Shown here: positions 1 to 64,000 of the stretch, one piece after another | Numbering within the stretch: the stretch's first letter is position 1 | How the letters are laid out: every line of letters starts with the position of its first letter | IMG/VR virus record: IMGVR_UViG_3300030294_000005 | Coordinates: 1 to 64,000 of that record | Length of the DNA: 64,000 nt | Reading direction: 5' to 3' (one strand) | The notes under the pieces: generated by a model | The model's input: only the letters and a program-made list of their open reading frames with translations | What the model was told of the DNA's origin: nothing | Database searches by the model: none | Made by a program: the position numbers and the translations under genes

Positions 1-110
1 GCCCCTCAACCTATCTATCTGGTAAGGATGCGGTTAAAAAATATAAAGATGATGGATATATAGAAAAAGATAATAAGAAAGTTATAAGATTTGTAGAAGA
101 TCCTAAATAA
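1..110 (+). CDS. 3' end of an upstream gene (partial), ending ...KKVIRFVEDPK*
   Basis: Open frame from position 3 to TAA at 108-110. Confidence 0.6.
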   Translation, partial: PSTYLSGKDAVKKYKDDGYIEKDNKKVIRFVEDPK

Positions 111-127
111 CAATGAAGGTGAATTAA

Positions 128-955
128 TTGGATAAAGAAGTAGAATATTCGATATATGGAGATTGGGAAATGATAGAGCGTAATTCTGGAATTAAAAAAT
201 TTAATTCCATACTGGCTACTTATAAATGTAAAAGATGTGGGAATCTAAAAAATATGATTCCCTCTCAACTAATTCATTATAGAGTTGTTTGTGAAACTTG
301 TAAAAATAAATTCTATAAAAATCATTATATAGGAATGACATTTGGTAAATTAAAAATAGTAGAATATTTGGGTTTGAAAGATAAATATTATTATTATAAA
401 TGTATATGTTCTTGTAAAACAGATATATCGGATAGGGAATTTAGACTTTCTAATCTATTAAATGGCAATAGTGAATCATGTGGATGCGAACAAAATAAAC
501 AAACTCATGGATTAACAAATACTAGAATATATAAAATATATAGAGGAATGATAAGAAGATGTTATAATTTAAATGAAAGTAACTATGATAGATATGGTGG
601 TAGAGGAATATTTATTTGTGATGAATGGCTAATAGAAGAGAATGATCAAGGTCTTAAGAACTTTTATAATTGGTCTATTAGGAATGGATATAATGAAGAT
701 CTATCTATAGATAGAATTGATAATGATGGCCCATATGCACCATGGAATTGTAGGTGGACTACTGATAATGTACAAGCAAATAATACTAGTACAAATCATA
801 TTATAAATATTAATGGATATGATTATACTATATCACAGATTGCTTATAGATATTCTATAGAGTATAACTGGTTGTCAAATAAAATAAACAAAGGAATATC
901 TATAAATGAAATTATAAAAGATAAAAAAGAAAAACCTATACGTTTTATTGAATAA
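128..955 (+). CDS. Free-standing HNH-type homing endonuclease with N-terminal Cys-rich domains
   Basis: CKRC/CETC and KCICSC motifs, then HGLTNTRIY..GM..RCY, YGGRGI and SIDRIDNDGPY.PWNCRW...QANN (beta-beta-alpha-Me signature); paralogue at 62501. Confidence 0.8.
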   Translation: MDKEVEYSIYGDWEMIERNSGIKKFNSILATYKCKRCGNLKNMIPSQLIHYRVVCETCKNKFYKNHYIGMTFGKLKIVEYLGLKDKYYYYKCICSCKTDISDREFRLSNLLNGNSESCGCEQNKQTHGLTNTRIYKIYRGMIRRCYNLNESNYDRYGGRGIFICDEWLIEENDQGLKNFYNWSIRNGYNEDLSIDRIDNDGPYAPWNCRWTTDNVQANNTSTNHIININGYDYTISQIAYRYSIEYNWLSNKINKGISINEIIKDKKEKPIRFIE

Positions 956-975
956 AAATAGTAGAGGGTGATATT

Positions 976-1380
976 ATGGAATTTTTAATTATAGATGATG
1001 ATAATAGCAAGATAGAAAAAGTATCTAAATATATGGGCAGTAATACTTTATATGCTGCCCGTTCTTTTAATAGTGCATTACAAACTATATATGCCAGTAT
1101 ATGTACTAACATATATGATGGGGTTATATTAGATATGTCATTTCCTAGATTTGATAATGAACCATGGACTATAAAAAGTAATATGGGACTTCAAATACTA
1201 CATAGAATGAAGCATCGTAAAATAGATATTCCAGTATTAATATACTCATCTGAAAATAATAATGATACAAGTGAGTATAAAAATGTAAAAGGGTTTGTAT
1301 GCAATGATAATCATTGTATAGAGAAAGAGATTCTAGATTTTATTGATATATGCAATAAGATTAAAGAAAATAAATCATAA
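976..1380 (+). CDS. Stand-alone response-regulator receiver (CheY-like) domain
   Basis: FLIIDDD acidic pocket, VILDMSFP phospho-acceptor Asp, GLQIL helix, IPVLIYSS strand. Confidence 0.8.
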   Translation: MEFLIIDDDNSKIEKVSKYMGSNTLYAARSFNSALQTIYASICTNIYDGVILDMSFPRFDNEPWTIKSNMGLQILHRMKHRKIDIPVLIYSSENNNDTSEYKNVKGFVCNDNHCIEKEILDFIDICNKIKENKS

Positions 1381-1412
1381 CTGCATTATATTATATCAAA
1401 AGGAGTAAACTA

Positions 1413-1748
1413 ATGATTGAAGTTGGCAAAAAAGTAGTAATAAGAGATGCAATGGATAATAGCTTAATTGGTAAACCAGGAATTGTACAAGAGATGAGTG
1501 GAGGAGATAGTAGTAGTGGTCGTATTACATGTTGTAGATTAGAAATTGATGGTAAAAAAGGCTCATGGCTAAATGCATGGTCATTAGATAGTATTGAAGA
1601 AGTACTTGAAGTTAAAAACACATTATTCAATACATTTAGTTATGATGAAAGTAGGAGCACTGCTAAAAAACTTAGATATAAATATTTTGAGTTTAATGGA
1701 AATATTTATAATGTAGAGGATACTGAAATGAAAAGAATATTTAAATAA
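1413..1748 (+). CDS. Hypothetical protein
   Basis: ORF with AAGGAG RBS. Confidence 0.6.
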   Translation: MIEVGKKVVIRDAMDNSLIGKPGIVQEMSGGDSSSGRITCCRLEIDGKKGSWLNAWSLDSIEEVLEVKNTLFNTFSYDESRSTAKKLRYKYFEFNGNIYNVEDTEMKRIFK

Positions 1749-1771
1749 TAAATTAGCATACAAGTTAATAC

Positions 1772-1987
1772 TTGTATGCTAGAATATCTTTAAAGGAAGT
1801 GATATCAATGACTATTGGAATAAAAATAATGATATGTATAATAGCTTTACTACTTACTATAATAATGAAACGTGGAACACCAGCAAAAATTATGAGATAT
1901 GATATAATAGCATTTGTAATAATTTTTATAATTTATTTAATTATAATAGGGGTATTAGATATGGGTATATTTACCAAACTTGTTTAA
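1772..1987 (+). CDS. Small two-TM membrane protein (likely start ATG 1808)
   Basis: Two hydrophobic stretches; AGGAAG RBS before 1808. Confidence 0.55.
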   Translation: MYARISLKEVISMTIGIKIMICIIALLLTIIMKRGTPAKIMRYDIIAFVIIFIIYLIIIGVLDMGIFTKLV

Positions 1988-1999
1988 TCTAATTATTAT

Positions 2000-2020
2000 A
2001 ATTATATATTATAAATATGA
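2000..2020 (+). promoter_or_regulatory. Early (virion-RNAP type) promoter
   Basis: AATTATATATTATAAATATGA matches a consensus recurring upstream of about 17 accessory operons. Confidence 0.6.
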
Positions 2021-2052
2021 GTAATAAAAAAATTAAAGAAAGGTTGTAGTGA

Positions 2053-2514
2053 ATGAAAAATAAATCAACACTAATTTTAGTTATATCATTTCTTATATTC
2101 TTCTTTACACCGTTATCTAATAATTTTATATTTACTATTAGTATTACTCAATGGTTTTGTGTTTTATTCATATATTTTAAAATAAATAAAAGAGAGGCTG
2201 TACAAATGAAAGATAAAGCAATAACAATTTTAATTATTTCATCTATTATATTTTTATTAAGCATTGCTGGTAGTCATTATGTATTTGCTATTGGAGTAAC
2301 CCAGTGGGTTATTGTATTAGTTATAATTATGATATCAAAATTACATTGGTATCCATTAGATTTAATGAAGTTCAATGATACTAAATTAGATAAGGCATTA
2401 AAAGAACGAAAATATTTATCAGTTTTTGCTTATGCAATGTCTATGCCAGCTGTTGCTATAGGAGTTATATGGGTAGTAGTATTGGTTGTAATGGTTTGGT
2501 TTATTCAATTTTAA
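2053..2514 (+). CDS. Multi-pass membrane protein with an internal tandem duplication
   Basis: Two similar ~50 aa hydrophobic modules, each containing TQW. Confidence 0.6.
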   Translation: MKNKSTLILVISFLIFFFTPLSNNFIFTISITQWFCVLFIYFKINKREAVQMKDKAITILIISSIIFLLSIAGSHYVFAIGVTQWVIVLVIIMISKLHWYPLDLMKFNDTKLDKALKERKYLSVFAYAMSMPAVAIGVIWVVVLVVMVWFIQF

Positions 2515-2536
2515 AGATAAAAGGAGATGTTTTTTA

Positions 2537-2914
2537 ATGGATAATAATAAAGAAATTACTATAGGCGATAATAAATTATTAAACTCTAGTATTAATATTA
2601 GAATTGCTGAATTAAAAAAATTAAAAGCAAGTAATCCAGATTTAGAAAAAGATATTGATGAAAAAATCTGGGAATATAAAACAATGTTATATAAGTATCA
2701 ACAAGCTATTATGCCAGATCATGATCACGATGGACCAAAGTATATTAATGAAACTATTAAATCTGCCAATCCTAATAATAAAATAATAATAATGGAAGAG
2801 CCTAGCAATATTGAAAATATGCTTATACGATTTGCTAAACTTTTTGTACAGGATATGGCCAAGGGTGATAATCAAACCTTCATTCCTAAGATTATTGATG
2901 AAGTTAAAGAATAA
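2537..2914 (+). CDS. Hypothetical protein
   Basis: ORF with AAGGAG RBS. Confidence 0.6.
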   Translation: MDNNKEITIGDNKLLNSSINIRIAELKKLKASNPDLEKDIDEKIWEYKTMLYKYQQAIMPDHDHDGPKYINETIKSANPNNKIIIMEEPSNIENMLIRFAKLFVQDMAKGDNQTFIPKIIDEVKE

Positions 2915-2922
2915 AATATAAA

Positions 2923-2958
2923 AAACTAGTATCCAAATCGGATACTAGTTTATTTTTT
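2923..2958. terminator. Bidirectional intrinsic terminator
   Basis: AAACTAGTATCC-aaatc-GGATACTAGTTT stem with T/A tracts, between convergent genes. Confidence 0.7.
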
Positions 2959-2959
2959 A

Positions 2960-3781
2960 TTAAAAATTCTTATCGCAATAATTCATTATCTCATTCTGAA
3001 TATGAGATTCAAGATTTATAACTAAAATAGAACCATTCTTATCTACAAGTTGAACTCTTCTTCCTTTATCAACAATACCTATTGATTCATATAAAAGTTC
3101 AAACGATTCTAATACATTATTAAGATTACCTGATTCCATTTTTATATAATCAATAACTGATTGATTAGTTATAGGAATTATAAGTCCTGGATCATTATTT
3201 TGTAGTAATACGTTAGTACCGCTTATACCAGCAGATTCACTAACTACTTTTGTCATATATGCAGATTCATGTGATGGATAAATTACTCTATCCCATGTTA
3301 TGATTTTTATGTTCTTTACTTCAGCACCTCTACCTGTATTTTGTATAGTACCTAAAGCTCGTAATGACCATGATGGGAATTCTCCATCCATTATGTCATC
3401 ATTAAAATCTCTACCTAAATCATTATTACAGCCTCTAACATGAGCCATTATGTTGTTGCCATCAACCCATAATTTTAAGATCTTAGAACATGTATTATTA
3501 GGATCAATTGTTTGTTGTCGTCCTATATCTTTAAGCATTGGATGCCCATTTTCATTTTTCATATTACCTGTTTTTATTAATTCAAGAATTCTTGGACTTT
3601 TAGTTTCTGGTATTAATTCTTCTCCAGCATAGAATCTTCCATTTCTATTTTTTTTATTAATATCTTGTAATATTACTTCTACTGTTAATTTATCACTTTT
3701 ATCTCCAATGATAGTTGCTTCTTTTCTTTCAGAGGCAGCAGTTTCATTTATAATAAATCCTATTTTACTATCTAACATCAT
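2960..3781 (-). CDS. Prohead (core) protease, T4 gp21-like
   Basis: NRNGRFY, GHP (His), SWSLRALG (Ser) and WDRVIYPS motifs typical of gp21/S77 head-maturation proteases. Confidence 0.85.
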   Translation of the reverse strand: MMLDSKIGFIINETAASERKEATIIGDKSDKLTVEVILQDINKKNRNGRFYAGEELIPETKSPRILELIKTGNMKNENGHPMLKDIGRQQTIDPNNTCSKILKLWVDGNNIMAHVRGCNNDLGRDFNDDIMDGEFPSWSLRALGTIQNTGRGAEVKNIKIITWDRVIYPSHESAYMTKVVSESAGISGTNVLLQNNDPGLIIPITNQSVIDYIKMESGNLNNVLESFELLYESIGIVDKGRRVQLVDKNGSILVINLESHIQNEIMNYCDKNF

Positions 3782-3801
3782 ATACCTCCCTTTTACTTAT
3801 T

Positions 3802-3813
3802 TACTATGATGTT
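3802..3813 (-). promoter_or_regulatory. Late promoter AACA-N6-TA (protease)
   Basis: AACA-TCATAG-TA just upstream of the RBS. Confidence 0.6.
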
Positions 3814-3847
3814 ATTTTGATAAGAATTGTAAAAGCATATATTTTCA

Positions 3848-3925
3848 ACTATATACTATAAATATGAATAAAAGTTTAATAGTATCTTTTGTTTAAAAAA
3901 ATATAAACTATTTAATTTAAGGAGG
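3848..3925 (+). promoter_or_regulatory. Early promoter plus conserved structured 5' leader
   Basis: TATATACTATAAATATGAATAA, then an AATAGT...ACTATT stem ending before GGAGG. Confidence 0.5.
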
Positions 3926-3934
3926 ATTATTAAT

Positions 3935-4003
3935 ATGAAAAAAGTATCAATTCTTATTAAAAATATTCAGGAACCTAGAAAAAGAAGATGTGGAACAAAA
4001 TGA
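3935..4003 (+). CDS. 22-aa basic leader ORF (MKKVSILIKNIQEPRKRRCGTK)
   Basis: Uses the strong GGAGG RBS; its TGA lies 2 nt before ATG 4006. Confidence 0.4.
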   Translation: MKKVSILIKNIQEPRKRRCGTK

Positions 4004-4323
4004 AAATGCAAATTGAGTTATCAGAGATAGAAGAGTTTGCTAGAAACAAGATGCTCTTTGATGCTGGTAAAGTAATAAACAAAGACATAATGAATATGTT
4101 TATGGATATTACTAATAAATGTACTCAATATAGTTTTGGTAAAATATCTATTACTGAAGAATCTATTATTGTAGATATTGATCCAAAATGTTTTACTGAA
4201 TTTTTTGAATTACTAAATAAATTTCTAGTATTAATATTACCATCTGTTGAATATGGTATGGAACTAGGGGATATGGTAATAGAATCGATGCAATTATTTA
4301 ATAAAAAATGGGGAGGAAAATAA
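3988..4323 (+). CDS. Hypothetical protein, tandem paralogue 1 (likely start 4006)
   Basis: Shares a G.I(S/T)....KCF..F..(L/I)L......W pattern with the next ORF. Confidence 0.6.
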   Translation: MWNKMKMQIELSEIEEFARNKMLFDAGKVINKDIMNMFMDITNKCTQYSFGKISITEESIIVDIDPKCFTEFFELLNKFLVLILPSVEYGMELGDMVIESMQLFNKKWGGK

Positions 4324-4325
4324 TA

Positions 4326-4694
4326 ATGAGAATTAAAATTGACATGACAATTAAAGAGAGGGAGCATTTATTTAAATTATGTAGTTTGTTAAAAATTAAG
4401 ATGGCTCCTACTAAAGGAAAGTGGGGATGTATAACTCCAAGTTATGCATTTGTTGAAGAAAAATGTTTTATTGATTTTATAAAAATCCTAACAGCAATGG
4501 CACCTAAGATTATTAGTTTGTTTGACTTTGTATCAGCATTGCTTCCAATAATCAAAGATGCTTTTACTAAATTTGGTAATACATGGTATACTGATACTAC
4601 AAGTGTATCAGCAGTTGAATTTGATCAATATCAAACTGAATCAAATCCTGAAGATAAAAAACAAAGTAAGGATAAAGATAAAAAGAAATCTTAA
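4326..4694 (+). CDS. Hypothetical protein, tandem paralogue 2
   Basis: GGAGG RBS before ATG 4326; similar to the previous ORF. Confidence 0.6.
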   Translation: MRIKIDMTIKEREHLFKLCSLLKIKMAPTKGKWGCITPSYAFVEEKCFIDFIKILTAMAPKIISLFDFVSALLPIIKDAFTKFGNTWYTDTTSVSAVEFDQYQTESNPEDKKQSKDKDKKKS

Positions 4695-4751
4695 TAAAAA
4701 AGAGATAAACTAGTCATTGCTAGTTTATTTTTTATTTTTTATATATCTTCC

Positions 4752-4763
4752 AACATTATAATA
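4752..4763 (+). promoter_or_regulatory. Late promoter AACA-N6-TA (helicase)
   Basis: AACA-TTATAA-TA. Confidence 0.55.
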
Positions 4764-4784
4764 ATTAGAAAGAGGTGAGTTTAT

Positions 4785-6362
4785 ATGCCAAGAATTATAG
4801 TTAAACATTCTTCTATAGTATTAGAAGATTATAAATTGGGAGATTGCCAGAAATTAGAAAATTATTTTATGATATATAATCCTGTTACTCATGATTATGA
4901 ATATAGAGGATTAGATTATTCTGAAGAAGAAAATAGATTAATAATACCAAGAGGAATAGATGTTAATTTTATAGAGAAGTTAGTTGGAGTTACTGCAACT
5001 CTAGATACAAAATATGATGACTTTACTTATACGGATCAAACTATGATAAAGTTTCTTCCTAGAGATGCTACACAAAAACAAGCATTAAGATTTACATTAG
5101 GTGAAGGAGAATATAAGACTAATAAATTAAAGTCTCAATTATGTTTAAATCTTTCAACTGGTAAAGGAAAATCATATGTTGCTATAATGACATTGGCCTA
5201 TTCATCTATGAGAGGCATTGTTATAGCATCATCTCTAAATGTACTTCAACAATGGAAGAATTATATATTAGAATATACGGATATATCTGCTAAACAAATA
5301 TTTTTACTATCAGGAGTTGGTAGTATATTTAGTTTATTAAGAAAAGATATTTCTACTTATAAAATTATATTAGCATCGCATAATACAATAAAATCATATG
5401 GTGATACATATGGCTGGGATAAAGTTGGAGAATTATTTAAGTTTATGAAGATAGGAATTAAGTTTTATGATGAAGCACATCTTAATTTTGATAATATATA
5501 TAAGATAGATTATCATACTAATACTAAATATACTATGTATATAACAGCTACTCCAGCTAGGAGTAGTAAAGAACAAAATTTTATATATCAACTATACTTT
5601 AGAAATGTTCCATCAATAAATTTATTTGATGAAGATGAAGATCCACATACTAAATACATTGCTATAAAATATAATAGTCATCCATCTCCAAGAGATTTAA
5701 GTACATGTAAAAATCAATATGGTTTAGATAGGAATAAGTATGTAGGATATATTATTCAAAATGAAAATTATTATAAAATGCTTCATATAATATTAGAATT
5801 AGCATTGAAGCACGATGGAAAAAATCTATTTTATATAGGTACAAATAATGGTATAAAAATTACTAAAGCTTGGATCATAGAAAATTATCCAGAGTTAGAA
5901 CCTATGATAGGAGTTTATACTAGTGATGATTCTTTACGTAATCCTAGTGAAACAAAAGATCAACAATTAGATAAAAAGATAATATTATCAACTACAAAGT
6001 CATGTGGTACGGCTATGGATATAAAAGGCTTAAAAATGACTGTAGTACTAGCTGAACCATTCAAATCTGAAGTCTTAGCAAAGCAAACTTTAGGTAGAAC
6101 TAGAGACAGAGATACATTCTATATAGAAATAGTAGATGCAGGATTCTATCATATTAATAAATATTATAATCAGAAAAAAGATATATTTACAAAATATGCA
6201 ACGGAATGTTCTGATATATTTATGAGTGATGCTGAATTAGATAGTAAGGTTGCTAATATACTTAATAAGAGAACATTAGCTAGATTGAGAGGTTTAAGAG
6301 TTTCTCCTATAAGATTCCTTGAAGATGAAGAAAAAATAAGAGTAATTAAATTTGTAATATAA
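4785..6362 (+). CDS. SF2 DNA helicase (UvsW-like)
   Basis: Walker A STGKGKS, DEAH, TATP (motif III), QTLGRTR (motif VI). Confidence 0.9.
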   Translation: MPRIIVKHSSIVLEDYKLGDCQKLENYFMIYNPVTHDYEYRGLDYSEEENRLIIPRGIDVNFIEKLVGVTATLDTKYDDFTYTDQTMIKFLPRDATQKQALRFTLGEGEYKTNKLKSQLCLNLSTGKGKSYVAIMTLAYSSMRGIVIASSLNVLQQWKNYILEYTDISAKQIFLLSGVGSIFSLLRKDISTYKIILASHNTIKSYGDTYGWDKVGELFKFMKIGIKFYDEAHLNFDNIYKIDYHTNTKYTMYITATPARSSKEQNFIYQLYFRNVPSINLFDEDEDPHTKYIAIKYNSHPSPRDLSTCKNQYGLDRNKYVGYIIQNENYYKMLHIILELALKHDGKNLFYIGTNNGIKITKAWIIENYPELEPMIGVYTSDDSLRNPSETKDQQLDKKIILSTTKSCGTAMDIKGLKMTVVLAEPFKSEVLAKQTLGRTRDRDTFYIEIVDAGFYHINKYYNQKKDIFTKYATECSDIFMSDAELDSKVANILNKRTLARLRGLRVSPIRFLEDEEKIRVIKFVI

Positions 6363-6371
6363 TATTATTTC

Positions 6372-6454
6372 AATTATATATTATAAATATGAATAAAAGT
6401 TTATAATAGTATCTTTTATTTATAAAAATTAAAAAACTATTTATTTTAAGGAGG
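6372..6454 (+). promoter_or_regulatory. Early promoter plus conserved structured 5' leader
   Basis: AATTATATATTATAAATATGAATAAAAGTT...ATAGT...ACTATT...AAGGAGG. Confidence 0.55.
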
Positions 6455-6462
6455 ATATTAAT

Positions 6463-6843
6463 ATGGAAAAGACAATTCAAGAACCAATTAATTTAGCACA
6501 TGTGTATTCACAGAAAACATTAAATGAGGCTAAGGGTATAATATGTAATTCATTAAATAATCTATTTGGTAAAAATGTATTAGAACTCAAGAGTTCTATA
6601 GCTGAGGTTTCAAATGCAAATATGGGTGGTGTAAATAATCAGGTAATCAATTATGATTTACTTACTGGTAAACCATATTATCCAAATCAACAAGTTGCAC
6701 CACAGAACTTAACTGGAGCTAACAATGAAATGCCAACAACATTAATAACAAATCAAACCGATGATGTTAATAGTGATCTTTATCTAAGTATAGATAGATT
6801 GAATAAACTTGCACCAATAACAATTGATGAAGATTTAAAGTAA
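6463..6843 (+). CDS. Hypothetical protein
   Basis: ORF with AAGGAGG RBS. Confidence 0.65.
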   Translation: MEKTIQEPINLAHVYSQKTLNEAKGIICNSLNNLFGKNVLELKSSIAEVSNANMGGVNNQVINYDLLTGKPYYPNQQVAPQNLTGANNEMPTTLITNQTDDVNSDLYLSIDRLNKLAPITIDEDLK

Positions 6844-6896
6844 AAATTAAAGATAATATGGAAGCAATTCCATATTATTTTTTTAGGAGGTAAGAT

Positions 6897-7664
6897 ATGG
6901 AGGTCATAAAATTTATGCATCAGCAATATGAGAAGATATCCGATGATGTATATTATATAGGAAATAATGCGGTTTTAAAATTTAATGTATCATTGGCTCA
7001 TAAAGCAGAAGATGGTACTAGATATCCATATCATAAGGAATATGAATATTCATCAAGCAAGTATTCAAATATAGATTACAATCTAGTAACTATGAAAAGG
7101 AACTTTGATTATTTTATTTCTATAGAAAATGCAAAAAAAACAGATAGCAATGATAAAGAATATATTATGATACGTATAGAAGATATGTATTATGTACTTA
7201 ATCAATTAAAAATGGCATATAGATGGTTTACGGATAAAGAGTTTATTAACTTGTATAAATATGATGATAAGAAGAAAATGATAATATTTAATAGACCAGA
7301 TTCTATATGTATAAGTAATTTAGCTATGGATAAATATATTAAACTGGACCCTATAGTATTAGAATATTCTAATGGAGTTCAACAGGGTGGAATAAGAATG
7401 ACATTATCTAATGAAGGTAATTATGTAGATATTGGTATTCCAAAATTTGAAGGATTATTATATACATTAAGTACATTTAATATGTATGAGTGTGCTCAGA
7501 ATGTTATTAATTATCTTCAAAGACCTGAGTTAGGTACAAACTCTTATAAATTTAATAATGCTCAAGACACATCTAATAGTGGATATGTTGAAGGTGGAAA
7601 CAATAGACAAATAAAAGCTAATTCAAAGGGTAAATCATTCTTTGATAAAATGGATGAAATATAA
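6897..7664 (+). CDS. Conserved jumbo-phage hypothetical protein
   Basis: ORF with AGGAGG RBS; globular composition. Confidence 0.65.
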   Translation: MEVIKFMHQQYEKISDDVYYIGNNAVLKFNVSLAHKAEDGTRYPYHKEYEYSSSKYSNIDYNLVTMKRNFDYFISIENAKKTDSNDKEYIMIRIEDMYYVLNQLKMAYRWFTDKEFINLYKYDDKKKMIIFNRPDSICISNLAMDKYIKLDPIVLEYSNGVQQGGIRMTLSNEGNYVDIGIPKFEGLLYTLSTFNMYECAQNVINYLQRPELGTNSYKFNNAQDTSNSGYVEGGNNRQIKANSKGKSFFDKMDEI

Positions 7665-8043
7665 GGTGGTGTATAAAATGAGAATTAGAACTTTAATAAA
7701 AATGTATAATAATAAATTAGAGATCTATAGTGATGAGACTATTGATTTTACATTTGATATAATTCATAATAAAGTAGCTAAGACTATCATATATCATAAA
7801 GATGACGATAAATTTAAAGCTATTTTAATTTTACATGATGGAGATGTAATACACATCAGTGGTCTAATAAATTCTTATGTATTTATTAAAACAGATAATA
7901 CTAAATGGATTGTTCATGGTACTATAAAAGATAAAATATTAAAAAATAATAAGAAATATTTATTAGCAATAACTCCTGGATCAGCAATAAATGGATTATT
8001 TCATAATATTCAAAAACAGATAAAACTAGAGAGCGATCTCTAG
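7642..8043 (+). CDS. Hypothetical protein (likely start 7678)
   Basis: AAGGTGG RBS precedes ATG 7678; stop codon lies inside a terminator stem. Confidence 0.55.
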   Translation: MIKWMKYKVVYKMRIRTLIKMYNNKLEIYSDETIDFTFDIIHNKVAKTIIYHKDDDKFKAILILHDGDVIHISGLINSYVFIKTDNTKWIVHGTIKDKILKNNKKYLLAITPGSAINGLFHNIQKQIKLESDL

Positions 8044-8052
8044 TTTTATTTT

Positions 8053-8703
8053 TTATTTAGTTTTATATTCTTTAATTTGAAAACTATTAATTAATTTATT
8101 CATTGGTTTAAATGTTTCGGTTCCTATAGTGGTTGAAGTAGTTAAATCATTAAGATTGTCAAATCCATATAAATCTATATCAGCTTTATTAGGTACTAAT
8201 CCTCCAGATAATGCTAATGGAATATATATCTTATTACTTGCATCATAATATGCTGGTTTAATAGAATAATAGGTTGAATATTGTTTAATTAGATATAGAT
8301 TATTACTTATTTTAATTGTTTGATATCCAAATATATTACCCATAGTACCAGATAATTTTAATTTCCAATTAACGTCAGTATATGATAATAAAGTTTTACT
8401 TACATATAATGAAAAATCTTTTATTATAGCACCATTAGCAATTTGACCATATCCACAATTAATATTTAGATTAGATACTAATACATTTGATGAAAATATT
8501 AAATAAGCTGGAAACATATAAGTTCTAGCCCACCATGAAGTGCCTGAACCATTAAATATTCCACTTCCATTATAAGAATCATATGCATTAACTGATACAT
8601 ATTGCAATCCCGCATTAGCAGTAGTTGTATTTATTAAATTTAAAACTACCATATCAAGACTAGTTTGATAAATACTAGTTATTTTTAGCATGTAATAATA
8701 CAT
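8053..8703 (-). CDS. Hypothetical protein (possibly structural)
   Basis: GGAGG RBS; co-oriented with the upstream late gene. Confidence 0.55.
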   Translation of the reverse strand: MYYYMLKITSIYQTSLDMVVLNLINTTTANAGLQYVSVNAYDSYNGSGIFNGSGTSWWARTYMFPAYLIFSSNVLVSNLNINCGYGQIANGAIIKDFSLYVSKTLLSYTDVNWKLKLSGTMGNIFGYQTIKISNNLYLIKQYSTYYSIKPAYYDASNKIYIPLALSGGLVPNKADIDLYGFDNLNDLTTSTTIGTETFKPMNKLINSFQIKEYKTK

Positions 8704-8717
8704 AGATTATTCCTCCT

Positions 8718-9494
8718 CTATACTGTATACATTATAGGCTGATTTTGATTACCAGCTGATACGTAAGATTCTTTCAATGTAGCCATTACATCATCTCTCT
8801 TAGAAGCTTTATCTTGTAAATCTGATAATTTTAAATCTATATTTGCATATACGGTTTCTAATTGATCATACCATTTTAATTCATTATATAAATATCCAGC
8901 AACATCAGCAGTTGCTAAATCTTCAAAAAGTTCCATTTGTGTTGGAGATATAGTCATTAGATTGTCTGGATGTTTTAAGAAAACATCTATTTTAAATTCA
9001 GGAACTGTCATTGACATATCTGCTCCAGCTGAACTTAATAATTTAACTTTATTTGGAGCTTCAAATTCAAGAAATATTCCATTATTAAATAAAGATACCT
9101 GATCTGCTTTCATTTGAACCATTGCAATATCATCTAATGCAAATGAACTTGCATTAGCAAAGAAATCATATATACCAAATGATTGTGTATTAGATACTGA
9201 ACTTGCACCAAATTCTTGCCATCTTATATCCCTTACTCCTAGTATCTTCATATCACTAGGTATTAAATCTTCATCAATTAAAAAATATCCATTCTTTCTA
9301 TTTGATTGACTTAATGTTACTGGAAATTTATGAGGTATATATCTACTAAAAGTTGTTAATGATAATAAACTTATTATATCAGGCCATTTATCTTTTCTAA
9401 GATATTCTGGTAAATTTAATGGTCTAGTCCCAAGTTTAATTTCTATTTTTGAAATTAATTCACTCATATTATTAGTGTATGCCATATTATTCAC
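8718..9494 (-). CDS. Conserved virion structural protein (possible neck/head-completion)
   Basis: AACT-N6-TA late-type promoter upstream; resembles conserved jumbo-phage structural proteins (recognition only). Confidence 0.4.
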   Translation of the reverse strand: MNNMAYTNNMSELISKIEIKLGTRPLNLPEYLRKDKWPDIISLLSLTTFSRYIPHKFPVTLSQSNRKNGYFLIDEDLIPSDMKILGVRDIRWQEFGASSVSNTQSFGIYDFFANASSFALDDIAMVQMKADQVSLFNNGIFLEFEAPNKVKLLSSAGADMSMTVPEFKIDVFLKHPDNLMTISPTQMELFEDLATADVAGYLYNELKWYDQLETVYANIDLKLSDLQDKASKRDDVMATLKESYVSAGNQNQPIMYTV

Positions 9495-9568
9495 TCTCCT
9501 TAAGTTATTATATTGATTATTATATAGTTTAAATATAAAAACTATAATTTGTAAGACTTAATCATTAT

Positions 9569-9644
9569 AATTATATATTATAATAATGAATAAAAGTTAG
9601 TAGTTATCTTTATTCATAAAAAAATTATAAACTACTAAGAGGAG
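9569..9644 (+). promoter_or_regulatory. Early promoter plus conserved structured 5' leader
   Basis: AATTATATATTATAATAATGAATAA; TTAGTAGTT (9597-9605) pairs with AACTACTAA (9630-9638) next to the RBS. Confidence 0.6.
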
Positions 9645-9652
9645 ATATTAAA

Positions 9653-10186
9653 ATGTATTTTATACAAAATGAACTATACAATATAAAAGAAAAAAAGATA
9701 CCATCTTTAAAGTATAATGAAGAAGATTTTTTAAAATGGTTAGTTAATATTGCATGGCAAAATGCAGAAATGGAAACTGAAGCTCTTTGGAATATGCATC
9801 GTTTTTCAATACAGCCAATATATGAAATGATACAAATGCTAATACATATATATGGATTAAATATTGAGACTTTTGAAAAAATAATATCATCTATTGATGA
9901 TCAAAAACAAGCAAAATTAGAAGAGCAATATTATAAGGTATATGATAGAAATAAAAATGATAATGTTTCTATATATAGTTTTGAATTATTTTCTGGATTT
10001 AGATTTTTATTTGAATATTTCATTACTGAATATGTAAATGGTGAAATATTTACATTAATTGTTTGTAAAGATTGTAGAGAAGTATTTTTTGAAAGAGAAT
10101 CATACTGGCATATTAAAGATTTATGCGTTCCTAAGAGATGCTATAAATGTAGACAGAAAAGAAAGAAACATAATAAAGATATTTAA
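9653..10186 (+). CDS. Protein with C-terminal zinc ribbon (zf-trcl-like)
   Basis: CKDCREVF...PKRCYKCRQKRK. Confidence 0.65.
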   Translation: MYFIQNELYNIKEKKIPSLKYNEEDFLKWLVNIAWQNAEMETEALWNMHRFSIQPIYEMIQMLIHIYGLNIETFEKIISSIDDQKQAKLEEQYYKVYDRNKNDNVSIYSFELFSGFRFLFEYFITEYVNGEIFTLIVCKDCREVFFERESYWHIKDLCVPKRCYKCRQKRKKHNKDI

Positions 10187-10203
10187 TTAATGGGGGAATT
10201 CTA

Positions 10204-10620
10204 ATGGAAGAATTAAATGAAATTCAAATACAAGGGCTATGTGTAATGTATGATATTATAAATAATCTAATAAAAAATAATTATAAAATAATAAATGATC
10301 GTACAGCATTACCATTAACATATACTCCTGAAGCATTAGCAATAACTACTTTAGGTGATGTTGTATTATTAATAGACTATATAGGTATATATACTTTATA
10401 TGTAGTTTATGTAGATGTTGATAATATAGTTCATTTATCAACAACTGATATTGGAGGTATAATACATGGTGGAGATAGAAGATTAAATGTTGAAGAATAT
10501 AATAGAAGATGTGTATTTGAAAAGAGTAAAATTGTAAAAGTAATATATTTAAAAGATGATTTTACTGGAAAATTTAAAAGTATTATTGAATTTAATAGAT
10601 TTATTAGTAAATATAATTAA
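10204..10620 (+). CDS. Hypothetical protein
   Basis: ORF with GGGGG RBS. Confidence 0.6.
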   Translation: MEELNEIQIQGLCVMYDIINNLIKNNYKIINDRTALPLTYTPEALAITTLGDVVLLIDYIGIYTLYVVYVDVDNIVHLSTTDIGGIIHGGDRRLNVEEYNRRCVFEKSKIVKVIYLKDDFTGKFKSIIEFNRFISKYN

Positions 10621-10640
10621 AATTTTAGGAGGAGTTTATT

Positions 10641-11177
10641 ATGGAAAATACAATATTCTGTAGAAAATGTGGTAAAGAGGTTACTAAATCAGCAGCATTC
10701 TGCCCTAAGTGTGGTAAAGAATTAATAACTACATCATCACCAGTACAATCATTAGAATTTGCTTTTATGAGGCATAAAAGTTTAGGTAGACTTGATATTA
10801 GTCATATGTGTTCTGAAGTAAGTATAATTAATTCAACATTAAAACTTCAACAACAAAAAATACATCTTTATTGGTTTAAAAGTAAACCTATAGCTACGAT
10901 TCATAATATAATGGATATTGCTTCAATAAGAGTAGTAAGGATCTTTGATATCAGTGATATGATATTTGGTATTATATTTGCACTACTTGGATTTATTAAT
11001 CCACTATTTTTCATTGGTGCTGCATTATTGATTTGGGTAGGCATAGGCAAAAAGATTGAAATAAGGAAATCTAATGGTGCTGTTTTATCAATACCTAGTG
11101 GTAACAGTTCTGCATGTATGCAATTAGCACAGGTAATATCTTCTATCAATAGAGGTATTGTTGTTGATATAAAATAA
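10641..11177 (+). CDS. Zinc-ribbon membrane protein
   Basis: FCRKCG...FCPKCG N-terminus plus a hydrophobic hairpin. Confidence 0.7.
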   Translation: MENTIFCRKCGKEVTKSAAFCPKCGKELITTSSPVQSLEFAFMRHKSLGRLDISHMCSEVSIINSTLKLQQQKIHLYWFKSKPIATIHNIMDIASIRVVRIFDISDMIFGIIFALLGFINPLFFIGAALLIWVGIGKKIEIRKSNGAVLSIPSGNSSACMQLAQVISSINRGIVVDIK

Positions 11178-11183
11178 TAGGAG

Positions 11184-11477
11184 ATGCTGCATATGAGGGT
11201 TAAAGTAACACTTAATGAATTAATTAAATCACCATATACTGAAAATAATTATAATTATGTAACAGGGACTATTATTGATGAAATTTCTAGCACTGATTTA
11301 ATTACTTATATTAATTCACCAGCAGAGTTAGCTAAAATGTTAGAATCAAAACAATTTATTCTAATTCAAGAAGAGCATGATTATGAACATAGAATAAAAG
11401 ATTGTATAAGTAAAATACGATTCTATTCAATGCTATCGATAAGAAAAATAGAAATAATAGTACCAGATATTGACTAA
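11184..11477 (+). CDS. Hypothetical protein
   Basis: ORF with AGGAG RBS. Confidence 0.55.
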   Translation: MLHMRVKVTLNELIKSPYTENNYNYVTGTIIDEISSTDLITYINSPAELAKMLESKQFILIQEEHDYEHRIKDCISKIRFYSMLSIRKIEIIVPDID

Positions 11478-11555
11478 AGTATTTATAATAAAGTAGCTGT
11501 AGTAAGCTACTTTATTTTTTCTACGTTCCTGATGAAGATTAGGATATATATGATT

Positions 11556-11567
11556 AACAATATATTA
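11556..11567 (+). promoter_or_regulatory. Late promoter AACA-N6-TA
   Basis: AACA-ATATAT-TA. Confidence 0.55.
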
Positions 11568-11589
11568 AAGAAAAAATACTCAGAAAGGG

Positions 11590-14232
11590 ATGATTAAAAT
11601 GGTATCTATTGGAGATATAAGAAAAAGACAAATGTGTTTAAATATTAAAAACACATCAAGAGATTCTTCAGTTGATTTATTAATAGAAAATTGTAATAAA
11701 ACAAAATCAGTTGATGTTATAGAATCATATTTTAAGAATTGGCCATATAGTAGGAAAGAGAATTGTTATGAATTTACAGAAGCTGTAAATATATTAGAAA
11801 GCTTTAGTAAGAGAGTTAATAATGCGTCTATAACAAATAAAGCAATTAATTTATTTTCGGAGATGGTTTTAACTAAAACTGTAAATATGAAGACTGCTAA
11901 AAAAGTATTGGAATCAGTAAGTATTGATTCATCTTCTTTATTAGAAGAATGCAATAAATATATTGTATGTGATAGAATACTTTCTAATCATGATAAATTA
12001 GTTAAAAAAGGAATTAATGATTTAATGTCAAATACTGGATTACTATCTGAAAGTAAGATAGATGATTACGTTACAGTAGTATGCGAATTTATAGATAATA
12101 TTGATATGAAATTTCCAACAAAATATAATGTTGCATTAGAGAATACACTATATCTATTAGATAAACGTGGAGTTAAATATAATAGAAAAAGTGTATTAGA
12201 AAGTATCAATGATTATTTTTTTATTAATTTAGATGAAGAAAAATCAAGTGCTATGACTATAGTTTTAAAAGAAAGTGCAACATATTCAGATGAGGACAAG
12301 AAATCTATTATTATTGAATCAGCATATACAGATTTAGAAAAAGAAGATGAAGAACTAGGAATAGATTTAGATTTGAATGATGATGGAGAATTAGAATTCT
12401 CTACAGAGTCTGTTGCTGATGAAGTAAAAAATATATTAACTCAATTAAAAGCATTACCTAAGAAAACTCCAGAAGCTTTAAAAGAATTTATTAAGAAACT
12501 ATATACAAAATCAGCTGATAATATAATAGAGGAAACTCCTAACTTTTTAACTTGGATGAGAAAGTTTTTAATTTTTGGTACTATTGCTATATCGCCATAT
12601 CTCACAGTAATATCTTTCTTTGCAGATTTAGCAATGCAGGCTAAATTACAGAGATCCGAAACTGAAAAGATTGTAAAATCATATAAGAAAGAAAAAGAAA
12701 AATCAGAATCTAAGATGGCTAATTGTACTAATGAAAAAGAAAAAGAGAAACTAAAACAATATATAAAAGAACTAGATAAAGATATAGATAAATTAGAAGA
12801 GTATCAAGATACACTATTTAGTGAAAAAGAAATAGAGCAGAGAAATGATGAAGAAATGAATGAATCAGGTGAACTTGATATTCAAAATGCTATTACTCTA
12901 AAAGAATATATCACTATCTATCATCCTAAAGTTACAGCTCAAATGTATACATTAAGATCACAATTAGATGAATTCTTAAAATCAAAATATAAGAAGATAT
13001 ATGAGGCACAATGTGTATTATTAAATTCAATAGAAGAACTTAAGAGTTTTGAACATGCTAATATAGATTCAATATTATCTTATATTGGTTCTGATAATAA
13101 AGTATATGTAGATATAGCTAAGTTCTTAGGATTAAGATATAATGAATTAAATGATACAGATATTAATCAAGAAGATGTATTAAGTGATATATGCGATACA
13201 CTTCAATTAGATGTGGATTTCGATTTCTGTGTAATGTATGATGGAGAAGAAGATATGTATAATATATACCTATCATATAATAAACCAATTTTACTAGCAG
13301 ATGATAGTGATACAGAAATAGAAGAGCAAGTTCATATTAGTATATTAAAAGCATGTGCAATTATTAATATACTATCAGAACAATCATCAAAGATATCAGA
13401 AAAAGATGTAGACTACCTTCTAGATTTTATAGATGATAATATAGATATATTTGATATGGAAACAGTTAGTTGTATTGGTCAGTTTAGTGTTGTGGCTTCA
13501 GATATAATAAGTCCAAAAGTTATAGCTAATTTCTTTGAAGAAAGTGCTAATCTTATAAGAGAAAAAGAATCAGGTAATAATAAATATGTAAAACTAGCAA
13601 AGATTCAAGAAGGAATTAATGGAATGAAAATCTCCAAACCTAGAAGTACAAAATATCTTGGCATATATGATACCTATACTGATAATAAATTATTGCAAGA
13701 ATCTATGGAGTTACTTGATCAATTAACTATTAATGAAACATCAGTAGTTAATATTATGAAAATGGCTCAAGCCAAATTAAAAGATAATATGCAAAAGTTA
13801 TCAGATAAAGATAAATCTGTATCAAGACAATTAGATTTTGCTGTTGATCAAATGGTACAGAAAATGCAAAGGTCTGTTACCAATGATAATAGAGAAGCTG
13901 TTATTAAAGGATCTTTAATACCTTCTGCTTCTAAAGCATTAAAGATTGCACTTGTTAGTGGAGCAGCATTTGCTGTAGCTCCAGCAATAGCAATAATAGG
14001 AGTACTAGGTGGTATAGCTGCATCTAAACATGCAACAGATAAAGAAAGGCAATATATCCTAGATGAAATAGATGTTGAAAGCAAAGTTGTAGAAAAGAAA
14101 ATTCAACTAGCTGATAGATCAGATGATATGGCATCTATGGAAGAACTATTAAAAATACAACAGAAATTAAGAAGAGAAAAATCTAGAATACAATATAAGA
14201 AAAAAGATTACGTCCCTGGAAGAAAAGAATAA
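11590..14232 (+). CDS. Large virion (internal head) protein
   Basis: Head operon; many xxE|S sites (IIES, STES, MNES, LQES, INET); C-terminal hydrophobic Ala/Gly helix. Confidence 0.6.
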   Translation: MIKMVSIGDIRKRQMCLNIKNTSRDSSVDLLIENCNKTKSVDVIESYFKNWPYSRKENCYEFTEAVNILESFSKRVNNASITNKAINLFSEMVLTKTVNMKTAKKVLESVSIDSSSLLEECNKYIVCDRILSNHDKLVKKGINDLMSNTGLLSESKIDDYVTVVCEFIDNIDMKFPTKYNVALENTLYLLDKRGVKYNRKSVLESINDYFFINLDEEKSSAMTIVLKESATYSDEDKKSIIIESAYTDLEKEDEELGIDLDLNDDGELEFSTESVADEVKNILTQLKALPKKTPEALKEFIKKLYTKSADNIIEETPNFLTWMRKFLIFGTIAISPYLTVISFFADLAMQAKLQRSETEKIVKSYKKEKEKSESKMANCTNEKEKEKLKQYIKELDKDIDKLEEYQDTLFSEKEIEQRNDEEMNESGELDIQNAITLKEYITIYHPKVTAQMYTLRSQLDEFLKSKYKKIYEAQCVLLNSIEELKSFEHANIDSILSYIGSDNKVYVDIAKFLGLRYNELNDTDINQEDVLSDICDTLQLDVDFDFCVMYDGEEDMYNIYLSYNKPILLADDSDTEIEEQVHISILKACAIINILSEQSSKISEKDVDYLLDFIDDNIDIFDMETVSCIGQFSVVASDIISPKVIANFFEESANLIREKESGNNKYVKLAKIQEGINGMKISKPRSTKYLGIYDTYTDNKLLQESMELLDQLTINETSVVNIMKMAQAKLKDNMQKLSDKDKSVSRQLDFAVDQMVQKMQRSVTNDNREAVIKGSLIPSASKALKIALVSGAAFAVAPAIAIIGVLGGIAASKHATDKERQYILDEIDVESKVVEKKIQLADRSDDMASMEELLKIQQKLRREKSRIQYKKKDYVPGRKE

Positions 14233-14243
14233 TTAAATATTAA

Positions 14244-14279
14244 TATTGTACTGATAAATTTAGGTTTATCAGTACAATA
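14244..14279 (+). other. 15-bp perfect intercistronic hairpin without a U-tract
   Basis: TATTGTACTGATAAA-tttagg-TTTATCAGTACAATA immediately before an RBS. Confidence 0.6.
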
Positions 14280-14294
14280 AAAGGAGGAAATATT

Positions 14295-15236
14295 ATGGGA
14301 ATATATTCTAGTAAAGTAATTTTAGAAGTAAAGAAAACTGTTAAAGGAAAAACTGAAGATTTAGATAAAGATCCAGAAGATGAGCATAAAGACGATACTA
14401 CCCCTGCAACAGATTATAATATAGATGATACTGGTACTTCTAAAGATGATGATGAACCTGAAAAAGATCCAGACACTTCCGATGAAGATAATAAAGATAA
14501 TACCGATACTGATACCAATGATGATACAAATGACGAACATAAGAGTGATAGTACTTCTGCAACCGACTATAATGCAGATAGTGATACTAATAATGATAAT
14601 ACTGAAGATAATAATGATAATACTTCAGAAGATAATGATTATGATATACCTAATGATACAGACGAAAAAACAGATGATACTTCAGATAATGCTGAAGGTG
14701 ATAATGATCAATCAACAGATGCTAATGATTCTTCTACTGATTATTCAGTAGGTAATTCTGGAGAAGATAGTCAATCAGCAACTACATCTGGAGACGGTAC
14801 TGAACAAGACACAGATACTGCTGGACAAGAAGATCCAGGCGATGGGTCTGAAGATAATTTACAGGGAGGTGAAGGTGACACATCAGATTTACAAGGTTTA
14901 GAAACATCATTATTTAAAGATTTATCACAAGAGCAAATTAATATTAAAACTATGGAATTAAAAAATCAGTATTTAGAAATTTATAATGCTATTATAAATA
15001 TTATAAATAGATTAAATAGGGTTGCTAAGACCAGTGATAATATTAAGATTCTAGAATTTGTAATAAAGAAATTATTAGAGCTTAAAGATATATTATATTT
15101 CTATATGGTAAATACATTTGATACTAAAACCTATATAGAGAACTCGATAAACTATGAAGAATATTTAGCAACGTTAAATACTATGAACAAAATACTAGCT
15201 GAATTAAAATCACAGGATGGTAAGGAAAAGTCATAA
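14295..15236 (+). CDS. Acidic low-complexity head/scaffold-like protein
   Basis: Long D/E/T/N-rich region with repeated (T/N)DY motifs; helical C-terminal domain; directly upstream of the capsid gene; starts MGIY. Confidence 0.55.
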   Translation: MGIYSSKVILEVKKTVKGKTEDLDKDPEDEHKDDTTPATDYNIDDTGTSKDDDEPEKDPDTSDEDNKDNTDTDTNDDTNDEHKSDSTSATDYNADSDTNNDNTEDNNDNTSEDNDYDIPNDTDEKTDDTSDNAEGDNDQSTDANDSSTDYSVGNSGEDSQSATTSGDGTEQDTDTAGQEDPGDGSEDNLQGGEGDTSDLQGLETSLFKDLSQEQINIKTMELKNQYLEIYNAIINIINRLNRVAKTSDNIKILEFVIKKLLELKDILYFYMVNTFDTKTYIENSINYEEYLATLNTMNKILAELKSQDGKEKS

Positions 15237-15286
15237 TAATTGCCATTTTGGTATATTATAGAATAAACTTACAGTTGTTTATTTAT

Positions 15287-15298
15287 AACAATATAATA
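15287..15298 (+). promoter_or_regulatory. Late promoter AACA-N6-TA (capsid)
   Basis: AACA-ATATAA-TA. Confidence 0.6.
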
Positions 15299-15360
15299 AA
15301 TTGATAATACAATATTAATACAAATATTAACCAAATTTAAATTGGAAAGGAGATAATATT

Positions 15361-17046
15361 ATGCCAATAGTAGGAACCAGAAAAGTTTCAGACCTAGGTA
15401 GAGGATATGTAAATGATCCTATCAATACCTATGCTGCTTCTTTTAGAGATTTAGCCAAAGATATTTTAAATGAATCAGGTACTGATTTATTTACAGAGCC
15501 TTCAAAAGCTTTGCTATTACAAGGATCAAATGAAACAATGAGGAACTTCTTCGTTGAGAATTCTGCAGATCCAAAGAGTATGACTACATCAGAATATGAA
15601 GATCATATTCAAATGATGAATGAACAGTATTTAAATGATAGAGAGGCAATATTAGAGTATTCACCAGTTGGAGGATTTAACCCAGTAATAGGTATGTCTT
15701 TCCCAATTCATAAAAATATTCTAATGAACAATATCTTCGATAAAGGAGCTATTCAAAAAGTAGTAGCATCTTCACCTAAATTTACCATTTCAATGGAGAC
15801 AAGATTACTTATCACTCCAGATGGTAGAGAAATAGATATGTTTAAAAACCAGGATCAAATGACAGCAGCTATGGATGCAACAGTACCAGTTAAGGAAATT
15901 ACAGTTCCACTTCCAGAATTAGGTACTACTGATATGCTTGCTGCAATTGGAGCCGCTTCTACAGACAATTTATCTATAGAAACAAGAGTATCTTATGTAA
16001 AGATAGTTGATTCATATGAAATTGGAGACACTCTTCCTGATAAAACTGTTGCTACAGCAGCAACAACACTTGATAGATGGATTCCAACAAATCATCTTAA
16101 ATTTGCACCAAATTATGGTGGATTAGAAAGAGTTTTTGTTGAATCAGTTTCATATACAGATGTAAAAGGAATTGTTCAAGAAGATGTAATTTCTGGAGTT
16201 ATGAATAAGAATAAGATTCAAATATCCTCATTAAAAGGTCTTGTTAAAGCTGTAAAGATTTCAGCTAGAAAAGATGCTTCTAGTGCTATGCTTCAAACTT
16301 GTAGCGTATCATGGAAAGTTAAGACTGACATAGTTGAGATACCTAGTGCTATTCCAATAAATACACCAATATCTCCTGATGAAGTTAAAGATATCGGTGC
16401 TTTGTATCAGGTAAATCAATTATCAAAAATTATGAGTTTATTTAAAACAGTTCTTGAGAACTATAAAGATGATAAAATCAGACAGAGCTTGGATACTTCA
16501 TTTGAAACAATGGACCCAACTCAAAGGATTCAATCAAACTTTGACTTTGCTCCAAGATCTGGATACGCTTTGGACCATGTTGAATGGAGACATAAGACAT
16601 TCTTCGATTATCTTGATACTCATGTAACTAAGTTACTTCAGGTATTGAATGATCCTAATATGACAGTAACTGTATTTGGTAGACCTGATCTTATCAGAAA
16701 GATTACCCCAACTGAATATACTTACCAATCCCCAAGTGCTATCGGACCTGTTGAACTTGACTTTGTAAAGACAGTTACAACTTCCGATAAGAGAGTATAT
16801 CAATTTATTTCATCTCAGAAAATGAAGGGTTCAGATAATCTTATTATAGTTCTAAATCCAAGAAACACTGATAGAATTATCTATAGGATTTATGATTACC
16901 AGATGTATGTAAGTAATGAAATAAGAAATGCTCAAAACTATGCTCTTCCTGCAATCCATGCTTTTGAAAGATGGAAGTTTGTAGAATATCAGCCAGTACA
17001 GGGTCGTATGAATATACTAAACCCTACTGGATTAATAGAAGTATAA
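15361..17046 (+). CDS. Major capsid protein
   Basis: 561 aa; head-operon context; N-terminal LNE|S and FVE|N sites; P-domain-like C-terminus (YRIYDYQMYVSNE...PAIHAFER); followed by a strong terminator. Confidence 0.7.
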   Translation: MPIVGTRKVSDLGRGYVNDPINTYAASFRDLAKDILNESGTDLFTEPSKALLLQGSNETMRNFFVENSADPKSMTTSEYEDHIQMMNEQYLNDREAILEYSPVGGFNPVIGMSFPIHKNILMNNIFDKGAIQKVVASSPKFTISMETRLLITPDGREIDMFKNQDQMTAAMDATVPVKEITVPLPELGTTDMLAAIGAASTDNLSIETRVSYVKIVDSYEIGDTLPDKTVATAATTLDRWIPTNHLKFAPNYGGLERVFVESVSYTDVKGIVQEDVISGVMNKNKIQISSLKGLVKAVKISARKDASSAMLQTCSVSWKVKTDIVEIPSAIPINTPISPDEVKDIGALYQVNQLSKIMSLFKTVLENYKDDKIRQSLDTSFETMDPTQRIQSNFDFAPRSGYALDHVEWRHKTFFDYLDTHVTKLLQVLNDPNMTVTVFGRPDLIRKITPTEYTYQSPSAIGPVELDFVKTVTTSDKRVYQFISSQKMKGSDNLIIVLNPRNTDRIIYRIYDYQMYVSNEIRNAQNYALPAIHAFERWKFVEYQPVQGRMNILNPTGLIEV

Positions 17047-17057
17047 TTTTAATAACT

Positions 17058-17093
17058 AGTCTACAGTCTCTTGACTGTAGACTGTTATTTTTA
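17058..17093 (+). terminator. Intrinsic terminator
   Basis: AGTCTACAGTC-tctt-GACTGTAGACT followed by a T-tract. Confidence 0.75.
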
Positions 17094-17111
17094 AAAAAGG
17101 AGGTTATTTAA

Positions 17112-18266
17112 GTGAACACTATAGATTATGATTTCGGTTCTACATTAGAAGAAGTTATGTTTGCTATAAAAACAAATCCAGTATCTTCTGAATTAAAAAA
17201 GCTTAAGTATGAATTAAATAAGTTTTTTAAAGATTCTGAATGTAGAGAGATAATATACACAGAAAATGTTGATAAGTTGTTTTTTGGTATGTGTGTTATT
17301 CCTATGGTAACAGGTGATGATGCAATGAAAATACTAACTTCTAATGATAAGATAAGAATACAATCATATTATCTAGAATTGGACTCTAAATTATTTTCAA
17401 TTGGATTTACTTCTAGGGAGTTAGTTGCTATATTATTACATGAGATAGGTCATGTGGTAAATACATCAGAACCAGTTGAAGATGTAAGAAGATCTATTGA
17501 TATATATCTGGATAAAAATGATACAACAATTAAATTATCAGATGCTGCTCAATATAAAGATATATTAGCATTTGCAGTAAAAGATAGTATTAGAAAGTTT
17601 ACATCATTATTTTTAATGAATGATGATGAAATAATAGCAGATGAGTTCGCAGTAAGATGTGGATATGCTGCAGATTTAGAATCAGCATATGATAGAGTTC
17701 TTAAAAATATTGGAAGAGTTAATAGAGATGTAGATAATAAACTTATGGCTCTACAATGGACATTAAGATTATATACTGATGTAAAGTTTAAAAGAATTGG
17801 ATCTATTCATGTATTACAGAGGGCGAAGAAGATTACTGCCTCCGAATTAATGAATAGAGAAATGAGTATTGTAATTAGAGCATTAAATCAAATTGATGAT
17901 GATACTTTAATACAAGAATCATTAGATATATTGAAGCGTTCAAGCGACATCTATAAGAATTTCAAATATAAAGGCATGAGATCTTTAGAAGATGATTTAT
18001 ATGAGATTCAAATAAGAGTAAAAAATGTAGATGTTGAAGATGAAGCTTTATCTGTATTAAGAGAGATAAATTCACGATTAGCTATCATAGATGATTATGT
18101 AACATCTGAAAAATTGGATGAAGCTGATATGAATAGATGGTGGCAGTTAAAGAATAAGTATTTATTATTAAGAGATGAGTTATCTAAGAAGACAACTTAT
18201 GACTCAAAATATTATGGTTTATTTGTTCAAACCCCTACTGTTAAAAGTAGATCGGCTATGATGTAA
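17112..18266 (+). CDS. Virion protein with a zincin-like HExxH motif
   Basis: LLHEIGH plus downstream EIIADEFA; IQE|S site. Confidence 0.55.
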   Translation: MNTIDYDFGSTLEEVMFAIKTNPVSSELKKLKYELNKFFKDSECREIIYTENVDKLFFGMCVIPMVTGDDAMKILTSNDKIRIQSYYLELDSKLFSIGFTSRELVAILLHEIGHVVNTSEPVEDVRRSIDIYLDKNDTTIKLSDAAQYKDILAFAVKDSIRKFTSLFLMNDDEIIADEFAVRCGYAADLESAYDRVLKNIGRVNRDVDNKLMALQWTLRLYTDVKFKRIGSIHVLQRAKKITASELMNREMSIVIRALNQIDDDTLIQESLDILKRSSDIYKNFKYKGMRSLEDDLYEIQIRVKNVDVEDEALSVLREINSRLAIIDDYVTSEKLDEADMNRWWQLKNKYLLLRDELSKKTTYDSKYYGLFVQTPTVKSRSAMM

Positions 18267-18282
18267 TTACAAAAGTTATTTT

Positions 18283-18307
18283 AATCATATATTATATTAA
18301 TGAATAA
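18283..18307 (+). promoter_or_regulatory. Early promoter
   Basis: AATCATATATTATATTAATGAATAA. Confidence 0.55.
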
Positions 18308-18355
18308 ATCTGTAGTAGAATTATCTACTACAGATTTTATATGTTAAATTAGGAG

Positions 18356-18643
18356 ATGATTATTATAGATAAAAATATTAATGATATAGTCGACTTTGTA
18401 TCTAATCATTTAGATTCAATTGTATTTGCTGATGATTTAGTATTGGTACAATTAAAAGATAATAGTGGGTTTATTATATGTAAAAGTAGTACAAAAACTA
18501 TTTGTACAATAATGTCTAATAAAGAATATAATGAATTAATTAATTTAGTAAAATATCCATTAGAAATATCTATGATTATAATGAGTGAAGAATCAATACA
18601 TAATACTATGAAACATTGTTTAGAAGGTGATATATATGATTAA
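18356..18643 (+). CDS. Hypothetical protein
   Basis: ORF downstream of an early promoter. Confidence 0.5.
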   Translation: MIIIDKNINDIVDFVSNHLDSIVFADDLVLVQLKDNSGFIICKSSTKTICTIMSNKEYNELINLVKYPLEISMIIMSEESIHNTMKHCLEGDIYD

Positions 18644-19079
18644 AATAATAAAAGGAAACTTATTAGAAGCTGAGGAGAATATAATAGGTCATCAGGTCAA
18701 TTGTTTTACTCTTGGTAGTGGAATAGCAAAGCAAATAATAGATAAATATCCAGAGGTTTTATTTCAATTTAAAAAAGAAGTAAAAAATAACAATATAAAT
18801 ATGCTTGGAAGATGCCAATTTATAGAGATTGGTAAAGATAAGTATATAGCAAATGTATTTGCTCAATATAGATATGGATTAGATAAGCAGTATACTAGAT
18901 ATGATTGTTTATTACGATCTTTAAGTGAATTAAAAACAGAAGCTCAGTTTTATAATTATACAATAGCATTACCATATTATATAGGTTCTGGAAGAGGAGG
19001 AGGTGATACTGATGAAATACATCAAATCATATCACAAGTATTCTGGGACTATAATGTCTCATTGTACCGTTTGAAGTAA
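18627..19079 (+). CDS. Macrodomain (ADP-ribose hydrolase-like, TARG1/Poa1p-type; likely start 18636)
   Basis: IKGNLL, IIGHQVNC, GSGIA and ALPYYIGSGRGGG motifs. Confidence 0.85.
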   Translation: MIYMIKIIKGNLLEAEENIIGHQVNCFTLGSGIAKQIIDKYPEVLFQFKKEVKNNNINMLGRCQFIEIGKDKYIANVFAQYRYGLDKQYTRYDCLLRSLSELKTEAQFYNYTIALPYYIGSGRGGGDTDEIHQIISQVFWDYNVSLYRLK

Positions 19080-19137
19080 TAAAATATTATATGTATAACT
19101 ATAATATAAATTAAATATATTTAGGAGGATTAAGATT

Positions 19138-19911
19138 ATGGCTTTAGGAAATTATAATAATAATAGTAATGAGAAGAAAAATTATTCACCAACGGTATAT
19201 TCATCGTATGGTATGGGTAATCCAGAATCGACTGTAGATGCAAGTTTATTTTCAGCATCGTTTTGGAACAATATGATAAAGTTATCAATATCACCAAGAA
19301 AAAAAACAGATGATACTACTGTTAAATACGATACTGATAATGCTATAGCAATTTACTTAGCACATACAAAAGCTAATATATTTTATCAAGAAATTTGCAA
19401 ATTCCAAGAAAATCCAGATTTGTATGAGAATCAAGGAGTTGCATCTGGAGAAGGCTTAATATCAATTTCTAATGGAAAAGAATATGGAATTAATTGCCCA
19501 TGTATTATAATTAGAAAGATTGATGGAGAAACTGGAGCTTGTAAAAGTTCTTATGCATATCAGATAAAACAAGATTATCATTATGGTATAAGAAACTTTG
19601 ATCAGAAAACAAATGACTTTGATAAAGTGTTTTATAATAGTATAGAAATTGAAGAATTAAAAATATTATTGAAAACTTATTATGAATCAATGTCAGGAGC
19701 TGCTGCATACTCAGTTATAGATAATTTGAAGTATGATTTCTCAAGAGTTAATACTAAACTGGAACTCATTGGAGATAAAGTTGGAGTTGATTTTACTAGA
19801 AAAGGTGGAAATGCTGGTAATGGTAAATCATCATCTTCAATATTCAATACTAAAGAACCAAGAAACTTCTCATCATCTACATTGAATGATATAGAAGATC
19901 AGATAAACTAA
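19138..19911 (+). CDS. Conserved hypothetical protein (possible ssDNA-binding protein)
   Basis: Flexible G/S/N-rich and acidic C-terminal tail; AACT-N6-TA upstream; function is a guess. Confidence 0.35.
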   Translation: MALGNYNNNSNEKKNYSPTVYSSYGMGNPESTVDASLFSASFWNNMIKLSISPRKKTDDTTVKYDTDNAIAIYLAHTKANIFYQEICKFQENPDLYENQGVASGEGLISISNGKEYGINCPCIIIRKIDGETGACKSSYAYQIKQDYHYGIRNFDQKTNDFDKVFYNSIEIEELKILLKTYYESMSGAAAYSVIDNLKYDFSRVNTKLELIGDKVGVDFTRKGGNAGNGKSSSSIFNTKEPRNFSSSTLNDIEDQIN

Positions 19912-19983
19912 TTTAATAGTAGATCAGATATGATTATACATATCTGATTTATTTTTTTTTATTATAATAGGAAGTGAGGCTAA

Positions 19984-20238
19984 ATGACTGAAGACAAACT
20001 TAATATAGCTAATGATTTAGATAAAAAAATAAAAGATTTGCAGTTGTTTATAAATAAAGCTGAAAATAATTGGACTGGAAAGTTAATACAAAAATCGACA
20101 TATTGTATATTTAAAGTAGAGGCTTATGATTCGTCTATGGAAGCAGAATATTATTTAACCACAGATGAAAAGAATAAAATGATACAGGTTTTAAAAGATC
20201 GTTTAAGAGAATTAAAATTACAATTAGAAAGTTTGTAA
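19984..20238 (+). CDS. Hypothetical protein
   Basis: ORF. Confidence 0.5.
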   Translation: MTEDKLNIANDLDKKIKDLQLFINKAENNWTGKLIQKSTYCIFKVEAYDSSMEAEYYLTTDEKNKMIQVLKDRLRELKLQLESL

Positions 20239-20251
20239 TTTATTTTTTTGT

Positions 20252-20935
20252 TTGAAAGGATGGTTATATATGGAATATGGAAATAATATTTTAATTCCAT
20301 TTGATATGATATATGATATTGATATTGGAATTTTTAAATTAATGAAAAGTAGTTATAAGAATCCAATATATATACATGCAATGATGTTGTGCATATCTAA
20401 TAATAATTTTAAATATTTTATAATAAATTCTAAAACTTATGATCCATTAAATATATTACTAAGAGATGATTGCAAAGGTGAATCTATTGATATATTAAAT
20501 GATTTAATAGAAGAGGATTATGAAAGAATAGTAGAATTATCTGAACCTACAGATATCTTAGGATTGTTATCAGTATATTTAAAGAGTTCATTAGTTAAGA
20601 TCACTATTCTATGTACTACTGAAGAAGAAAGTAATAAAATAAAAAATACTAAGTTATTAGAGAATGCTAAAGTCATTATACAAAAAGATTATTCAAAAAT
20701 AAATATGGATGAATATGATTCTTTATTTATTAAGAAATATACTGAAGTTTTAAGATTCAAAAAGTTACAAGGAAAATCTATATTCATTGGGAATTATAAA
20801 TTTAATCAAGATGAAGAAAATACAACTAAATCTATTTATCCGCTAAAAGATATATCAATGCTAGTAGGAGACACTAATAGATTATATTTTATAGACTTAT
20901 ACACAACTGATGATACATATCCTATATATGGATAA
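20252..20935 (+). CDS. Conserved hypothetical protein (likely start 20270)
   Basis: AAGGATGG RBS before ATG 20270. Confidence 0.55.
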   Translation: MKGWLYMEYGNNILIPFDMIYDIDIGIFKLMKSSYKNPIYIHAMMLCISNNNFKYFIINSKTYDPLNILLRDDCKGESIDILNDLIEEDYERIVELSEPTDILGLLSVYLKSSLVKITILCTTEEESNKIKNTKLLENAKVIIQKDYSKINMDEYDSLFIKKYTEVLRFKKLQGKSIFIGNYKFNQDEENTTKSIYPLKDISMLVGDTNRLYFIDLYTTDDTYPIYG

Positions 20936-20970
20936 TATTATAAATAAATTTTAATTGGAGAGTGTTATAA

Positions 20971-22674
20971 ATGATAATATCAAACGTAGTAGCAAAAACA
21001 AAACTAAGACAAGTCCAATCTGAAACTTTAAGATTGATAAAAGAATATTTAATTACATCTTTTGGGCCAATGGCTTCTAATTCTATAATTGTTAAAGCTA
21101 CAGGTAATGCAGATGTAGTAACCCACTATTCTAAAGATGGACATACTATACTAAAAAGTATATTATTTAATGGTATAGTTGAACGAGCTGTTAGAGGAGA
21201 TTTAGAAGATTTGACTAGATATATAGTTAAAGAAGTTGGAGATGGAACAACATCTGCTATTGTATTATCATCATTAATATTTGATGAATTAATAAAAATG
21301 GAAACATCTGATTCACCATATGAAATTGTAAGAAATTTTAAAGAATGTACTGAACAAATTAAAAAAAATATTAAAAAAGAAGCACAAGTATTCGATATTG
21401 AAGCAGCATATAAAATAGCATTAATATCTACAAATGGAAATGAAACAGTTGCTGCTAATATTAAAAATATATATAAAGAATATGGTAATGATGTATTTAT
21501 TGATGTATCAACTTCTACCACAGATAAGACATATTTAAAATCATATGATGGTATGACATTAGAAAATGGATATAGTGATACAGCATTCATAAACAATTCT
21601 AAAAAAGGTGTAGCATCATTAAGAAATCCAAGAATATATGCATTTGAAGATCCTATTGATACTCCAGAAATGATAGCATTATTTAATTCTATTATAGAGC
21701 AGAATATTGTGACTCCATATGGTTCTACAGATGTAGAAGGTGCAGGGCCAATTCCTACAGTTATATTAGCACCTATGATATCTAAAGATTTAACTTCTTA
21801 TATGGATCAATTAGTTCAATTTATGTATAGATTTAAAGATGAAAATACAAGACCACCATTTTTATTAATATCAAACATCTATCAAAAAGAGCAATTTGTT
21901 GATGTTTGTAGATTATGCGGATGTAAAATGATAAAGAAATATATAAATCCAGATCAACAAGCTATTGATGTTGAAAAAGGATTAGCTCCTACATTAGATA
22001 CTATTGTTGATTTTTATGGACAAGCTGATGTTGTTGAGTCTGATGTTGTTAAAACTAAATTTATAAATCCAATGTTAATGCATGATAAGAGTAGTGGAGA
22101 ATTATCTCAAACATTTACTACATTGGTAAGTTTTTTAGAAAGTGAATTAAAGAAATCTCATGAAGAAGGACAAGATAATAAAGTAATAGGAACTTTGAAA
22201 AGAAGAATACATTCTTTAAAAGCTAATATGGTAGAATATCTTGTTGGTGGAGTTTCTACAACAGATAGAGATAGTGTTAGAGATTTAGTTGAAGATGCAG
22301 TATTAAATTGCAGATCAGCTGCTAAAAATGGTGTTGGTAGAGGTGCAAATTTTGAAGGATTAATTGCAACACAATATCTAAAAGATCAATATTATGATGA
22401 TAAAATATATGATTTAATATTTAATTCTTATGAAGAATTAGTTCGTATTTTATATAGAACTAAATATAGTGAAAAAGATACTGAAGTTAAATTAGCAACT
22501 GGTCTTAGAAATGGAATACCAATAAATTTAAGAACAGACATGTTTGAAAAAGATGTATTATGCTCAATAGATACAGATATAGTTATACTGGAAACCATAT
22601 CTAAAATAATAACTTTAATGTTTACATCTAATCAGTTTATTTGCCCAAGTCCAGCAGATAACCAATATCTATAA
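20971..22674 (+). CDS. groEL: Phage GroEL-like chaperonin
   Basis: KDGHTIL, VGDGTTSA (ATP-binding), SYDGMTL and EDAVLNCRSAAKNGV motifs. Confidence 0.85.
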   Translation: MIISNVVAKTKLRQVQSETLRLIKEYLITSFGPMASNSIIVKATGNADVVTHYSKDGHTILKSILFNGIVERAVRGDLEDLTRYIVKEVGDGTTSAIVLSSLIFDELIKMETSDSPYEIVRNFKECTEQIKKNIKKEAQVFDIEAAYKIALISTNGNETVAANIKNIYKEYGNDVFIDVSTSTTDKTYLKSYDGMTLENGYSDTAFINNSKKGVASLRNPRIYAFEDPIDTPEMIALFNSIIEQNIVTPYGSTDVEGAGPIPTVILAPMISKDLTSYMDQLVQFMYRFKDENTRPPFLLISNIYQKEQFVDVCRLCGCKMIKKYINPDQQAIDVEKGLAPTLDTIVDFYGQADVVESDVVKTKFINPMLMHDKSSGELSQTFTTLVSFLESELKKSHEEGQDNKVIGTLKRRIHSLKANMVEYLVGGVSTTDRDSVRDLVEDAVLNCRSAAKNGVGRGANFEGLIATQYLKDQYYDDKIYDLIFNSYEELVRILYRTKYSEKDTEVKLATGLRNGIPINLRTDMFEKDVLCSIDTDIVILETISKIITLMFTSNQFICPSPADNQYL

Positions 22675-22796
22675 ATAAATTATAAGTTATAAGGAAAGCA
22701 GCTTTTGCTTTCCTTATATTTTATTTATAAATACATAAAAGTATATTTTAATTTAACTAATAACTATTCAATAATGAATTCCTAGGGGGTTTTAGT

Positions 22797-23624
22797 ATGG
22801 AAATTACATTAGATCAATACATTGTTAATCCAATGGGTATCAAGAACTCTGTTTATTCAAATAAAGAAATGTATAGACAGTTATATGTAGAAAAACTTGA
22901 TAAAATATTAGTTAGAGAGGTTGGTAACGTAAAGTATTCCCTATTCTATGATAAAGATGGATCTTATTATATATTAATGAAAATTCCGTCAGAAGTATTA
23001 AAAGATTTTTATTATGACACAGTTATAATGTTTTATACTAATGATGAGACAATAAGATTACAAAGAACATTAAAAAATTATTTTGTTAAATTCTATTCAA
23101 ATGATCCATCATTTGTATATACCTTTGCACATGCTATGCTAAAGAATGATTTATTTATAAGAGATTTAGTACCTAGGATGTCCAAAGAAGCAGTCCAAAA
23201 AGTAGCAGCTCAAAAAAATCCAAAGAGTGAAGTAGGATACGTTAAATCATTATATTTTGAATATCTTTTAATAACTAATTATAATCTTTTGCAAAAAATT
23301 AAATTTGAATCAGAAGGTAAACCTTATGATAAGAAATCATTTTTAGCATTAATTACTCATGCTGATATTAAAGTACAAGATAGACAAGTTAAAGGTGAAG
23401 AGCTAGGAAAACAGAAAAGACTAGAAAAAGAAAAAGCTAAAAGAGATAAAATTCATAATGATAATTTTAATAGAACTGTTAGTCATCGTATTAACGGCCC
23501 TAATACTAATAATGACTTAATGATAAAGAAAACAAGAACAACATCTATAATTGGTAGATCAACTATTGATCATAATATATCAATAAAGAAAACAAAAATA
23601 ACGTCTAAGATAAAGAATAAATAA
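22797..23624 (+). CDS. Conserved hypothetical protein between the chaperonin and the sigma-like gene
   Basis: ORF; basic C-terminal tail. Confidence 0.6.
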   Translation: MEITLDQYIVNPMGIKNSVYSNKEMYRQLYVEKLDKILVREVGNVKYSLFYDKDGSYYILMKIPSEVLKDFYYDTVIMFYTNDETIRLQRTLKNYFVKFYSNDPSFVYTFAHAMLKNDLFIRDLVPRMSKEAVQKVAAQKNPKSEVGYVKSLYFEYLLITNYNLLQKIKFESEGKPYDKKSFLALITHADIKVQDRQVKGEELGKQKRLEKEKAKRDKIHNDNFNRTVSHRINGPNTNNDLMIKKTRTTSIIGRSTIDHNISIKKTKITSKIKNK

Positions 23625-23680
23625 TCATATATTATATAAATGTATAAAATATTCTTTATGGGAAGAAGGGGTTACACACT

Positions 23681-24607
23681 ATGAAAATTATTAAGTTTGT
23701 AGAAAGGGAATTCGTTACTGTAGATGATTGGGTTCCTGAGCCAGAGGATAAGATTTTTAGACACACTAAAGATTTTGTTATTTTACCAGTATCTAAGTAT
23801 TATAATATAGATAATGATGCATTAGATTATTTTAATATTTCTAAGAAAAGATGTTATAATGAGTATAAGATGAGAGAGCATATAACCCATTATATAAATT
23901 ATTTTCTAAAATTTTATGATACTCAACAAGAACTATTCTATATATATTCTAATTTAAAGTATTTAATAAGTTTAGATGAGTATGATAAGAAAGCATTCTT
24001 TTATGATTTAGACAAATATGTATTCTCATTGTCTATGAAAATAAAGATAAATCAAATGAATAGAGATAATTATTCTCTATCTCTTAAATATAAAAATAAG
24101 AAAGATCCATGTCTACAGTATACAAACAAACATGGATATATAATGATGGAAATGAGTTTGATGATGAATTTAATAATTCCATTGCTTACTCATTTTATAT
24201 ATACTAAAAAAATTAATGATTCTAATAAATTTTTATTAGAAGCGTTTGATTTAATTATAAGCAAATTTGGAATGGACTTATACAGTAAACTATATGAAAC
24301 ATCACTTACTAATATAAATAAGAATAAAGATAAAAATCCAATATGGAATAAACAAGATATCAGAGGTATAAATACAACCACACATGCAATTGATTCTGTA
24401 GAAAATATTATTTTACAAATAATGCCAAAATATGAATATTGCCAAAATATAATAGTATTTAATTATCAGGCAATAAAAAATAATATAGGATATAGAGTTA
24501 CTACAAGTGGTTATGAATTTACATTTATTCCATTGTCATCATCTAAGAGGGATGAGGATATGAATAGTGAATTTGATAAATTTGAATCCTATTTAACTAA
24601 GGCGGAT
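23681..24607 (+). CDS. Exon 1 of probable non-virion RNAP promoter-specificity (sigma-like, AR9 gp226/phiKZ gp68-type) subunit
   Basis: Splicing 24607^25197 gives ...YLTKAD|ESLYLQNK..., 495 aa; size and position two genes from the chaperonin match AR9 (gp226/gp228). Confidence 0.6.
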
Positions 24608-25196
24608 TTTAAGTAGTCCCATTAATGTAGTAACACATTAATGAAAACTCTTTGAATTGCTGGAATACTCTAATAGCTTAATTAACTACAACGTGATCTG
24701 TAAAGATGAGCGTGAATGTGATCGAAAGATAGAAAAAATAATTAAGATGAGGTATGATGATAGTAAATCTAACCCTTGATAACAATGAGTAACCGTAGCA
24801 GCGAAGTATATTTAATAATACATCCATATAGTAAATTTAATATCTAAAAGGAATAAAAATATGATAGCAATAAAAAATAGAGCTAGATTTACTGCTATAT
24901 CTAAAGATTATAATTTTTAATATTATTAAATATAAACGTTCAACGACTATCGAAAACTAATATACTAGTAAAGTCTAGTTAAAAATAAGGTATAGAAATA
25001 TACACGAAGTGAGTAGAGTACAGCCCAAGTGGGTAGATGCATTTTAGCCAATATAAGACATCTTTAAATGGAAGTGAAGAGTATCCTACTTATATATTAA
25101 ATATAAGGGATAATGATATAGTCTAGTCTTCTAGGGAAATCCTAGAGAAGTTCATAAGAGAACTGCATTAGAGTTGCGATCTAGTGTGAATATTCG
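24608..25196 (+). ncRNA. Group I intron, 589 nt, no endonuclease ORF
   Basis: 5' U.G P1 (GGAT/GTCC); P GAATTGCTGGAA 24654; Q TAGCAGCGAAG 24796; R GTTCAACGACTA 24938; S GATATAGTCT 25115; terminal G 25196 restores the frame. Confidence 0.9.
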
Positions 25197-25757
25197 GAAA
25201 GTCTGTATTTACAAAATAAAGTAAATTGTCAAGAAACAATGAATAAGATAACTAATCATTTTGGCCCATTTGATCAAAAAGAAATAGATTTCTATATGGG
25301 ACAATTAACACAAGATGGAAAAACAATAATAAATGATTTCCAAAAGAATTTAATATTTAATCTATTCTATAAATATTTTGGAGACTCTGTTAGTATAAAA
25401 GCTATTAATAAAGAAGACTATGTTAAATTAATGATAACAGCTAAAAGAATTTTATCATCTAATAATATGGTAATATTACCCTATATAGTCAGCGGTAGAG
25501 TTAATAGACTTCCACAAAGAAAAAATATAAATAAAAAAGAATTAAATAAAATACAGAGTTCGCCATATTTTGATTACATTACTAAGAAATATAACAATCC
25601 TAAGATAGAGAAGTATATATTCTCTGTGATAGCAACGATATTGGTATCTGATTTTCAAATAATTGATTATTATGATAAAGAACTTAATGGTAAGCATATA
25701 GAAATGATACCAGATATAGTATGTGAAGAAATTCTTATGTATATAATGAGTATATAG
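25197..25757 (+). CDS. Exon 2 of the sigma-like RNAP subunit
   Basis: In frame from GAA 25197 through ATG 25239 to stop. Confidence 0.8.
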   Translation, partial: ESLYLQNKVNCQETMNKITNHFGPFDQKEIDFYMGQLTQDGKTIINDFQKNLIFNLFYKYFGDSVSIKAINKEDYVKLMITAKRILSSNNMVILPYIVSGRVNRLPQRKNINKKELNKIQSSPYFDYITKKYNNPKIEKYIFSVIATILVSDFQIIDYYDKELNGKHIEMIPDIVCEEILMYIMSI

Positions 25758-25856
25758 CCTTATTGCGAGAGTATAGGTATTTATTAATTTAATTACTCAT
25801 CCAGATAGGACAACCTATCTGGATATTTTTTATTAAGAAAGGATGATAGTGATTAT

Positions 25857-26159
25857 ATGAAAAAATTAATAATAGCAATACTATTATTAATACTAGTATT
25901 TTTTGGAGGTTATGAAGGATACTTTATTTATAGTAGATATCAAGAAAATAATTGTAGTATTAAGATTGAAACAGTTTCTGCACAAATAATTAATAGACAG
26001 CAACCTGATAAAGTTACTATAGAATATAAGGATACTATAGTTATAATTAATAATAAAGAACTATATAATCAAGACATTCATCTAATGGTAAAAATGAAAT
26101 TAAAAACATATACTCAACCTAACAAAGAAGTATATAAAAAAGAACTATCTATAAATTAA
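25857..26159 (+). CDS. Small secreted or membrane-anchored protein
   Basis: MKK plus hydrophobic N-terminus. Confidence 0.6.
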   Translation: MKKLIIAILLLILVFFGGYEGYFIYSRYQENNCSIKIETVSAQIINRQQPDKVTIEYKDTIVIINNKELYNQDIHLMVKMKLKTYTQPNKEVYKKELSIN

Positions 26160-26182
26160 TTATAAGAAAGGATGATAGAAAA

Positions 26183-26380
26183 ATGCATATGCTAAGTAAT
26201 GAGGGAATTATAAAGATTGAGAAAAAATCATTTATTAAAAGATTATTTTGTAAACACCTTGATATTATTACTGGAGAAAGTTGTAGTTCAATGGGACTTA
26301 TGCGTATCTCTGGACAAGATATTATTACAGCTTGTAAAAAATGTGGAACGATTATAAATCGTCAATCTACAAATTATTAG
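26183..26380 (+). CDS. Small putative Zn-binding protein
   Basis: LFCKH...CKKCG motif. Confidence 0.55.
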   Translation: MHMLSNEGIIKIEKKSFIKRLFCKHLDIITGESCSSMGLMRISGQDIITACKKCGTIINRQSTNY

Positions 26381-26397
26381 ATAGGAGGATATATTAA

Positions 26398-26700
26398 ATG
26401 GATATAGTAATAAAATTTAATGATAAAAAAATAGGGGTTAAAGATGTAATACAAGTTAAACCTGAGGAAATAGAAGAGTTATTAACTAAAATAATAGATG
26501 AGTTGGTAACTGAATATACAAAAGGCGATTACGAAATACATGATTTATTAAATTCAATATGTATTAATGATCTATCTATATCTGATGTAACTACTATTTA
26601 TGCTAGATTATATCATATAATAGAAAGTGATACAATTTTAAGAAAATATTGTGAAGGAGGATATGTAAACGTAGCTACTAATACTATATATCCTAGATAA
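26398..26700 (+). CDS. Hypothetical protein
   Basis: AGGAGG RBS. Confidence 0.6.
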   Translation: MDIVIKFNDKKIGVKDVIQVKPEEIEELLTKIIDELVTEYTKGDYEIHDLLNSICINDLSISDVTTIYARLYHIIESDTILRKYCEGGYVNVATNTIYPR

Positions 26701-26718
26701 AGAAAAGAAGGTGCCTGA

Positions 26719-27762
26719 GTGGATATCTCTAGTAGATTAAAAGAAGTATTATTACAGATTCCTTCAGCTAGATTAGCAGCTGGAGGACATGAAGTTATTA
26801 TGATTTGTCCATATTGTGGCGGATCTAAAACAGATAAAAATGCAAGAAAGTTTTATGTAAGTTTACCAACAGATGATACTCCAAGCCTATTTCATTGTTA
26901 TTATGTTAACTGCCTTGTTGGGGGAGTTACGACTAAAGATAAATTATTAGAATGGGGTGTATATGATCAAGAAACTGCAATAGAATTAACTAAATATAAT
27001 AAGTATTCACTATCTTTAGATAAAAATAAAAAATTTAAAGATAGTGAAGTATATAAATTAGATAATAGATTTGTTTCAGATAATCAATTATCGCAGACTA
27101 AATTAAAATATATAAATAATAGATTGGGAATAAATCTATCTTATAATGATTTATTAGATAAGAAGATTGTATTAAACTTAAGAGATTTATTAGATTCTAA
27201 TAATATATCAGAATATACAAGAGATGTTAGAATTGTAAATGAGTTAGATCAATCTTTTATTGGATTTATATCTCAAGATAATGCGTTTGTAAATCTAAAG
27301 AATTTAAGACCTGGTAAAGTATATAAGTCAATAGATACAAGATTTGTTAATTATAATATATTTGGTAAGATAGATAACACACAAATGTATTATACTATAC
27401 CAACACAGATAGATTTAGCAAATCCTAATAGAATAAAGGTGCATGTAGCAGAAGGTGGTTATGATATATTATCAATATATTATAACATGTATCCTAATCA
27501 TGAGCATTCAATCTATTCTGCTATACTAGGTGGAGGATACCTAGGAATATGCAAACATTTTATTCATACAATGAAATTGATAAATATTGAATTTCATATT
27601 TTTATTGATAATGATGTTGATGATTATATTATATATACTATAAATGAATATTTAAAAGTATATAACATACCATTATATCTTCATAAAAATATGTATCCAA
27701 AAGAAAAAGATTTTGGAGTTAGAATTACCAATATAAAAGAGCAAATATCTTTAATAAGATGA
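26719..27762 (+). CDS. DNA primase (Zn finger plus TOPRIM)
   Basis: CPYCG...FHCY..NC zinc finger; VAEGGYD and FIDND TOPRIM acidic motifs. Confidence 0.8.
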   Translation: MDISSRLKEVLLQIPSARLAAGGHEVIMICPYCGGSKTDKNARKFYVSLPTDDTPSLFHCYYVNCLVGGVTTKDKLLEWGVYDQETAIELTKYNKYSLSLDKNKKFKDSEVYKLDNRFVSDNQLSQTKLKYINNRLGINLSYNDLLDKKIVLNLRDLLDSNNISEYTRDVRIVNELDQSFIGFISQDNAFVNLKNLRPGKVYKSIDTRFVNYNIFGKIDNTQMYYTIPTQIDLANPNRIKVHVAEGGYDILSIYYNMYPNHEHSIYSAILGGGYLGICKHFIHTMKLINIEFHIFIDNDVDDYIIYTINEYLKVYNIPLYLHKNMYPKEKDFGVRITNIKEQISLIR

Positions 27763-27835
27763 TAACTTAATGTCATTAAAATATATAAGAGTTAATTCTC
27801 TTATATATTTTTATTTTTTATGTACTAATAACATT

Positions 27836-27847
27836 AACAATTAAATA
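27836..27847 (+). promoter_or_regulatory. Late promoter AACA-N6-TA
   Basis: AACA-ATTAAA-TA. Confidence 0.55.
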
Positions 27848-27865
27848 AGAAGGAGATGATATTAT

Positions 27866-29089
27866 ATGAGTAGTAAGTTTACGAATACAAAAAGAATGGA
27901 CACAATATCATCATTAGTAGATGGTATTAAAACTAGATTGAATAATCCATACTATATAAATACAGATCAGAAACCAACTGTAACAACTTATTATAATCAA
28001 GATATAAAAAAGTCAACATTAGACGAAGGCTCTAAAACAACCTATTCTAATATAGGAGAAAATAGTTCTATAAAGCTTAATAAAATAAACAATATGTTTA
28101 TATATGGAATAAGTAAAATAAGTATTAATTTAGGAAATGGAGATTTTGGATTAGAGTCAGATCCTATAGAAGGTGAAGGCACTATACTACCTAATACTAT
28201 TATACCATATCCAAATGATTATTTTTCTATAAACTATATAGAGAGAAATCTATTATTCAAAGTAACTTCTGTGTCATTTGATACTATAGAAAATGGTTCT
28301 AACTTATATAAAATTGAATATAAATTAGATCAAGTAACAGATGATAATATAAAGAATCAAATAGTAAATGAATTTGATTTTATAGTAGATAATACTGGAA
28401 CTGTATTCAATCCTATAATTAAAAGTACAGATTTTAAAATAATAAAAGAATTAGAGGATGTAGTTCAAAGATTAATTAAATATTATAAAGACTTATTTTT
28501 TAATTCAAGAGTACAAGCTTTCACATTTACTTATAATAACAGTTATTTCTATGATCCTTATATGATAGAGTTTATTATACGTAATAGATTATTGGATAAG
28601 GATGATGATAATTTTCTATATGTAACTCATCAAACAATAATTACTAGTACTTTTTCTATAGATTATGATAAAACATTCTTTAGATATGTAGAAGTAAATG
28701 ATAGAAATGGATTTACTCCTAAGATATCATCACAAGCTATAGTAATAGATAATCCATTATCAATGTTATCATCAAGATTAGAAGATTACTTTGAGATACA
28801 ATATACTTATCCACAGAACTTAGTAAGAGAAACTATCTCAAATTATAGTATAGATTTGCTTAATAAAATTAAATCAAATAAAAAATATGATATATTAGAT
28901 GATAATAATTATTTAAATATATTTATAAAATATTTTAATAATGAGGATCTATTAATTGATGATATAAAATATTTAAACAAAGTAGATTACAAATCTAGTA
29001 TACAATTATTCTATAATATACCTATTATAATTTATATAATTAATAAACAAATAGAAAGATTGTTGCTGAAAAACCAAGATATTGATTAA
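27866..29089 (+). CDS. Conserved virion structural protein (possible head-closure/neck)
   Basis: Late promoter; beta-barrel-like ILPNTI.P.PNDYF...LFKVTSV segment. Confidence 0.45.
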   Translation: MSSKFTNTKRMDTISSLVDGIKTRLNNPYYINTDQKPTVTTYYNQDIKKSTLDEGSKTTYSNIGENSSIKLNKINNMFIYGISKISINLGNGDFGLESDPIEGEGTILPNTIIPYPNDYFSINYIERNLLFKVTSVSFDTIENGSNLYKIEYKLDQVTDDNIKNQIVNEFDFIVDNTGTVFNPIIKSTDFKIIKELEDVVQRLIKYYKDLFFNSRVQAFTFTYNNSYFYDPYMIEFIIRNRLLDKDDDNFLYVTHQTIITSTFSIDYDKTFFRYVEVNDRNGFTPKISSQAIVIDNPLSMLSSRLEDYFEIQYTYPQNLVRETISNYSIDLLNKIKSNKKYDILDDNNYLNIFIKYFNNEDLLIDDIKYLNKVDYKSSIQLFYNIPIIIYIINKQIERLLLKNQDID

Positions 29090-29129
29090 TTAAAATAATT
29101 TTTATGTAATTATTGATTTATAAATAGTT

Positions 29130-29141
29130 AACAAGTATGTA
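29130..29141 (+). promoter_or_regulatory. Late promoter AACA-N6-TA
   Basis: AACA-AGTATG-TA. Confidence 0.55.
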
Positions 29142-29171
29142 ATAAGAATTTATGAAAGGAGTGATACCTGA

Positions 29172-29342
29172 ATGAACGAGTTACTAAGCAGTTTAGATGG
29201 TATATTATTTTTAGAAACAGCTACAGAATTGCAAGAAGAAGCTGAAGATGCAGATTTCAATTTTATAGATAGTATGATGCTAGATAGCGATGATAGTGAT
29301 TTTACAGAAGAAGATGATGAGGAGGAAAGTCCATATGTATAA
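29172..29342 (+). CDS. 56-aa highly acidic peptide (missed by the ORF track)
   Basis: AAAGGAG RBS; MNELLSSLDGILFLETATELQEEAEDADF...EEESPYV*. Confidence 0.6.
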   Translation: MNELLSSLDGILFLETATELQEEAEDADFNFIDSMMLDSDDSDFTEEDDEEESPYV

Positions 29343-29904
29343 AATAGTTAATATTAAACCAAGTGGTCCAGTTTATTCTTTACGAGTACCAATTATATCT
29401 CCAGTAATGGGTGTCCAAATGAGTGTTGGTGATATATTAAGATGTATCCATTCTAGAGCGGCTGTAACAGAAATACTTCCTAATGGTGAAAAAATTGCAT
29501 TGAATTTATCTAATTATGATAAAGATAATTCTAAAGAAGTAGTTCCTGTTGAAGTAAAAGAATTAGAGATAACTGTACTTGATAAAGAACCAGTTCAGAT
29601 AAAAAAAGAAGATCCTATTAAACATAAGATTAAAAAAGAAGTGCCTGTTGAAAGTATAGAAGATTTGAAAGCAAAGATACAAGATAAAGTTCAAGAAATA
29701 CCTAAAAAAGAAATAGTTCCTGAACCTATTAAAAAAGAAATAGTTCCTGAAATTATAGAAGATTTAAAGGTAGAAACTAAAGAACCTGAACAAATAGTAG
29801 TTACTACTGTTGAAAATACATCTAAAGAAGATGTAAAATCTATAGATTCAGATCCAGCTTATTTCAAAGAAGTTGAAAAGCAAAAAGAAAAAATAAAAAA
29901 ATAA
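29335..29904 (+). CDS. Hypothetical protein with E/K/P-rich repetitive tail
   Basis: GAGGAGG RBS before ATG 29335; KKEIVPE repeated. Confidence 0.6.
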   Translation: MYKIVNIKPSGPVYSLRVPIISPVMGVQMSVGDILRCIHSRAAVTEILPNGEKIALNLSNYDKDNSKEVVPVEVKELEITVLDKEPVQIKKEDPIKHKIKKEVPVESIEDLKAKIQDKVQEIPKKEIVPEPIKKEIVPEIIEDLKVETKEPEQIVVTTVENTSKEDVKSIDSDPAYFKEVEKQKEKIKK

Positions 29905-30085
29905 AATATAAAAACTCAGAAGATAGCAATTGCTATCTTCTGAATTATTTATCATTATTAATATCATCATATCACCTTTAATTAATCTTCAGTGCCTATA
30001 GTCATATTATCATCCATCGTTATCACCACCTTAAGTGGCGATATAATGCTATATCATAATGTCATCAATTTGTATAATTGATTAA

Positions 30086-30529
30086 TTAAAATATAGCATT
30101 CAAATGGGATAATTTTGATATAGTAGAACCAGAAAATACTACTATTTTCTTACTAAGTATTATTTTTTTACATACATTATCTTTAGTAATGAGTTTGCAC
30201 TCTTCAATATAAGCTATACAATTCGAATCTATCTCTGATACAAAGTAATTAGTTTCAATAAACCCATCTAGTGATTTTACTACTGCATTATCTTTATATT
30301 TAATTTTACCAAATAGTGGTGTAACTGATTTTTTAATGATAGTATCCATTTTCTTTGATTCAAATTTATACATTGATAATTCTTTTTCAATGTAATTAAT
30401 ATCTGTTTCGAATGTTAATGGACATTCCTCATCATTTAGAATCTCACGAATAAAGTTGATTTTATCCTCCGTAAAATCATCGCTCTTACCTTTTACCATC
30501 TTTAATCTTTTGATAGTTGTTTTTTCCAT
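30086..30529 (-). CDS. Hypothetical protein
   Basis: AAGGAG RBS and early promoter upstream. Confidence 0.6.
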   Translation of the reverse strand: MEKTTIKRLKMVKGKSDDFTEDKINFIREILNDEECPLTFETDINYIEKELSMYKFESKKMDTIIKKSVTPLFGKIKYKDNAVVKSLDGFIETNYFVSEIDSNCIAYIEECKLITKDNVCKKIILSKKIVVFSGSTISKLSHLNAIF

Positions 30530-30592
30530 TACTGCATCGCTCTCCTTCGTAATTTTGTTAAATCAATATTGCTACAATTATATAATATATGT

Positions 30593-31045
30593 TTAAAAAT
30601 TAGCAGTTTTACAATATAGATTATTTACATAATTCCAATCTATTTTATCTTTATAATCATTTATAAACTTATCAGATACGTTTTGTCTAATTATAATATC
30701 ATCAATCTCAACCTTATCTATAACTTTTCTTATTAATTCTTCAGGTATATCTTGAGATATAGACATTGTTTTCCAATCTAATATATCTTTATATTTAAAC
30801 ATAAATCTTACAGATAATTTTTGGTTCTCACATATAATACTAACTAAGCTCTCTCTATTTATATATTTTTCAATAAAAGTCTCAGGTAATTCCTGATATG
30901 TAAATAATACCCTCATAGAGATTCTAGATAAATTATCTATTATAATAGGTCTAGGAACATAGTATTCTTTACATAATTCATTCCAATTTATTATACTTGG
31001 GTCTTCCTTAATTAATTTTGATAGTTTATTACTTAATTCTTTCAT
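30593..31045 (-). CDS. Tryptophan-repeat family protein
   Basis: ~23 aa Q.LS..FI.KY.D.(L/I)DW repeats. Confidence 0.65.
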   Translation of the reverse strand: MKELSNKLSKLIKEDPSIINWNELCKEYYVPRPIIIDNLSRISMRVLFTYQELPETFIEKYINRESLVSIICENQKLSVRFMFKYKDILDWKTMSISQDIPEELIRKVIDKVEIDDIIIRQNVSDKFINDYKDKIDWNYVNNLYCKTANF

Positions 31046-31081
31046 AACCCCTTCATCTCCCGTTAATTATATTAATATATA

Positions 31082-31110
31082 ATGTATATATGATTTCTCA
31101 TATATACATT
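31082..31110. terminator. Hairpin downstream of RNAP exon 2
   Basis: ATGTATATATGA-tttc-TCATATATACAT perfect stem. Confidence 0.5.
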
Positions 31111-31133
31111 ACTATCATATTTATAATATATAA

Positions 31134-31331
31134 TTAAAAAATTGGATCTGACACTTTTGTTTCAGGTAGAATTAATGTAAGATTATATAATGATTGAATA
31201 GCTTCATTTGATGATGTTCTTATATTTAACCCACCTAAAGATATATAATGAGATTTAGCCTGCATATGCTCTTCTAATTCTTGATTAGCTTCTATTGTAT
31301 ATGCTGCTTTTACTGTAACCTGATCTCCATC
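31134..31331 (-). CDS. rpoC: Exon 2 (65 aa) of the virion RNAP beta'-N subunit (missed by the ORF track)
   Basis: DGDQVTVKAAYTIEANQEL...SDPIF*; completes the catalytic GGDY|DGD motif. Confidence 0.85.
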   Translation of the reverse strand, partial: DGDQVTVKAAYTIEANQELEEHMQAKSHYISLGGLNIRTSSNEAIQSLYNLTLILPETKVSDPIF

Positions 31332-32621
31332 TATTTAACGCCCTTATTCTGGATGCTGAGCACTTATATTTTTATATAAGATTGGACTATATTATACCTT
31401 TCGGCCCGCCTCTTTCGATTTAAAGGATTTAATACCTACCACAAAGTGGCCCTACTCTACTCACTTCAGAAGTGTATCCACCTCTTAATTTTAACTAGAA
31501 GTATTACTAGTATATCAGCTTTCGATAGTCTCTGAACCTTCTACCAATTATAATCTTTAGATATATCGAGATAAGCATCTCTTCGTCGTATTCGTCCTAT
31601 GAATCCACGACATTGTTCATAAGTTCCAGGTAAATTTAATTCACGTATTATCTCACCAGTTCTTTTACCATCTTGCAATAATTTACATACTCCAATAATA
31701 TATTCATCATAATTCATAAACTTTTTAGCAGAAGGGATATTATATAAGCATGATATTGATTGCCACCTTAAACCTTGAGCTATATGACTTACAATAAATC
31801 TATTATTTTCATTAACCTCTAATCCAGCTATTTCAAGTGTATTTCCATAATTAAATCCATCTTCTAATGCTTTGCATATAAAATGAATTTGTTTATTTGT
31901 TAATCTTGACATACCATTATCTTCACCAGCAGTAATTTCACCATGGCTCCAATTATGATTATTTATATATGGAGTGCTATAATCTATTTCTCTTGCTCCA
32001 TTTTCTATGGCATGATCTACATTTTCTTGTGGTGTAATCCATTCAAGATTTTCAATTCTATTATTGAATTTACATAGATCCTTATGATTAACAAATATTT
32101 TATTTTCTGGATCTGAATTTATTATAAACATTATTGCAACTAATACATGAATTCTATATGTAGATCTTGTATTATTATTGTTCATTAATTGTGTTGATAA
32201 ATAAGTATCTACAATAGTTGATAATAGTTTACCTGATTTCTTATTCATAATTTTACCGAAATTACTTATTTGATATAAATCATGTTTTATATTTAAACAT
32301 TCTAAATCTACCCAAATAACTTCATTTTCAAATGTTATCGGTCTATACATAATTAATCACCTCTTAATGTATAGTTACTTGATCGGTAGACTAGTATTAT
32401 AATTGATAGCTTGGCTGCTGATTATCCATTGTTTATAAGGGTTAGGAATGTTTCACCATACCTCATCTTAATTATTTTTCTTATCTTTCGATTACATTCA
32501 CGCCTATCCATTACAGATTACGTTGTAGTATAATTAAGTTTTAGAGTATTCCAGCAGTTTAAGCGGTTTTTGTTTTAGGGAATTTCGCCCAAGGTAGACT
32601 ACAATGTATAAGATTAGGTTC
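31332..32621 (-). ncRNA. Group I intron (1290 nt) in the RNAP catalytic motif, carrying an HNH gene
   Basis: P1 GACTAT/GTAGTC with U.G; P AACTGCTGGAA 32559-32549; Q AATCAGCAGCCAAG 32423-32410; R GTTCAGAGACTA 31537-31526; S AATATAGTCC 31393-31384. Confidence 0.9.
31541..32350 (-). CDS. Intron-encoded NUMOD4-HNH homing endonuclease (I-HmuI-like)
   Basis: YQISNFGKI, IHVLVA..F and VNHKD..K.NN...NLEW.T..EN..HA; lies between intron Q and R elements. Confidence 0.9.
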   Translation of the reverse strand: MYRPITFENEVIWVDLECLNIKHDLYQISNFGKIMNKKSGKLLSTIVDTYLSTQLMNNNNTRSTYRIHVLVAIMFIINSDPENKIFVNHKDLCKFNNRIENLEWITPQENVDHAIENGAREIDYSTPYINNHNWSHGEITAGEDNGMSRLTNKQIHFICKALEDGFNYGNTLEIAGLEVNENNRFIVSHIAQGLRWQSISCLYNIPSAKKFMNYDEYIIGVCKLLQDGKRTGEIIRELNLPGTYEQCRGFIGRIRRRDAYLDISKDYNW

Positions 32622-34106
32622 ATAGTCTCCACCTATAGCAGTAAGATATAGATTACATATATTCAATGTATCTATAAATTTATTACTTGTATCCTTTTCT
32701 ATATCTTCTTTTCTTATCTTAGGATAATACTTATAAAACTTATTATCATACCACATAGGTTCTATATCTTTCGTAGAAGATACAACTATTTTTGAAGGAT
32801 ATTGATTAAAATAACTATCCATAGGATATCTTGTTATTAATATTTTTTTATCACTTGAGCATTCAATACAAGCCATATATATTAAATCACACCAAGTTAG
32901 ATTTCTTCCTATTAATGGAGTTTTTAATATTTCTTCATTTGTAGCATCATCAATATCTAAATTTCTTCCTTTAAAATTCATATGAATAGTTTTCTTTTCA
33001 TCATTAGGAACTTCTATAGCAATAAATCTATTTGAATATCCATGTATAAATCTATCAAGTTCTTTCTTTATTCTAATATCAGAGAATTCTATTAATGGAT
33101 CTTTTACTTTTATATATTTTACTTCAGTACTATCCTTTTCTATATAAGGATACATTCCATTTCCAGAGAATTCATTTTCAAAGAATCTTCTTATCCAAAA
33201 TTCTACATAAGGATATAAATTTGTACATAATGATGATAGTGGAACTGCAGTATGATCTAGATCTACCATCAAGTCCTCTAATCTTTCTACTCTTAAATTT
33301 GGAGCAGATAAAACTAATCTTGAAGAATAATCGGCAGTCTTAGACATTACTGATCTTTTTATTATACCTTTTTTTCCATATATATTTGGTTCTTGTGATA
33401 ACCAAGCATATATTGCTAATAATATTTCTTGAACTCTTCCTTTAGAAGCAGTTGACATTGTTAAACCATAATCAGCAGTTTCTTTTAAAGATCTAACCGC
33501 TATTATTAGATTATCATATAACTTATTAATTTCTCCTACTCCTATTACAGTTGCTTCAGTATTTACATCTCTATAATATGCTGGTATTACTATACATTTC
33601 TTTACAAATAATTTATCTTTATTATTTTTTATGAATTGTATTTTAGTGTCTCTTTTATCTGAATCAGTAGTTCCTATTTTAATGATATCAATATTATCTT
33701 TTAAGAACTTAATACCATTTTTTCCATTCTCTTCATCTTCTACAAAATCACCTTTTGAATTTATAGAATACTTTTTTGTACCATGAACAATCTCTCTAAC
33801 TCTTTTATCCATTTGACACCATAATTTATATACTAATGGATGTAGAAAGTATTCGGTGAGGTCTATATATGCATATTTATTAGCTCTCTCATCTGTTGAT
33901 ATACCGAATATAGTATTAGATAGGAGTCCCCTTTCTGTTGGTACACCCTTTCTTACAAAATACACAGGATCAGTCACTTCTTCTATATCATTTGCTTTAA
34001 CAAATATATCTGGTTCCAATATTTCTAATTTAAAATGTTCTTCTATTGCACTTTCTAATGCAGTTTGTAATATATTAAACTTAAAATCATCTTTCAATTT
34101 TCTCAT
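32622..34106 (-). CDS. rpoC: Exon 1 of virion RNA polymerase beta' N-terminal subunit (phiKZ gp180-type); 560 aa when spliced
   Basis: GLLSNTIFG, AYIDL, VIPAYYRD, MSKTADYSSRLVLSAP and LITRYP beta' motifs, with DYDGD near the C-terminus as in phiKZ-like vRNAP. Confidence 0.85.
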
Positions 34107-34166
34107 CTCCTTTATAAATATGTTTAAACAAATTAAGGTATCTGGTAAATACCAGATACCTTTTAT

Positions 34167-34475
34167 TTAATTTAATTTATCTATAAGCTTTACATTTAAA
34201 ATATTATAATTTAAAGTCAATATTGGGATAAAGATATGTCCATATTTAGATACTTCTTTACGCTGTATTACATTATAAAGTCTTGAAGCATCATCGCATC
34301 CTTTAAATATAACATCAAATGATATATGATTATTATTATCATTGGCATTTACATCTACATTTTTATATTCAACTATCAGATCATGTAATGCCATTATCTC
34401 ATCAAAATAATGTATAATATCTTTTATATCATCTATATTATTTATAGTAACATTATTGGCTAATATTAAAGACAC
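34167..34475 (-). CDS. Hypothetical protein in the late operon
   Basis: ORF with GGGGTG RBS. Confidence 0.55.
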   Translation of the reverse strand: MSLILANNVTINNIDDIKDIIHYFDEIMALHDLIVEYKNVDVNANDNNNHISFDVIFKGCDDASRLYNVIQRKEVSKYGHIFIPILTLNYNILNVKLIDKLN

Positions 34476-34481
34476 GATTTA

Positions 34482-34646
34482 TCACACCCCTTCTGTAATA
34501 GTTTCAACTAATGTTTGTGCTGCTGCTTCTTTTTGACCTTCTTCAGTTGACAACCGTTGTACCATTCTACAATATAACCCATGGAATAACCAATTGGGCA
34601 TATCTATTACTTCGGTTATACTAGCTTTACCTTTAAAATTAGACAT
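34482..34646 (-). CDS. 54-aa ORF (MSNFKGKASITEVIDMPNW...), possibly the -1 frameshift extension of the upstream gene
   Basis: Open frame extends ~22 codons upstream of the ATG, just past a CTTTTTA run; no clear RBS. Confidence 0.55.
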   Translation of the reverse strand: MSNFKGKASITEVIDMPNWLFHGLYCRMVQRLSTEEGQKEAAAQTLVETITEGV

Positions 34647-34654
34647 GAATCTGT

Positions 34655-36121
34655 CTAGTTTGTCGATGTATTCGCTATACCCGCCAACTGATGACGTGTA
34701 AAAAGTAATGTTTCAGCAGACATTTCTTGTTCAGGTATTACAGTTTTACATTTAGGACATTCGACTTCTGGTAATATATATACTATCTCATCATGCTTTT
34801 CATTAATTACGTTTATAAGAGAATTAAATGAATAAAATTGGTCGGATGTTAGAGTTTGTAATATTTGTGAATACTTTCTAATTTTACCCTTAATGGTCTT
34901 TACTGCATTATCAGGGTATTGTTTTATATCTATTGGTTGTAAATCATTTTCTTCTCTATTAATATAATAGATACAATCTACATAAGATATTAATGATAAT
35001 AAATCGCTGTATGTTGTAGTAAACTTCTCATCTAATATAACATTTTCAAATATTATATTATAAATAGATGGTTCTCTTAATCCTATTACATAGTCATCAG
35101 ATACTTGAACTAGCTCAACATCGTATTTATTTACACTTGCAGTATCTTTAGCAAATATATCTGCAACTAACTTCTTAGCAGCATCATTTTTATATTTTAC
35201 CATATCATCTATTTCAGTATCTTTCATAAAGATATTTGAACAATGTGGACAATTGTATGGTATTGAATTTACACCCTCAAAACTAGCTTTATAAGCTGTA
35301 AAGTATATATGATTTATATCAAAGAAATTAAGTAATTTAACCCATTCTTCTATAGTCTTAGGTTTATTAGGATCAATAACATGATCAAATAAGATACCAT
35401 AAATTTCTCTATAAGTATCAAATCTATTTTTAGAAGAGGATTTTGGATCTAATTTCTGAATCTCTAATCCACCAAATGATTCCATTGATATAGGAATACC
35501 TGTAGCTGGAAGAACCCAACTGATTGTTCTCTTAGTTGATAGATTTGTTTTAAGTGAATTTAATACTGATATTGGTTTTTTTGATATAGAGAATGATGCT
35601 AAATCTATTATATTAATAACTGGTTTTATTTTACTTTTTATTACTGATTTAACTTCTGCTAATTGTTTATTAGATTCAGCTTCTAATTCTTCATCATCTT
35701 CATCATCTAAATCTTCATTCTTTATAAATATACTACTACCAGCAGCTTTATCTATCATTACATGAGATTCTTTAATTTTAGTCTCTTCTTCATTATCTTC
35801 ATCATCTTCACCCTCAGCCATTCTCATTAATGAAGATTTATCATGATGTTCTTCTGGGAAAATTACTTTTTCATCTTCATCAGAAGCTAAAGTTTCAATT
35901 ATTTCATCCCTTCTAATATCTACTTCTTTTTCTTTTCTTTCTATTGCTTTATTAACATTACCTAATATATCATCTAGTCTTTTTTCCATTGGATCTTTCT
36001 TTGATGAATTAGGTCTTATTTCTGCTGCAGATACCTCTTTTAATTTTTTACTACTAGTTACCTTTGCAGTATCAGTAGTTGATTTTAAATCTTTTAAAGT
36101 TACAACTTTTTTATCGTCCAT
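34655..36121 (-). CDS. Baseplate hub/tail assembly protein (T4 gp26/gp51-like) with acidic N-terminus
   Basis: YNCPHC and ECPKC zinc knuckles; adjacent to the gp25-like gene. Confidence 0.55.
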   Translation of the reverse strand: MDDKKVVTLKDLKSTTDTAKVTSSKKLKEVSAAEIRPNSSKKDPMEKRLDDILGNVNKAIERKEKEVDIRRDEIIETLASDEDEKVIFPEEHHDKSSLMRMAEGEDDEDNEEETKIKESHVMIDKAAGSSIFIKNEDLDDEDDEELEAESNKQLAEVKSVIKSKIKPVINIIDLASFSISKKPISVLNSLKTNLSTKRTISWVLPATGIPISMESFGGLEIQKLDPKSSSKNRFDTYREIYGILFDHVIDPNKPKTIEEWVKLLNFFDINHIYFTAYKASFEGVNSIPYNCPHCSNIFMKDTEIDDMVKYKNDAAKKLVADIFAKDTASVNKYDVELVQVSDDYVIGLREPSIYNIIFENVILDEKFTTTYSDLLSLISYVDCIYYINREENDLQPIDIKQYPDNAVKTIKGKIRKYSQILQTLTSDQFYSFNSLINVINEKHDEIVYILPEVECPKCKTVIPEQEMSAETLLFTRHQLAGIANTSTN

Positions 36122-36140
36122 TTTAATTTCCTCCCTTATT

Positions 36141-36509
36141 TTATAGATCTGATAATTTTAATATTTGATTGTTAAAATCAGTATTAAATATATATAAGGT
36201 ATTATCTACCTTTATACTTATTCTAATATCAAGTGAAGATATTTGTTCTACTTGAACTGTTACCGCATTTAAACTTGGTAAATATTTTGCTATTTGATTA
36301 GATACTTCTGTTTGTAAATCATTTAGTTTATCCATATCCATATATCTATATCGTTCTATAAGTCCTACACCCATATCTGGATGGGTTTGGCTTGATCCTG
36401 GTATTCTTAATAGTAGTCTTATTAGTAATAAATAAATTGCATCATTACCTGTTTTTATATTAGGTCGTTTAAACTTATCTACAGAAAGAGTATATTCATT
36501 TAGGTTCAA
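36141..36509 (-). CDS. Baseplate wedge gp25-like protein
   Basis: 122 aa; LLLRIPGS..THPDMGVGL..RY pattern of the GPW/gp25 family. Confidence 0.65.
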   Translation of the reverse strand: MNLNEYTLSVDKFKRPNIKTGNDAIYLLLIRLLLRIPGSSQTHPDMGVGLIERYRYMDMDKLNDLQTEVSNQIAKYLPSLNAVTVQVEQISSLDIRISIKVDNTLYIFNTDFNNQILKLSDL

Positions 36510-36666
36510 GATTCTTATCCCTCCTTATATGCTAATTTATTTTATAGTTTAATTTATATATTTATACAGTAGGCTAATTTAATATATAATGTAAAACTTA
36601 ATATGATAATATATTATATACTTAGATAGTAATAAATATTTAAAAAATAAAGGGGATGTATTAAAA

Positions 36667-36960
36667 ATGTTATTAAAAACTAAACAATTCTGTGAATTAG
36701 CAAAAGAAGGTAAATTGAAAATATTAATGCCTATGTCAAAAATACATTATGAATTAGGATTAATACCTTACAGCATTTCTAGCGATAAAAAAGATATGGT
36801 ACAATGTACTGTAGAAAAGTATAAAGATGTAAAAATAGAAAGTTGCTATAAAATTGTTTTAAAAGCTACAGATAAAAGATATGGAAAAGAAAATTTCTAT
36901 ATAGAAGATTTGTTGGGTCTTATAGATTCTGGATATATTAAGTGTAGCATACATTTGTAA
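36667..36960 (+). CDS. Hypothetical protein
   Basis: AAGGGG RBS. Confidence 0.6.
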   Translation: MLLKTKQFCELAKEGKLKILMPMSKIHYELGLIPYSISSDKKDMVQCTVEKYKDVKIESCYKIVLKATDKRYGKENFYIEDLLGLIDSGYIKCSIHL

Positions 36961-36974
36961 AACTTATTCATTAT

Positions 36975-37055
36975 AATTATATATTATAATAATGAATAAT
37001 AGTTAGTAGTAATCTATTATTCAAACAAAAATATAAAAACTGCAAACAAAGGAGA
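36975..37055 (+). promoter_or_regulatory. Early promoter plus conserved structured 5' leader
   Basis: AATTATATATTATAATAATGAATAA; GTAGT pairs with ACTGC before AAGGAG. Confidence 0.55.
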
Positions 37056-37064
37056 ATACATATT

Positions 37065-37259
37065 ATGGAACGTAGAAATAATGTAGTAAAAGTACAAGGT
37101 ATAGTAGATACTAGGAAACGTGTAAGAATATTTGGAAAAAGATACATACTTAAAGAATCTGCTAGAAAAAGATATTGGGTTATAGCTAATGTATTAGGAT
37201 GGTTAATAGCAATAGGCATATTAGGAACATTATCATATATGGTATGGTCAAGAATATAA
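37065..37259 (+). CDS. Small membrane protein
   Basis: C-terminal TM helix; AAGGAG RBS. Confidence 0.6.
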   Translation: MERRNNVVKVQGIVDTRKRVRIFGKRYILKESARKRYWVIANVLGWLIAIGILGTLSYMVWSRI

Positions 37260-37264
37260 TTTAA

Positions 37265-37507
37265 TTGGAGGTTTTAATAATGACAATTACAGTACCAGAT
37301 CCTAAATATAAAGTTGGTCAACTCGTTAAATTTGATGCTAGTATGTTATCATGCACTATAACTGTAAAGATAACTAAAGCAACATTAGTAGTAGATGTTA
37401 CTACTAAAGAATCTTATTATAAATATGATATTAAACATCATGCTGTAACTAATGGATGGTCTTGGGATAATATAGAAGAAAAGATTTTAGATTTGGCTAA
37501 TAATTAA
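37265..37507 (+). CDS. Small SH3/KOW-like hypothetical protein
   Basis: PKYKVGQLVKF...YKYDI pattern. Confidence 0.5.
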   Translation: MEVLIMTITVPDPKYKVGQLVKFDASMLSCTITVKITKATLVVDVTTKESYYKYDIKHHAVTNGWSWDNIEEKILDLANN

Positions 37508-37529
37508 TTAAAATTGGAGTGATTTATTA

Positions 37530-37772
37530 ATGAATTGGAATGAAGATAAATGGCAAAATGGAGAAGCGGAGCATCCTAATTATATAGTTAAATCAGATAA
37601 TGTAGCAGTTCCATTTTTTGATTTAGTATATGCTAATGCTTGGAAAAATAAACTTTGTAAATGTAATACTGAAGTTAGTATATTGGATTTAACTAAATAT
37701 GATTGGGTTGCCAATCCTGCACATATTAAATTTCATAAATTAAATAAGGAGAAAAACTATGGCAAGATATAG
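37530..37772 (+). CDS. Hypothetical protein
   Basis: GGAG RBS. Confidence 0.55.
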   Translation: MNWNEDKWQNGEAEHPNYIVKSDNVAVPFFDLVYANAWKNKLCKCNTEVSILDLTKYDWVANPAHIKFHKLNKEKNYGKI

Positions 37773-38031
37773 TGATAAGGATTTAAAAATACTAAAAAGA
37801 TTAAGATTCCAATTTAAAATTATTAATTTTATTTGGAAGTTAACCTATAGACTCAATTCTAGAATTGAGCATCTTAAAGATAAAAATAGAAACACTAAAT
37901 TAGCAATTGCTCGTAAATATCAAAATGAAGATTTGGCAAATGCTATAAAGTTATTAGCTGATGTATGTGATGGTGATAATAAGTATGGCAATAAAAGTAT
38001 AGTTTCTGAGATAAGTCATGACAAAATATAA
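37759..38031 (+). CDS. Paralogue family A, copy 1
   Basis: Shared N-terminus M..Y.(S)DKDL...KKLRF..KII.FI..L. Confidence 0.7.
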   Translation: MARYSDKDLKILKRLRFQFKIINFIWKLTYRLNSRIEHLKDKNRNTKLAIARKYQNEDLANAIKLLADVCDGDNKYGNKSIVSEISHDKI

Positions 38032-38422
38032 TAGTGATAAAGATTTAAAAGCAATCATTAGTAATGAGGAATTCAAAAAAGTAAAAAAATTAAGATTTAA
38101 ATTTAAAATTATTTATTTCATTTCTAAATTAATTAATGAAAAAAGTTCTAAAATTGAAAATCTTAAATATAAAACTTTTGATGCTATGTTATCAATTGCT
38201 GATAAACATAAAAAGAAAGAATTAAAAAATGAAGTTGATTCATTGACATCATATTTGTTAGATCAAGATAACAAAAATGGAATAAATTCAAAAATAGTAT
38301 ATTTGCCACAAGATAAAGAAAGCACTGATTATATAATGAGTAAATCTTTAGCTGAAAAATTATCAAATCCATTAGTAAAACCTTGTAAAATAGAAATAAA
38401 AGAAGAGGATAAATTGAAATAA
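38018..38422 (+). CDS. Paralogue family A, copy 2
   Basis: As above; C-terminal DYIMSKSLAEKLSNPLVK. Confidence 0.7.
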   Translation: MTKYNSDKDLKAIISNEEFKKVKKLRFKFKIIYFISKLINEKSSKIENLKYKTFDAMLSIADKHKKKELKNEVDSLTSYLLDQDNKNGINSKIVYLPQDKESTDYIMSKSLAEKLSNPLVKPCKIEIKEEDKLK

Positions 38423-38436
38423 TAAGGAGAAAAATT

Positions 38437-39114
38437 ATGGCAAAATATAGTAATAAAGATTTAAGAGCAATTACTAATAATAAGGAATTTAAAGAAATAA
38501 AAAAATTAAGATTTCAACTAAAAATTATTAATTTTATTTCTAGATTAACCAATGAGAACAATTTTAAAATTCAGGAACTTAAAAATAAAAATTTCAATTC
38601 TATACTATTATTTATTGATAAGTATAAAAAGAATGAATTACCAAGTAGAATAAATTTATTAACATCATATTTATTGAATGAGAAAAAAGTAATTAATAAA
38701 TATGATGAAAGAGGAAATCTAATTCATTATAAAGATTATAAGAATACTGAATATTGGAAACAATATGATGAAAAAGGAAACTTAATTCATTATAAAGATT
38801 CTAGGAATATTGAGTATTGGATGGATTATGATGAGAAAGAAAATATAATTCATTATAAAGATTGCGATGAAGAATGTTGGAGAGGGTATGATGATAAAAG
38901 AAATATAATTTATTATAAAAATTCCCGCAATTTTGAATATTGGAAACAATATGATGAAAAAGGAAATCTAATCAATTATAATTGTTATGATATGTATGGA
39001 TTAGAAGCTGATTATATAATGATGAGTAAATCTTTTGCTGAAAAAATATCAAAACCATTAGTAAAAAATTGTATACTAAAACCATCTTATATGCTATCAC
39101 ATTGGCACTATTAA
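38437..39114 (+). CDS. Paralogue family A, copy 3, with inserted YD-like 21-aa repeats
   Basis: YDE.GNLIHYKD...EYW repeats; C-terminal DYIMMSKSFAEKISKPLVK. Confidence 0.7.
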   Translation: MAKYSNKDLRAITNNKEFKEIKKLRFQLKIINFISRLTNENNFKIQELKNKNFNSILLFIDKYKKNELPSRINLLTSYLLNEKKVINKYDERGNLIHYKDYKNTEYWKQYDEKGNLIHYKDSRNIEYWMDYDEKENIIHYKDCDEECWRGYDDKRNIIYYKNSRNFEYWKQYDEKGNLINYNCYDMYGLEADYIMMSKSFAEKISKPLVKNCILKPSYMLSHWHY

Positions 39115-39136
39115 GATAATAAAGGGGATATATATT

Positions 39137-39703
39137 ATGGCATTATTAAGAATACCTATGGAAAAGGTTGTAGAATTTTTAAATATATTTGCAATTAATG
39201 GTACTGAATTTGTTGTCAAGGAAATTAAGATTTTTAAAAATATAGAAGTGTTTGATGGCCATTATAGTCCATTAAGTTCTATAAAAGTTATAACTTCTAA
39301 TAAAAATTTAAAAGGATTAGAAGCTGCTAGAGATAATCATAGAAATCTAATTTATGAAAAAATTATTGATGGAGATAATAATGAACCAATAATAATTTTT
39401 AATAAAAATAAAATTGATAAAAATGAGGTAATTATCTTTGAAATAAATATGGATGGATATATTCATGGACAAGATTTATTAGCAGCATTAAAATTTGGAA
39501 CACCTTTATTTAGTAATTATTTAAAATTTAATCCAGAAGATTTGAATAAATTTCTAACATCAGAATCTAATGCTCAATGGCATTTAGCATTTAATGCTAA
39601 AAAAGAAAAATTTGAAAATACTCTTTCTTATGGTATTAGATCTGAGACAGCAAAATTAGCTGCTGAATTAATTGAATTAGAATATGGTTTTAATATTTAT
39701 TAA
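39137..39703 (+). CDS. Hypothetical protein
   Basis: AAGGGG RBS. Confidence 0.6.
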   Translation: MALLRIPMEKVVEFLNIFAINGTEFVVKEIKIFKNIEVFDGHYSPLSSIKVITSNKNLKGLEAARDNHRNLIYEKIIDGDNNEPIIIFNKNKIDKNEVIIFEINMDGYIHGQDLLAALKFGTPLFSNYLKFNPEDLNKFLTSESNAQWHLAFNAKKEKFENTLSYGIRSETAKLAAELIELEYGFNIY

Positions 39704-39758
39704 ATAATAAATAGACTGGTGTGTAAGCCAGTTTATTTTTTTAATTCAAATATTATTA

Positions 39759-39770
39759 AACATAAGAATA
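39759..39770 (+). promoter_or_regulatory. Late promoter AACA-N6-TA
   Basis: AACA-TAAGAA-TA. Confidence 0.6.
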
Positions 39771-39795
39771 ATATAATAATTAGGAGTTGATTAAT

Positions 39796-41280
39796 ATGGG
39801 AATTTACAATCCTACAAATAATATAATTCATTTAAATGAACTAGCTATATTATTAGAAACGACTGGTGTAGAAAGAAAATGGAAATGTCCTTATTGTGAT
39901 TATCATGATACAAGAGAAAGATTAGTAAGTCATGTTGATGATGAACATGAAGATATGTTATCAGAAGATTATCCTGCATCAAGAGCTGTATTTAATTATA
40001 TAAATAAAAAGGATCATGGTTCTTGTATTGTATGTAAAAAAGAAACTAAATGGAATGATGAGACTTGGAGATATGAAAGATTATGCGAAATGCCAAAATG
40101 TGAGAAAGAATATATAGCTGGAATGAGAGCTAATATGGTTGGTGTATTTGGTAAAGAGAATTTATTAAATGATCCAGAACAACAAAAAAAGATGTTATCT
40201 AATAGAAAAATCTCAGGAACATATAAATTTGAAGATGGTGGTATTAGATCATACTGTGGTTCTTATGAAAAGAAATTATTAGAGTTTTATGATAAAGTTG
40301 TACGTGCTCATTCTAAAGATGTAATCACTCCTGGTCCTGTAATACAATATCAATATCAAGGAAAAACATTGAATTGGATTACTGATGTATACTATGTGCC
40401 AGCAAATCTGGTCCATGATGTAAAAGATGGTGGAGATAATCCTAACAATAGGCAAATGGATGACTATAGAGCTAAGCAAGATGCAAAAGAAGACGATATT
40501 TCTAAATTAAACAAATATAACTATATAAGATTAACTAATAATAATTTTGATCAATTACTATTGATACTTGCTGAAATAAAATATCAAATGATTGATCCGA
40601 ATAAAGAAAATAATACTGATTATATTATAAGAATAAATGAATCTGAATTAGGAGGGGCTATGCCAAATCAAAATAACCAATCAGACAATGCTTATATCAT
40701 ACCATATCTAATGGATAATTCTTTTAATATTGCTTTATCTACTGATAAGTATTTCTCTAATATGTATAAGATAAAAGATAATAAAATAGAAAAAGGATCT
40801 ATCAAAGATTTATATGAGAGTAAATATAATGTATACAAATATACTGGAGATAATTTTAAAGAAGTATATAAAAGTATATTAGAAGATTATAATAATAAAA
40901 CAAATATAGATAATAGATTCTATCTATATGAAAAAGTATGTGGGAAAAACTTATTAAGTATGGATCAATTAATATTTGATGAAAACTTAGAAGACTGTGC
41001 TGACGCATTTATTGAATCAGTATTAGATACTCAGATAAATGAAGCTACACTTATTCATCTTGCTAATAAAGAAACCCATAGTTTATTATACACAGAGTTA
41101 ACTGATATGCTAGATATAAATAGTAAGAAAAGGATATTATTCAATAATGAAAATACAAATATATTACAAGACATGAATGGATACTTTATATATAATGAAC
41201 AAAGTGATAGAAGAACAAAATCTTATGATAGTATATCATCAATACCTTATATAAATATTATGATTAATAGACTAGCTTAA
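39796..41280 (+). CDS. Virion protein with C2H2/C4 zinc fingers and a PD-(D/E)xK-like nuclease domain
   Basis: CPYC..H....H, CIVC...C and TDVYYVPANLVHDVKDG; starts MGIY at ATG 39796 (AGGAG RBS). Confidence 0.55.
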   Translation: MGIYNPTNNIIHLNELAILLETTGVERKWKCPYCDYHDTRERLVSHVDDEHEDMLSEDYPASRAVFNYINKKDHGSCIVCKKETKWNDETWRYERLCEMPKCEKEYIAGMRANMVGVFGKENLLNDPEQQKKMLSNRKISGTYKFEDGGIRSYCGSYEKKLLEFYDKVVRAHSKDVITPGPVIQYQYQGKTLNWITDVYYVPANLVHDVKDGGDNPNNRQMDDYRAKQDAKEDDISKLNKYNYIRLTNNNFDQLLLILAEIKYQMIDPNKENNTDYIIRINESELGGAMPNQNNQSDNAYIIPYLMDNSFNIALSTDKYFSNMYKIKDNKIEKGSIKDLYESKYNVYKYTGDNFKEVYKSILEDYNNKTNIDNRFYLYEKVCGKNLLSMDQLIFDENLEDCADAFIESVLDTQINEATLIHLANKETHSLLYTELTDMLDINSKKRILFNNENTNILQDMNGYFIYNEQSDRRTKSYDSISSIPYINIMINRLA

Positions 41281-41364
41281 TTGCTAGTCTTTTTTTTTTG
41301 TTGATATTATAATTTTTAATTATATATTATATATATGAATAAAATATAAGGAGATGTTTTTATT
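41269..41364 (+). repeat. Terminator-early promoter-RBS cassette
   Basis: AGACTAGC-ttaatt-GCTAGTCT, T-tract, AATTATATATTATA..ATGAATAAAATATAA..GGAGATGT. Confidence 0.75.
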
Positions 41365-41775
41365 ATGAAAGATTATAAAAATATACATAGTTTTAGTGAA
41401 GGACTAGCAGCTGTAGAATCAAAACATAAATGGGGATTTATTAATAAAGAAGGAGAAGAAGCTATACCATGTAAATATTGGCAAGTATATGATTTTTGTG
41501 AAGGATTAGCATCGGTAGAATTAGATAATAAGTATGGATGTATAGATAAGACTGGTAAAGAAGTTATACCGTTTAAATATGATTTTATATCTAGTTTTAA
41601 AGAAGGATTAGCATTGGTAGAATTGAATAATAAGATGGGATTTATTAATACAAAAGGAGAGGAGGTTGTACAATTAATATATAATAAAGTATATGATTTC
41701 AAAGAAGATTTAGCAGTTGTAATATCATTAGAGGGGGAATTTTGTGTTATAAATAGGAATGGTAAAAGATTATAA
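41365..41775 (+). CDS. WG-repeat protein 1
   Basis: F.EGLA.V....KWGFI...G.E.IP..Y repeats; no signal peptide. Confidence 0.9.
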   Translation: MKDYKNIHSFSEGLAAVESKHKWGFINKEGEEAIPCKYWQVYDFCEGLASVELDNKYGCIDKTGKEVIPFKYDFISSFKEGLALVELNNKMGFINTKGEEVVQLIYNKVYDFKEDLAVVISLEGEFCVINRNGKRL

Positions 41776-41780
41776 TTAAT

Positions 41781-41881
41781 AGACTAGCTTAGTTGCTAGT
41801 TTATTTTTTTTTGTTAAATTTAATAATAATTATATATTATATACATGAATAAAATATAATTTATAAGGAGATGTTTTTATT
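41781..41881 (+). repeat. Terminator-early promoter-RBS cassette
   Basis: Near-identical to the 41269 and 49995 cassettes. Confidence 0.75.
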
Positions 41882-42226
41882 ATGGAAAAAGAATTAAATT
41901 TAAAACAATTATTATTAACTAAAGATATTAAGAAAGGATTAAATTCTGATCTATTTAGTGATAAATCAGAATTAAAAGCTGCATTAAACAAAGTCATATC
42001 ATTTGATGGCGATAATCAAATACGTGTAGATGCGGTTGTTGATGGAAAAGATGTATCATTTGAAAATACCCTATATAAAAAAGAACTATATCTATTAGAG
42101 TCAAGAGTGTTTGATAAAAAAACTGATAGTTTTATTGGTGCATATTTAAAGGTTGTTGAATCTGATGGACATGTATTAGATTTAAATAATGTATGGGGAA
42201 CTACTGATTGGAATGTAGTAAAATAA
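41882..42226 (+). CDS. Hypothetical protein within the WG array
   Basis: Own cassette promoter and RBS. Confidence 0.65.
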   Translation: MEKELNLKQLLLTKDIKKGLNSDLFSDKSELKAALNKVISFDGDNQIRVDAVVDGKDVSFENTLYKKELYLLESRVFDKKTDSFIGAYLKVVESDGHVLDLNNVWGTTDWNVVK

Positions 42227-42250
42227 AATTTATAAGGAGATGTTTTAATT

Positions 42251-42901
42251 ATGAAAGAATACGATAAATCATTTGGATTTTTTGAAGGATTAGCATCAGT
42301 ATCATTAGATGGAAAATGGGGATTTATTAATAATAAAGGTGAAGAGATAATACCATTAATATATGATTATGGATTTAATTTCAATGAAGGACTAGCTAAA
42401 ATAACATTGAATGGCAAATACGGATATATTAATACTATAGGTAAAGAAATAATACCATGTAAATATGATATGTTAACTAGAATTTCTGAAGGATTAACTG
42501 CAGTAAGGGGGAATGATTATAAATGGGGATATATTAATATAAAAAATGAATTAGTAATACTATATAAATATGATTTTGCGGGAAATTTTAGAGAAGGGTT
42601 TGCCCGTATAAGAATAGGCCACGAATGGGGATATATTAATACTAAAGGTGAAGAGATAATACCATGTAGATATAGTATGGCAAGAAAATTTTCAAATGGT
42701 ATAGCTAAGGTTCGTATAGGTAAATTGTGGGGATTAATCAATAAAGAAGGAAAAGAATTAGCTCCTATTATATATAAAACTATATCTGATTTTAAAGATG
42801 GTATTGCTGAAATAGAAATAGATGATAAATTTGGATTTATGAATACTGAAGGAAAAGTAATAGCAATATATAAATATACTATATCAGATACTAGAGATTA
42901 G
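42251..42901 (+). CDS. WG-repeat protein 2
   Basis: WG repeats. Confidence 0.9.
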   Translation: MKEYDKSFGFFEGLASVSLDGKWGFINNKGEEIIPLIYDYGFNFNEGLAKITLNGKYGYINTIGKEIIPCKYDMLTRISEGLTAVRGNDYKWGYINIKNELVILYKYDFAGNFREGFARIRIGHEWGYINTKGEEIIPCRYSMARKFSNGIAKVRIGKLWGLINKEGKELAPIIYKTISDFKDGIAEIEIDDKFGFMNTEGKVIAIYKYTISDTRD

Positions 42902-43007
42902 ATTAATTAATAGACTGGCTTAACTGTTAGTCTATTTTTTTTGTTAAATTTAATAATAATTATAATATAAACAATTATATAAATAAAGATTATAGGAGGA
43001 ATATGAT

Positions 43008-43622
43008 ATGAGGGAATATGATAGTATACATGATTTTCAAGATGGATTAGCATCAGTAAAATTAGGTAATAAATGGGGTTTTATCAATACTAAAGGTGAA
43101 GAAATAATTCCATTTATATATGATTATGGATTTAATTTTAAAGATGGTCTAGGAATGGTAGAATTGAATGGTAAATGGGGATGTATAGATAAGAATGGTA
43201 AAGAAATAATATCATGTAAATATGATCAGATATTTACATTTTATAATGGCTTAGCATCTATAGAATTGAATAATAAATATGGGTATATAGATAAAACTGG
43301 TAAAGTAATAATTCCAATAATGTATGATTATGTATATGACTTTACCGAAGAATTAATACGAGTACAATTAAATAATAAAACAGGGTTTATTAATATAGAA
43401 AATAAAATAATAATACCATTAATATATGATCATACTTATAGTTTTATTAAAGATGGAATGATTTCAGTAGAATTGAATGGTAAATGTGGATATATAAATA
43501 TAAAAGGCGAAGAAGTAATACCTTGTATATATGATGAAATATATGATTTTCAAGAAGGTTTAGCAGGTGTTAAATTAAATAATAAATTCTATTTTATAGA
43601 TAAAAGTGGTAAAAAATTATAG
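43008..43622 (+). CDS. WG-repeat protein 3
   Basis: WG repeats. Confidence 0.9.
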   Translation: MREYDSIHDFQDGLASVKLGNKWGFINTKGEEIIPFIYDYGFNFKDGLGMVELNGKWGCIDKNGKEIISCKYDQIFTFYNGLASIELNNKYGYIDKTGKVIIPIMYDYVYDFTEELIRVQLNNKTGFINIENKIIIPLIYDHTYSFIKDGMISVELNGKCGYINIKGEEVIPCIYDEIYDFQEGLAGVKLNNKFYFIDKSGKKL

Positions 43623-43664
43623 TATTAACAACTATATAAAATAAAATTTATTGGGGGAATTAAT

Positions 43665-44039
43665 ATGAATGAAAAAATCAAAGCTCAAATCTGTTTTGCA
43701 GGAACTGCAAATCTAGAAAAGGTAAAAGAACAACTAGTACAATTAAAGAATGAAAATAAATATGAATTTCATTGTTGCTTTTTACCAAGGCATATAGTAG
43801 TTGAAAAAGGATTTACAACAGATATAATTGATATGCTTGAAAATACATTAGGTGATGATCTTATATGGGAACTAAAAGAATATAAATCATTTGATGATAT
43901 TATGAAAGATTTATATACTGTAAGAGAGCACGTTGCTAATACAGTAAATAGAATGTTTGTTTTAGATTCAGGTACTGCTAGAGGTGTTGCTAAAGAAATT
44001 GAGCTATTCACTTCTGCAAAAGTTATAATGATGCCTTAA
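43665..44039 (+). CDS. Small Rossmann-like protein (possible SLOG/nucleoside-deoxyribosyltransferase fold)
   Basis: ICFAGT N-terminal strand-loop; RMFVLDSGTARGVAKEIELF resembles the SLOG/NDT G-T..E motif. Confidence 0.4.
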   Translation: MNEKIKAQICFAGTANLEKVKEQLVQLKNENKYEFHCCFLPRHIVVEKGFTTDIIDMLENTLGDDLIWELKEYKSFDDIMKDLYTVREHVANTVNRMFVLDSGTARGVAKEIELFTSAKVIMMP

Positions 44040-44046
44040 GAAAGTT

Positions 44047-44142
44047 AAACTAGAGATTGATTTCTCTAGTTTATTTTTTGCCAAATTTAATAATAACCAT
44101 ATATTATACATATGAATAAATTTATAAGGAGATGTTTTAATT
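44047..44142 (+). repeat. Terminator-early promoter-RBS cassette
   Basis: AAACTAGAGA-ttgatt-TCTCTAGTTT; AACCATATATTATACATATGAATAA; TTTATAAGGAGATGTTTTAATT. Confidence 0.7.
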
Positions 44143-44292
44143 ATGAATATATATGATAATATACTTAGTGAAGGATTAATAAGATCAAGACGAGATAATA
44201 AATGGGGGTTTAGTAATAAAGAAGGAGAAGAAGTAATACCCTGTATGTGCCACGATCCTATATTATATTTAAATAAGGAGACATCTAAATGA
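44143..44292 (+). pseudogene. Truncated single WG repeat (49 aa)
   Basis: MNIYDNILSEGL...KWGFSNKEGEEVIPC, then loses the pattern; stop overlaps the next ATG. Confidence 0.6.
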
Positions 44293-44822
44293 AAGAATAT
44301 GATATTAAAAATGGATTAATAATAGTAATGCTAAATGATAAATGGGGATTAATGAATAAAGATAATGAAGAAATTATACCATGTATATATGATCATATAT
44401 TTAAATTCGAAGAAGGGATAGCTCCAGTTTCATTAAATGGTAAGATGGGGTTTATTAATACAAAAGGCGAAGAAATAATTCCATGTAAATATATATATAA
44501 TTCATATAATACTATTTTTCATGATGGGCTTTCCCCAGTAAGAGTAGATAATAAATTTGGATATATTAATAAAAAAGGTGAAGAAATAATACCATTAAAA
44601 TATGATATGGCTTGTTATTTTAGAGAAGGATTAGCATCTGTAAATCTAAATGATAAATGGGGATTTATTAATACAAAAGGTGAAGAAGTAGTACCATTGA
44701 TATATGAAAATGCATTATTTAGTTTTGATAAAAAAATATTATGTGTAAGAACAAAGAGTGGATGGGGTACTATTAATAAGGATGATATATTATTTGATAA
44801 AGAGGATGTTCTAAATGAATGA
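44289..44822 (+). CDS. WG-repeat protein 4
   Basis: WG repeats. Confidence 0.9.
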   Translation: MKEYDIKNGLIIVMLNDKWGLMNKDNEEIIPCIYDHIFKFEEGIAPVSLNGKMGFINTKGEEIIPCKYIYNSYNTIFHDGLSPVRVDNKFGYINKKGEEIIPLKYDMACYFREGLASVNLNDKWGFINTKGEEVVPLIYENALFSFDKKILCVRTKSGWGTINKDDILFDKEDVLNE

Positions 44823-45420
44823 ATTAGGATTTGTATCTACTTATCATGAAGGACTTTTTAGAACGATAAAGGATGGTAAATGGGGTTTTATTGATAAAAC
44901 TGGTAAAATAATAATACCATATAAATATGATTTTGCATATAATTTTATGAATGGAATTGCATTTGTAAAACTAAATGGTAAATGTGGATTTATTAATAAG
45001 AAAGATAAAGAAATTGTATTAATAAAATATGACGATATATCTGATTTTAATGAAAAAATATCTATAGTAAAGCTTAATGATAAGTGGGGATTAATAGATA
45101 ATCGTGGAAGAGAAATAATACCATTAAGATATGATTGGATATCTAGATTAGAAAGGGTATTTAAAATAGGAAAGGTATCTAAATTTGATGATTATATTGC
45201 AACAGTAAGGCTAGACAATAAATATGGATTAATAAATGTAAAAGGGGAGGAGATAACACCTATAAAATATGATGATGTATTTGAATTTGATAAGAATGGA
45301 TTTGCAATAGTAAAAGCAAATGATAAATTTGGAGCTATTAATAAAGAAGGCAAAGAAGTTATACCATGTGAATATGATAAAACATCTAATTTTAATGATA
45401 TGGTTAAAGGGGGATATTAA
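44815..45420 (+). CDS. WG-repeat protein 5
   Basis: WG repeats. Confidence 0.9.
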   Translation: MNELGFVSTYHEGLFRTIKDGKWGFIDKTGKIIIPYKYDFAYNFMNGIAFVKLNGKCGFINKKDKEIVLIKYDDISDFNEKISIVKLNDKWGLIDNRGREIIPLRYDWISRLERVFKIGKVSKFDDYIATVRLDNKYGLINVKGEEITPIKYDDVFEFDKNGFAIVKANDKFGAINKEGKEVIPCEYDKTSNFNDMVKGGY

Positions 45421-46248
45421 ATGAAAAAATATGACTATGTATTTAGTTTTAATGATGGATTAGCAAAAGTAGTATTGAATGATAAATGGGGATTTATTAA
45501 TAAAAAAGAAGAAGAAGTAATACCATTAATATATGATATCGTATCTAAATTTAATAAAAGATTAATAGCTGTAAACATTAATAATAAATGTGGAATTATT
45601 AACAGAAAAGGTAAAATAATAATTCCATTAATATATGATAATATGTCTCAATATATTAATAATGATCATATGATAAAAGTAACACTTAATGGTGGTTGGG
45701 GATTTATCAACACTAATAATAAAGTTGTAGTCCCATTAAAATATGATGATATAAGTGAATTTAGTAAAGGGCTTTGCTCATTTAGACTGGATGAAAAATG
45801 GGGTATTATAAATAGAAGGGGTAAAGAAACAGTTTCATGTAAATATGATGATATAGATGAGTTTGAAAATGGATTAGCAGCTGTAAAACTAAATAATAAA
45901 TGGGGTGTTATTAATAAACGAGATAAAGAAATAATACCAATAAAATATGATGATATATTTAGTTTTGATAAAAAAAGACTTCTAGTAGTATTGAATAATA
46001 AATATGGATTAATTAATAGAAATGATGAAGAAATAGTTTCATGTAAATATGATTATATAGATGATTTTATTGATGGATTATCAATGGTGAAATTAAATGA
46101 TAAATTTGGATTCATTGATAGAAATGGTAAAGAAGTTATACCATTAATATATAATGAAGCACATAATTTTCATAATAAGCATACTATAGTAAAATTAAAT
46201 GATAAGTGGATATATATAAATAAAGCTGGTAAAGAAATACAATTATAA
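45421..46248 (+). CDS. WG-repeat protein 6
   Basis: WG repeats. Confidence 0.9.
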   Translation: MKKYDYVFSFNDGLAKVVLNDKWGFINKKEEEVIPLIYDIVSKFNKRLIAVNINNKCGIINRKGKIIIPLIYDNMSQYINNDHMIKVTLNGGWGFINTNNKVVVPLKYDDISEFSKGLCSFRLDEKWGIINRRGKETVSCKYDDIDEFENGLAAVKLNNKWGVINKRDKEIIPIKYDDIFSFDKKRLLVVLNNKYGLINRNDEEIVSCKYDYIDDFIDGLSMVKLNDKFGFIDRNGKEVIPLIYNEAHNFHNKHTIVKLNDKWIYINKAGKEIQL

Positions 46249-46261
46249 GGGGATGTATTAA

Positions 46262-46771
46262 ATGAAAAAATATGATGATCTAGGTAGTTTTAGTGAAGGT
46301 TTAGCTGAGATTAGATTAGGTAGTAAATGGGGGTTTATTAATAGAGAATTAGTAGAGGTTATACCATGTAAATATAGTTCTGCAGAACTTTTTAGTGAAG
46401 GTTTAGCAGTGGTATCATTAGATGGTAAATTTGGATATATAGATAAGGCTGGTAAAGAAGTTATACAGTGTAAGTATGATTATGCATATGATTTTATTGA
46501 AGGAATGGCATTAGTAAGATTAGATGATAATATAGGATATATTAATAAAGAAGGTAAAGAAGTTATATCGTTAATATATGCTAATGGTTATGAATTTTGT
46601 GGTGGCTTAGCAATAGTAGAATCAGGTTGTAGAATGGGATTTGTTGATAAAAAAGGTGAAGAAGTAATTCCATTAATATTTGATGAAGTATATGATTTCA
46701 AAGAAGATTTAGCAGTTGTAAAATTAAATGGTAAATGTTATTTCATAAATAAAGTTGGTGAAGAAATATAA
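46262..46771 (+). CDS. WG-repeat protein 7
   Basis: 169 aa; tandem duplicate of the next gene (534-bp period). Confidence 0.9.
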   Translation: MKKYDDLGSFSEGLAEIRLGSKWGFINRELVEVIPCKYSSAELFSEGLAVVSLDGKFGYIDKAGKEVIQCKYDYAYDFIEGMALVRLDDNIGYINKEGKEVISLIYANGYEFCGGLAIVESGCRMGFVDKKGEEVIPLIFDEVYDFKEDLAVVKLNGKCYFINKVGEEI

Positions 46772-46795
46772 TATAAAAAAGGTGGTATATATTAA

Positions 46796-47305
46796 ATGAA
46801 AAAATATGATGATCTTAATAGATTTTATGAAGGATTAGCAGAAATTAGATTGGGTGATAAATATGGATTTATTAATAAAGAATTGATAGAAGTTGTTCCA
46901 TGTAAATATGATTTCATATCTAGTTTTAGTGAGGGATTAGCAATAGTTGGATTAGATAAGAAATATGGCTTTATTAATAAAGATGGTGAAGAAGTTATAC
47001 CATTAAAATATGATTATGTGTGTGATTTTAATGAAGAACTTGCTTTAGTAAAATTGAATGATAAGATGGGATATATTAATAAAGAAGGTAAAGAAGTTAT
47101 ACCATTGATATATGATGATGTATATGATTTTCATAAAGGATTAGCCATAGTAGTATTGGATAATAAATGGGGATTTATTGATAAAGAAGGTAAAGTAATC
47201 ATATCCTTAATATATGATGAAGCATATGATTTTCATAAAGGTTTAGCAGTTGTAAGATTAAATAGTAAATGTTATTTTATAAACAAAGCTGGTAAAGAAA
47301 TATAA
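46796..47305 (+). CDS. WG-repeat protein 8
   Basis: 169 aa; same start MKKYDDL, same end EI* and same downstream spacer as protein 7. Confidence 0.9.
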   Translation: MKKYDDLNRFYEGLAEIRLGDKYGFINKELIEVVPCKYDFISSFSEGLAIVGLDKKYGFINKDGEEVIPLKYDYVCDFNEELALVKLNDKMGYINKEGKEVIPLIYDDVYDFHKGLAIVVLDNKWGFIDKEGKVIISLIYDEAYDFHKGLAVVRLNSKCYFINKAGKEI

Positions 47306-47328
47306 TATAAAAAAGGTGGTATGTATTA

Positions 47329-47781
47329 ATGTATAAAGTAATAGGTAAATTTCAAGAATTAGATGGAATAGAAAAAGAAAGTCTTAGTGAAATTAAAAAA
47401 GAACTAGGTCTTATTGGTTCATTATCTGCAGATGTAGGAAATATTGAATTATATTATACAGATGATGGTAACACATATGCTATAACTAAAGACAGTGAGT
47501 ATTATTATGGTAATAAGGGTGATACAGAAGATATTATTATTGCAAGGAATAAGCAAGGAAGACCTAGAGATACTATGACATTAGGAGATGTATCTAATAT
47601 ATTAAAAGAGCAAAATCCTAATGTATTATTAAATGATGTAAAATTATATGATAAATTTCTTAATCCCATTATGAGTATTGCTATTAATAATAAAAAGAAA
47701 CTTATTAGTTTATTAACAGATAGTGATTTTGTTGGAATTAATAAGCCAGCAAAAGTTTTAAGTGATATCAACTTTAAATAA
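47329..47781 (+). CDS. Hypothetical protein
   Basis: AAGGTGG RBS. Confidence 0.6.
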   Translation: MYKVIGKFQELDGIEKESLSEIKKELGLIGSLSADVGNIELYYTDDGNTYAITKDSEYYYGNKGDTEDIIIARNKQGRPRDTMTLGDVSNILKEQNPNVLLNDVKLYDKFLNPIMSIAINNKKKLISLLTDSDFVGINKPAKVLSDINFK

Positions 47782-47810
47782 TATATTTTAATTATAAAGG
47801 AGTAAAGTTT

Positions 47811-47990
47811 ATGGACGAAGATAGTATAAAAGTAGGAGATATCATTATAGGGACTGGTGATACTATGGAGATGGTATGTTCAGTAAAAGATAATATGATA
47901 TATACATTTGATGATAATACGTACAATACAAATGATGTCATAAAAGTAAAACCTAATTTAAATAAAACTAGACCAACTCCTAATATATAA
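47811..47990 (+). CDS. 59-aa hypothetical protein, paralogue of 49821-50003 (missed by the ORF track)
   Basis: MDEDSIKVGDIIIGTGD... versus MDRNDIKIADIIIGVGD...; AAGGAG RBS. Confidence 0.7.
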   Translation: MDEDSIKVGDIIIGTGDTMEMVCSVKDNMIYTFDDNTYNTNDVIKVKPNLNKTRPTPNI

Positions 47991-48045
47991 ATATAATAAA
48001 CCAGCTTAATTGCTGGTTTATTTTTTTGTCAATTGTATATTTTTT

Positions 48046-48120
48046 AATTATATATTATAATAATGAATAAAAGTTAGTAGTAAATCTGTATTCAATAAAA
48101 TTATAAACTACTAAAAGGAG
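48046..48120 (+). promoter_or_regulatory. Early promoter plus conserved structured 5' leader
   Basis: AATTATATATTATAATAATGAATAAAAG; TTAGTAGT pairs with ACTACTAA before AAGGAG. Confidence 0.6.
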
Positions 48121-48127
48121 ATATTAA

Positions 48128-49222
48128 ATGATTAATAATAAAAAAAGAAACATGGAAATATATAATTTAAAAAATGAAGGAAAAACTTATAAAGAAATAG
48201 CGATTATATATAAATTAACTCCAGAAAGAATACGTCAAATATGGTATAGAGTTGATAGACAGATTAATTATATAAAAACACCAAATTTAAATATAGATAT
48301 TGATCAATTATGTGATAATATGTATAAAATATCAAATTCAAATGTAGATGAGGATATATTAAAAACTTACATTGATATTTGTCACTATGATAGAAATATA
48401 GTGAGTGAAATAGCAAAAGATTTTAATATATCTATATATAGTAATGATCAATTAGATGAAAAATATTTTTCAAGTTTAGATAGTAAGGTATATAATTACA
48501 ATTATACTGGAAATGATTATTTAAAACGATTGGAACCTTACGGATTCATTTCTAATTCTAAGCATAATGATGAAATGTATATTTATAATTTAATAGAAAT
48601 AGATAAGTATTTCGAGATATATACTATAAATGAATTAGTCTCTGTATTAGGAATTACTGATAGTATAAATAATTATAAAAGAGAATATCTTATAAATAAA
48701 TTACAAAATAGTATAATTGAAAAATCAGATATTCTTAGATTAGTAGATGCATTGATAATATATTTAAATAATGATAAAATAAAAATATATGGTAGTTCAT
48801 TAAAATATAATATTTTAAAAGAAAAATTAAATTCAGCTTTAGGAAATCATATATATTTAGATAGTATTTATAAATTAGTTAAAGCTGGTCATTTAAAAGA
48901 ATTTGTTAAACCAATAAATAAACCTTTATATAAATGTATAACAGTAAATACTAGTATAGAATTCAATAAATGTTTTTATGATAGTTATACTACATTTACT
49001 GATAACTTAGAACAGTGTAAAAAAGAGTGTAATAATAGAGAAGTTGCACCTCTTGGATATCCTCAATTTTTATATGATATACAGCATATGCATAGTATAA
49101 TAACATTAAAACATGGAGTATATGTTGATATAGTAGAATTGAAAGAACAATTTAAATTAGATGAACCAAAATTTGATATTAATAAATATAGATATTTTTG
49201 CATATATGATAAAACAATATAA
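48128..49222 (+). CDS. Protein with an N-terminal sigma70 region-4-like HTH
   Basis: EGKTYKEIAIIYKLTPERIRQI. Confidence 0.6.
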   Translation: MINNKKRNMEIYNLKNEGKTYKEIAIIYKLTPERIRQIWYRVDRQINYIKTPNLNIDIDQLCDNMYKISNSNVDEDILKTYIDICHYDRNIVSEIAKDFNISIYSNDQLDEKYFSSLDSKVYNYNYTGNDYLKRLEPYGFISNSKHNDEMYIYNLIEIDKYFEIYTINELVSVLGITDSINNYKREYLINKLQNSIIEKSDILRLVDALIIYLNNDKIKIYGSSLKYNILKEKLNSALGNHIYLDSIYKLVKAGHLKEFVKPINKPLYKCITVNTSIEFNKCFYDSYTTFTDNLEQCKKECNNREVAPLGYPQFLYDIQHMHSIITLKHGVYVDIVELKEQFKLDEPKFDINKYRYFCIYDKTI

Positions 49223-49295
49223 TAGAAAGGATGATAGAAAAATGCATATAGAATATAATGAATTAAAGAAATAAAATTATAAAGGAGTATTTAAT

Positions 49296-49790
49296 ATGGG
49301 TATATACAATGTAAATAAAATTATAACTGAATCTTATGACACTAATGCTGATATAAATAAAATTATAACAAGTTTATCTAGTAAGGAAAGAGACAATCTC
49401 CTTAAGCGTCCTGGATCTATAGAACAATCATATACAACTGTATATGAAAAAATAGAAAAGGTAGATAGGGTTGTTGCAGGTTATATTAGATTAAATAAAC
49501 CAGAGGAAGGTCCAATATATTGCTTAGAGTTTGCAATACGTTCAGAGTTTAGGCATCGTGGCTTAGCATATAACATGCTAAAAGAAGCATTAGAAAGCAA
49601 TTCTAAACAACGTTTTATAATATCTCATCCAGATAATGATAATATAGGTTCTCAGAAAGTAGTAGAGAAGGCTGGATTTAAATTACTAGAAAGACAAAAA
49701 TATGTATCTATTTATCTTTATGATAAAAAGTTTCCAAATCATACAGCAAAGCAAATCTATAGTAGTATAGAAGGTGAGACTAAAGACTGA
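49296..49790 (+). CDS. GNAT acetyltransferase, probably virion-packaged
   Basis: EFRHRGLA (motif A), NIGSQKVVEKAGF (motif B); starts MGIY...IITE|S. Confidence 0.8.
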   Translation: MGIYNVNKIITESYDTNADINKIITSLSSKERDNLLKRPGSIEQSYTTVYEKIEKVDRVVAGYIRLNKPEEGPIYCLEFAIRSEFRHRGLAYNMLKEALESNSKQRFIISHPDNDNIGSQKVVEKAGFKLLERQKYVSIYLYDKKFPNHTAKQIYSSIEGETKD

Positions 49791-49820
49791 TATTAATAAA
49801 TTATAAAGGGGTAAGGTTGT

Positions 49821-50003
49821 GTGGATAGAAATGATATAAAAATAGCAGATATTATTATAGGGGTAGGCGATGTTAAAGAAGTAGTATATCTAATAAAAAA
49901 TAATATCGTATATACTTGTGAAGGTAATAAATATAATATAGGCGATGTTATAAAAGTAAGATCTAATATAATCAAAAGTAAATTCGTTCCTATAATAGAC
50001 TAG
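49821..50003 (+). CDS. 60-aa hypothetical protein
   Basis: Paralogue of 47811. Confidence 0.65.
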   Translation: MDRNDIKIADIIIGVGDVKEVVYLIKNNIVYTCEGNKYNIGDVIKVRSNIIKSKFVPIID

Positions 50004-50097
50004 CTTAATTGCTAGTCTATTTTTTTTGTCAAATTATATAATAATTATATATTATATACATGAATAAAATATAATTTATAAATGGAGATGTATTAAA
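49995..50097 (+). repeat. Terminator-early promoter-RBS cassette
   Basis: Near-identical to 41781-41881. Confidence 0.75.
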
Positions 50098-50472
50098 ATG
50101 GAAAAAGAAACTGAAGTAAAGAAAATTAATTTTGTAGATAATATAAAAGATAAGGAACTTAATACAATTAATATTATAGCTTATATTGCTTTTAATACTA
50201 GTACTATAGAATTATTAAAGACAATAATAATTCCTGATTTAGAAGCTATAATATCGAGTTATAAGGCTGAATTAGGATATGATTATGAACATAATATCCA
50301 AATTGATGATATGTATTCATCAAATATATCTCTATCTCAAATATTTAAAATACAAGAGATGATATTTGGATCTAATTTATCATATGATGATAAACTTATA
50401 TATTATGCAACTATGTATAATATAGCTTGTAAATTATTAAATAAATTAAGTAAGCAAAAAATATTTAGTTAG
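50098..50472 (+). CDS. Hypothetical protein
   Basis: Cassette promoter and RBS. Confidence 0.6.
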   Translation: MEKETEVKKINFVDNIKDKELNTINIIAYIAFNTSTIELLKTIIIPDLEAIISSYKAELGYDYEHNIQIDDMYSSNISLSQIFKIQEMIFGSNLSYDDKLIYYATMYNIACKLLNKLSKQKIFS

Positions 50473-50566
50473 ATATAGTGTTAAGACTAGAGATTAATCT
50501 CTCTAGTTTTATTTTTTATTTAGTATTTAACTTATTAATAAAATATAAGTTTAGGGGTGTTGGGAT

Positions 50567-51613
50567 ATGAAAAATATATATTATGATTACCAGACTAATA
50601 ACAAAACTTTTTTAGATATGTATTCGCATCTAAAAAAATTAGGAATAACTAACAATAATTTCTTTCTTATTATTCTTAATAAAGATTTAGTAGGAGTAGA
50701 TCCTTTTAATGAAAATCTTTCTACTTCACAAAAAATTGAAATTATAGAAGAATGTAGGTTAAACTATTGGTATTTCTTAAGAGAAGTTATAAGATTTAAT
50801 TATTCGTCTTCTATTGATATTAAGCCATATATTTTAAATAGTGCAAATTTAGCATTTAATTTCTGTGTAGATATGAATATGAATATATTTTATGAATCTC
50901 CTTCTGTAGAAACTGGTAAAACAACATCAGTAATAGCACGTTTATTATGGGAATATATGTTTGCGTTAAATAGCAAATGTACTATGAGTAATAGTACGTT
51001 TAACAATGTAAAATTAAGTTTGGAATATATTAAAAAATATAAATCAATGCTTCCAATATATATACGTGATTCAGATAATATAGATATAGCTACAAGTAGA
51101 TTTGTTATAAATAAATTAAATGCAAATTGTATTAAAGTAATACCTGTTGCTAGTAGCGAAACTTCTGCAAGTAATTTAGGTAGAGGTGTATTTGGAAGAG
51201 TATTCTTAGATGAGTTTGCATTTACTCCATTTAATAAATTATTATATAAAGCAATGTGTCCATATATAGCAGAATTTAGATTGCGTGATACTAATAATAG
51301 ACATAATTATACTCCTAGTGGTATTATAATTGCTACAATGCCAGCCGATATAGCTGATGATACTGCATTATTTGCATATCAATTAGAACAAGAAGCTGTT
51401 AAATTTGATGAGTCTTGGTATGATATTAGTTATGAAAATTTACAACAATTGATTGAAAAAAACACATTAGAAATATCATTCGTACTTATAAGATTTAATT
51501 ATAAAGATTTAGGTTTAGATAAGGAATGGTTCGAATCTAGATGTAAAGATTTCAATAATGATTATAAATCTATACAAAGAGAGACTCTTCTAAACTGGGA
51601 TAATTGTAACTAA
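50567..51613 (+). CDS. Terminase large subunit paralogue, ATPase part only
   Basis: YYDYQT.N.TFL, NYWYFLREV, ETGKT (Walker A), VFLDEFAF (Walker B); ends at 348 aa with no nuclease domain. Confidence 0.65.
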   Translation: MKNIYYDYQTNNKTFLDMYSHLKKLGITNNNFFLIILNKDLVGVDPFNENLSTSQKIEIIEECRLNYWYFLREVIRFNYSSSIDIKPYILNSANLAFNFCVDMNMNIFYESPSVETGKTTSVIARLLWEYMFALNSKCTMSNSTFNNVKLSLEYIKKYKSMLPIYIRDSDNIDIATSRFVINKLNANCIKVIPVASSETSASNLGRGVFGRVFLDEFAFTPFNKLLYKAMCPYIAEFRLRDTNNRHNYTPSGIIIATMPADIADDTALFAYQLEQEAVKFDESWYDISYENLQQLIEKNTLEISFVLIRFNYKDLGLDKEWFESRCKDFNNDYKSIQRETLLNWDNCN

Positions 51614-51752
51614 TTTTTATAACACTCAAAACTAGAGATTTAAGGTCTCTAGTTCTATTTTTTACATAACATAAAAATAATCTGAATAATGTGATGTATT
51701 CGGATTTGTTATTATAATACCTTGACTGGTGTTCAGCTATCCCCCTCTTAAT

Positions 51753-51777
51753 CAAGAGAACCTTATGGGTTCTCTTG
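51753..51777. terminator. Stem-loop, terminator-like
   Basis: CAAGAGAACC-ttatg-GGTTCTCTTG. Confidence 0.55.
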
Positions 51778-51778
51778 G

Positions 51779-51839
51779 TTTTGTTTATTGTATATTTACA
51801 AAATTATAATGATATATTATAAATATACAATAAACAAAA
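51779..51839. repeat. Perfect 20-bp inverted repeat with 21-nt spacer
   Basis: TTTTGTTTATTGTATATTTA ... TAAATATACAATAAACAAAA. Confidence 0.85.
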
Positions 51840-51864
51840 TATATAATAAAAAAGGAGGATTGTT

Positions 51865-52251
51865 GTGGGAGTAAAGTTTGGATATTTAATAAAACCAGAC
51901 AAAATAAAAACATCAGCTATATATATTCATACACCAGAGTGCTACGAAACTAATTTAATAATTTCTAAAGAAACTACATCTGAGGAAATAGAAGGCTATG
52001 TACTCTATAATACTACAAAAGATAATAAGGATTTATGTTTCACACCTGAATTAGACAATGGAATGTCTGAATCTGATTGTGATAATATAATCGTAATAAT
52101 AGATATGATATGTCAGAATGAACAAAGCATTAGTAAATTTATTTCATTGGAGGAGATTAATAAAATAAAGAAAGAAAAGTATGAATTATCAATTATAAAA
52201 CAAGCTAAGAAGAATGTAAATATTATAATGGAGGAGCATAGATTAATATGA
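51865..52251 (+). CDS. Hypothetical protein
   Basis: AGGAGG RBS, GTG start. Confidence 0.55.
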   Translation: MGVKFGYLIKPDKIKTSAIYIHTPECYETNLIISKETTSEEIEGYVLYNTTKDNKDLCFTPELDNGMSESDCDNIIVIIDMICQNEQSISKFISLEEINKIKKEKYELSIIKQAKKNVNIIMEEHRLI

Positions 52252-52625
52252 AAAGAAAATTTGCAAGAATAAGAATTTGTAAAAGAGGAATGACAGAAAA
52301 ACATCCTAATCAGCATATAGATGGAGATTTAATGTGCACTAATAAAATTTATAATGAAGCTATAACTTTTGTTGTTAATTGGAAACCTGATAAAGAAATT
52401 AAACAGTTTGTTGATCTATACTGCCCTGATTATATAAACAAAATAATAAATAACAATATAGAGGTCAGCATCTATTATCCAATTGATATCACAGATCTTA
52501 TAATTTATCTAGAGTCCGAATCTATATTAAAACTAGATAGTGTTAGCAAAAGAAATATAATAAAAAACAAAGATATAAAAAAATTATCATTAATGTATAG
52601 GAGGGATAAAAATGTTATCGGTTAA
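52248..52625 (+). CDS. Hypothetical protein
   Basis: GGAGG RBS. Confidence 0.55.
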   Translation: MKRKFARIRICKRGMTEKHPNQHIDGDLMCTNKIYNEAITFVVNWKPDKEIKQFVDLYCPDYINKIINNNIEVSIYYPIDITDLIIYLESESILKLDSVSKRNIIKNKDIKKLSLMYRRDKNVIG

Positions 52626-52830
52626 AGATCTAGCACTCATAAAATATTTTAATAAAGCAATATTGAGTTTAAGATATGGTAAAAAAATAGAGTATCAATT
52701 AATTGATACTGAAGAACTTGTTAAAGAGCATATAATCAGTATTCATAAATTAGATGATGAGCATTTTATCGTAAAGCTCATTTATAAATTATCAATAGAT
52801 GATGTGTGTAGTATAAATAAATCAGCTTAG
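52612..52830 (+). CDS. Hypothetical protein
   Basis: GGAGG RBS; stop lies within a terminator stem. Confidence 0.55.
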   Translation: MLSVKDLALIKYFNKAILSLRYGKKIEYQLIDTEELVKEHIISIHKLDDEHFIVKLIYKLSIDDVCSINKSA

Positions 52831-52894
52831 TTGCTGATTTATTTTTTAATACTAATCTAATAATATAACTTTATTATAATTATATATTATAGTA

Positions 52895-53419
52895 TTGGAT
52901 GAAAAAAATAAGGGGGAATTAAATATTATGATAATAAAAAAATTATCAGGACATACTAATTATAATCATAATAATATACAAGAATCATGCTTAGATTGTG
53001 AAGAATGTAGACATGAAAATTGTAAATGGTGTAAAGAAGAATTTTATATTCAAGACAAAAAATTTAATAGTTTTAAAGACGCTACAGATTTTGAAAATGA
53101 ATTAATAAAATTAATACCATTTAATAAAGAAGGATACTTACCTATAGGAGATAATTATTTCTTTATTAAAGATAAGACATTATTTATCCACCTATTTTTG
53201 GAAAATAAATCTATAGATGCCAGATGTAGTAAAAAGTCATCTTTATATGCTGAAAAGTTTGTAATGGTAACTAACAGACAATTGCTTTATAGTAAATGTA
53301 CATGTAAAGATAAAAATTATGATGATGGGAATTCTTGTCATAGATATGGTTGTAATAATAATATTTGTTATGATAAAATGAGTATTAGTGAAACTGCTGG
53401 AAAACAATGGATTATATAA
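52895..53419 (+). CDS. Cys-rich hypothetical protein
   Basis: CLDC..C....CKWC and C-terminal Cys cluster. Confidence 0.55.
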   Translation: MDEKNKGELNIMIIKKLSGHTNYNHNNIQESCLDCEECRHENCKWCKEEFYIQDKKFNSFKDATDFENELIKLIPFNKEGYLPIGDNYFFIKDKTLFIHLFLENKSIDARCSKKSSLYAEKFVMVTNRQLLYSKCTCKDKNYDDGNSCHRYGCNNNICYDKMSISETAGKQWII

Positions 53420-53482
53420 ATGTATTTATATTAAAACTAGAGATTCTATTCTCTAGTTTTATTTTTTGTTGAATATTAGGTA

Positions 53483-53494
53483 AACATAAGGATA
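53483..53494 (+). promoter_or_regulatory. Late promoter AACA-N6-TA
   Basis: AACA-TAAGGA-TA. Confidence 0.6.
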
Positions 53495-53509
53495 ATATTA
53501 TATAAGGAG

Positions 53510-56500
53510 ATGATTTATATGGGAGTTTATGATGCAACTAAATTTCATGAAATAAAAACGAATGAAAGAGAAATAGAAAAGTATAAAGTTCAATATCCTA
53601 AATTATCACATGTAAGATGTGATAAAGAAAATGAAGGAATAATACTAGATAATAATGGAGCATTTGTAGCAATTATTCAATGGGATAACAAGTCTAAATA
53701 TATAGTAGCTTTAGAAGTTGCTCCAGAGTATCGTAAAAATGGAATTGGTAAATACTTATTAAAAAAAGCCTATTCTAAAGGTATAAATAAATTATCAGTA
53801 AATAAGAGTAATACATCTGCTATAAAGTTATATATTAAGAGTGGATATAAAGAAGAAAAAACCGATAAGACTATGATATATATGATTAAAGAATCCACTA
53901 TAAATGAAAACTATTTTTTTAGTGGCGATGATATAGTATTAAATATAGAAAAATGGAAAGCAGATTCACCGAATAATATACTATATGTAACTGGATTAAG
54001 TGGTAGTGGAAAGACTACACTAGCAGCAGAATATGAAAAAAAGTATAATGCTGAAATGTTTGAAATAGATGGTTTGGAATATAGTTATGACGCATCTAAA
54101 AGTAAATTATTACAAAAAGCAAAAGATAAATATCCAGAATATGCTGAAGCATTAAAAAATGACTGGAAAGATTTAAAAGGAAATCCAGGAGTAGATTTAT
54201 TAATAAGAGTTTTATTATATGTAATTAAAGAAATGAAGGATTCTGGAAAATTATATATATTAGATGGGGTACAAATATTTCAATGGTTAGATCCTGATAC
54301 TTTAAAAAGTCAACCATTAATTATTAAAGGAACATCTATGACTAAAAGTATATATCAAAGATTTAAAAGAAATGGTGGAGATAAAATAGATTGGATTGCT
54401 GAACTACGTAATAAATTTCCACAATTGTTTAAAAGATATCTAAAAGATGAAAAGGAAGTTAGTACATTTAAAAAATCAATAAAAGAATCATATAATATAG
54501 GAGATCAATTTAGTTGGGAAACTTTTGGTGGAAACAAATATTCTGGAATAATCTCAGAAATAGATAGCAATGTTTTAATTGTTAAATTAAAAGATGGAAC
54601 ACAGAAAGCTGTTGAGATGAGAGAATCTTCTACTGCTGATACAGATGATATTAATGATTGGGAAAAGAATACTAATTCAGAATTGATTGGTGATGATTCA
54701 AACAATCTATCAGAGTTAGAGAAGGAAAAGAATAATTATGATATGCTTATTTATAAACAAAAAAGAGTAGCAGATTGGAAGAGTGAAGAATTATTTGGTA
54801 AAGATAATACTGAAAGATATGATGAATTAAAAGATAAATATTTAAAAACTATTGATAATTTTGATGATGTATATAATACTCCACAAATAAATACCGAAGC
54901 ATCTATATCATCAGCAGATGGATTTGAAATAGACGATTCTAAAGATAATGAATATACTAAATTAAGCGATGATCCAAATAATGAAGTTCCAGGATATGAT
55001 TCAGCTACTTTAAAACAAGCTATAATGTGGTGCAATAATACAATGGTAAGTATGATATTACCAGTTGGATCTTTAAAAGAATTAGAAGATTCTTATGTTA
55101 AATGGAGATCAATGACTAGAAAGCATCAAAGAGATAGTGATAATAAAAGTATAGAATTATTTGGAATGAATAATTTAGAACATTTTGATTATTTAAAATC
55201 AAAATTTATTGGTACTCAAAGTAGTGGAGATAAATCATATGATACTACATCAGTACTAGATGTGTCTGGTAAAGCAATAGAAATAGATCAGATACGAGAT
55301 GATTTAACTGCAAATGGCAATACGAATGGAAATGCAAATGGAGACATGCATGAATCATCTATGTTGGATTATGGTATATCATTATTAAGAATAAATAATA
55401 TTATAACAGAAGATATCTGTTCTAATATAGTAAAAGAAAATGCTATAAAAGATATAAAAAATAAACTTAATAACGCATATGATAAATCATATGATTCACT
55501 TCCAACACAATTACCATACTTTTCATTTAATGAAATACAATCTAGAATAGACACCTCTAACCCATACAAATATGCTGGTCTTAGTAAAGATATAAGTTTA
55601 AAAACATGGTTAGAGAGTTATTCCTTGATATGTAGTGGGATACTCGATTCTAGAATGAAAGAGTATACTCCATTATGGATAACTAAACTAGATAGTCTAT
55701 ATAGAGATTTATATAAAGCAACGGATGATACAAAGATACATCAATTAAAAGAAAATATATTATTATTAGGATGGAATCCAGAAGTTAATTTTACTTATGA
55801 AAATAGAATTAAGGCTACTGATAGATGCATGTCTATCATATCAGAGTATTATAAAGATAATTCTATAAATTTATCTCCATTAATTAATAATATAAATTTA
55901 AATAATAATGTAATAACTGAGCAAAATAAAAAAGATGAATTATATCCAATATATATATTATTATCATATACTAGTACTATTGCAGGAAAGGTAATATCAA
56001 GAGTTACAGATAGTATATATTCTCATGCTTGTTTAAGTCTTGATTCATCACTTCAAAAACTATATAGTTTTAATGCAAACGTGCATGGGTTCTCACTAGA
56101 ATCTATAACTGAGTATCTGAAGTATAATAAGAATAGTATAATACAACTCAGTTGTGTATTTGTTAAAGCTCCAGACTTATCTATTATAGAATCTGGATTA
56201 AATGATTTATTATTGAATATAAGAAATACATCATATAGCTTTTTAAATATACTTGGAATAATGTTAGACAAATCTATACAGCTAAATAATTCTATGATAT
56301 GTTCTCAATTTGTAGATTATATGTTTAAATCAATAAATGTAGATATAACTAATAAACCAAGTGGATTAGTAATGCCTAAAGATTTTCAAGTGTTAAAGAA
56401 TAATAAAGTATATAAATTATATGAAGGAAAGATAGCTGACTATAATAGTCAGAAGATTAATTCAATGATGAATGTACTAATAAAGAAAGCTATATATATA

Positions 56501-57097
56501 AAAGAGAGTTTAAATATAATAAATGAGTCACAATTTATAGACACACTATCAAAGAACTCCAATGACATTAATATTATAGCATACTTGAATCAATCACATG
56601 ATATACTGGAAGCTAGTAATCAATTAATATATAATGATTATATAGATCCATATATAAATATATCTTGCATGACTGAATCAAAAGAATTTCCAGTTCAATT
56701 TGATAAAGATGGTAATCTTCTAATTAGAAATAAGAAAAATATAGATTTTGAAGTTGAATACTCTAAAGCACATAAGCTATTAAAGATATATGATAGCACT
56801 GATAATACAGAAGGTATGAAATATGAACTATCTAAACTATGGTTTCTAAATTTATTACTAGAAGATATGATCTATACTCAAAAGAATAAAGATCCAGAAT
56901 ATTTAAAAGTAAGAGCAAGATCTTTAAATGATTTTAATAAGTATATTATTGTAGTGTCTAAACAAGATAAAGATTTTAATTTTACTGAGTACTATAATAA
57001 TACTCCATTTAGTGATGAGACAACAAAGATAAATAGTAGCACATTAAAATATACTGGAGAAATACTAGAAAAGATATTAAAACATTTAATCCATTAA
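53510..57097 (+). CDS. Multi-domain virion polyprotein: GNAT, P-loop kinase, small beta-barrel, permuted NlpC/P60 and conserved domains (likely start 53519)
   Basis: EYRKNGIG/NTSAIKLY; YVTGLSGSGKTT; YSHACLSLD...MICSQFV; domains separated by xxE|S-type sites. Confidence 0.75.
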   Translation: MIYMGVYDATKFHEIKTNEREIEKYKVQYPKLSHVRCDKENEGIILDNNGAFVAIIQWDNKSKYIVALEVAPEYRKNGIGKYLLKKAYSKGINKLSVNKSNTSAIKLYIKSGYKEEKTDKTMIYMIKESTINENYFFSGDDIVLNIEKWKADSPNNILYVTGLSGSGKTTLAAEYEKKYNAEMFEIDGLEYSYDASKSKLLQKAKDKYPEYAEALKNDWKDLKGNPGVDLLIRVLLYVIKEMKDSGKLYILDGVQIFQWLDPDTLKSQPLIIKGTSMTKSIYQRFKRNGGDKIDWIAELRNKFPQLFKRYLKDEKEVSTFKKSIKESYNIGDQFSWETFGGNKYSGIISEIDSNVLIVKLKDGTQKAVEMRESSTADTDDINDWEKNTNSELIGDDSNNLSELEKEKNNYDMLIYKQKRVADWKSEELFGKDNTERYDELKDKYLKTIDNFDDVYNTPQINTEASISSADGFEIDDSKDNEYTKLSDDPNNEVPGYDSATLKQAIMWCNNTMVSMILPVGSLKELEDSYVKWRSMTRKHQRDSDNKSIELFGMNNLEHFDYLKSKFIGTQSSGDKSYDTTSVLDVSGKAIEIDQIRDDLTANGNTNGNANGDMHESSMLDYGISLLRINNIITEDICSNIVKENAIKDIKNKLNNAYDKSYDSLPTQLPYFSFNEIQSRIDTSNPYKYAGLSKDISLKTWLESYSLICSGILDSRMKEYTPLWITKLDSLYRDLYKATDDTKIHQLKENILLLGWNPEVNFTYENRIKATDRCMSIISEYYKDNSINLSPLINNINLNNNVITEQNKKDELYPIYILLSYTSTIAGKVISRVTDSIYSHACLSLDSSLQKLYSFNANVHGFSLESITEYLKYNKNSIIQLSCVFVKAPDLSIIESGLNDLLLNIRNTSYSFLNILGIMLDKSIQLNNSMICSQFVDYMFKSINVDITNKPSGLVMPKDFQVLKNNKVYKLYEGKIADYNSQKINSMMNVLIKKAIYIKESLNIINESQFIDTLSKNSNDINIIAYLNQSHDILEASNQLIYNDYIDPYINISCMTESKEFPVQFDKDGNLLIRNKKNIDFEVEYSKAHKLLKIYDSTDNTEGMKYELSKLWFLNLLLEDMIYTQKNKDPEYLKVRARSLNDFNKYIIVVSKQDKDFNFTEYYNNTPFSDETTKINSSTLKYTGEILEKILKHLIH

Positions 57098-57148
57098 GTA
57101 CTGTAGTAGGGGTAACTCCCTACTATAATATTTTTTTACAATATAATC

Positions 57149-57160
57149 AACAAGTTAATA
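57149..57160 (+). promoter_or_regulatory. Late promoter AACA-N6-TA (dcd)
   Basis: AACA-AGTTAA-TA. Confidence 0.55.
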
Positions 57161-57189
57161 ATATAATAGATATGGGGGTTGAATAATAA

Positions 57190-57711
57190 ATGATATTAAC
57201 AGGAATGCAAATTAAAAAAGAAATAGAGGCTGGTAATATATTTATATCAGACTTTGATGAAAAAAGATTAGGTCCTAATTCATACAATTTAAGATTATAT
57301 AATAAGCTAATGATATATGCAAATGACGTATTAGATATGAAAAGAAAAAATAACTGTATAGAACTAACAATACCAAAAGAAGGACTTATATTAGAACCTG
57401 GAGAATTATATCTAGGTAAGACAATAGAATATACTGAATGTGGTAATTTTGTTCCAATGATTGAAGGCAGATCTAGTGTAGCTAGATTGGGTCTTAAGGT
57501 CCATTTAACTGCAGGATTCGGCGATATAGGAAATAAACTTTCATGGACATTAGAGTTAGAAGCTACTAAACGTATTAGAATATATCCTGATGTAGAGGTA
57601 TGTCAGATATATTATAATACAGTTATGGGAGATACCTCAATACGATATGATGGTAAGTATCAAAATGGTAAAGAAATAGAACCTAGTAAACTATATAAAG
57701 ATTTTGAATAA
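57190..57711 (+). CDS. dcd: dCTP deaminase
   Basis: MILT...I, PNSYNLRL, EGRSSVARLG, AGFGD.G and WTLEL motifs of the trimeric dCTP deaminase family. Confidence 0.9.
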   Translation: MILTGMQIKKEIEAGNIFISDFDEKRLGPNSYNLRLYNKLMIYANDVLDMKRKNNCIELTIPKEGLILEPGELYLGKTIEYTECGNFVPMIEGRSSVARLGLKVHLTAGFGDIGNKLSWTLELEATKRIRIYPDVEVCQIYYNTVMGDTSIRYDGKYQNGKEIEPSKLYKDFE

Positions 57712-57766
57712 AAGAGTAGGAGAAATCCTACTCTTTATTTTTTTATAATCATATAAACTTATAAAT

Positions 57767-57790
57767 AATCATATATTATAATAATGAATA
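57767..57790 (+). promoter_or_regulatory. Early promoter
   Basis: AATCATATATTATAATAATGAATA. Confidence 0.6.
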
Positions 57791-57809
57791 AAAATTAAGG
57801 AGTGATATA

Positions 57810-58217
57810 ATGACTGAATTTATTTATAAAAATGGAGAAGATAATGCAACAAATTTTTTCATATCAAAACAATTAGAAAAATATAAAGTTAAAACTATAT
57901 TAGAATTATACAAAACTCTATCTAAAGAAATTATTAATACATCTTCTTTTATTAAGTCTGATGATGAAAAAAGATTTATTCTTTTAAGTACATTTAAATT
58001 AGTATTTAATGAATATAATAGATTAGAATCGTATAAGTGTATTAATTATTCAAATATTATTTCAAAAGAAGAATTTAAAAATACAATGATTAAAATTAAT
58101 AATATTGATAGTATTAAGATTAGATGTAAAGAAGCAGATAATTTGATGATAAAAACATTATCTAGTCTAGGGTATGATGAAGGAATAAATATATATAAAA
58201 ATAGAGAGGGTATTTAA
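57810..58217 (+). CDS. Hypothetical protein
   Basis: AAGGAG RBS. Confidence 0.6.
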   Translation: MTEFIYKNGEDNATNFFISKQLEKYKVKTILELYKTLSKEIINTSSFIKSDDEKRFILLSTFKLVFNEYNRLESYKCINYSNIISKEEFKNTMIKINNIDSIKIRCKEADNLMIKTLSSLGYDEGINIYKNREGI

Positions 58218-58218
58218 A

Positions 58219-58710
58219 ATGAAAATAATATTAGTTAAAGAAGAAAATGGTCTTTTATATGAAGTTGCAAAGATTGTCTATAAGAATAAACCTACAGGAT
58301 TTATCTTTAAACCTTCAACTCAGTTAGATATAATTGGTAAAATGATAACTGATGAAACTGATAAAGATAAGCAAGATATTATAATAAGAGATTTTAGTTA
58401 TATTAAAAATTTATTTAGTCCATTATTAGAAAAAAATAATGAGATTATTAAAAAGGATGAAAATGAAACTAGAATAAAAATAATTAATAGATATCTAGCA
58501 ATGATGGCTTGTAGATATGGTTTAACAATTATTGATTTGAATAAAGATGGAAGATATTATGAGTTACATAAAAGATACATATATAGAAGAGTTAAACCAT
58601 TTACTAGGCCAGCTATGATGCATGAAAATCTATCATATCCTATATCTGCATTAAATGAATGTATTAAAAAAAATAATGAAGCTTTTTTTGGCACTAAAAA
58701 AGTTAAATAA
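58219..58710 (+). CDS. Paralogue family B, copy 1
   Basis: Shared ~120 aa MKIILVKE..GFLYEV..IVYK.KP.GF.FK domain. Confidence 0.75.
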   Translation: MKIILVKEENGLLYEVAKIVYKNKPTGFIFKPSTQLDIIGKMITDETDKDKQDIIIRDFSYIKNLFSPLLEKNNEIIKKDENETRIKIINRYLAMMACRYGLTIIDLNKDGRYYELHKRYIYRRVKPFTRPAMMHENLSYPISALNECIKKNNEAFFGTKKVK

Positions 58711-58724
58711 GGGAGATATGTAAA

Positions 58725-59120
58725 ATGAAAATAATATTAGTTAAAGAAAAAGAAGACGGCTTTTTCTATGAAGTTGTAAAAGTTATTTATAGAAAAAAGG
58801 CTATAGGATTCACTTTTAAAGTTTCAACTAAATTAAATATATTTGGTAGAATGATAGCAGATGAGACTGATAAAGATAAGCAAAATGAAATAATAAATGA
58901 TTTTAATAATATTAAAGATATCTTTTATTCCCATATTGGAGAAGATATAGATATTGGTGAAGAAAATAAAAGTATGAAGGAAATTATTAATACATACTTA
59001 ACAAAAATAACTACTAAGTATGGTTTAATACTTATTGATTTTAAAAAAGATAAAGATTTTTATCAATGTTATAAAAAAGGTATATATAAAAGAGTTGAAC
59101 CAATTACTCAAAAAATCTAA
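58725..59120 (+). CDS. Paralogue family B, copy 2
   Basis: Core domain only. Confidence 0.75.
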   Translation: MKIILVKEKEDGFFYEVVKVIYRKKAIGFTFKVSTKLNIFGRMIADETDKDKQNEIINDFNNIKDIFYSHIGEDIDIGEENKSMKEIINTYLTKITTKYGLILIDFKKDKDFYQCYKKGIYKRVEPITQKI

Positions 59121-59146
59121 ATAAAGATCTAAGGGAGCATATAAAA

Positions 59147-59755
59147 ATGAAAATAATATTAGTTAAAGAAACAGAAAATGGATTCTTACATGAAGTAGTA
59201 AAGGTTGTTTATAAAGACTATCCTTCTAAATTTACTTTTAGAGGCGTGGTTCAATTACAGATAGTTGGAAAGATGATAGCTAATGAAACTGATAAAAATA
59301 AACAAAATATAATAATATCAGATTTTAGTAATATTCAAGATATACTAGGATTTTATTTAGGAAGGGATTATGATTATGATAATATCAATTCTAATAAAAA
59401 TATTAATAGAGAAGATTTGATAAGAACATATTTAGCAATGATAGCTAGTAAATATGGATTATCATTAATTGATTTGAAAAAAGATAAAGATCTTTATGAA
59501 TTATATAAAGAAGGAATTTATATAAAGAAGCAATTTAATAATGATAATAAAGGTATTAGAGATAATTTAATACCAAAATTAATATTTAGTTATAGAGTTG
59601 GTGGTATTCCAATAATGAATATTGAATATGATAAAGAAACATCGCAACGCCCTATACCTGTTTCAGCATTTGCTAATGCAAAAGAATTAGTTTATACTAT
59701 AAATCCAATTACTGGACAAAAAGCTTATTTTGCTATTAAAAATAAATCTAAATAA
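59147..59755 (+). CDS. Paralogue family B, copy 3
   Basis: Core domain plus unique C-terminus. Confidence 0.75.
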   Translation: MKIILVKETENGFLHEVVKVVYKDYPSKFTFRGVVQLQIVGKMIANETDKNKQNIIISDFSNIQDILGFYLGRDYDYDNINSNKNINREDLIRTYLAMIASKYGLSLIDLKKDKDLYELYKEGIYIKKQFNNDNKGIRDNLIPKLIFSYRVGGIPIMNIEYDKETSQRPIPVSAFANAKELVYTINPITGQKAYFAIKNKSK

Positions 59756-59775
59756 AAATTAAGGAGATATGTAAA

Positions 59776-60492
59776 ATGAAAATAATATTAGTTAAAGAAA
59801 AAGAAGATGGTTTTTTATATGAAGTTGCAAGGATTGTCTATAAAAATAAGCCTGTAGGATTTACTTTTAAACCTTCAACTCAATTAGATGTGATTGGTAA
59901 AATGATAACTGATGAAATTGATAAAGATAAACAAAATGATATAATAGGTGACTTTAGTTGTATTAAAGATCTATTTTATTCATATTTAGGAGATGATTAT
60001 GAGATTAATAGTGAGTTTGCAAATGAGAATAGAATGCAAACAATTAGGATGTATCTATCAGTAATAGCTAATAAATATAATTTAATAATTATTGATTTGA
60101 AAAAAGATAAAGATTTTTATGAATTATATAAAAAAGGTATATATAGAAAAATTAAAACTAAACCAGTCGATTTACCCAAAGATAAGGAAGTTAAAACAAA
60201 TGCAATAAATTTAATAGATAAACTAATCACTCGCAGTCCTAAAATGGGAGGAGACCCTAGTTATACGTCAGTTAGTCTTAAGCATATACAACCACCTTTA
60301 CCAGAATATTTGATGTATAAAAAACAAGATAAAATAATAGATGATTTTATAGAAAAGGTAATAACTAGTATATATTCTTATGCAGGAATACCACCATCAT
60401 TACTTGATAATCCTATAAAACAAGATATAGTAAGTATATCAAAAAATGATATAGTTTTAGCAATGACTAAAGCTTATAAAAATGAAAATTAA
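59776..60492 (+). CDS. Paralogue family B, copy 4
   Basis: Core domain plus C-terminus shared with copy 5 (IYSYAGIP). Confidence 0.75.
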   Translation: MKIILVKEKEDGFLYEVARIVYKNKPVGFTFKPSTQLDVIGKMITDEIDKDKQNDIIGDFSCIKDLFYSYLGDDYEINSEFANENRMQTIRMYLSVIANKYNLIIIDLKKDKDFYELYKKGIYRKIKTKPVDLPKDKEVKTNAINLIDKLITRSPKMGGDPSYTSVSLKHIQPPLPEYLMYKKQDKIIDDFIEKVITSIYSYAGIPPSLLDNPIKQDIVSISKNDIVLAMTKAYKNEN

Positions 60493-60506
60493 GGGAGATA
60501 TGTAAA

Positions 60507-61226
60507 ATGAAATTAATATTAGTTAAAGAAAAAGAAGATGGTTTTTTATATGAAACTGCAAAGATTGTCTATAAGAATAAACCTATAGGTTTTGTTTTTA
60601 AAGTTTCAATTGAATTAAGTGTTGTAGGAAGAATGATAGCAGATGAAATTAATAAAACTAATCAAACTAGAATAATAGATGATTTTAATTATATTAAAGA
60701 TGTATTACATGATTATTCAAAAACAGATGATGGTGATATAATTATTGGAAATATTAGAACTCTTATAATTACTAGGTATTTGGAATTTATAGCTAATAAA
60801 TATGGATTAGTATTGATTAATTTAAACAAAGATAAAAAAATCTATCAATTATATAAAAAAGGTATATATAAAAAAGGCAAGATTAATCCAATTGATTGTT
60901 TTAAAGATGAAGAAGTTAGAAAAAATACAGTAGATTTAATAAATAAGAAAGTTATTCGTAATCCTAAAATAGAAACTGGGCCTAGTTATATTAGTAAAAT
61001 AGATCCCGCTTCTATATTATCAACTAATCTTAAGTATATACAACCTTCACTTGAGCACATGTATGAAAATACTAATCTTTCAGATGATATGATTAAGAAT
61101 ATATATTCTTATATTGGAATACCTCAACCAATACTTGATGATATTAAAAAAGGGAAGGATTATTCATATTCTATTGATACACTTTCAGATGAAATAAAAC
61201 AATGTATAACAAATTTACCACAATGA
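60507..61226 (+). CDS. Paralogue family B, copy 5
   Basis: Core domain plus C-terminus (IYSYIGIP). Confidence 0.75.
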   Translation: MKLILVKEKEDGFLYETAKIVYKNKPIGFVFKVSIELSVVGRMIADEINKTNQTRIIDDFNYIKDVLHDYSKTDDGDIIIGNIRTLIITRYLEFIANKYGLVLINLNKDKKIYQLYKKGIYKKGKINPIDCFKDEEVRKNTVDLINKKVIRNPKIETGPSYISKIDPASILSTNLKYIQPSLEHMYENTNLSDDMIKNIYSYIGIPQPILDDIKKGKDYSYSIDTLSDEIKQCITNLPQ

Positions 61227-61235
61227 AAATGTAAT

Positions 61236-61484
61236 ATGCTCTCAGTAATGATTAAAAATTATAAAGATATTATTAAAAATGAAAATAATATAAACTCTGA
61301 CGAATCTAGTGGTGAGCAAGGGACCTATTCTGTAAGTAATAAAATAGAACCTGATACTAATTATATTAGTAAAAAAGATTTTATTAATACATCAATTAAT
61401 CTTAAACCTGCACAAGATCCTAATCATGGTATTTACAAAGGTGATAAATTTTTAGAACCAGATAAGAATAATAAAAAAGAATAG
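61236..61484 (+). CDS. Hypothetical protein, possible remnant of a family B C-terminus
   Basis: NYISK.....INLK resembles SYISK.....TNLK of copy 5. Confidence 0.4.
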   Translation: MLSVMIKNYKDIIKNENNINSDESSGEQGTYSVSNKIEPDTNYISKKDFINTSINLKPAQDPNHGIYKGDKFLEPDKNNKKE

Positions 61485-61508
61485 TTTGTACCATTTTACT
61501 TTTATTTA

Positions 61509-61520
61509 AACATATCTATA
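61509..61520 (+). promoter_or_regulatory. Late promoter AACA-N6-TA
   Basis: AACA-TATCTA-TA. Confidence 0.55.
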
Positions 61521-61535
61521 ATAATATAGATAGGA

Positions 61536-62462
61536 GTGATTAATGTGAAAATAACTTTAGGTGACAAATATTATAAAGCAGATGAAGAAGGTAATATAGA
61601 AATAATAAGAGTTCAAAAAATAAAAACAGGTTCGATTATTGTATTGGATGATAAAAAAGAAAGACATTCTATATCAGAAATTGAGCTTGATGATTATACA
61701 AGATTAAAACCAGATGCATATATAACTTTTAGTATTGTAACTTTGGAACAAAATATGAGAGATATTATTGTTAGTATGCATAGAAGAAAAGATATTGATG
61801 AGGGTATTGAAGCACCATATGCCGCTTGTAGACAAAATATATTAGATATATTTGCAAATCAAATTGTTAAAAATGATACGTATTATATTGGATGTAGTAT
61901 GAGTAAAGATACATGTCCTTCTGATGTTGATTTTGGTATTATCATTGCCTGTAATTCTATACATAAAATGTATATGGTTTCAGCATATATAGATGATAGA
62001 TTAACTGATTGGTTGGATATTGTACCTTCAAAACAATTTGATACTGTTCTTGTAAATATTTTTGGAAACATAGCTAATGCTAATTTACAAGGATATTCTA
62101 AAACTTTAAAAGAGTTATTAGAAGTTAATTGCTTTATGTATGATTTTCATAAAGGATTTAATATAGATCAAGTTCCATTTAATATAAAATATAACGAAGA
62201 TACATTTGAATTAGACTTTAAACAAACTAAATACTTAGAAGACTTATATAAAGTTGAAATAAGTAGAACGTATGTTGCTAAGTTTACTAAAGAAATAAGT
62301 TTATCAAAAATAAAAAGATATTATGTTTTAATAAATGATATGAATGATAATTTATTTGTAATAGCTTATGATATGGGTAAGTATATAAATAGAACGTTCA
62401 AAGAAAATTTAGTTAATAAAAAAGATTTGGTTGAACTCTTAAAATATAAAATGAGAAAATAG
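61536..62462 (+). CDS. Conserved hypothetical protein
   Basis: AGGAG RBS; late promoter. Confidence 0.6.
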   Translation: MINVKITLGDKYYKADEEGNIEIIRVQKIKTGSIIVLDDKKERHSISEIELDDYTRLKPDAYITFSIVTLEQNMRDIIVSMHRRKDIDEGIEAPYAACRQNILDIFANQIVKNDTYYIGCSMSKDTCPSDVDFGIIIACNSIHKMYMVSAYIDDRLTDWLDIVPSKQFDTVLVNIFGNIANANLQGYSKTLKELLEVNCFMYDFHKGFNIDQVPFNIKYNEDTFELDFKQTKYLEDLYKVEISRTYVAKFTKEISLSKIKRYYVLINDMNDNLFVIAYDMGKYINRTFKENLVNKKDLVELLKYKMRK

Positions 62463-62500
62463 ATTAATGAGTATATTATTATATTAGGAGGTGATTATTA

Positions 62501-63406
62501 ATGAGTAGACAAGTGGTTATTGACTACGATGATGATAAAAAATGCAGAAGAGGTATATATGGAGAATGGGAATTAATAAAAGAATATTGTAATGATAGAG
62601 CTAATGATGGTTCTATATTATCTAAATACAAATGTAAAATATGTAATAATATTATATTTGTAACTAAGCATAGAATGGATAAATCAAGACATGTATGCAA
62701 AATATGTACTGAAAATTATTATAAATATAACTTTATAGGAAAAACATATAATAGATTAACTATTATAAAGTATGCATATACTGATAAAGATAGTAATCAT
62801 TATTATTATTGTAAATGCTCATGTAATAATCTAATGCTAGAAACTCCAATTAGATTATCTCATTTAAAAGATGAAGATATACAATCATGTGGATGTATAA
62901 GATTAGAAAAGATTAAAGAAAAATTAACAACACATGGATTATCTAATACTAGATTATATAGTATATATGATGCAATGATACGAAGATGCTATGATATTAA
63001 TAATCCAAATTATTATAGATATGGGAAAAGAGGAATTTATGTATGTAATGAATGGTTAGAAGATGATGGATTAAATAATTTTTATAATTGGGCTATTGAA
63101 AATGGCTATAGAGATGACTTGACTATAGATAGAATGGATAATGATGAAATATATGCTCCTTGGAATTGTAGATGGGCAACAAAGATTGAACAAGCAAATA
63201 ATAGAAGTAGTTGCACTTCTATAAATATAATGGGAACCAATTATACTAAAACCGAAATTTCTAGAAAATATAGTATAAATAAATATATATTAAATAAGCA
63301 TATTAATAATGGTGAGCGAATAGAAGATTTAGTAAATGCTATATGTAAATTAAAAATACCTATATCAATTAATACTAAACAAAAAGTTATCAGTTTTTAC
63401 AAGTAA
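62501..63406 (+). CDS. Free-standing HNH-type homing endonuclease
   Basis: HGLSNTRLY, TIDRMDN..IYAPWNCRWAT..EQANN; paralogue of 128-955. Confidence 0.8.
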   Translation: MSRQVVIDYDDDKKCRRGIYGEWELIKEYCNDRANDGSILSKYKCKICNNIIFVTKHRMDKSRHVCKICTENYYKYNFIGKTYNRLTIIKYAYTDKDSNHYYYCKCSCNNLMLETPIRLSHLKDEDIQSCGCIRLEKIKEKLTTHGLSNTRLYSIYDAMIRRCYDINNPNYYRYGKRGIYVCNEWLEDDGLNNFYNWAIENGYRDDLTIDRMDNDEIYAPWNCRWATKIEQANNRSSCTSINIMGTNYTKTEISRKYSINKYILNKHINNGERIEDLVNAICKLKIPISINTKQKVISFYK

Positions 63407-63539
63407 TATTAAATGTCATTAATGTGTATAATTATAAAATATTTTATAAAGTAAATAAAATTATAATTATATATTATTATAATGAAAACAATAATATATT
63501 ACCAATAATAATATATTATTAGAAAAGTACTAAGACAGA

Positions 63540-63551
63540 AACATTAGTATA
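63540..63551 (+). promoter_or_regulatory. Late promoter AACA-N6-TA (an early-type motif also lies at ~63465)
   Basis: AACA-TTAGTA-TA. Confidence 0.55.
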
Positions 63552-63579
63552 ATAATAAAAAAAGGGAGAGATTAAAATT

Positions 63580-64000
63580 ATGCAAAATCAAAACCAAGCT
63601 CAAGCACAGAAAACAACAACAACACCAGCCCAGGAGGAACCATTAAGTTTAGATGTAGAACCAATCAAATTTGATGGGCTAATTAAATCAAAATTAATCA
63701 CAACTATAGGTATTGGAAAATTAGTTTGGGAATTATTTAAACCAGTATTCCCAGAGTATGAAGGATGCATTATTCAGCCAGATCAATATGGCCAGTTACA
63801 AATAACTTTATACTTTAAAGATAAAGGAAAATTAACTGATACTAATGCACTTAAGGCTGTCACTCCTATTGGATTGAATCAGCATAGTAGTAGTGCTTAT
63901 GAAAAAATTGCAGCAATTAATCAGAGATTTTCTGCTAGTAAATTTGAACTTACTAAAGATGCCAAGGAAATTCTTGGAGAGTTTTATTGGGTAAGAAACA
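63580..64000 (+). CDS. 5' part of a conserved hypothetical protein (runs off the window)
   Basis: AGGGAG RBS; MQNQNQAQAQKTTTTPAQEEPLSLDVEPIKFDG..., open to the window end. Confidence 0.7.
   Translation, partial: MQNQNQAQAQKTTTTPAQEEPLSLDVEPIKFDGLIKSKLITTIGIGKLVWELFKPVFPEYEGCIIQPDQYGQLQITLYFKDKGKLTDTNALKAVTPIGLNQHSSSAYEKIAAINQRFSASKFELTKDAKEILGEFYWVRN

What the first reader, a model, noticed from the sequence alone, without database searches (positions are those of the whole stretch)
81..63406. Short [VPI]-I-[RKST]-F-x motif recurring at the termini of DNA-acting proteins: candidate docking or localisation tag
Seen: the motif lies at or near a terminus of eight unrelated proteins. C-termini: the partial gene (VIRFVE, 81-98), HNH 128-955 (PIRFIE*), the helicase twice (PIRFLE...VIKFVI*), and HNH 62501 (VISFYK*). 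N-termini: 6897 (MEVIKFM), the sigma-like subunit (MKIIKFVE), the intron HNH (MYRPITFE), and 63580 (EPIKFD, residues ~27-32). I did not see it at the termini of structural, WG or membrane proteins. The motif sits in tails outside the catalytic folds. Inference: a linear peptide that docks nucleic-acid enzymes, including selfish homing endonucleases that appear to have acquired it, on a shared partner such as a clamp/SSB-like hub, a replication-compartment import factor or the phage chaperonin. I know of no description of such a tag.
Basis: partly seen in the sequence, partly recalled or inferred. Interest (0 to 1): 0.72.

Follow-up and report, generated by a model that had tools for sequence, protein, structure and literature searches.

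The report
Lineage-coded docking tag, phage DNA enzymes
An uncultured jumbo phage puts the same 4-6 residue peptide at the very ends of its DNA polymerase, helicases, ligase, methylase, late RNA polymerase and even its selfish endonucleases, and related phages carry a different peptide at the same positions, which points to an undiscovered, co-evolving hub protein in a phage group reported to lack a sliding clamp.

Summary
In the 236-kb genome, [VPI]-I-[RKST]-F occurs 40 times (14.7 expected). 21 lie within 10 residues of a terminus, against 1.4±1.2 in shuffles. The unseen 172 kb replicates this (p=3e-7). Substituted or reversed control motifs, other reading frames and antisense show nothing.

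Carriers are PolB, a divergent PolB, DnaB-like and ResIII helicases, RNase H, NAD-ligase, Dam, the non-virion RNA polymerase β and β′ subunits plus an RNAP-like subunit, and all five HNH endonucleases. Structural, metabolic, topoisomerase, UvsX, Dda and terminase proteins lack it.

The key result is that related uncultured phages have other motifs at orthologous positions: FM.R (ranked first in a blind scan, p=8e-14), K[IV]W, PM.F, GM.Y, AF. Each is enriched at termini only in its own genome. Homing endonucleases use the resident variant. AR9 and phiR1-37 lack the system.

This proteome-wide covariation implies one co-evolving, phage-encoded partner. It works like clamp- or SSB-docking motifs, but no clamp, clamp loader or classical SSB is detectable. 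I found a cryptic Whirly-fold SSB-like protein (19138-19911) as one hub candidate. The single complex prediction gave no answer, so the hub is unidentified.

The parts
81..92 (+). VIRF tag, 9 residues from the C-terminus of the non-virion RNAP beta-prime subunit (gene 234093-236159 of the genome; its 3' end is repeated at the window start)
   Evidence: Beta-prime identity (Madawaska 'non-viral RNA polymerase beta-prime subunit'; phrog_3015). Orthologues are tagged at 694/707 (G002), 699/706 (G004) and 721/744 (G005).
935..946 (+). PIRF tag at residues 270-273 of 275, HNH endonuclease 128-955
   Evidence: The phrog_374 match ends at residue 269, so the tag lies just outside the fold.
6306..6353 (+). 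Two tags (PIRF 508-511, VIKF 520-523 of 525) in the C-terminal tail of the ResIII/DEAD helicase 4785-6362
   Evidence: The AR9 orthologue alignment ends at residue 472. Orthologues are tagged at 505/546, 510+530/536 and 498/509 with lineage-specific variants.
6903..6914 (+). VIKF tag at residues 3-6 of protein 6897-7664 (unknown function; its C-terminus ends in an acidic SSB-tip-like SFFDKMDEI)
   Evidence: (Shine-Dalgarno present). Orthologues in G002, G004 and G005 lack an N-terminal tag, so this one is G000-specific.
23687..23698 (+).
   Evidence: It resembles phiR1-37 g245 'RNA polymerase' and AR9 194414-195808. Orthologues are tagged at the N-terminus in G002 (8/512), G004 (10/510; corrected start MKKFMTRE) and G005 (11/312).
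26407..26418 (+).
   Evidence: No Pfam or PHROG family.
32330..32341 (-). PITF tag at residues 4-7 of the HNH_3/NUMOD4 endonuclease 31541-32350(-)
   Evidence: The G004 orthologue starts MKSFMIRD and the G005 orthologue MYSPIEF.
63386..63397 (+). VISF tag at residues 296-299 of 301, HNH endonuclease 62501-63406
   Evidence: the phrog_374 match ends at residue 281.
63661..63672 (+). PIKF at residues 28-31 of protein 63580-64311, after a low-complexity N-terminus; a weak or uncertain instance
   Evidence: no family. It is not in the reciprocal-best-hit core, so conservation could not be checked.
19138..19911 (+). Untagged core gene for a Whirly/PC4-fold single-stranded nucleic-acid-binding protein with a disordered Gly/Ser/Asn linker and an acidic C-terminal tip; candidate hub (unproven)
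   Evidence: AF2 model with pLDDT 77.7, about 90 in the core, topology beta4-alpha-beta4-alpha. Foldseek hits MRP1/MRP2, WHY1-3, PBF-2 and Pur-alpha at probability 1.00. Tail conservation. Present in all four tag-bearing genomes and absent from AR9, phiR1-37 and all cultured phages.

Best explanation
The motif is a short linear docking peptide. Its general register is phi0-PHI1-x-PSI3, spelled K-x-K-[VIP]-I-[SKR]-F-[VLI]-[EDN] in this phage. It sits at the extreme N-terminus (residues 2-5), at the C-terminus, or repeated two to five times in disordered tails.

It is read by one phage-encoded partner that co-evolves with it. The tag recruits the enzymes that work on replicating phage DNA: PolB, a divergent PolB, the DnaB-like and ResIII helicases, RNase H, NAD-ligase, an SbcD-like protein, Dam methylase, the non-virion (late) RNA polymerase through three subunits, and homing endonucleases. 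They are recruited to a common DNA-associated hub.

Functionally this is the equivalent of clamp-binding (PIP-box, beta-clamp motif, T4 gp45 tails) or SSB-centred 'toolbelt' networks, in a phage group reported to lack a classical sliding clamp. Multi-copy tails on the RNA polymerase beta subunit and PolB would give avid binding to an oligomeric or DNA-coating hub and could couple late transcription to replication.

What is shown: the tag, its terminal position, the client list, its lineage-specific recoding at orthologous sites, and its absence from AR9 and phiR1-37. What is inferred: binding to a single partner, that the partner is phage-encoded and DNA-associated, and the recruitment function. 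The hub is not identified. The Whirly-fold SSB-like protein 19138-19911 is one candidate among about a dozen clade-specific core proteins.
For: Terminal enrichment that is specific and replicated on unseen data. Peptide-level signal. Tags lie outside conserved folds, and one lies in a region modelled as disordered.

The client list is restricted to replication, repair, modification and non-virion transcription. Topoisomerase II, SbcC, UvsX, Dda, exonuclease, terminase, RNAP beta-type fragments encoded beside virion genes, dCTP deaminase, a ThyA-like enzyme and structural proteins are untagged.

Covariation: beta-tail repeats predict the same phage's PolB-tail motif (diagonal sum 7 against a permutation mean of 1.0, p=0.0012; p=0.0028 without G000 and its close relative), with a further M-C lineage. 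A blind scan of about 21,000 patterns in G004 ranks FM.R first (23 of 41 terminal, 23 proteins, p=8e-14). The ligase carries copies near residues 110 and 145 in all four genomes with four different spellings. At least 13 core proteins are tagged at orthologous positions. In the cross-genome matrix each motif is terminal-enriched only in its own genome, for example 22/40 against 0/17, 2/14, 1/8, 0/12 and 2/16.

Mobile HNH paralogues use the resident spelling: G000 5 of 5, G004 4 of 4. The diversity of spellings argues for a fast-evolving phage partner, not a conserved host pocket. The literature states that this phage group lacks a classical clamp (PMC7824862).
Against: No binding has been shown. 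The only complex prediction (SSB-like + UvsX-like + helicase tail) scored 0.00, which the tool classes as no answer. No clamp, clamp loader or classical SSB family is detectable, so the hub is hypothetical.

About 32-34 carriers per genome, roughly 11% of the proteome, many of them small unknown proteins, is a large client set for a phage clamp and would also fit a sorting signal. A DnaB-type helicase is not a typical clamp client. Statistical support is weaker in G002 (K[IV]W 6 of 18, p=2e-3) and G005 (PM.F 4 of 12, p=1e-2), and some clients lack a recognisable tag in some lineages. Gene calls are my own greedy ORF set, not a curated annotation.
Confidence: 0.58

Rival explanations
1. Localisation or import signal. 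The tag is an address label read by a receptor or gate that admits proteins into a phage-built replication compartment (nucleus-like or condensate), not a replisome toolbelt motif.
For: Terminal position, a large client set of about 11% of the proteome including many small unknowns, and selfish endonucleases obliged to carry the local code all resemble sorting signals. A tubulin-family gene is present at genome 178554-179756 and in G004.
Against: Topoisomerase II, UvsX, Dda helicase, exonuclease and SbcC are untagged in all four lineages, although they also need access to DNA; piggy-backing is possible. The tubulin gene is absent from the complete genome G002 and from G005, which both have the tag system. 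No chimallin homologue was found, but that search was insensitive. The review states that AR9-like phages lack chimallin and that chimallivirus import does not use terminal signals (PMC13282480). Three separate subunits of one RNA polymerase are tagged, which is more than import would require.
Confidence: 0.16
2. Homotypic 'sticker'. The tags bind each other as short beta-strands. Multivalent carriers (RNAP beta, PolB) would scaffold a replication/transcription condensate and monovalent carriers would partition into it, with no dedicated hub.
For: Alternating hydrophobic pattern; two to five copies in beta and PolB tails but single copies elsewhere; no hub found.
Against: Self-association of 4-residue motifs flanked by lysines is not expected to be strong or specific. 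Invariant anchors such as F-M-x-R in 41 of 41 cases look like pocket recognition. There is no direct evidence.
Confidence: 0.07
3. Degron. The tag is recognised by a protease or adaptor (host ClpXP/Lon type or phage-encoded) to time the removal of replication and transcription proteins.
For: Known degrons are short, terminal and often basic plus hydrophobic. The strict terminal position (residues 2-5, or the last 10 or so residues) fits.
Against: Copies conserved at internal positions of the ligase N-terminal extension and arrays of three to five copies in tails are not typical of degrons. Destabilising the whole replisome and the late RNA polymerase has no obvious logic. Host protease pockets are conserved, whereas the motif is recoded between lineages.
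Confidence: 0.06
4. Host beta-clamp (DnaN) binding motif. The phage lacks its own clamp and hijacks the host's.
For: The client list (polymerase, ligase, RNase H, methylase, helicases) and terminal position match bacterial clamp-binding motifs. No phage clamp is detectable.
Against: The spellings do not fit QL[SD]LF, and they differ radically between related phages (I-x-F, FM.R, [IV]W, GM.Y, AF), whereas to my knowledge the beta-clamp pocket is highly conserved across bacteria. The hosts are unknown, so this could not be tested directly.
Confidence: 0.04
5. Artefact: compositional bias of an AT-rich proteome, N-terminal MKK-type bias, shared ancestry of paralogues, or a DNA signal at gene boundaries.
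For: Ile, Lys and Phe are abundant. KII and K.KK are generally enriched at termini. Some carriers are paralogues.
Against: Shuffles, seven control motifs, held-out genes, off-frame and antisense controls, and C-termini alone all reject it. Unrelated protein families carry the tag, and a compositionally different motif (FM.R) behaves the same way in another genome.
Confidence: 0.02

Closest known systems
Sliding-clamp docking motifs: the PIP-box (QxxLxxFF) on PCNA clients, the bacterial beta-clamp motif (QL[SD]LF), and the C-terminal tails of T4 gp43, gp33 and gp55 that bind gp45
   Same: A short linear peptide at N- or C-termini or in disordered tails. The clients are polymerase, flap nuclease/RNase H, ligase, DNA methyltransferase, helicases and nucleases. 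As in T4, transcription components (gp33, gp55) use the same docking mode, which parallels the tagged non-virion RNAP subunits here.
   Different: The consensus is unrelated. No PCNA, beta or gp45-type clamp and no clamp loader is detectable, and the literature says this phage group lacks one. The motif is recoded between related phages, which is not known for clamp motifs. DnaB-type helicase and homing endonucleases are clients. There are up to five copies per tail.
SSB-centred interaction hubs (E. coli SSB C-terminal tip DDDIPF; T4 gp32; T7 gp2.5)
   Same: One DNA-bound protein organises many replication and repair enzymes. A cryptic SSB-like protein with a disordered linker and an acidic tip is encoded here.
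   Different: In known systems the linear motif is on the SSB and the pocket is on each client. Here the shared motif is on the clients. The SSB-like protein has a Whirly/PC4 fold, not an OB fold. No interaction has been shown.
Protein import into the chimallivirus phage nucleus (Imp1/PicA system)
   Same: Selective admission of replication and transcription enzymes in jumbo phages with split multisubunit RNA polymerases.
   Different: According to the review (PMC13282480), import there depends on surface patches, not terminal signals. No chimallin was detected here (low sensitivity), and several DNA enzymes are untagged.
Lineage-specific sorting signals with a dedicated reader (LPXTG/sortase, PEP-CTERM/exosortase, T9SS C-terminal domains)
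   Same: A proteome-wide terminal tag whose spelling varies between lineages together with its cognate recognition protein. It is discoverable by the same kind of terminal-enrichment and phyletic logic.
   Different: Those are secretion or cell-surface signals on exported proteins of cells. This is a cytoplasmic tag on nucleic-acid enzymes of a virus, it occurs at either terminus, and it can be repeated.
BRC / FxxA motifs binding RecA-family recombinases
   Same: Repeated short aromatic motifs that dock onto a DNA-bound oligomer. An untagged UvsX-like recombinase is encoded immediately upstream of the multi-tag RNAP beta gene.
   Different: The spacing of the anchors differs (i, i+2 instead of i, i+3). 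The client spectrum is far broader. The complex prediction that included UvsX gave no answer.

Membership tests
Sliding-clamp-binding motif network (PIP-box / beta-clamp motif / T4 gp45 tails) | Short linear motif at termini or in disordered tails of replication and repair proteins | tested here: met
Sliding-clamp-binding motif network (PIP-box / beta-clamp motif / T4 gp45 tails) | Motif matches a known clamp-binding consensus (QxxLxxFF, QL[SD]LF, or the T4-type tail, which I recall as (S)LDFL) | tested here: not met
   The logos are K-x-K-[VIP]-I-[SKR]-F-[VLI]-[EDN] (G000) and K-x-F-M-x-R-[DVE] (G004). Only a loose h-x-F-h resemblance to the T4 tail (consensus quoted from memory).
Sliding-clamp-binding motif network (PIP-box / beta-clamp motif / T4 gp45 tails) | A ring clamp (PCNA, beta or gp45 fold) and an AAA+ clamp loader encoded by the phage or supplied by the host | tested here: not met
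   PF09116, PF00712, PF00705 and PF13177 give no match in six frames of the genome. The literature agrees for this phage group. A clamp of novel sequence cannot be excluded, because only two proteins were modelled.
Sliding-clamp-binding motif network (PIP-box / beta-clamp motif / T4 gp45 tails) | Physical binding of the motif to the clamp's hydrophobic pocket | not testable with these tools
   There is no clamp candidate, and only one complex job was available (no answer).
SSB-centred hub | A single-stranded DNA-binding protein with a disordered linker and a conserved acidic tip | tested here: met
   19138-19911 has a Whirly/PC4 fold, a linker at 216-248 and a tip S[ST]LDDIE. ssDNA binding itself is inferred from the fold.
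SSB-centred hub | Clients bind the SSB | tested here: inconclusive
   Complex prediction scored 0.00, 'no answer'. Phyletic co-occurrence with the tag system is compatible, but 15 other genes share that profile.
Chimallivirus nucleus import | Chimallin (ChmA) shell protein encoded | tested here: inconclusive
   phmmer and tblastn with phiKZ gp054 find nothing in G000, G002, G004 or G005, but the PhuZ control also missed the tubulin-like gene.
Chimallivirus nucleus import | Cargo selection by surface patches, not terminal linear signals | tested here: not met
   Here the shared feature is a terminal linear peptide. The statement about chimalliviruses comes from PMC13282480.
Whirly / PC4-like fold (for 19138-19911) | beta4-alpha-linker-beta4-alpha topology and structural similarity to Whirly, MRP and Pur-alpha proteins | tested here: met
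   DSSP elements E20-74/H76-91 and E98-165/H169-185. Foldseek E=4e-5 to 1e-2, probability 0.99-1.00, TM by target 0.45-0.62. Topology definition from PMC7549692.

The most novel reading that the evidence does not exclude
A whole clade of uncultured AR9-related jumbo phages runs its replisome and late transcription through a previously unknown hub protein that replaces the sliding clamp. The hub reads a 4-residue 'address code' that is rewritten across about 30 proteins whenever the hub's pocket drifts. The code would then also act as a compatibility barrier: incoming genes, including homing endonucleases, only work once they acquire the resident spelling. The multi-copy tail on the non-virion RNA polymerase would couple late transcription to replication, like the T4 gp45 mobile enhancer but built from unrelated parts.
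Probability: 0.35. Interest if true: 0.9.

Novelty: new variant of a known kind. Interest (0 to 1): 0.82.

Why it matters
Jumbo phages with split multisubunit RNA polymerases are reported to lack a sliding clamp, and how their replisome and late transcription are organised is an open question. A shared docking tag gives a direct way in. It supplies a ready-made client list (including about ten proteins of unknown function), a peptide bait for finding the hub, and natural specificity swaps (I-x-F, FM.R, [IV]W, GM.Y, AF) for testing it. Recoding of a linear motif across the whole proteome, at orthologous sites in some 13 or more proteins, is a rare and clean example of network-wide co-evolution. 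The finding that selfish endonucleases must adopt the local code suggests a new kind of barrier to gene flow between phages. The method is generic: a blind terminal k-mer scan, plus prediction of the motif from tail repeats. It could be run on any large virus genome.

Tried and rejected
(1) Looking for the same motif in relatives. Pooled ORFs from about 90 related loci show no terminal enrichment of [VPI]I[RKST]F (11 of 103). This first looked like a refutation, until the tails showed lineage-specific substitutes.

(2) DNA-level signal at gene boundaries: rejected.

(3) Pfam searches of the genome for gp45 clamp, beta-clamp, PCNA, clamp loader, SSB and gp32: no matches.

(4) Complex prediction with the SSB-like protein, the UvsX-like recombinase and the helicase tail 498-525: score 0.00, no answer, not evidence either way.

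(5) Other hub candidates. 189816-190412 and 166552-167373 have poor Atlas models and no informative neighbours. 122146-122799 has only three homologues. 199275-200210 was modelled as a disordered N-terminus with an AT-hook-like stretch, a helical hairpin and a small beta domain; it is not clamp-like and is itself a client. Pfam and PHROG scans of other clade-specific core proteins were uninformative.

(6) Profile search of the SSB-like family against PDB sequences: nothing. Only the fold search worked.

(7) Chimallin search with phiKZ gp054: nothing, but insensitive.

(8) Cultured relatives. AR9 and phiR1-37 lack the tails and any blind terminal motif. No cultured phage has the SSB-like protein.

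(9) Apparent broken beta genes in L026, L027 and L039 suggested another genetic code, but there are no in-frame stops. It was an artefact of my ORF picker.

(10) Column-wise covariation to find the hub pocket: judged under-powered with four to six lineages and not run.

Full report
**Context.** The window is the first 64 kb of a 236,184-bp, 25.9% GC virus contig. The contig's first 135 nt repeat its last 135 nt with one mismatch, so the genome is circular or terminally redundant. The major capsid protein, PolB and the RNA polymerase subunits place it as a distant relative, at 21-33% identity, of the jumbo phages AR9/PBS1, Staphylococcus S6-like phages and Yersinia phiR1-37, which have split multisubunit RNA polymerases. 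There is no close cultured relative. IMG/VR holds many uncultured relatives at 37-76% identity.

**Checking the observation.** I called 288 genes by a simple greedy longest-ORF method, covering 93% of the genome.
- [VPI]-I-[RKST]-F occurs 40 times in 34 proteins, against 14.7 expected from composition.
- 21 of the 40 lie within 10 residues of a terminus, where 8.8% of positions lie (p=1.6e-12).
- 1000 within-protein shuffles give 14.7±3.8 total and 1.4±1.2 terminal hits, never more than 27 and 6.
- The motif was defined after the fact on the window, so the rest of the genome is the fair test. It gives 12 of 26 terminal, p=3.2e-7.
- C-termini alone, which do not depend on start-codon choice, give 11 of 40 against 4.4% (p=8e-7).
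- The reversed motif and seven single-position substitutions show no terminal enrichment.
- The signal is in the peptide. Codons vary synonymously. Near gene ends there are 22 of 40 in-frame hits but 0 of 20 off-frame sense hits and 12 of 109 antisense hits.
- N-terminally tagged genes have Shine-Dalgarno sequences. Where the longest ORF lacked one, an internal ATG with a good site puts the tag at residues 2-5.

Two of the HNH genes are paralogues. 26398-26700 was missed. The hit at 2080-2091 sits in a hydrophobic segment and is probably chance.

**Who carries it.** The carriers are:
- PolB 200347-202275, and a second, 'divergent family B' polymerase 231695-233425;
- a polymerase-like protein 191078-192826;
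- a DnaB-like helicase, with spelling AIRF;
- the ResIII helicase, two copies;
- RNase H;
- NAD-ligase, two copies in an N-terminal extension;
- Dam methyltransferase;
- an N-terminally tagged 395-aa protein upstream of DnaB, whose AR9 homologue begins with a metallophosphatase-like DIHFG motif (my reading of the output);
- all five HNH endonucleases;
- about ten small proteins of unknown function.

The tags lie outside the folds, because family profiles and orthologue alignments stop before them. In the one modelled client, the tag lies in a region of about 75 residues predicted to be disordered.

Untagged in all lineages examined: both topoisomerase II subunits, SbcC-like, UvsX-like, Dda-like helicase, an exonuclease, the large terminase, RNAP beta-type fragments encoded beside virion genes (probably virion RNAP), dCTP deaminase, a thymidylate-synthase-like enzyme, the protease and the structural proteins.

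**The decisive result: lineage-specific recoding.** Pooled over relatives, the G000 spelling is not terminal-enriched. The tails are nevertheless there, and each lineage repeats its own short motif in them:
- PI.F and PM.F;
- GM.Y;
- K[IV]W;
- [KRN]AF;
- FM.R;
- LFHK;
- [KR]PF[IV];
- [VIE]M[CA].

I defined each phage's motif only from repeats inside its RNAP beta tail. That motif recurs in the PolB tail of the same phage and almost never in another phage's (diagonal sum 7 against a permutation mean of 1.0; p=0.0012, and p=0.0028 without G000 and its 76% relative).

I then fetched three further genomes in full and ran a blind scan of all gapped and ungapped 3-residue patterns for terminal enrichment.
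- In G004 (264 kb, complete) the top pattern of about 21,000 is FM.R. 23 of 41 occurrences are terminal, in 23 proteins, p=8e-14, which is about 2e-9 after Bonferroni correction. This is exactly the spelling predicted from that phage's beta tail.
- The predicted K[IV]W in G002 (6 of 18, p=2e-3) and PM.F in G005 (4 of 12, p=1e-2) are weaker but point the same way.
- In a cross-genome matrix each spelling is abundant and terminal only in its own genome. [VPI]I[RKST]F gives 22/40 in G000 against 0/17, 2/14, 1/8, 0/12 and 2/16 elsewhere. FM.R gives 23/41 in G004 against 0/3, 0/0, 0/2, 0/3 and 2/7.

Among 76 reciprocal-best-hit core genes, at least 13 carry the tag at orthologous positions in two to four lineages. 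The clearest case is the ligase, with copies near residues 110 and 145 in all four genomes, spelled VIRF/PITF, FMVR/FMKR, KVW/KIW and PMVF.

Aligning these sites gives one register, phi0-PHI1-x-PSI3. PHI1 is a large hydrophobic residue (I, M, W or F) and PSI3 is F/Y, R/K or polar. Lysines usually lie upstream and an acidic residue downstream. Homing endonuclease paralogues follow the resident code: G000 5 of 5, G004 4 of 4 beginning M-x-x-FM.R, G005 1 of 2. AR9 and phiR1-37 have no such tails, no ligase extension and no blind terminal motif.

**Interpretation.** Concerted change of a short peptide across many unrelated proteins is most simply explained if all of them are read by one partner whose binding site drifts. 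The variety of spellings argues for a fast-evolving, phage-encoded partner and against a conserved host pocket such as that of the beta-clamp.

The client list is the classical toolbelt: polymerase, flap nuclease, ligase, methyltransferase, helicases and nucleases. As in T4, where gp33 and gp55 dock on gp45, the late transcription apparatus is included. Several DNA enzymes are untagged, which fits a replisome-type hub better than a general entry pass to DNA.

No clamp, clamp loader, SSB or gp32 family is detectable, and the literature states that this phage group lacks a classical clamp (PMC7824862). So the hub would be new, or at least unrecognised.

**Search for the hub.** Because AR9 and phiR1-37 lack the system, I filtered for genes that are core in the four tag-bearing genomes and have no BLAST-level homologue in those two phages. 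This left 16 genes.

It matches MRP1/MRP2, plant Whirly proteins, PBF-2 and Pur-alpha by Foldseek (probability 1.00). This is the Whirly/PC4-like family of single-stranded nucleic-acid binders (review PMC7549692). It also has a disordered Gly/Ser/Asn linker and a conserved acidic tip. It is therefore a cryptic SSB-like protein and a plausible hub.

However, its tail motifs are conserved, not recoded, so if it is the hub the tags must bind its core. The other candidates were uninformative. The PolB-adjacent protein 199275-200210 is a client with an AT-hook-like stretch, not a clamp.

**Rivals.** An import or localisation signal remains the main alternative.
- For it: the carrier set is large and a tubulin-family gene exists.
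- Against it: that gene is missing from two genomes that have the tag system. No chimallin was detected, though the search was insensitive. Several DNA enzymes are untagged. Import in chimalliviruses is reported not to use terminal signals.

A homotypic sticker, a degron and host beta-clamp binding are less likely, for the reasons given under the rival explanations. A statistical artefact is excluded by the controls.

**Novelty.** Full-text searches for a comparable tag in jumbo phages, or for clamp-binding motifs on homing endonucleases, found nothing. The principle of a shared docking peptide on replisome proteins is known. The motif family, its proteome-wide recoding between lineages, the inclusion of the phage RNA polymerase and selfish endonucleases, and the absence of any recognisable hub are new.

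**Caveats.** Binding is inferred, not shown. Gene calls are not curated. Two of the four lineages have modest statistics. The hosts are unknown. The clade has no cultured member.

Noticed in passing
window 19138-19911 (+): Core gene in the capsid-gene neighbourhood that encodes a Whirly/PC4-fold single-stranded nucleic-acid-binding protein, with a disordered linker and an acidic tip (S[ST]LDDIE). It is a cryptic SSB in a phage with no Pfam-detectable SSB, and no homologue was found in any cultured phage.
   Followed up: yes
window 19138-19911, residues 230-240 of the protein (alignment A1): Inside the disordered linker of the SSB-like protein, an S-x-F-[ND] element is conserved across 68 homologues (F236 invariant, S234 nearly so). 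This is a second linear motif. It is conserved, not lineage-coded.
   Followed up: no
window 6897-7664 (+), C-terminus: This N-terminally tagged protein ends in SFFDKMDEI (G002 SFFDKMDDM, G004 DIFDTIDQM), which resembles the acidic tip of the SSB-like protein. It may compete for the same tip-binding partner.
   Followed up: no
genome 178554-179756 (+) = L177:1489-2691: A 400-aa ORF with a tubulin-family match (PF00091, E=3.9e-7, below the gathering score). There is a 38% identical orthologue in G004 (111443-112633) but none in G002, G005, AR9 or phiR1-37.
   Followed up: partly
window 1-135 and genome 236050-236184: The first 135 nt of the contig repeat the last 135 nt with a single A/G mismatch. 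This suggests a circular or terminally redundant genome assembled from a mixed population. IMG/VR classes the record as linear with no end repeats.
   Followed up: yes
genome 199275-200210 (-) = L147:3275-4210: A PolB-adjacent, divergently transcribed core gene, in the same arrangement as phiR1-37 g169/g170. It has a disordered N-terminus with a conserved AT-hook-like KKKRGRPRK, a long helical hairpin and a small C-terminal beta domain. It may be the small beta-domain polymerase partner mentioned by Iyer et al. (PMC7824862).
   Followed up: partly
window 23681-24616 and 25239-25757: The RNAP-like subunit is 311 aa in G000 and 312 aa in G005 but about 510 aa in G002 and G004. The gene may be split in G000, with a gap of about 620 bp before the next ORF.
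   Followed up: no
AR9 (NC_031039.1) 3583-5268, in L150: The AR9 DnaB-like helicase ends in ...KDSGIPF, which resembles the bacterial SSB C-terminal tip (D-D-D-I-P-F). It may be a mimic of the host SSB tail.
   Followed up: no
window 57190-57711; genome 106760-107986 (-): dCTP deaminase and a thymidylate-synthase-like gene are core in the tag-bearing clade but have no BLAST-level homologue in AR9 or phiR1-37. The clade's DNA base chemistry may differ from the deoxyuridine DNA of AR9/PBS1.
   Followed up: no
G004:C1:93448-95115 (L099): the genome search reports one in-frame TGA inside the DnaB-like helicase match of G004. It could be a sequencing error, a read-through site or an intron boundary. 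My own ORF call (93454-95235) is an open 593-aa frame, matching the 593-aa open frame that call reports.
   Followed up: no
protein P0011 (homologue of window 19138-19911): A 57% identical homologue is deposited in a MAG labelled Peptostreptococcaceae bacterium. This is the only host hint seen, and it is compatible with the 26% GC genome.
   Followed up: no
genome 113448-114224 and 126885-127556 (-): Two paralogues of phrog_12252 (unknown function). One is C-terminally tagged in three lineages and the other is untagged in all four, a natural tagged/untagged pair for experiments.
   Followed up: partly

What the first reader, a model, noticed from the sequence alone, without database searches (positions are those of the whole stretch)
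14295..53560. Shared N-terminal MG[IV]Y...(I/L)xE peptide: candidate capsid-targeting sequence for ejected cargo
Seen: four otherwise unrelated proteins begin MGIYSSKVILE (14295), MGIYNPTNNIIHLNE (39796), MGIYNVNKIITE|S (49296) and MGVYDATKFHEIKTNE (53519). Each has a proper RBS at that Met. Known: T4 internal proteins use a 10-aa capsid-targeting peptide (IPIII MKTYQEFIAE, aromatic at position 4, ending I-x-E) removed by gp21. Inference: an analogous packaging tag loading enzymes (two GNATs, a kinase, an amidase, a nuclease) into this jumbo head for delivery at infection; also usable for protein-delivery engineering.
Basis: partly seen in the sequence, partly recalled or inferred. Interest (0 to 1): 0.78.

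Follow-up and report, generated by a model that had tools for sequence, protein, structure and literature searches.

The report
Shared cleavable head-targeting peptide, jumbo phage
Several unrelated proteins of an uncultured jumbo phage begin with the same short peptide as the phage's scaffold-like head protein, and that peptide ends in a head-protease cutting site, so it is probably a removable tag for loading enzymes into the capsid, as in phage T4.

Summary
Four well-initiated genes in the window start MG[IV]Y (0.04 expected, P about 1e-7). A fifth lies at 69.6 kb of the same contig, and none occurs among replication or nucleotide-metabolism genes across 170 kb.

The peptide is disordered, lies outside the folded domains, and ends in hydrophobic-x-Glu. 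The window encodes a T4 gp21 / phiKZ gp175-type prohead protease. The capsid protein keeps an invariant hydrophobic-x-Glu at the position where the nearest cultured relative, phiR1-37, is cut (LQE|S, mature N-terminus Ser87).

The key new result concerns gene 14295. It is not an enzyme cargo but the acidic, scaffold-like protein next to the capsid gene. Its family has 895 clusters, and 101 of the 138 full-length members examined start M-(G/A/S)-hydrophobic-(F/Y) or M-hydrophobic-(F/Y). Of the same 138, 130 have a hydrophobic-x-Glu by residue 30.

In relatives, GNAT, P-loop kinase and DUF6582 modules are fused between this peptide and the acidic protein, with the same cut sites at the joints.

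Best reading: a T4-CTS-like propeptide copied from the scaffold-like protein onto enzyme cargo. Encapsidation, cleavage and ejection are all inferred. No member of the clade is cultured, and many cargo homologues lack the tag.

The parts
14295..14327 (+). Tag of the acidic protein: MGIYSSKVILE, predicted cut after Glu11 (I-L-E|V)
14295..15236 (+). 313-aa acidic (27% D+E) scaffold-like head-core protein directly upstream of the capsid gene. It consists of the tag, a disordered acidic run and a conserved C-terminal four-helix bundle.
39796..39840 (+). Tag of the nuclease protein: MGIYNPTNNIIHLNE (L-N-E|L). Residues 1-23 are disordered in the AF2 model and the fold starts at about residue 28.
39796..41280 (+). 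494-aa Zn-finger endonuclease (phrog_15137; homologues AR9 g233 and phiR1-37 g237) plus a C-terminal domain with a weak PRK-like hit
49296..49331 (+). Tag of the small GNAT: MGIYNVNKIITE (I-T-E|S)
49296..49790 (+). 164-aa GNAT acetyltransferase
53519..53566 (+). Tag of the polyvalent protein: MGVYDATKFHE|IKTNE|
53519..57097 (+). 1192-aa polyvalent protein: GNAT, P-loop NTPase/kinase, unassigned regions and a permuted papain-like (C92-like) region at about residues 800-960. It has 8 hydrophobic-x-Glu-Ser sites against 2.0 expected.
53870..53908 (+). Internal tag-like joint TMIYMIKE|STINE|N between the GNAT and P-loop modules. It aligns with the N-terminal tag of P0259 and of stand-alone P-loop homologues.
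2960..3781 (-). Prohead maturation protease (Peptidase_S77 44.9 bits, gathering cut-off 27; Peptidase_S80 29.4 bits, cut-off 23.4). It carries its own candidate sites: FIINE|T at residue 13 and VSE|S, VLE|S, LYE|S after the catalytic domain.
15361..17046 (+). Major capsid protein. Predicted maturation cut is REAILE99|YSPVGG (codon 15655-15657), homologous to phiR1-37 LQE|Ser87. A second conserved site is DILNE38|SG (15472-15474).
11590..14232 (+). 880-aa conserved head-region protein upstream of the acidic gene. The called gene 12025-14232 (735 aa) within this ORF has 7 hydrophobic-x-Glu-Ser sites against 1.8 expected. In L012 the gene after its homologue carries the tag and is fused to the acidic protein.

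Best explanation
M-G-(I/V/L/F)-(Y/F)-x(2-16)-(L/I/F/V)-x-E is the N-terminal propeptide of prohead-core proteins in an uncultured clade of jumbo phages distantly related to phiR1-37 and AR9.

Its home is the acidic, scaffold-like protein encoded next to the capsid gene. In the window phage the same peptide has been placed on at least four other proteins: a Zn-finger nuclease, a GNAT, a GNAT/P-loop/papain-like polyvalent protein, and one member of an internal-protein-like paralogue array.

The inferred mechanism has three steps:
1. The N-terminal small-hydrophobic-aromatic part docks the protein into the assembling prohead core, alongside or in the same way as the scaffold-like protein.
2. After shell assembly, the gp21/gp175-type serine protease (2960-3781) cuts after the Glu of the hydrophobic-x-Glu motif. 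This removes the tag, cuts the polyvalent protein at its module joints, and matures the capsid protein at ILE99.
3. The freed enzymes stay in the head and are presumably ejected with the DNA.

What is shown:
- the motif, its enrichment and its portability;
- the presence of the protease gene;
- conservation of the cut motif at the capsid site homologous to a mapped cut;
- natural fusions of cargo modules to the acidic protein.

What is inferred: docking, cleavage, retention and ejection.
For: 1. Enrichment. Four MG[IV]Y starts occur where 0.04 are expected. Five occur among 215 genes over 170 kb, and none on replication or metabolic genes.

2. Peptide-level selection with no DNA cassette.

3. 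Protease. Peptidase_S77 and S80 score above their gathering thresholds, a PHROG head maturation protease matches, and the only PDB hit is T4 gp21, 5JBL.

4. Cut motif. GenBank annotates the phiR1-37 capsid protein g135 as 'mature N-terminus at Ser87', i.e. ..MLQE|S. At the aligned site the Glu is invariant and P3 is I/V/L/M/F in the window and 18 distinct relatives.

5. Tag ends. Of 37 distinct MG-tagged proteins longer than 100 aa, 35 have [LIVF]-x-E at residues 6-20, with P3 L/I/F, P2 mostly N and P1' S/N/L. The comparison is 30/33 tagged against 277/741 others (Fisher 5e-10).

6. Scaffold-like family. There are 895 clusters. Of 138 full-length members, 60 start MG-hydrophobic-(Y/F/W), 24 start M[AS]x[YFW] and 17 start M-hydrophobic-[YFW]. 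130 of 138 have the cut motif by residue 30, usually followed by x-(I/V)-(N/D)-G-(Q/K).

7. Portability. Seventeen of 120 nuclease homologues carry the tag, always at the extreme N-terminus, whichever domain follows: P-loop, SKI, SET+GNAT, DUF6582 or Zn finger.

8. Rosetta-stone fusions.
   - P0259 = tag + P-loop domain (36% identical, E 8e-25, to window 53519 residues 120-327) + ITE|VDKVVNGE + acidic protein.
   - P0213 = tag + GNAT + a second MGIY tag + acidic protein.
   - L012/L023 = tag + transglutaminase-like + GNAT + DUF6582 + DUF362 + internal tags + acidic protein.

9. The tag is disordered and lies outside the fold (pLDDT 33-38 for residues 1-20).

10. Hydrophobic-x-Glu-Ser sites are most over-represented in the polyvalent protein, the 880-aa head-region protein, the protease itself and the nuclease.

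11. The fifth tagged gene sits in an array flanked by PHROG 'virion structural proteins'.

12. phiR1-37 g237 (nuclease homologue) and g134 (acidic protein upstream of the capsid gene, MSALFLSTLLQE|DED) are annotated as virion structural proteins.

13. T4 precedent. A 10-aa CTS has targeting residues 4 and 7 and processing residues 8 and 10, and the gp21 motif is L/I-x-E (PMC9026906).
Against: - No virion proteome or cultured member exists for this clade. The closest cultured capsid protein is only 22% identical.
- The hydrophobic-x-Glu element is low-information here, with a 39% background.
- Most nuclease homologues have no N-terminal extension, including virion-associated phiR1-37 g237 and the nucleases of 8 relatives whose acidic protein does or does not carry the tag. 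The tag is therefore not required for the nuclease family in general.
- The acidic family shows no detectable sequence relation to phiR1-37 g134 (BLAST E 8; hhalign probability 1.3%).
- One GroEL homologue in a relative (L014) also starts MGIYSNIVKKDKLRE.
- The excess of hydrophobic-x-Glu-Ser sites does not survive correction for 89 tests (best P = 0.001).
- Whether the tag targets, or merely gets cut, cannot be separated by sequence analysis.
Confidence: 0.6

Rival explanations
1. Processing-only propeptide. The peptide is simply a leader cut off by the prohead protease, for example to hold enzymes inactive or as a remnant of fusion to the scaffold-like gene. Incorporation into the head would then be determined elsewhere in each protein or by other partners.
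For: - Many nuclease and P-loop homologues carry only very short leaders ending in the cut motif (MYIINE|A, MYVNE|S, MEILLE|A) without the MG-aromatic part.
- phiR1-37 g237 is virion-associated with no leader at all.
- Internal copies at module joints look like cleavage joints.
Against: - A cut site alone does not explain why residues 2-4 (G, I/V/L/F, Y/F) are conserved at the extreme N-terminus across unrelated proteins and across 895 clusters of the acidic family.
- In T4 the equivalent N-terminal positions, residues 4 and 7, carry the targeting function (PMC9026906).
- To be cut by a prohead-confined protease, a protein must already be inside the prohead.
Confidence: 0.22
2. A signal unrelated to the capsid. 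Candidates are recruitment to the phage-encoded GroEL-like chaperonin, an N-terminal modification site (Gly exposed after Met removal, possibly a substrate of the co-occurring GNATs), membrane association, or a stability determinant.
For: - The phage encodes its own GroEL (20971-22674).
- The T4 gp23 N-terminus is reported to direct proteins to GroEL (cited in PMC10052503).
- GNATs recur among tagged or fused proteins.
- A GroEL homologue in L014 itself starts MGIY.
Against: - The tag's home is the acidic protein adjacent to the capsid gene.
- The tag is always followed by the protease motif also found at the capsid maturation site.
- Cargo modules are physically fused to the head-core protein in relatives.
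- The N-myristoylation consensus is not met (residue 6 is P, N, V or A in the window tags), and bacteria lack the enzyme (established knowledge).
Confidence: 0.08
3. Chance, mis-called starts or shared ancestry of gene 5' ends (a duplicated promoter-RBS-start cassette, or a disguised GIY-YIG nuclease motif).
For: - The motif is short.
- The genome is AT-rich with a skewed amino-acid composition.
- Two of the genes (39796, 53519) share a 20-nt upstream element.
Against: - P is about 1e-7.
- RBS spacing supports the starts.
- Independent gene calls in hundreds of metagenomic homologues give the same N-termini.
- Synonymous codon differences and background-level upstream identity argue against a cassette.
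- There is no GIY-YIG Pfam hit and no YIG element downstream.
Confidence: 0.02

Closest known systems
Bacteriophage T4 capsid targeting sequence (CTS) of IPI/IPII/IPIII and Alt, removed by gp21 (Mullaney & Black 1996; reviewed in PMC9026906, PMC7411985)
   Same: - A short N-terminal peptide is shared by otherwise unrelated head-internal proteins.
- An aromatic residue sits at position 4.
- The peptide ends in (L/I)-x-E.
- The genome encodes a gp21-family (S77) protease.
- The cargo includes host-directed enzymes.
   Different: - There is no sequence relationship to MKTYQEFIAE. This consensus starts M-G-hydrophobic-(Y/F) and varies in length (P1 Glu at residues 6-20).
- The same peptide heads the scaffold-like acidic protein.
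- It recurs internally at module joints of polyproteins.
- The phage is a jumbo phage with a split multisubunit RNA polymerase, not T4-like.
- Function is untested.
phiKZ / SPN3US / 201phi2-1 head maturation (gp175 / gp245 protease, Peptidase_S80; propeptides on capsid, portal and ejection proteins; PMC10052503, PMC7411985)
   Same: - A jumbo phage with a gp21-like protease cutting after Glu.
- N-terminal propeptides on many head proteins.
- Two SPN3US proteins have short (20-24 aa) propeptides.
- A targeting role for propeptides has been proposed there but is unproven.
- The protease has C-terminal self-cleavage sites.
   Different: - P3 is A/S/G in phiKZ and SPN3US, but L/I/F/V/M here (T4-like).
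- Most phiKZ-type propeptides are 100-250 aa long with no shared consensus.
- Here a defined 7-20 aa consensus is shared between proteins.
Yersinia phage phiR1-37 g134 / g135 / g237 (nearest cultured relative; GenBank AJ972879.2)
   Same: - The capsid protein is cut after L-Q-E (mature N-terminus Ser87) at a site that aligns with the window's ILE99.
- An acidic protein upstream of the capsid gene has a 12-aa leader, MSALFLSTLLQE|DED.
- The nuclease homologue g237 is annotated as a virion structural protein.
   Different: - The capsid protein is only 22% identical.
- g134 has no detectable sequence similarity to the window's acidic family.
- g237 has no N-terminal tag.
- No MG-hydrophobic-(Y/F) consensus is present in the g134 or g237 N-termini.
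Polyvalent proteins of phages and conjugative elements (Iyer et al. 2017, PMC5512222)
   Same: - Multi-domain proteins combine GNAT, kinase-like, peptidase, nuclease, NUDIX and SNF2 modules in shifting combinations.
- They are predicted to be delivered with the DNA and processed by proteases.
   Different: - That paper's defining contexts (MuF/portal linkage, zincin-like processing peptidases) were not examined or found here.
- The N-terminal tag, the gp21-type cut sites at the joints and the fusions to a scaffold-like protein were not found in that paper by keyword search.

Membership tests
T4-type capsid targeting sequence system | A short N-terminal peptide shared by otherwise unrelated proteins of one phage | tested here: met
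   Five proteins in 170 kb share it, with P about 1e-7 and no other similarity between them.
T4-type capsid targeting sequence system | The peptide ends in the prohead-protease motif (L/I)-x-E | tested here: met
   35 of 37 tagged proteins have it, with P3 L/I/F/V. The motif alone is low-information, with a 39% background.
T4-type capsid targeting sequence system | The genome encodes a gp21-family (Peptidase_S77) prohead protease | tested here: met
   Gene 2960-3781(-) scores 44.9 bits against a cut-off of 27. Its only PDB hit is T4 gp21, 5JBL.
T4-type capsid targeting sequence system | The same motif is used at the capsid-protein maturation site | tested here: met
   An invariant Glu with hydrophobic P3 occurs at the site aligned with the mapped phiR1-37 cut LQE|Ser87. 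The cut in this phage is inferred, not observed.
T4-type capsid targeting sequence system | The peptide is necessary and sufficient to load proteins into proheads | not testable with these tools
   This needs fusion and packaging experiments.
T4-type capsid targeting sequence system | Tagged proteins are present in virions in processed form and are ejected | not testable with these tools
   Only indirect evidence exists: phiR1-37 g134 and g237 are annotated as structural, and the fifth tagged gene lies next to PHROG virion structural proteins.
phiKZ/SPN3US-type (Peptidase_S80) propeptide processing | Cleavage motif (S/A/G)-x-E with a small residue at P3 | tested here: not met
   P3 is L/I/F/V in the tags and I/V/L/M/F in the capsid protein. 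The protease does pass the S80 gathering score.
Polyvalent proteins (Iyer et al. 2017) | Multiple unrelated conflict-type enzyme domains in one polypeptide, with shuffled architectures among relatives | tested here: met
   Gene 53519 combines GNAT, P-loop and a C92-like region. Homologues add HAD, NUDIX, SNF2, SET, DUF6582, DUF362, M23 and nuclease domains.
Polyvalent proteins (Iyer et al. 2017) | Linkage to head-morphogenesis (MuF/portal) genes, indicating packaging | tested here: inconclusive
   No MuF or portal linkage was seen. Instead there are repeated fusions to the acidic protein beside the capsid gene.
GIY-YIG nuclease N-terminal motif | GIY followed about 10-11 residues later by YIG, with a Pfam GIY-YIG domain | tested here: not met
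   No GIY-YIG hit in any of the four proteins, and no YIG element.
N-myristoylation signal (MGxxxS/T) | A small or hydroxyl residue at position 6, and a host N-myristoyltransferase | tested here: not met
   Residue 6 is S, P, V or A in the window tags and mostly N across the set. Bacterial hosts lack the enzyme (established knowledge).

The most novel reading that the evidence does not exclude
A large uncultured clade of jumbo phages (at least 895 protein clusters of the marker family) uses 'scaffold N-terminus mimicry' as a modular loading system. Any enzyme that acquires the 7-20 aa M-G-hydrophobic-(F/Y)...hydrophobic-x-E leader of the scaffold-like protein, or is fused behind it, would be co-assembled into the prohead core, released by the gp21-type protease and injected. 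This would make the leader a sequence-defined, transferable capsid-targeting tag outside the T4 family. It would also explain how polyvalent effector proteins are packaged and cut into modules.
Probability: 0.4. Interest if true: 0.75.

Novelty: new variant of a known kind. Interest (0 to 1): 0.62.

Why it matters
How jumbo phages sort dozens of ejection proteins into their heads is an open question. In the literature searched, the T4 CTS was the only short, sequence-defined capsid-targeting peptide described. The SPN3US papers only suggest that propeptides may target proteins.

A short consensus leader shared by a scaffold-like protein and by nuclease, acetyltransferase and kinase-like cargo, with natural fusion intermediates, gives a concrete and testable rule for this clade:
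- it offers a way to predict injected effectors from sequence alone;
- it proposes a mechanism for packaging and processing of polyvalent proteins;
- it provides a candidate tag for loading proteins into phage heads.

The limits are that everything is computational and that no host or isolate is known.

Tried and rejected
- **GIY-YIG reading of 'MGIY'.** There is no Pfam hit and no YIG element.
- **Myristoylation signal.** The consensus is not met.
- **DNA-level cassette or duplicated 5' ends.** Upstream identity is at background level and the shared codons differ synonymously.
- **Shared promoter.** A 20-nt element AAACATAAGRATAATATWAT precedes only two of the genes (39758 and 53482). A 3-mismatch search is not above chance. 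It fits the AR9 late-promoter pattern AACA-N6-TA, but that pattern is too degenerate in 25% GC DNA to count as evidence.
- **Single-protein search for related loci** for the 1192-aa and 494-aa proteins returned only the same phage and one near-identical contig.
- **The 164-aa GNAT** has no homologue in the word-indexed search.
- **Orthology of the acidic protein with phiR1-37 g134.** Neither BLAST nor hhalign gives a signal. No tblastn hit exists in 50,697 phage records.
- **Foldseek.** Searches of the nuclease model and of the acidic C-terminal bundle gave no significant PDB match (E > 0.05). There was only a weak PD-(D/E)XK theme and generic helical bundles.
- **Per-contig co-variation of acidic-protein and nuclease N-termini.** The result is consistent with the hypothesis: the nuclease carries the MG tag only where the acidic protein does (3 genomes, against 0 of 4 distinct genomes lacking it). 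It is underpowered, however, because most nucleases have no leader at all.
- **Site-density scan for hydrophobic-x-Glu-Ser.** The ranking is suggestive but not significant after multiple-test correction.
- **Rfam and tRNA scans** of the window found nothing.


Full report
**Source and context**

The window is positions 1-64000 of IMG/VR contig UViG_3300030294_000005 (236,184 bp, 25% GC). It belongs to an uncultured jumbo phage. The genes identified include:
- a split multisubunit RNA polymerase fragment;
- a GroEL;
- a primase and a helicase;
- a terminase large subunit of which only the N-terminal part is seen, so it may be interrupted;
- HNH endonucleases;
- a major capsid protein at 15361-17046.

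The nearest cultured relatives are Yersinia phage phiR1-37, Listeria phage LPJP1 and the staphylococcal jumbo phages, whose capsid proteins are only about 22% identical. Thirty related metagenomic contigs have capsid proteins 48-65% identical.

**The observation**

The four starts are exactly as described, each with a well-spaced Shine-Dalgarno sequence. With this phage's amino-acid composition, 0.04 MG[IV]Y starts are expected among 89 genes, and four are seen (P about 1e-7).

The proteins share nothing else. Upstream DNA is at background identity and the four shared codons differ synonymously, so the constraint acts on the peptide.

I walked the contig to 170,298 bp. Among 215 called genes there are five MG[IV]Y starts. 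The fifth is MGVYTSTKKLDTFDE|S at 69600-70619(-). It is a paralogue of a neighbouring MSVY protein and sits in an array flanked by PHROG 'virion structural proteins'. None of the identifiable replication or nucleotide-metabolism genes between 85 and 170 kb carries the motif (ThyX, Tmk, RNase H, Dam, DnaB, PIF1, gyrase B, an RNA polymerase subunit).

**What the four proteins are**

- 49296 is a GNAT.
- 53519 is a 1192-aa polyvalent protein. It has a GNAT and a P-loop NTPase/kinase, with a region around residues 800-960 whose His...Cys(SQFV) pattern and ESM-Atlas look-alikes point to a permuted papain-like (C92/NlpC-P60) amidase. Pfam does not detect that region.
- 39796 is a Zn-finger endonuclease homologous to AR9 g233 and phiR1-37 g237, with a further C-terminal domain.
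- 14295 is different in kind. It is a 313-aa, 27% Asp+Glu protein immediately upstream of the capsid gene. It consists of the tag, a long disordered acidic run and a conserved C-terminal four-helix bundle (pLDDT 87). By position, composition and helicity it resembles a scaffolding or core protein, not an enzyme cargo.

**The protease and its motif**

Gene 2960-3781(-) passes the Pfam gathering scores of both Peptidase_S77 (T4 gp21) and Peptidase_S80 (phiKZ gp175). Its only match among solved structures is T4 gp21.

The GenBank record of phiR1-37 states that the capsid protein g135 has its mature N-terminus at Ser87. The cut is therefore ..MLQE|SMIGG, which is L-x-E. In an alignment of the window capsid protein, 18 distinct relatives and phiR1-37, this site corresponds to REAILE99|YSPVGG. 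The Glu is invariant and P3 is always I/V/L/M/F. A second site, DILNE38|SG, is also shared with phiR1-37. The clade's protease thus most likely has T4-like specificity (hydrophobic-x-Glu), not the A/S/G-x-E of phiKZ and SPN3US.

The protease itself has FIINE|T at residue 13 and three hydrophobic-x-Glu-Ser sites just after its catalytic domain. This fits the C-terminal self-processing reported for gp21, gp175 and gp245.

**The tag ends in that motif**

Across 37 distinct MG-hydrophobic-(Y/F) proteins longer than 100 aa collected from the window, related loci and database homologues, 35 have [LIVF]-x-E with the Glu at residues 6-20:
- residue 2 is always Gly, by selection;
- residue 3 is I/L/V/F;
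- residue 4 is F or Y;
- P2 is most often Asn;
- P1' is most often Ser, Asn or Leu.

The motif alone is weak evidence in this AT-rich proteome. It occurs in 39% of untagged N-termini, against 5/5 tagged in this genome (P = 0.0095).

The AF2 model of the nuclease, built from 46 sequences (mean pLDDT 84.5), leaves residues 1-23 disordered and starts the fold at the Zn finger near residue 28. AR9, phiR1-37 and LPJP1 homologues start directly at that Zn finger. The tag is therefore an add-on.

**Portability**

Of the 120 best nuclease homologues, 17 start MG-(I/V/F)-(Y/F). The tag is always at the extreme N-terminus, whichever domain follows: Zn finger, P-loop NTPase, shikimate-kinase-like, SET+GNAT or DUF6582. 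Many other homologues carry only a 5-10 aa leader such as MNDYIIINE|S, MYIINE|A or MEILLE|A. This looks like a minimal version of the same device.

**The tag's home**

A profile of the acidic protein's C-terminal domain finds 895 clusters among 1.84 billion representatives. Of 138 full-length members among the best 150:
- 60 start MG-hydrophobic-(Y/F/W), 24 start M[AS]x[YFW] and 17 start M-hydrophobic-[YFW];
- 130 have a hydrophobic-x-Glu by residue 30, typically ..(L/I/F)-(N/Q)-E|(L/V/A)-x-(I/V)-(N/D)-G-(Q/K).

The peptide is thus the hallmark N-terminus of this head-core family. The enzymes of the window phage carry a copy of it.

**Natural fusions**

- P0259 is tag (MAIYKTNIQPLEE|NF..) + a P-loop domain 36% identical (E 8e-25) to residues 120-327 of window 53519 + ..ITE|VDKVVNGE + acidic run + C-terminal bundle.
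- P0213 is tag + GNAT + a second, internal MGIYSNKATYIQE|LKIDGK + acidic protein.
- L012/L023 encode a 1247-aa protein. It has an MGIFF tag, transglutaminase-like, GNAT, DUF6582 and DUF362 domains, then two internal tag copies and the acidic protein.
- P0227 and P0301 are analogous.

In the alignment with P0259, the internal joint of the window's polyvalent protein (residues 118-130, TMIYMIKE|STINE|NYFF) lines up with P0259's N-terminal tag. The end of the P-loop module (SIKE|S) is also conserved. The module borders therefore carry the cut motif in different architectural contexts.

Hydrophobic-x-Glu-Ser sites are most over-represented in four proteins:
- the polyvalent protein (8 against 2.0 expected);
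- the 880-aa head-region protein (7 against 1.8);
- the protease (3 against 0.38);
- the nuclease (3 against 0.51).

This ranking is suggestive only.

**Limits and counter-evidence**

- Nothing here shows encapsidation, cleavage or ejection.
- The tag is lineage-restricted. In 11 contigs where both loci were recovered, the nuclease carries the MG tag in only two (L017/L056 and L005/L065), plus the window phage itself. In all three the acidic protein also has the tag. One further paired contig has only a short MIINE|S leader, and the other eight start at the Zn finger.
- phiR1-37 g237 is annotated as a virion protein without any leader, so other packaging routes exist.
- The acidic family has no detectable similarity to phiR1-37 g134. 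The parallel with it (position, acidity, 12-aa leader ending LQE|D) is architectural only.
- One GroEL homologue in a relative starts MGIY.
- No paper in the searchable library mentions this motif. The polyvalent-protein and jumbo-phage surveys did not mention it in keyword searches.

**Verdict**

The best explanation is a T4-CTS-like, protease-removable N-terminal propeptide that marks prohead-core proteins. It originates on the scaffold-like acidic protein and has been copied onto, or fused ahead of, enzyme cargo. This is a new variant of a known kind.

Noticed in passing
window 41365-47305: An array of about nine tandem paralogues made of WG_beta_rep repeats (PF14903; 45421-46248 has 8 repeats, E 1e-79). 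Their repeated out-of-frame ATGGGWATATATTAA explains the spurious short 'MGIY*' hits.
   Followed up: partly
window 58219-61226: Five tandem paralogues all start MKIILVKE(K/T)E(D/N)G. The one member scanned (59776-60492) has no Pfam hit; function unknown.
   Followed up: partly
window 17112-18266: The conserved gene directly downstream of the capsid gene has a borderline Peptidase_M48 hit (20.1 bits against a cut-off of 20.3), and the L012 homologue has an HEIGH motif. This could be a Zn-metalloprotease in the head module, in addition to the serine prohead protease.
   Followed up: partly
window 14246-14277: A perfect 13-bp inverted repeat (TTGTACTGATAAA ... TTTATCAGTACAA) lies immediately upstream of the RBS of the acidic-protein gene, with no T-run after it. 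It may be an RNA processing, stability or regulatory hairpin.
   Followed up: no
window 39758-39777 and 53482-53501: A near-identical 20-nt element AAACATAAGRATAATATWAT sits about 20 nt upstream of the RBS of the nuclease and polyvalent genes. Each follows a terminator-like hairpin plus T-run. It fits the AR9 late-promoter pattern AACA-N6-TA.
   Followed up: partly
window 170-955, 31541-32350(-), 62501-63406; 50567-51613; 32559-34106(-): There are three HNH homing-endonuclease genes. The terminase large subunit is represented only by an N-terminal part, and an RNA polymerase beta fragment lies next to an HNH gene, which suggests interrupted genes. No Rfam intron or tRNA was detected in the window.
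   Followed up: partly
window 55900-56400 (residues ~800-960 of the 1192-aa protein): This region has a His...Cys(SQFV) pattern. ESM-Atlas look-alikes (score 0.90) include Peptidase_C92 / NlpC-P60 clusters. PHROGs labels the region 'enoyl-CoA hydratase-like' (phrog_1128), which is probably a misleading family name.
   Followed up: partly
same contig beyond the window: L044-L048 (contig 67-109 kb): Three features:
- an array of four proteins with N-terminal multi-site leaders (67152-71714), of which only the MGVY and MSVY members show detectable mutual similarity, followed at 71818-74251 by two PHROG virion structural proteins;
- a 3582-aa protein with Peptidase_C39_2 and lysozyme domains (84337-95085, minus strand);
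- ThyX and thymidylate kinase genes, suggesting thymine rather than uracil DNA, unlike AR9.
   Followed up: partly
L014:15797-17509: The GroEL homologue of a relative starts MGIYSNIVKKDKLRE, where the window homologue has MIISNVVAKTKLRQ. This is either chance or a tagged chaperonin, and it is a possible counter-example to 'tag = head cargo'.
   Followed up: no
L133 (IMGVR_UViG_3300045988_142688) 276-12604: Four MG-(V/L)-(F/Y) starts occur within 13 kb around the nuclease gene of a more distant 251-kb phage (MGVFFNE.., MGLFVLDE.., MGLYSKENVLLSE.., MGLYVILE..). Two of them are short ORFs (63 and 79 aa) with weak ribosome-binding sites. No Pfam hits in the two that were scanned. This is a second lineage with dense use of the tag.
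   Followed up: partly

What the first reader, a model, noticed from the sequence alone, without database searches (positions are those of the whole stretch)
23681..25757. Group I intron interrupting the probable sigma-like promoter-specificity subunit
Seen: a 589-nt ORF-less intron (24608-25196) with full P/Q/R/S elements, U.G 5' site and terminal G. It joins two track ORFs into a 495-aa protein (KAD|ESL). Known: AR9 gp226 (phiKZ gp68 equivalent) lies two genes from chaperonin gp228, as here. Introns in phage RNAP beta/beta' genes are described; one in the specificity subunit is unfamiliar to me. Inference: splicing could gate the early-to-late switch. A 19-codon mini-ORF at 24861 may be an endonuclease remnant.
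Basis: partly seen in the sequence, partly recalled or inferred. Interest (0 to 1): 0.6.

Follow-up and report, generated by a model that had tools for sequence, protein, structure and literature searches.

The report
Group I intron in phage sigma-like gene
A 589-base self-splicing-type (group I) intron that has lost its homing-endonuclease gene splits the sigma-like promoter-recognition subunit gene of an uncultured peat jumbo phage; the kind of element is ordinary, but this host gene is new for it and turns out to be an intron hot spot in related phages.

Summary
Window 24608-25196 (589 nt) is an exact insertion relative to an intronless homologue that is 87% identical (P0002, 494 aa). Exon 1 (23681-24607) aligns to its residues 1-308 and exon 2 (25197-25754) to 309-494, with no gap or overlap (KAD|ESL).

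The insert has a U.G 5' splice site in a P1 helix, a terminal G, and P/Q/R/S core elements. P3, P8, P9, P9.1 and P9.2 covary across nine related introns. A compact relative scores 100.9 bits on Rfam Intron_gpI. The window copy itself scores only 14 bits, probably because of its large peripheral insertions.

The split gene is a homologue of AR9 gp226, the non-virion RNA polymerase promoter-specificity subunit: profile against PDB 7S01_A E=2.7e-21, hhalign 98.2%, and fold matches to gp226 and phiKZ gp68. It shows the same gene order as AR9 and phiR1-37 (groEL, one gene, gp226, primase).

The mini-ORF is the 3' remnant of an HNH homing-endonuclease gene that is still intact in a paralogous intron in the same phage and in a same-site intron elsewhere.

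Related phages carry introns at six or more sites in this gene, five of them in the sigma-finger-like linker.

No RNA data exist, so splicing is inferred. Nothing supports "gating of the late switch".

The parts
20971..22674 (+). GroEL-like chaperonin, the syntenic anchor two genes upstream
   Evidence: Pfam Cpn60_TCP1 (E 9e-15) and phrog_5725. The order groEL, one gene, gp226 homologue is also seen in AR9, phiR1-37 and S6.
22797..23624 (+). 275-aa conserved protein between the chaperonin and the split gene
   Evidence: phrog_20045, E 6e-33. It corresponds to phiR1-37 g244 (annotated as a structural protein) and to the AR9 gene between groEL and gp226.
23681..24607 (+). Exon 1 (309 codons): N-terminal domain plus sigma-finger-like linker of the gp226 homologue, ending ..LTKAD
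   Evidence: 87% identical to residues 1-308 of intronless P0002. Collinear with phiR1-37 g245 residues 140-318. The family profile hits AR9 gp226.
24604..24619 (+). P1: exon GGAU (24604-24607) paired with the internal guide GUCC (24616-24619). U24607.G24616 marks the 5' splice site.
   Evidence: The guide covaries with the exon in relatives: GUGAU/GUCAC, GAAU/GUUC, CGAU/GUCG, AUUCGAU/GUCGAAU.
24608..25196 (+). Group I intron, 589 nt, with no intact ORF
   Evidence: Exact insertion relative to L002. Core elements and covariation. Folding z-score -2.95.
24614..24616 (+). In-frame TAG two codons into the intron. It would end translation of unspliced mRNA after 311 residues.
24620..24643 (+). P2 hairpin (9 bp)
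   Evidence: L003 and L081 have different sequences here that still form a hairpin.
24647..24654 (+). P3, 5' strand (ACUCUUUG). It pairs with 25075-25082.
   Evidence: This long-range helix is kept through compensatory changes in seven introns.
24655..24665 (+). Element P: J3/4 plus the P4 5' strand (AAUUGCUGGAA)
   Evidence: UGCUGG is conserved in 10 of the 12 introns compared.
24667..24792 (+). P5 and its extension
   Evidence: Region 24644-24821 is 80% identical to the paralogous intron in the RNAP beta-like gene.
24793..24801 (+). Element Q (P4 3' strand)
   Evidence: Read, and aligned with AGCAGC of the paralogous intron. The exact register is approximate.
24807..24934 (+). P6/P6a: a 14-bp stem (24807-24820 with 24921-24934) closing a 100-nt loop
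   Evidence: Read and predicted in the minimum-free-energy fold. In the relatives the endonuclease ORF sits in this position.
24840..24920 (+). Remnant of the HNH homing-endonuclease gene. It includes the 19-codon mini-ORF 24861-24920 (..IKNRARFTAISKDYNF*).
   Evidence: It matches the C-terminal repeat of the L081 same-site endonuclease (tblastn E 3e-4, 25/28 nt). It also matches the C-terminus ..IRRRDAYLDISKDYNW* of the intact endonuclease in the paralogous intron. The DNA alignment 24896-25020 against 31565-31453 begins inside that ORF.
24939..24952 (+). Element R (GUUCAACGACUAUC). P7 5' strand is 24945-24950.
   Evidence: The first 12 nt are invariant in nine related introns.
24953..25074 (+). 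Peripheral region between P7 and P3'. It has candidate P7.1 (24964-24979) and P7.2 (24990-25003) hairpins and a conserved GAGUAGAGUA block.
   Evidence: The hairpins are shared with L081, but covariation is not shown.
25075..25082 (+). P3, 3' strand (UGAAGAGU)
25083..25112 (+). P8 hairpin
   Evidence: Five of six consensus pairs show compensatory changes.
25113..25123 (+). Element S (J8/7 plus P7 3' strand AUAGUC at 25118-25123)
   Evidence: The weak Rfam Intron_gpI match covers 25083-25145.
25129..25187 (+). P9, P9.1 and P9.2 hairpins
   Evidence: Several pairs show 2-4 standard pair types across the relatives.
25196..25196 (+). Terminal G of the intron (3' splice site)
25197..25757 (+). Exon 2 (186 codons plus stop): C-terminal domain, starting ESLYLQNKVNCQET before the first ATG at 25239
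   Evidence: 85% identical to P0002 residues 309-494. The 14 codons before the ATG differ from L002 at 4 nt, all synonymous. An in-frame TAG lies at 25182 and there is no start codon between it and the ATG.
26719..27762 (+). DNA primase, the downstream syntenic anchor
   Evidence: phrog_19847, E 2.5e-41. Primase also follows gp226 in AR9 and phiR1-37.

Best explanation
Window 24608-25196 is a group I intron of the phage type (IA2-like core motifs, with extra hairpins between P7 and P3'). It has lost almost all of its HNH homing-endonuclease gene. It interrupts the gene for the sigma-like promoter-specificity subunit (AR9 gp226 / phiKZ gp68 homologue) of the non-virion RNA polymerase of a 236-kb, 26% G+C uncultured peat jumbo phage.

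The insertion lies exactly at the junction between the sigma-finger-like linker and the C-terminal domain.

Inferred mechanism:
- The pre-mRNA folds into the P1-P9.2 structure.
- An exogenous guanosine attacks after U24607.
- The freed exon-1 end attacks after G25196.
- The ligated message encodes a 495-residue protein reading ..LTKAD-ESLYLQ..
- Ribosomes on unspliced RNA stop at the TAG two codons into the intron.

The intron arrived by endonuclease-mediated homing into one of the most conserved DNA stretches of the gene. It persists because the gene needs precise removal of the intron. The endonuclease gene has since decayed, so this copy is probably no longer mobile by itself.

Shown: the exact insertion, the core structure with covariation, the gene identity and the endonuclease remnant. 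Inferred: splicing itself, homing and loss of mobility.
For: 1. Exact insertion. Intronless P0002/L002 aligns to exon 1 (residues 1-308) and exon 2 (309-494) without gap or overlap. The DNA junction reads GAT|GAA.

2. Splice-site rules. There is a U at -1 paired to G in P1, and a terminal G.

3. Core elements.
- P/Q/R/S motifs are present.
- The long-range P3 helix is kept as ACUCUUUG/UGAAGAGU, CUCUCU/AGAGAG, CUCCUU/GGGGAG, CCCUUUG/UGGAGGG, CUUUUUG/UGGAAAG and CCUCUC/GGGAGG in different introns.
- P8, P9, P9.1 and P9.2 show compensatory changes.
- The P1 guide covaries with the exon sequence.

4. Tie to Rfam. L080, a related compact intron in the same gene, scores 100.9 bits (E 8e-25) on Rfam RF00028 across the full model.

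5. Related introns.
- L081 has a 1591-nt intron at the same D|E codon junction. It carries a 382-aa HNH_3/NUMOD4 ORF, and its 3' 300 nt are 70% identical to the window intron.
- L003 (74% identical protein) carries the same intron start.

6. Paralogue and remnant. A paralogous intron with an intact HNH ORF sits in the RNAP beta-like gene of the same window. It is 80% and 70% identical over two blocks, and the second block begins in the last codons of that ORF.

7. Need for splicing. The 14 codons between the 3' splice site and the first ATG are conserved, with only synonymous changes, and they have no start codon. They can be translated only after splicing.

8. Gene identity.
- Profile against PDB 7S01_A: E 2.7e-21.
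- hhalign against AR9 gp226: 98.2% probability.
- Foldseek of the AF2 model of P0002: 7S01_A E 3.7e-14 and phiKZ nvRNAP chain 8QUE_B E 1.1e-5.
- Synteny with AR9 and phiR1-37.

9. Real DNA. Both junctions occur in contigs from four peat samples.
Against: - The window intron does not reach Rfam's gathering score (14.2 bits against 50).
- No RNA run holds this phage, so no ligated-exon read exists.
- P1 is only 4 bp, and I could not find a convincing P10.
- The P7.1/P7.2 assignment, and hence the subgroup, rests on two sequences.
- Exon 2 has its own in-frame ATG 14 codons in. A separately translated C-terminal domain is therefore not formally excluded.
Confidence: 0.9

Rival explanations
1. The gene is naturally split. 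The insert is a dead intron or mere spacer, and the phage makes the N-terminal part (311 aa, ending at the TAG) and the C-terminal domain (172 aa, from ATG 25239) as two polypeptides that assemble on the polymerase.
For: - Both pieces are called as separate ORFs.
- The split lies exactly at a domain boundary: the AF2 low-confidence linker covers residues 270-308, and AR9 gp226 has linker 265-294 followed by the CTD from 295.
- Jumbo-phage RNAP beta and beta' are themselves split into separate genes.
Against: - The 14 codons upstream of the ATG are identical in protein to the intronless homologue. All 4 nt changes there are synonymous, and no start codon is available.
- All catalytic-core elements are intact and conserved relative to endonuclease-bearing relatives.
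- There is no obvious ribosome-binding site before 25239.
- The F-K extension before the TAG is absent from homologues.
Confidence: 0.05
2. The intron splices, and its splicing rate or condition-dependence has been co-opted as a timer. Production of the sigma-like subunit, and so late transcription, waits on splicing. Alternatively, the truncated product of unspliced mRNA has a role of its own.
For: - In AR9, gp226 is needed for promoter-specific initiation by the non-virion polymerase at late promoters.
- Splicing of T4 introns is reported to depend on translation and growth state (cited).
- The intron allele was the only one seen in four peat samples.
Against: - Presence of the intron is sporadic among relatives: about 13 of 80 loci, at six or more different sites, often with HNH genes.
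- A close relative (87% identity) lacks it altogether.
- The same phage has paralogous introns in RNAP beta-like and DNA polymerase genes.
- This distribution fits selfish homing, not a conserved regulatory feature.
- In AR9, g226 is expressed continuously from early promoters.
Confidence: 0.04
3. The insert is an assembly artefact, or another kind of element (intein, group II intron, insertion sequence).
For: The window comes from a metagenome-assembled record.
Against: - Contigs from four samples cross both junctions.
- Stops in all frames exclude an intein.
- The insert has no transposase or reverse-transcriptase ORF.
- Its core motifs are those of group I introns.
Confidence: 0.01

Closest known systems
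Phage group I introns of the T4 td / nrdB / SPO1 DNA-polymerase type (subgroup IA2, HNH or GIY-YIG endonuclease looped out of a peripheral stem)
   Same: - U.G 5' splice site and terminal G.
- GUUCAACGACUA and GAUAUAGUC core motifs.
- Extra hairpins between P7 and P3'.
- An endonuclease ORF (here a remnant) in the P6 loop.
- An early in-frame stop after the 5' splice site.
- Insertion into a highly conserved coding stretch.
   Different: - The host gene is a sigma-like transcription-initiation subunit, not a DNA-metabolism gene.
- The endonuclease gene is almost wholly deleted.
- The subgroup assignment was not tested by a dedicated model.
Introns in jumbo-phage RNA polymerase catalytic-subunit genes: AR9 late gene g189 (a virion RNAP subunit gene) with g190 inside its intron, and the PhiPA3 intron encoding endonuclease gp210
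   Same: - Mobile group I introns inside genes of the phage's own multisubunit RNA polymerases.
- The same window also has such an intron in its RNAP beta-like gene.
   Different: - Here the interrupted gene is the fifth, promoter-specificity subunit. I found no report of an intron in it.
- Interference competition of the PhiPA3 kind needs an active endonuclease, which this copy lacks.
AR9 gp226 (PDB 7S01 chain A) and phiKZ gp68 (PDB 8QUE chain B): the fifth subunit of non-virion RNA polymerases
   Same: - Full-length profile homology to gp226.
- Two-domain fold joined by a flexible linker.
- Fold matches to both proteins.
- Same gene neighbourhood.
   Different: - Only about 20-25% identity to gp226.
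- Promoter specificity and any requirement for uracil-DNA are unknown.
- The gene is intron-split here, but uninterrupted in AR9, phiR1-37 and S6.

Membership tests
Group I intron (Rfam RF00028) | An intervening sequence whose exact removal restores a conserved reading frame | tested here: met
   Intronless P0002/L002 aligns to the two exons with no gap or overlap. The insertion is exactly 24608-25196.
Group I intron (Rfam RF00028) | The last exon base is U, wobble-paired to G of an internal guide sequence in P1. The last intron base is G. | tested here: met
   U24607.G24616 within GGAU/GUCC, and G25196. The guide covaries with the exon in eight relatives.
Group I intron (Rfam RF00028) | Conserved catalytic core P3-P4-P6 / P7-P3'-P8 with P, Q, R and S elements, supported by covariation | tested here: met
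   Motifs. P3 and P8 show compensatory changes. P9, P9.1 and P9.2 do so too. P4 and P7 are invariant, so they are uninformative.
Group I intron (Rfam RF00028) | Score at or above the Rfam gathering threshold (50 bits) | tested here: not met
   The window intron scores 14.2 bits, E 0.84, over P8-P7' only. The homologous compact intron in L080 scores 100.9 bits over the full model. The window copy has about 125-nt insertions in each of P5, P6 and the P7-P3' region. These probably account for the low score.
Group I intron (Rfam RF00028) | Subgroup IA: P7.1/P7.2 between P7 and P3' | tested here: inconclusive
   Two hairpins are predicted at 24964-24979 and 24990-25003, and L081 shares them. The alignment shows no covariation for them.
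Group I intron (Rfam RF00028) | Guanosine-dependent self-splicing, with ligated exons in RNA | not testable with these tools
   No RNA run holds this phage. Only DNA contigs could be laid.
AR9 gp226 / phiKZ gp68 sigma-like fifth subunit of non-virion RNAP | Sequence homology to gp226 over the full length | tested here: met
   Family profile against 7S01_A: E 2.7e-21, profile positions 35-497 against chain residues 15-458. hhalign: 98.2%, 430 columns. Single-exon phmmer searches found nothing.
AR9 gp226 / phiKZ gp68 sigma-like fifth subunit of non-virion RNAP | Fold: N-terminal and C-terminal domains joined by a flexible linker, resembling gp226 and gp68 | tested here: met
   The AF2 model is of the natural intronless homologue P0002: pLDDT 82, with residues 270-308 below 50. 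Foldseek gives 7S01_A E 3.7e-14, 8QUE_B E 1.1e-5, and the CTD-only chain 7UM1_A with target-normalised TM 0.72. The window's own joined protein was not folded.
AR9 gp226 / phiKZ gp68 sigma-like fifth subunit of non-virion RNAP | Genomic context: a jumbo phage with multisubunit RNAP genes, and the order groEL, one gene, gp226, primase | tested here: met
   An RNAP beta-like gene (phrog_2986) lies at 32562-34106 on the minus strand.
AR9 gp226 / phiKZ gp68 sigma-like fifth subunit of non-virion RNAP | Binds the RNAP core and confers promoter-specific initiation | not testable with these tools
   This is a biochemical property. It is known for AR9 from PMC5449584 and PMC9209446.
HNH homing endonuclease (Pfam HNH_3 with NUMOD modules) | An intact ORF with the HNH catalytic motif inside the intron | tested here: not met
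   Only the last 19-26 codons remain recognisable. Intact versions are at L081:5106-6254 and at window 31541-32350 on the minus strand.

The most novel reading that the evidence does not exclude
The sigma-finger-like linker of the jumbo-phage sigma-like subunit is a contested homing target: five or more insertion sites within about 40 codons, and twin introns 34 nt apart in one phage. On this reading the introns and their endonucleases mediate exclusion between co-infecting jumbo phages, as reported for PhiPA3. In endonuclease-less copies such as this one, splicing kinetics (or the truncated product of unspliced mRNA) would then have come to modulate when the late, sigma-dependent transcription programme starts.
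Probability: 0.07. Interest if true: 0.75.

Novelty: new member of a known kind. Interest (0 to 1): 0.42.

Why it matters
- Annotation. The intron has to be recognised to annotate the phage's promoter-specificity subunit correctly. Gene callers give two orphan ORFs with no Pfam or PHROG match, and Rfam misses the intron.
- Range of host genes. Mobile group I introns in jumbo phages were known in RNAP catalytic subunits and DNA polymerase. This extends them to the sigma-like initiation factor.
- Hot spot. The conserved sigma-finger-like linker turns out to be an intron hot spot in uncultured relatives.
- Natural series. Intron-less, endonuclease-bearing and endonuclease-deleted alleles at one site form a series for studying the homing cycle.
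- Testable dependence. Late transcription in such phages depends on an RNA-splicing step, which can be tested.

Tried and rejected
- Rfam at gathering threshold on the whole window gave nothing. At the E-value threshold it gave only a 14-bit partial Intron_gpI match.
- Pfam and PHROGs on each exon gave no family.
- phmmer of each exon against PDB sequences gave nothing. Only the family profile found gp226.
- tblastn of exon 2 against isolated phages gave no match. Exon 1 found only phiR1-37 g245.
- RNA evidence: no RNA run holds the sequence. DNA contigs of four peat samples showed no intronless joint, so no presence/absence polymorphism was seen there. Contigs cannot show absence.
- RNAalifold on a MAFFT alignment of the nine 3' domains recovered only P8. 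The other helices were counted by script on columns mapped from the window. My first P9 coordinates were one base off and were corrected. P7.1 and P7.2 showed no covariation.
- The automatic P3 assignment failed for L074 and L076, and the P and S motifs were not found in L083. P3 of L074 and L076 was read by eye only.
- I looked for a P10 pairing by eye and found nothing convincing.
- Intein, group II intron, insertion sequence and assembly error were considered and rejected.
- Searches were done exon by exon by reference, and the natural intronless homologue P0002 stood in for the spliced product. In one search a script translated junction windows of about 50 residues only to score candidate splice boundaries. 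Nothing joined was saved or sent to a search or fold tool.
Full report

The window has two same-strand ORFs, 23681-24616 (311 aa) and 25239-25757 (172 aa), about 620 nt apart.

A protein search with exon 1 found 428 homologues. Most are uninterrupted proteins of 494-540 aa. The closest, P0002 (494 aa, biogas-fermenter contig L002), aligns as follows:
- residues 1-308 to window 23681-24607 (87% identity);
- residues 309-494 to window 25197-25754 (85% identity).

There is no gap and no overlap. At DNA level L002 reads ..GCA GAT|GAA AGT TTA.. where the window reads ..GCG GAT [589 nt] GAA AGT CTG...

The 14 codons between 25197 and the first ATG at 25239 encode the same peptide as in P0002. They differ from L002 at four bases, all synonymous. 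An in-frame TAG lies at 25182 and no start codon follows it before 25239. These codons can only be translated if they are joined to exon 1.

Contigs from four separate peat metagenomes cross both junctions. The insertion is therefore real DNA and not an assembly error.

**2. Is it a group I intron?**

Rfam at its curated threshold finds nothing in the window. A permissive search gives only a 14.2-bit Intron_gpI match over 25083-25145.

The sequence nevertheless has the defining anatomy:
- The last exon base, U24607, can wobble-pair with G24616 in a short P1 (GGAU/GUCC).
- The intron ends in G25196.
- P (AAUUGCUGG, 24655), Q (about 24793-24801), R (GUUCAACGACUAUC, 24939) and S (GAUAUAGUC, 25115) are present.

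In the whole 236-kb genome, R and S occur in the right order on one strand at only three places. All three lie inside split genes.

Comparative evidence comes from an IMG/VR scan with the family profile, followed by tblastn. The same gene is interrupted in 13 of 80 related loci. Every insert carries the R motif and nearly all carry the S motif.

Across these introns:
- The P1 guide changes with the exon sequence: GUGAU/GUCAC, GAAU/GUUC, CGAU/GUCG, AUUCGAU/GUCGAAU.
- The long-range P3 helix is kept through compensatory changes. Six different helix sequences occur in the seven introns where the script could assign it.
- P8 is a hairpin of different sequence in each.
- RNAalifold finds five of six P8 pairs with double changes.
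- P9, P9.1 and P9.2 show two to four standard pair types at several positions.

The compact 334-nt intron of L080 scores 100.9 bits (E 8e-25) on Rfam Intron_gpI over the full model. This ties the whole family to group I. The window copy has inserts of about 125 nt in each of P5, P6 and the P7-P3' region, which probably explains its low score.

I call it a phage-type, IA2-like group I intron. The subgroup call rests on the core motifs and on two hairpins between P7 and P3' that show no covariation.

**3. The mini-ORF**

L081 has a 1591-nt intron at the same D|E codon junction. It contains a 382-aa ORF with HNH_3 and NUMOD4 matches, and its last 300 nt are 70% identical to the window intron.

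The window's 19-codon ORF (..IKNRARFTAISKDYNF*) matches a repeated C-terminal module of that endonuclease (tblastn E 3e-4; 25 of 28 nt).

The evidence inside the same window is stronger. A second intron, on the minus strand, interrupts an RNA polymerase beta-like gene (phrog_2986). It holds an intact 269-aa HNH ORF at 31541-32350 that ends ..IRRRDAYLDISKDYNW* immediately before its R element.

The two introns are 80% identical over 24644-24821 and 70% identical over 24896-25020. The second block begins inside the last codons of the intact ORF. About 830 nt of endonuclease gene have therefore been deleted from the window intron, leaving about 80 nt in the loop of the 14-bp P6 stem.

**4. What gene is split?**

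Each exon alone has no Pfam, PHROG or PDB sequence match. The only isolate hit is phiR1-37 g245, a 500-aa protein annotated 'RNA polymerase'. It is collinear with exon 1 (residues 140-318) and exon 2 (residues 321-468).

A profile of 33 full-length homologues gives clear results:
- It hits PDB 7S01 chain A, also present in 7UM0 and 7UM1 (the AR9 non-virion RNAP holoenzyme), at E 2.7e-21 over nearly its full length.
- hhalign against the AR9 464-aa 'non-virion RNAP subunit' gives 98.2% probability over 430 columns. That protein is gp226 of the literature.

An AlphaFold model of the natural intronless homologue P0002 has mean pLDDT 82. It shows two confident domains joined by a low-confidence stretch, residues 270-308. 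Foldseek returns AR9 gp226 first (E 3.7e-14) and a phiKZ non-virion RNAP chain (8QUE_B, 495 residues, E 1.1e-5), with further phiKZ entries below.

Gene order is the same as in AR9 and phiR1-37: groEL, a protein of about 275 aa, gp226 homologue, then primase. In AR9 the chaperonin is g228.

P0002 stood in for it.

**5. Where in the protein does the intron sit?**

In the alignments, the junction D308|E309 of P0002 corresponds to AR9 gp226 D294|Q295. The structure paper (PMC9209446) defines:
- an N-terminal domain, residues 1-264;
- a linker that forms a sigma-finger-like element;
- a C-terminal domain, residues 295-464.

The intron therefore sits exactly at the linker/C-terminal-domain boundary. 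This is also where the low-confidence AF2 segment ends.

The linker region is among the most conserved stretches of the family; the consensus reads LSSSKRDEDNNSEFDKFESYLTKQDESLY.

Intron sites in relatives, in P0002 numbering:

| Site | Position | Loci |
|---|---|---|
| A | 148/149 | L045, L046 |
| B | about 272-279 | L072, L075, L082, L080 |
| C' | 294/295 | L076 |
| C | 298/299 | L073, L074, L078, L079, L083 |
| D | 308/309 | window, L003, L081 |
| D' | inside codon 310 | L073 |

L073 carries two introns separated by a 34-nt exon. Five of the six sites fall in or at the edge of the linker. The site B boundaries are approximate.

**6. How it most likely works**

Shown:
- the structure;
- the exact insertion;
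- the need for exon joining;
- the decayed endonuclease gene.

Inferred from established group I chemistry:
- Guanosine attacks after U24607.
- Exon ligation follows after G25196.
- This yields mRNA for a 495-aa sigma-like subunit.

Ribosomes on unspliced RNA stop at the TAG at 24614-24616. This is common in phage introns.

The sporadic, multi-site distribution fits repeated homing into conserved DNA. So do the frequent HNH ORFs and the paralogous introns in the RNAP beta-like and DNA polymerase genes of the same phage.

The idea that splicing gates the late switch is possible in principle, because AR9 gp226 is required for late-promoter initiation. Nothing here supports it, however:
- A relative with 87% identity lacks the intron.
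- AR9 g226 is transcribed from early promoters and expressed continuously.

**7. Comparison and novelty**

Mobile group I introns in jumbo-phage RNAP catalytic-subunit genes are known. Examples are the AR9 g189 intron (a virion RNAP subunit gene) with g190 inside it and the PhiPA3 intron endonuclease.

I found no report of an intron in the fifth, promoter-specificity subunit. The gene is uninterrupted in AR9, phiR1-37 and Staphylococcus phage S6. The library does not hold all journals, so this is absence of evidence.

Verdict: this is an ordinary kind of element in a new host gene, and the hot spot in the linker is an unexpected extra. No RNA data exist for this peat phage, so splicing remains inferred.

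Noticed in passing
window about 31330-32630, minus strand: A second group I intron, paralogous to the one studied. It interrupts an RNA polymerase beta-like gene. Exon 1 lies within 32562-34106 (phrog_2986) and exon 2 ends near 31135. It carries an intact 269-aa HNH endonuclease ORF (31541-32350), with P at 32559, R at 31535 and S at 31393. Rfam Intron_gpI gives 22 bits, below threshold. I did not determine the exact splice sites.
   Followed up: partly
G000:C1 about 230500-231700 (L086:~570-1770), outside the window: A third group I intron candidate in the same phage, inside a DNA polymerase gene (phrog_2927 on both flanking ORFs). It has a 264-aa HNH ORF (phrog_59, E 1e-29). Rfam Intron_gpI gives 33 bits, below threshold.
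   Followed up: partly
L045:4427-5088 (identical in L046): The intron at site A of the gp226-like gene in another jumbo phage contains a tRNA-Leu gene (4672-4756; Rfam tRNA 58 bits, ARAGORN). It lies between Q and R, where an endonuclease ORF normally sits. A tRNA nested in a group I intron of a protein-coding gene is unusual.
   Followed up: partly
L073:4880-5826: Twin group I introns in the gp226-like gene, separated by a 34-nt exon (encoding KYESTLIRQNE plus one base). The first is at site 298/299. The second is inside codon 310.
   Followed up: partly
window 24685-24760: In all four peat samples a second contig matches this part of the intron (P5 region) with 7 differences and then diverges. 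It is not the window's own paralogue at 32394-32570. It is presumably a further copy of this intron family in another gene or another phage.
   Followed up: no
window 25857-26700: Three small ORFs (100, 65 and 100 aa) lie between the gp226 homologue and the primase. AR9 has none there and phiR1-37 has one gene. They were not examined.
   Followed up: no
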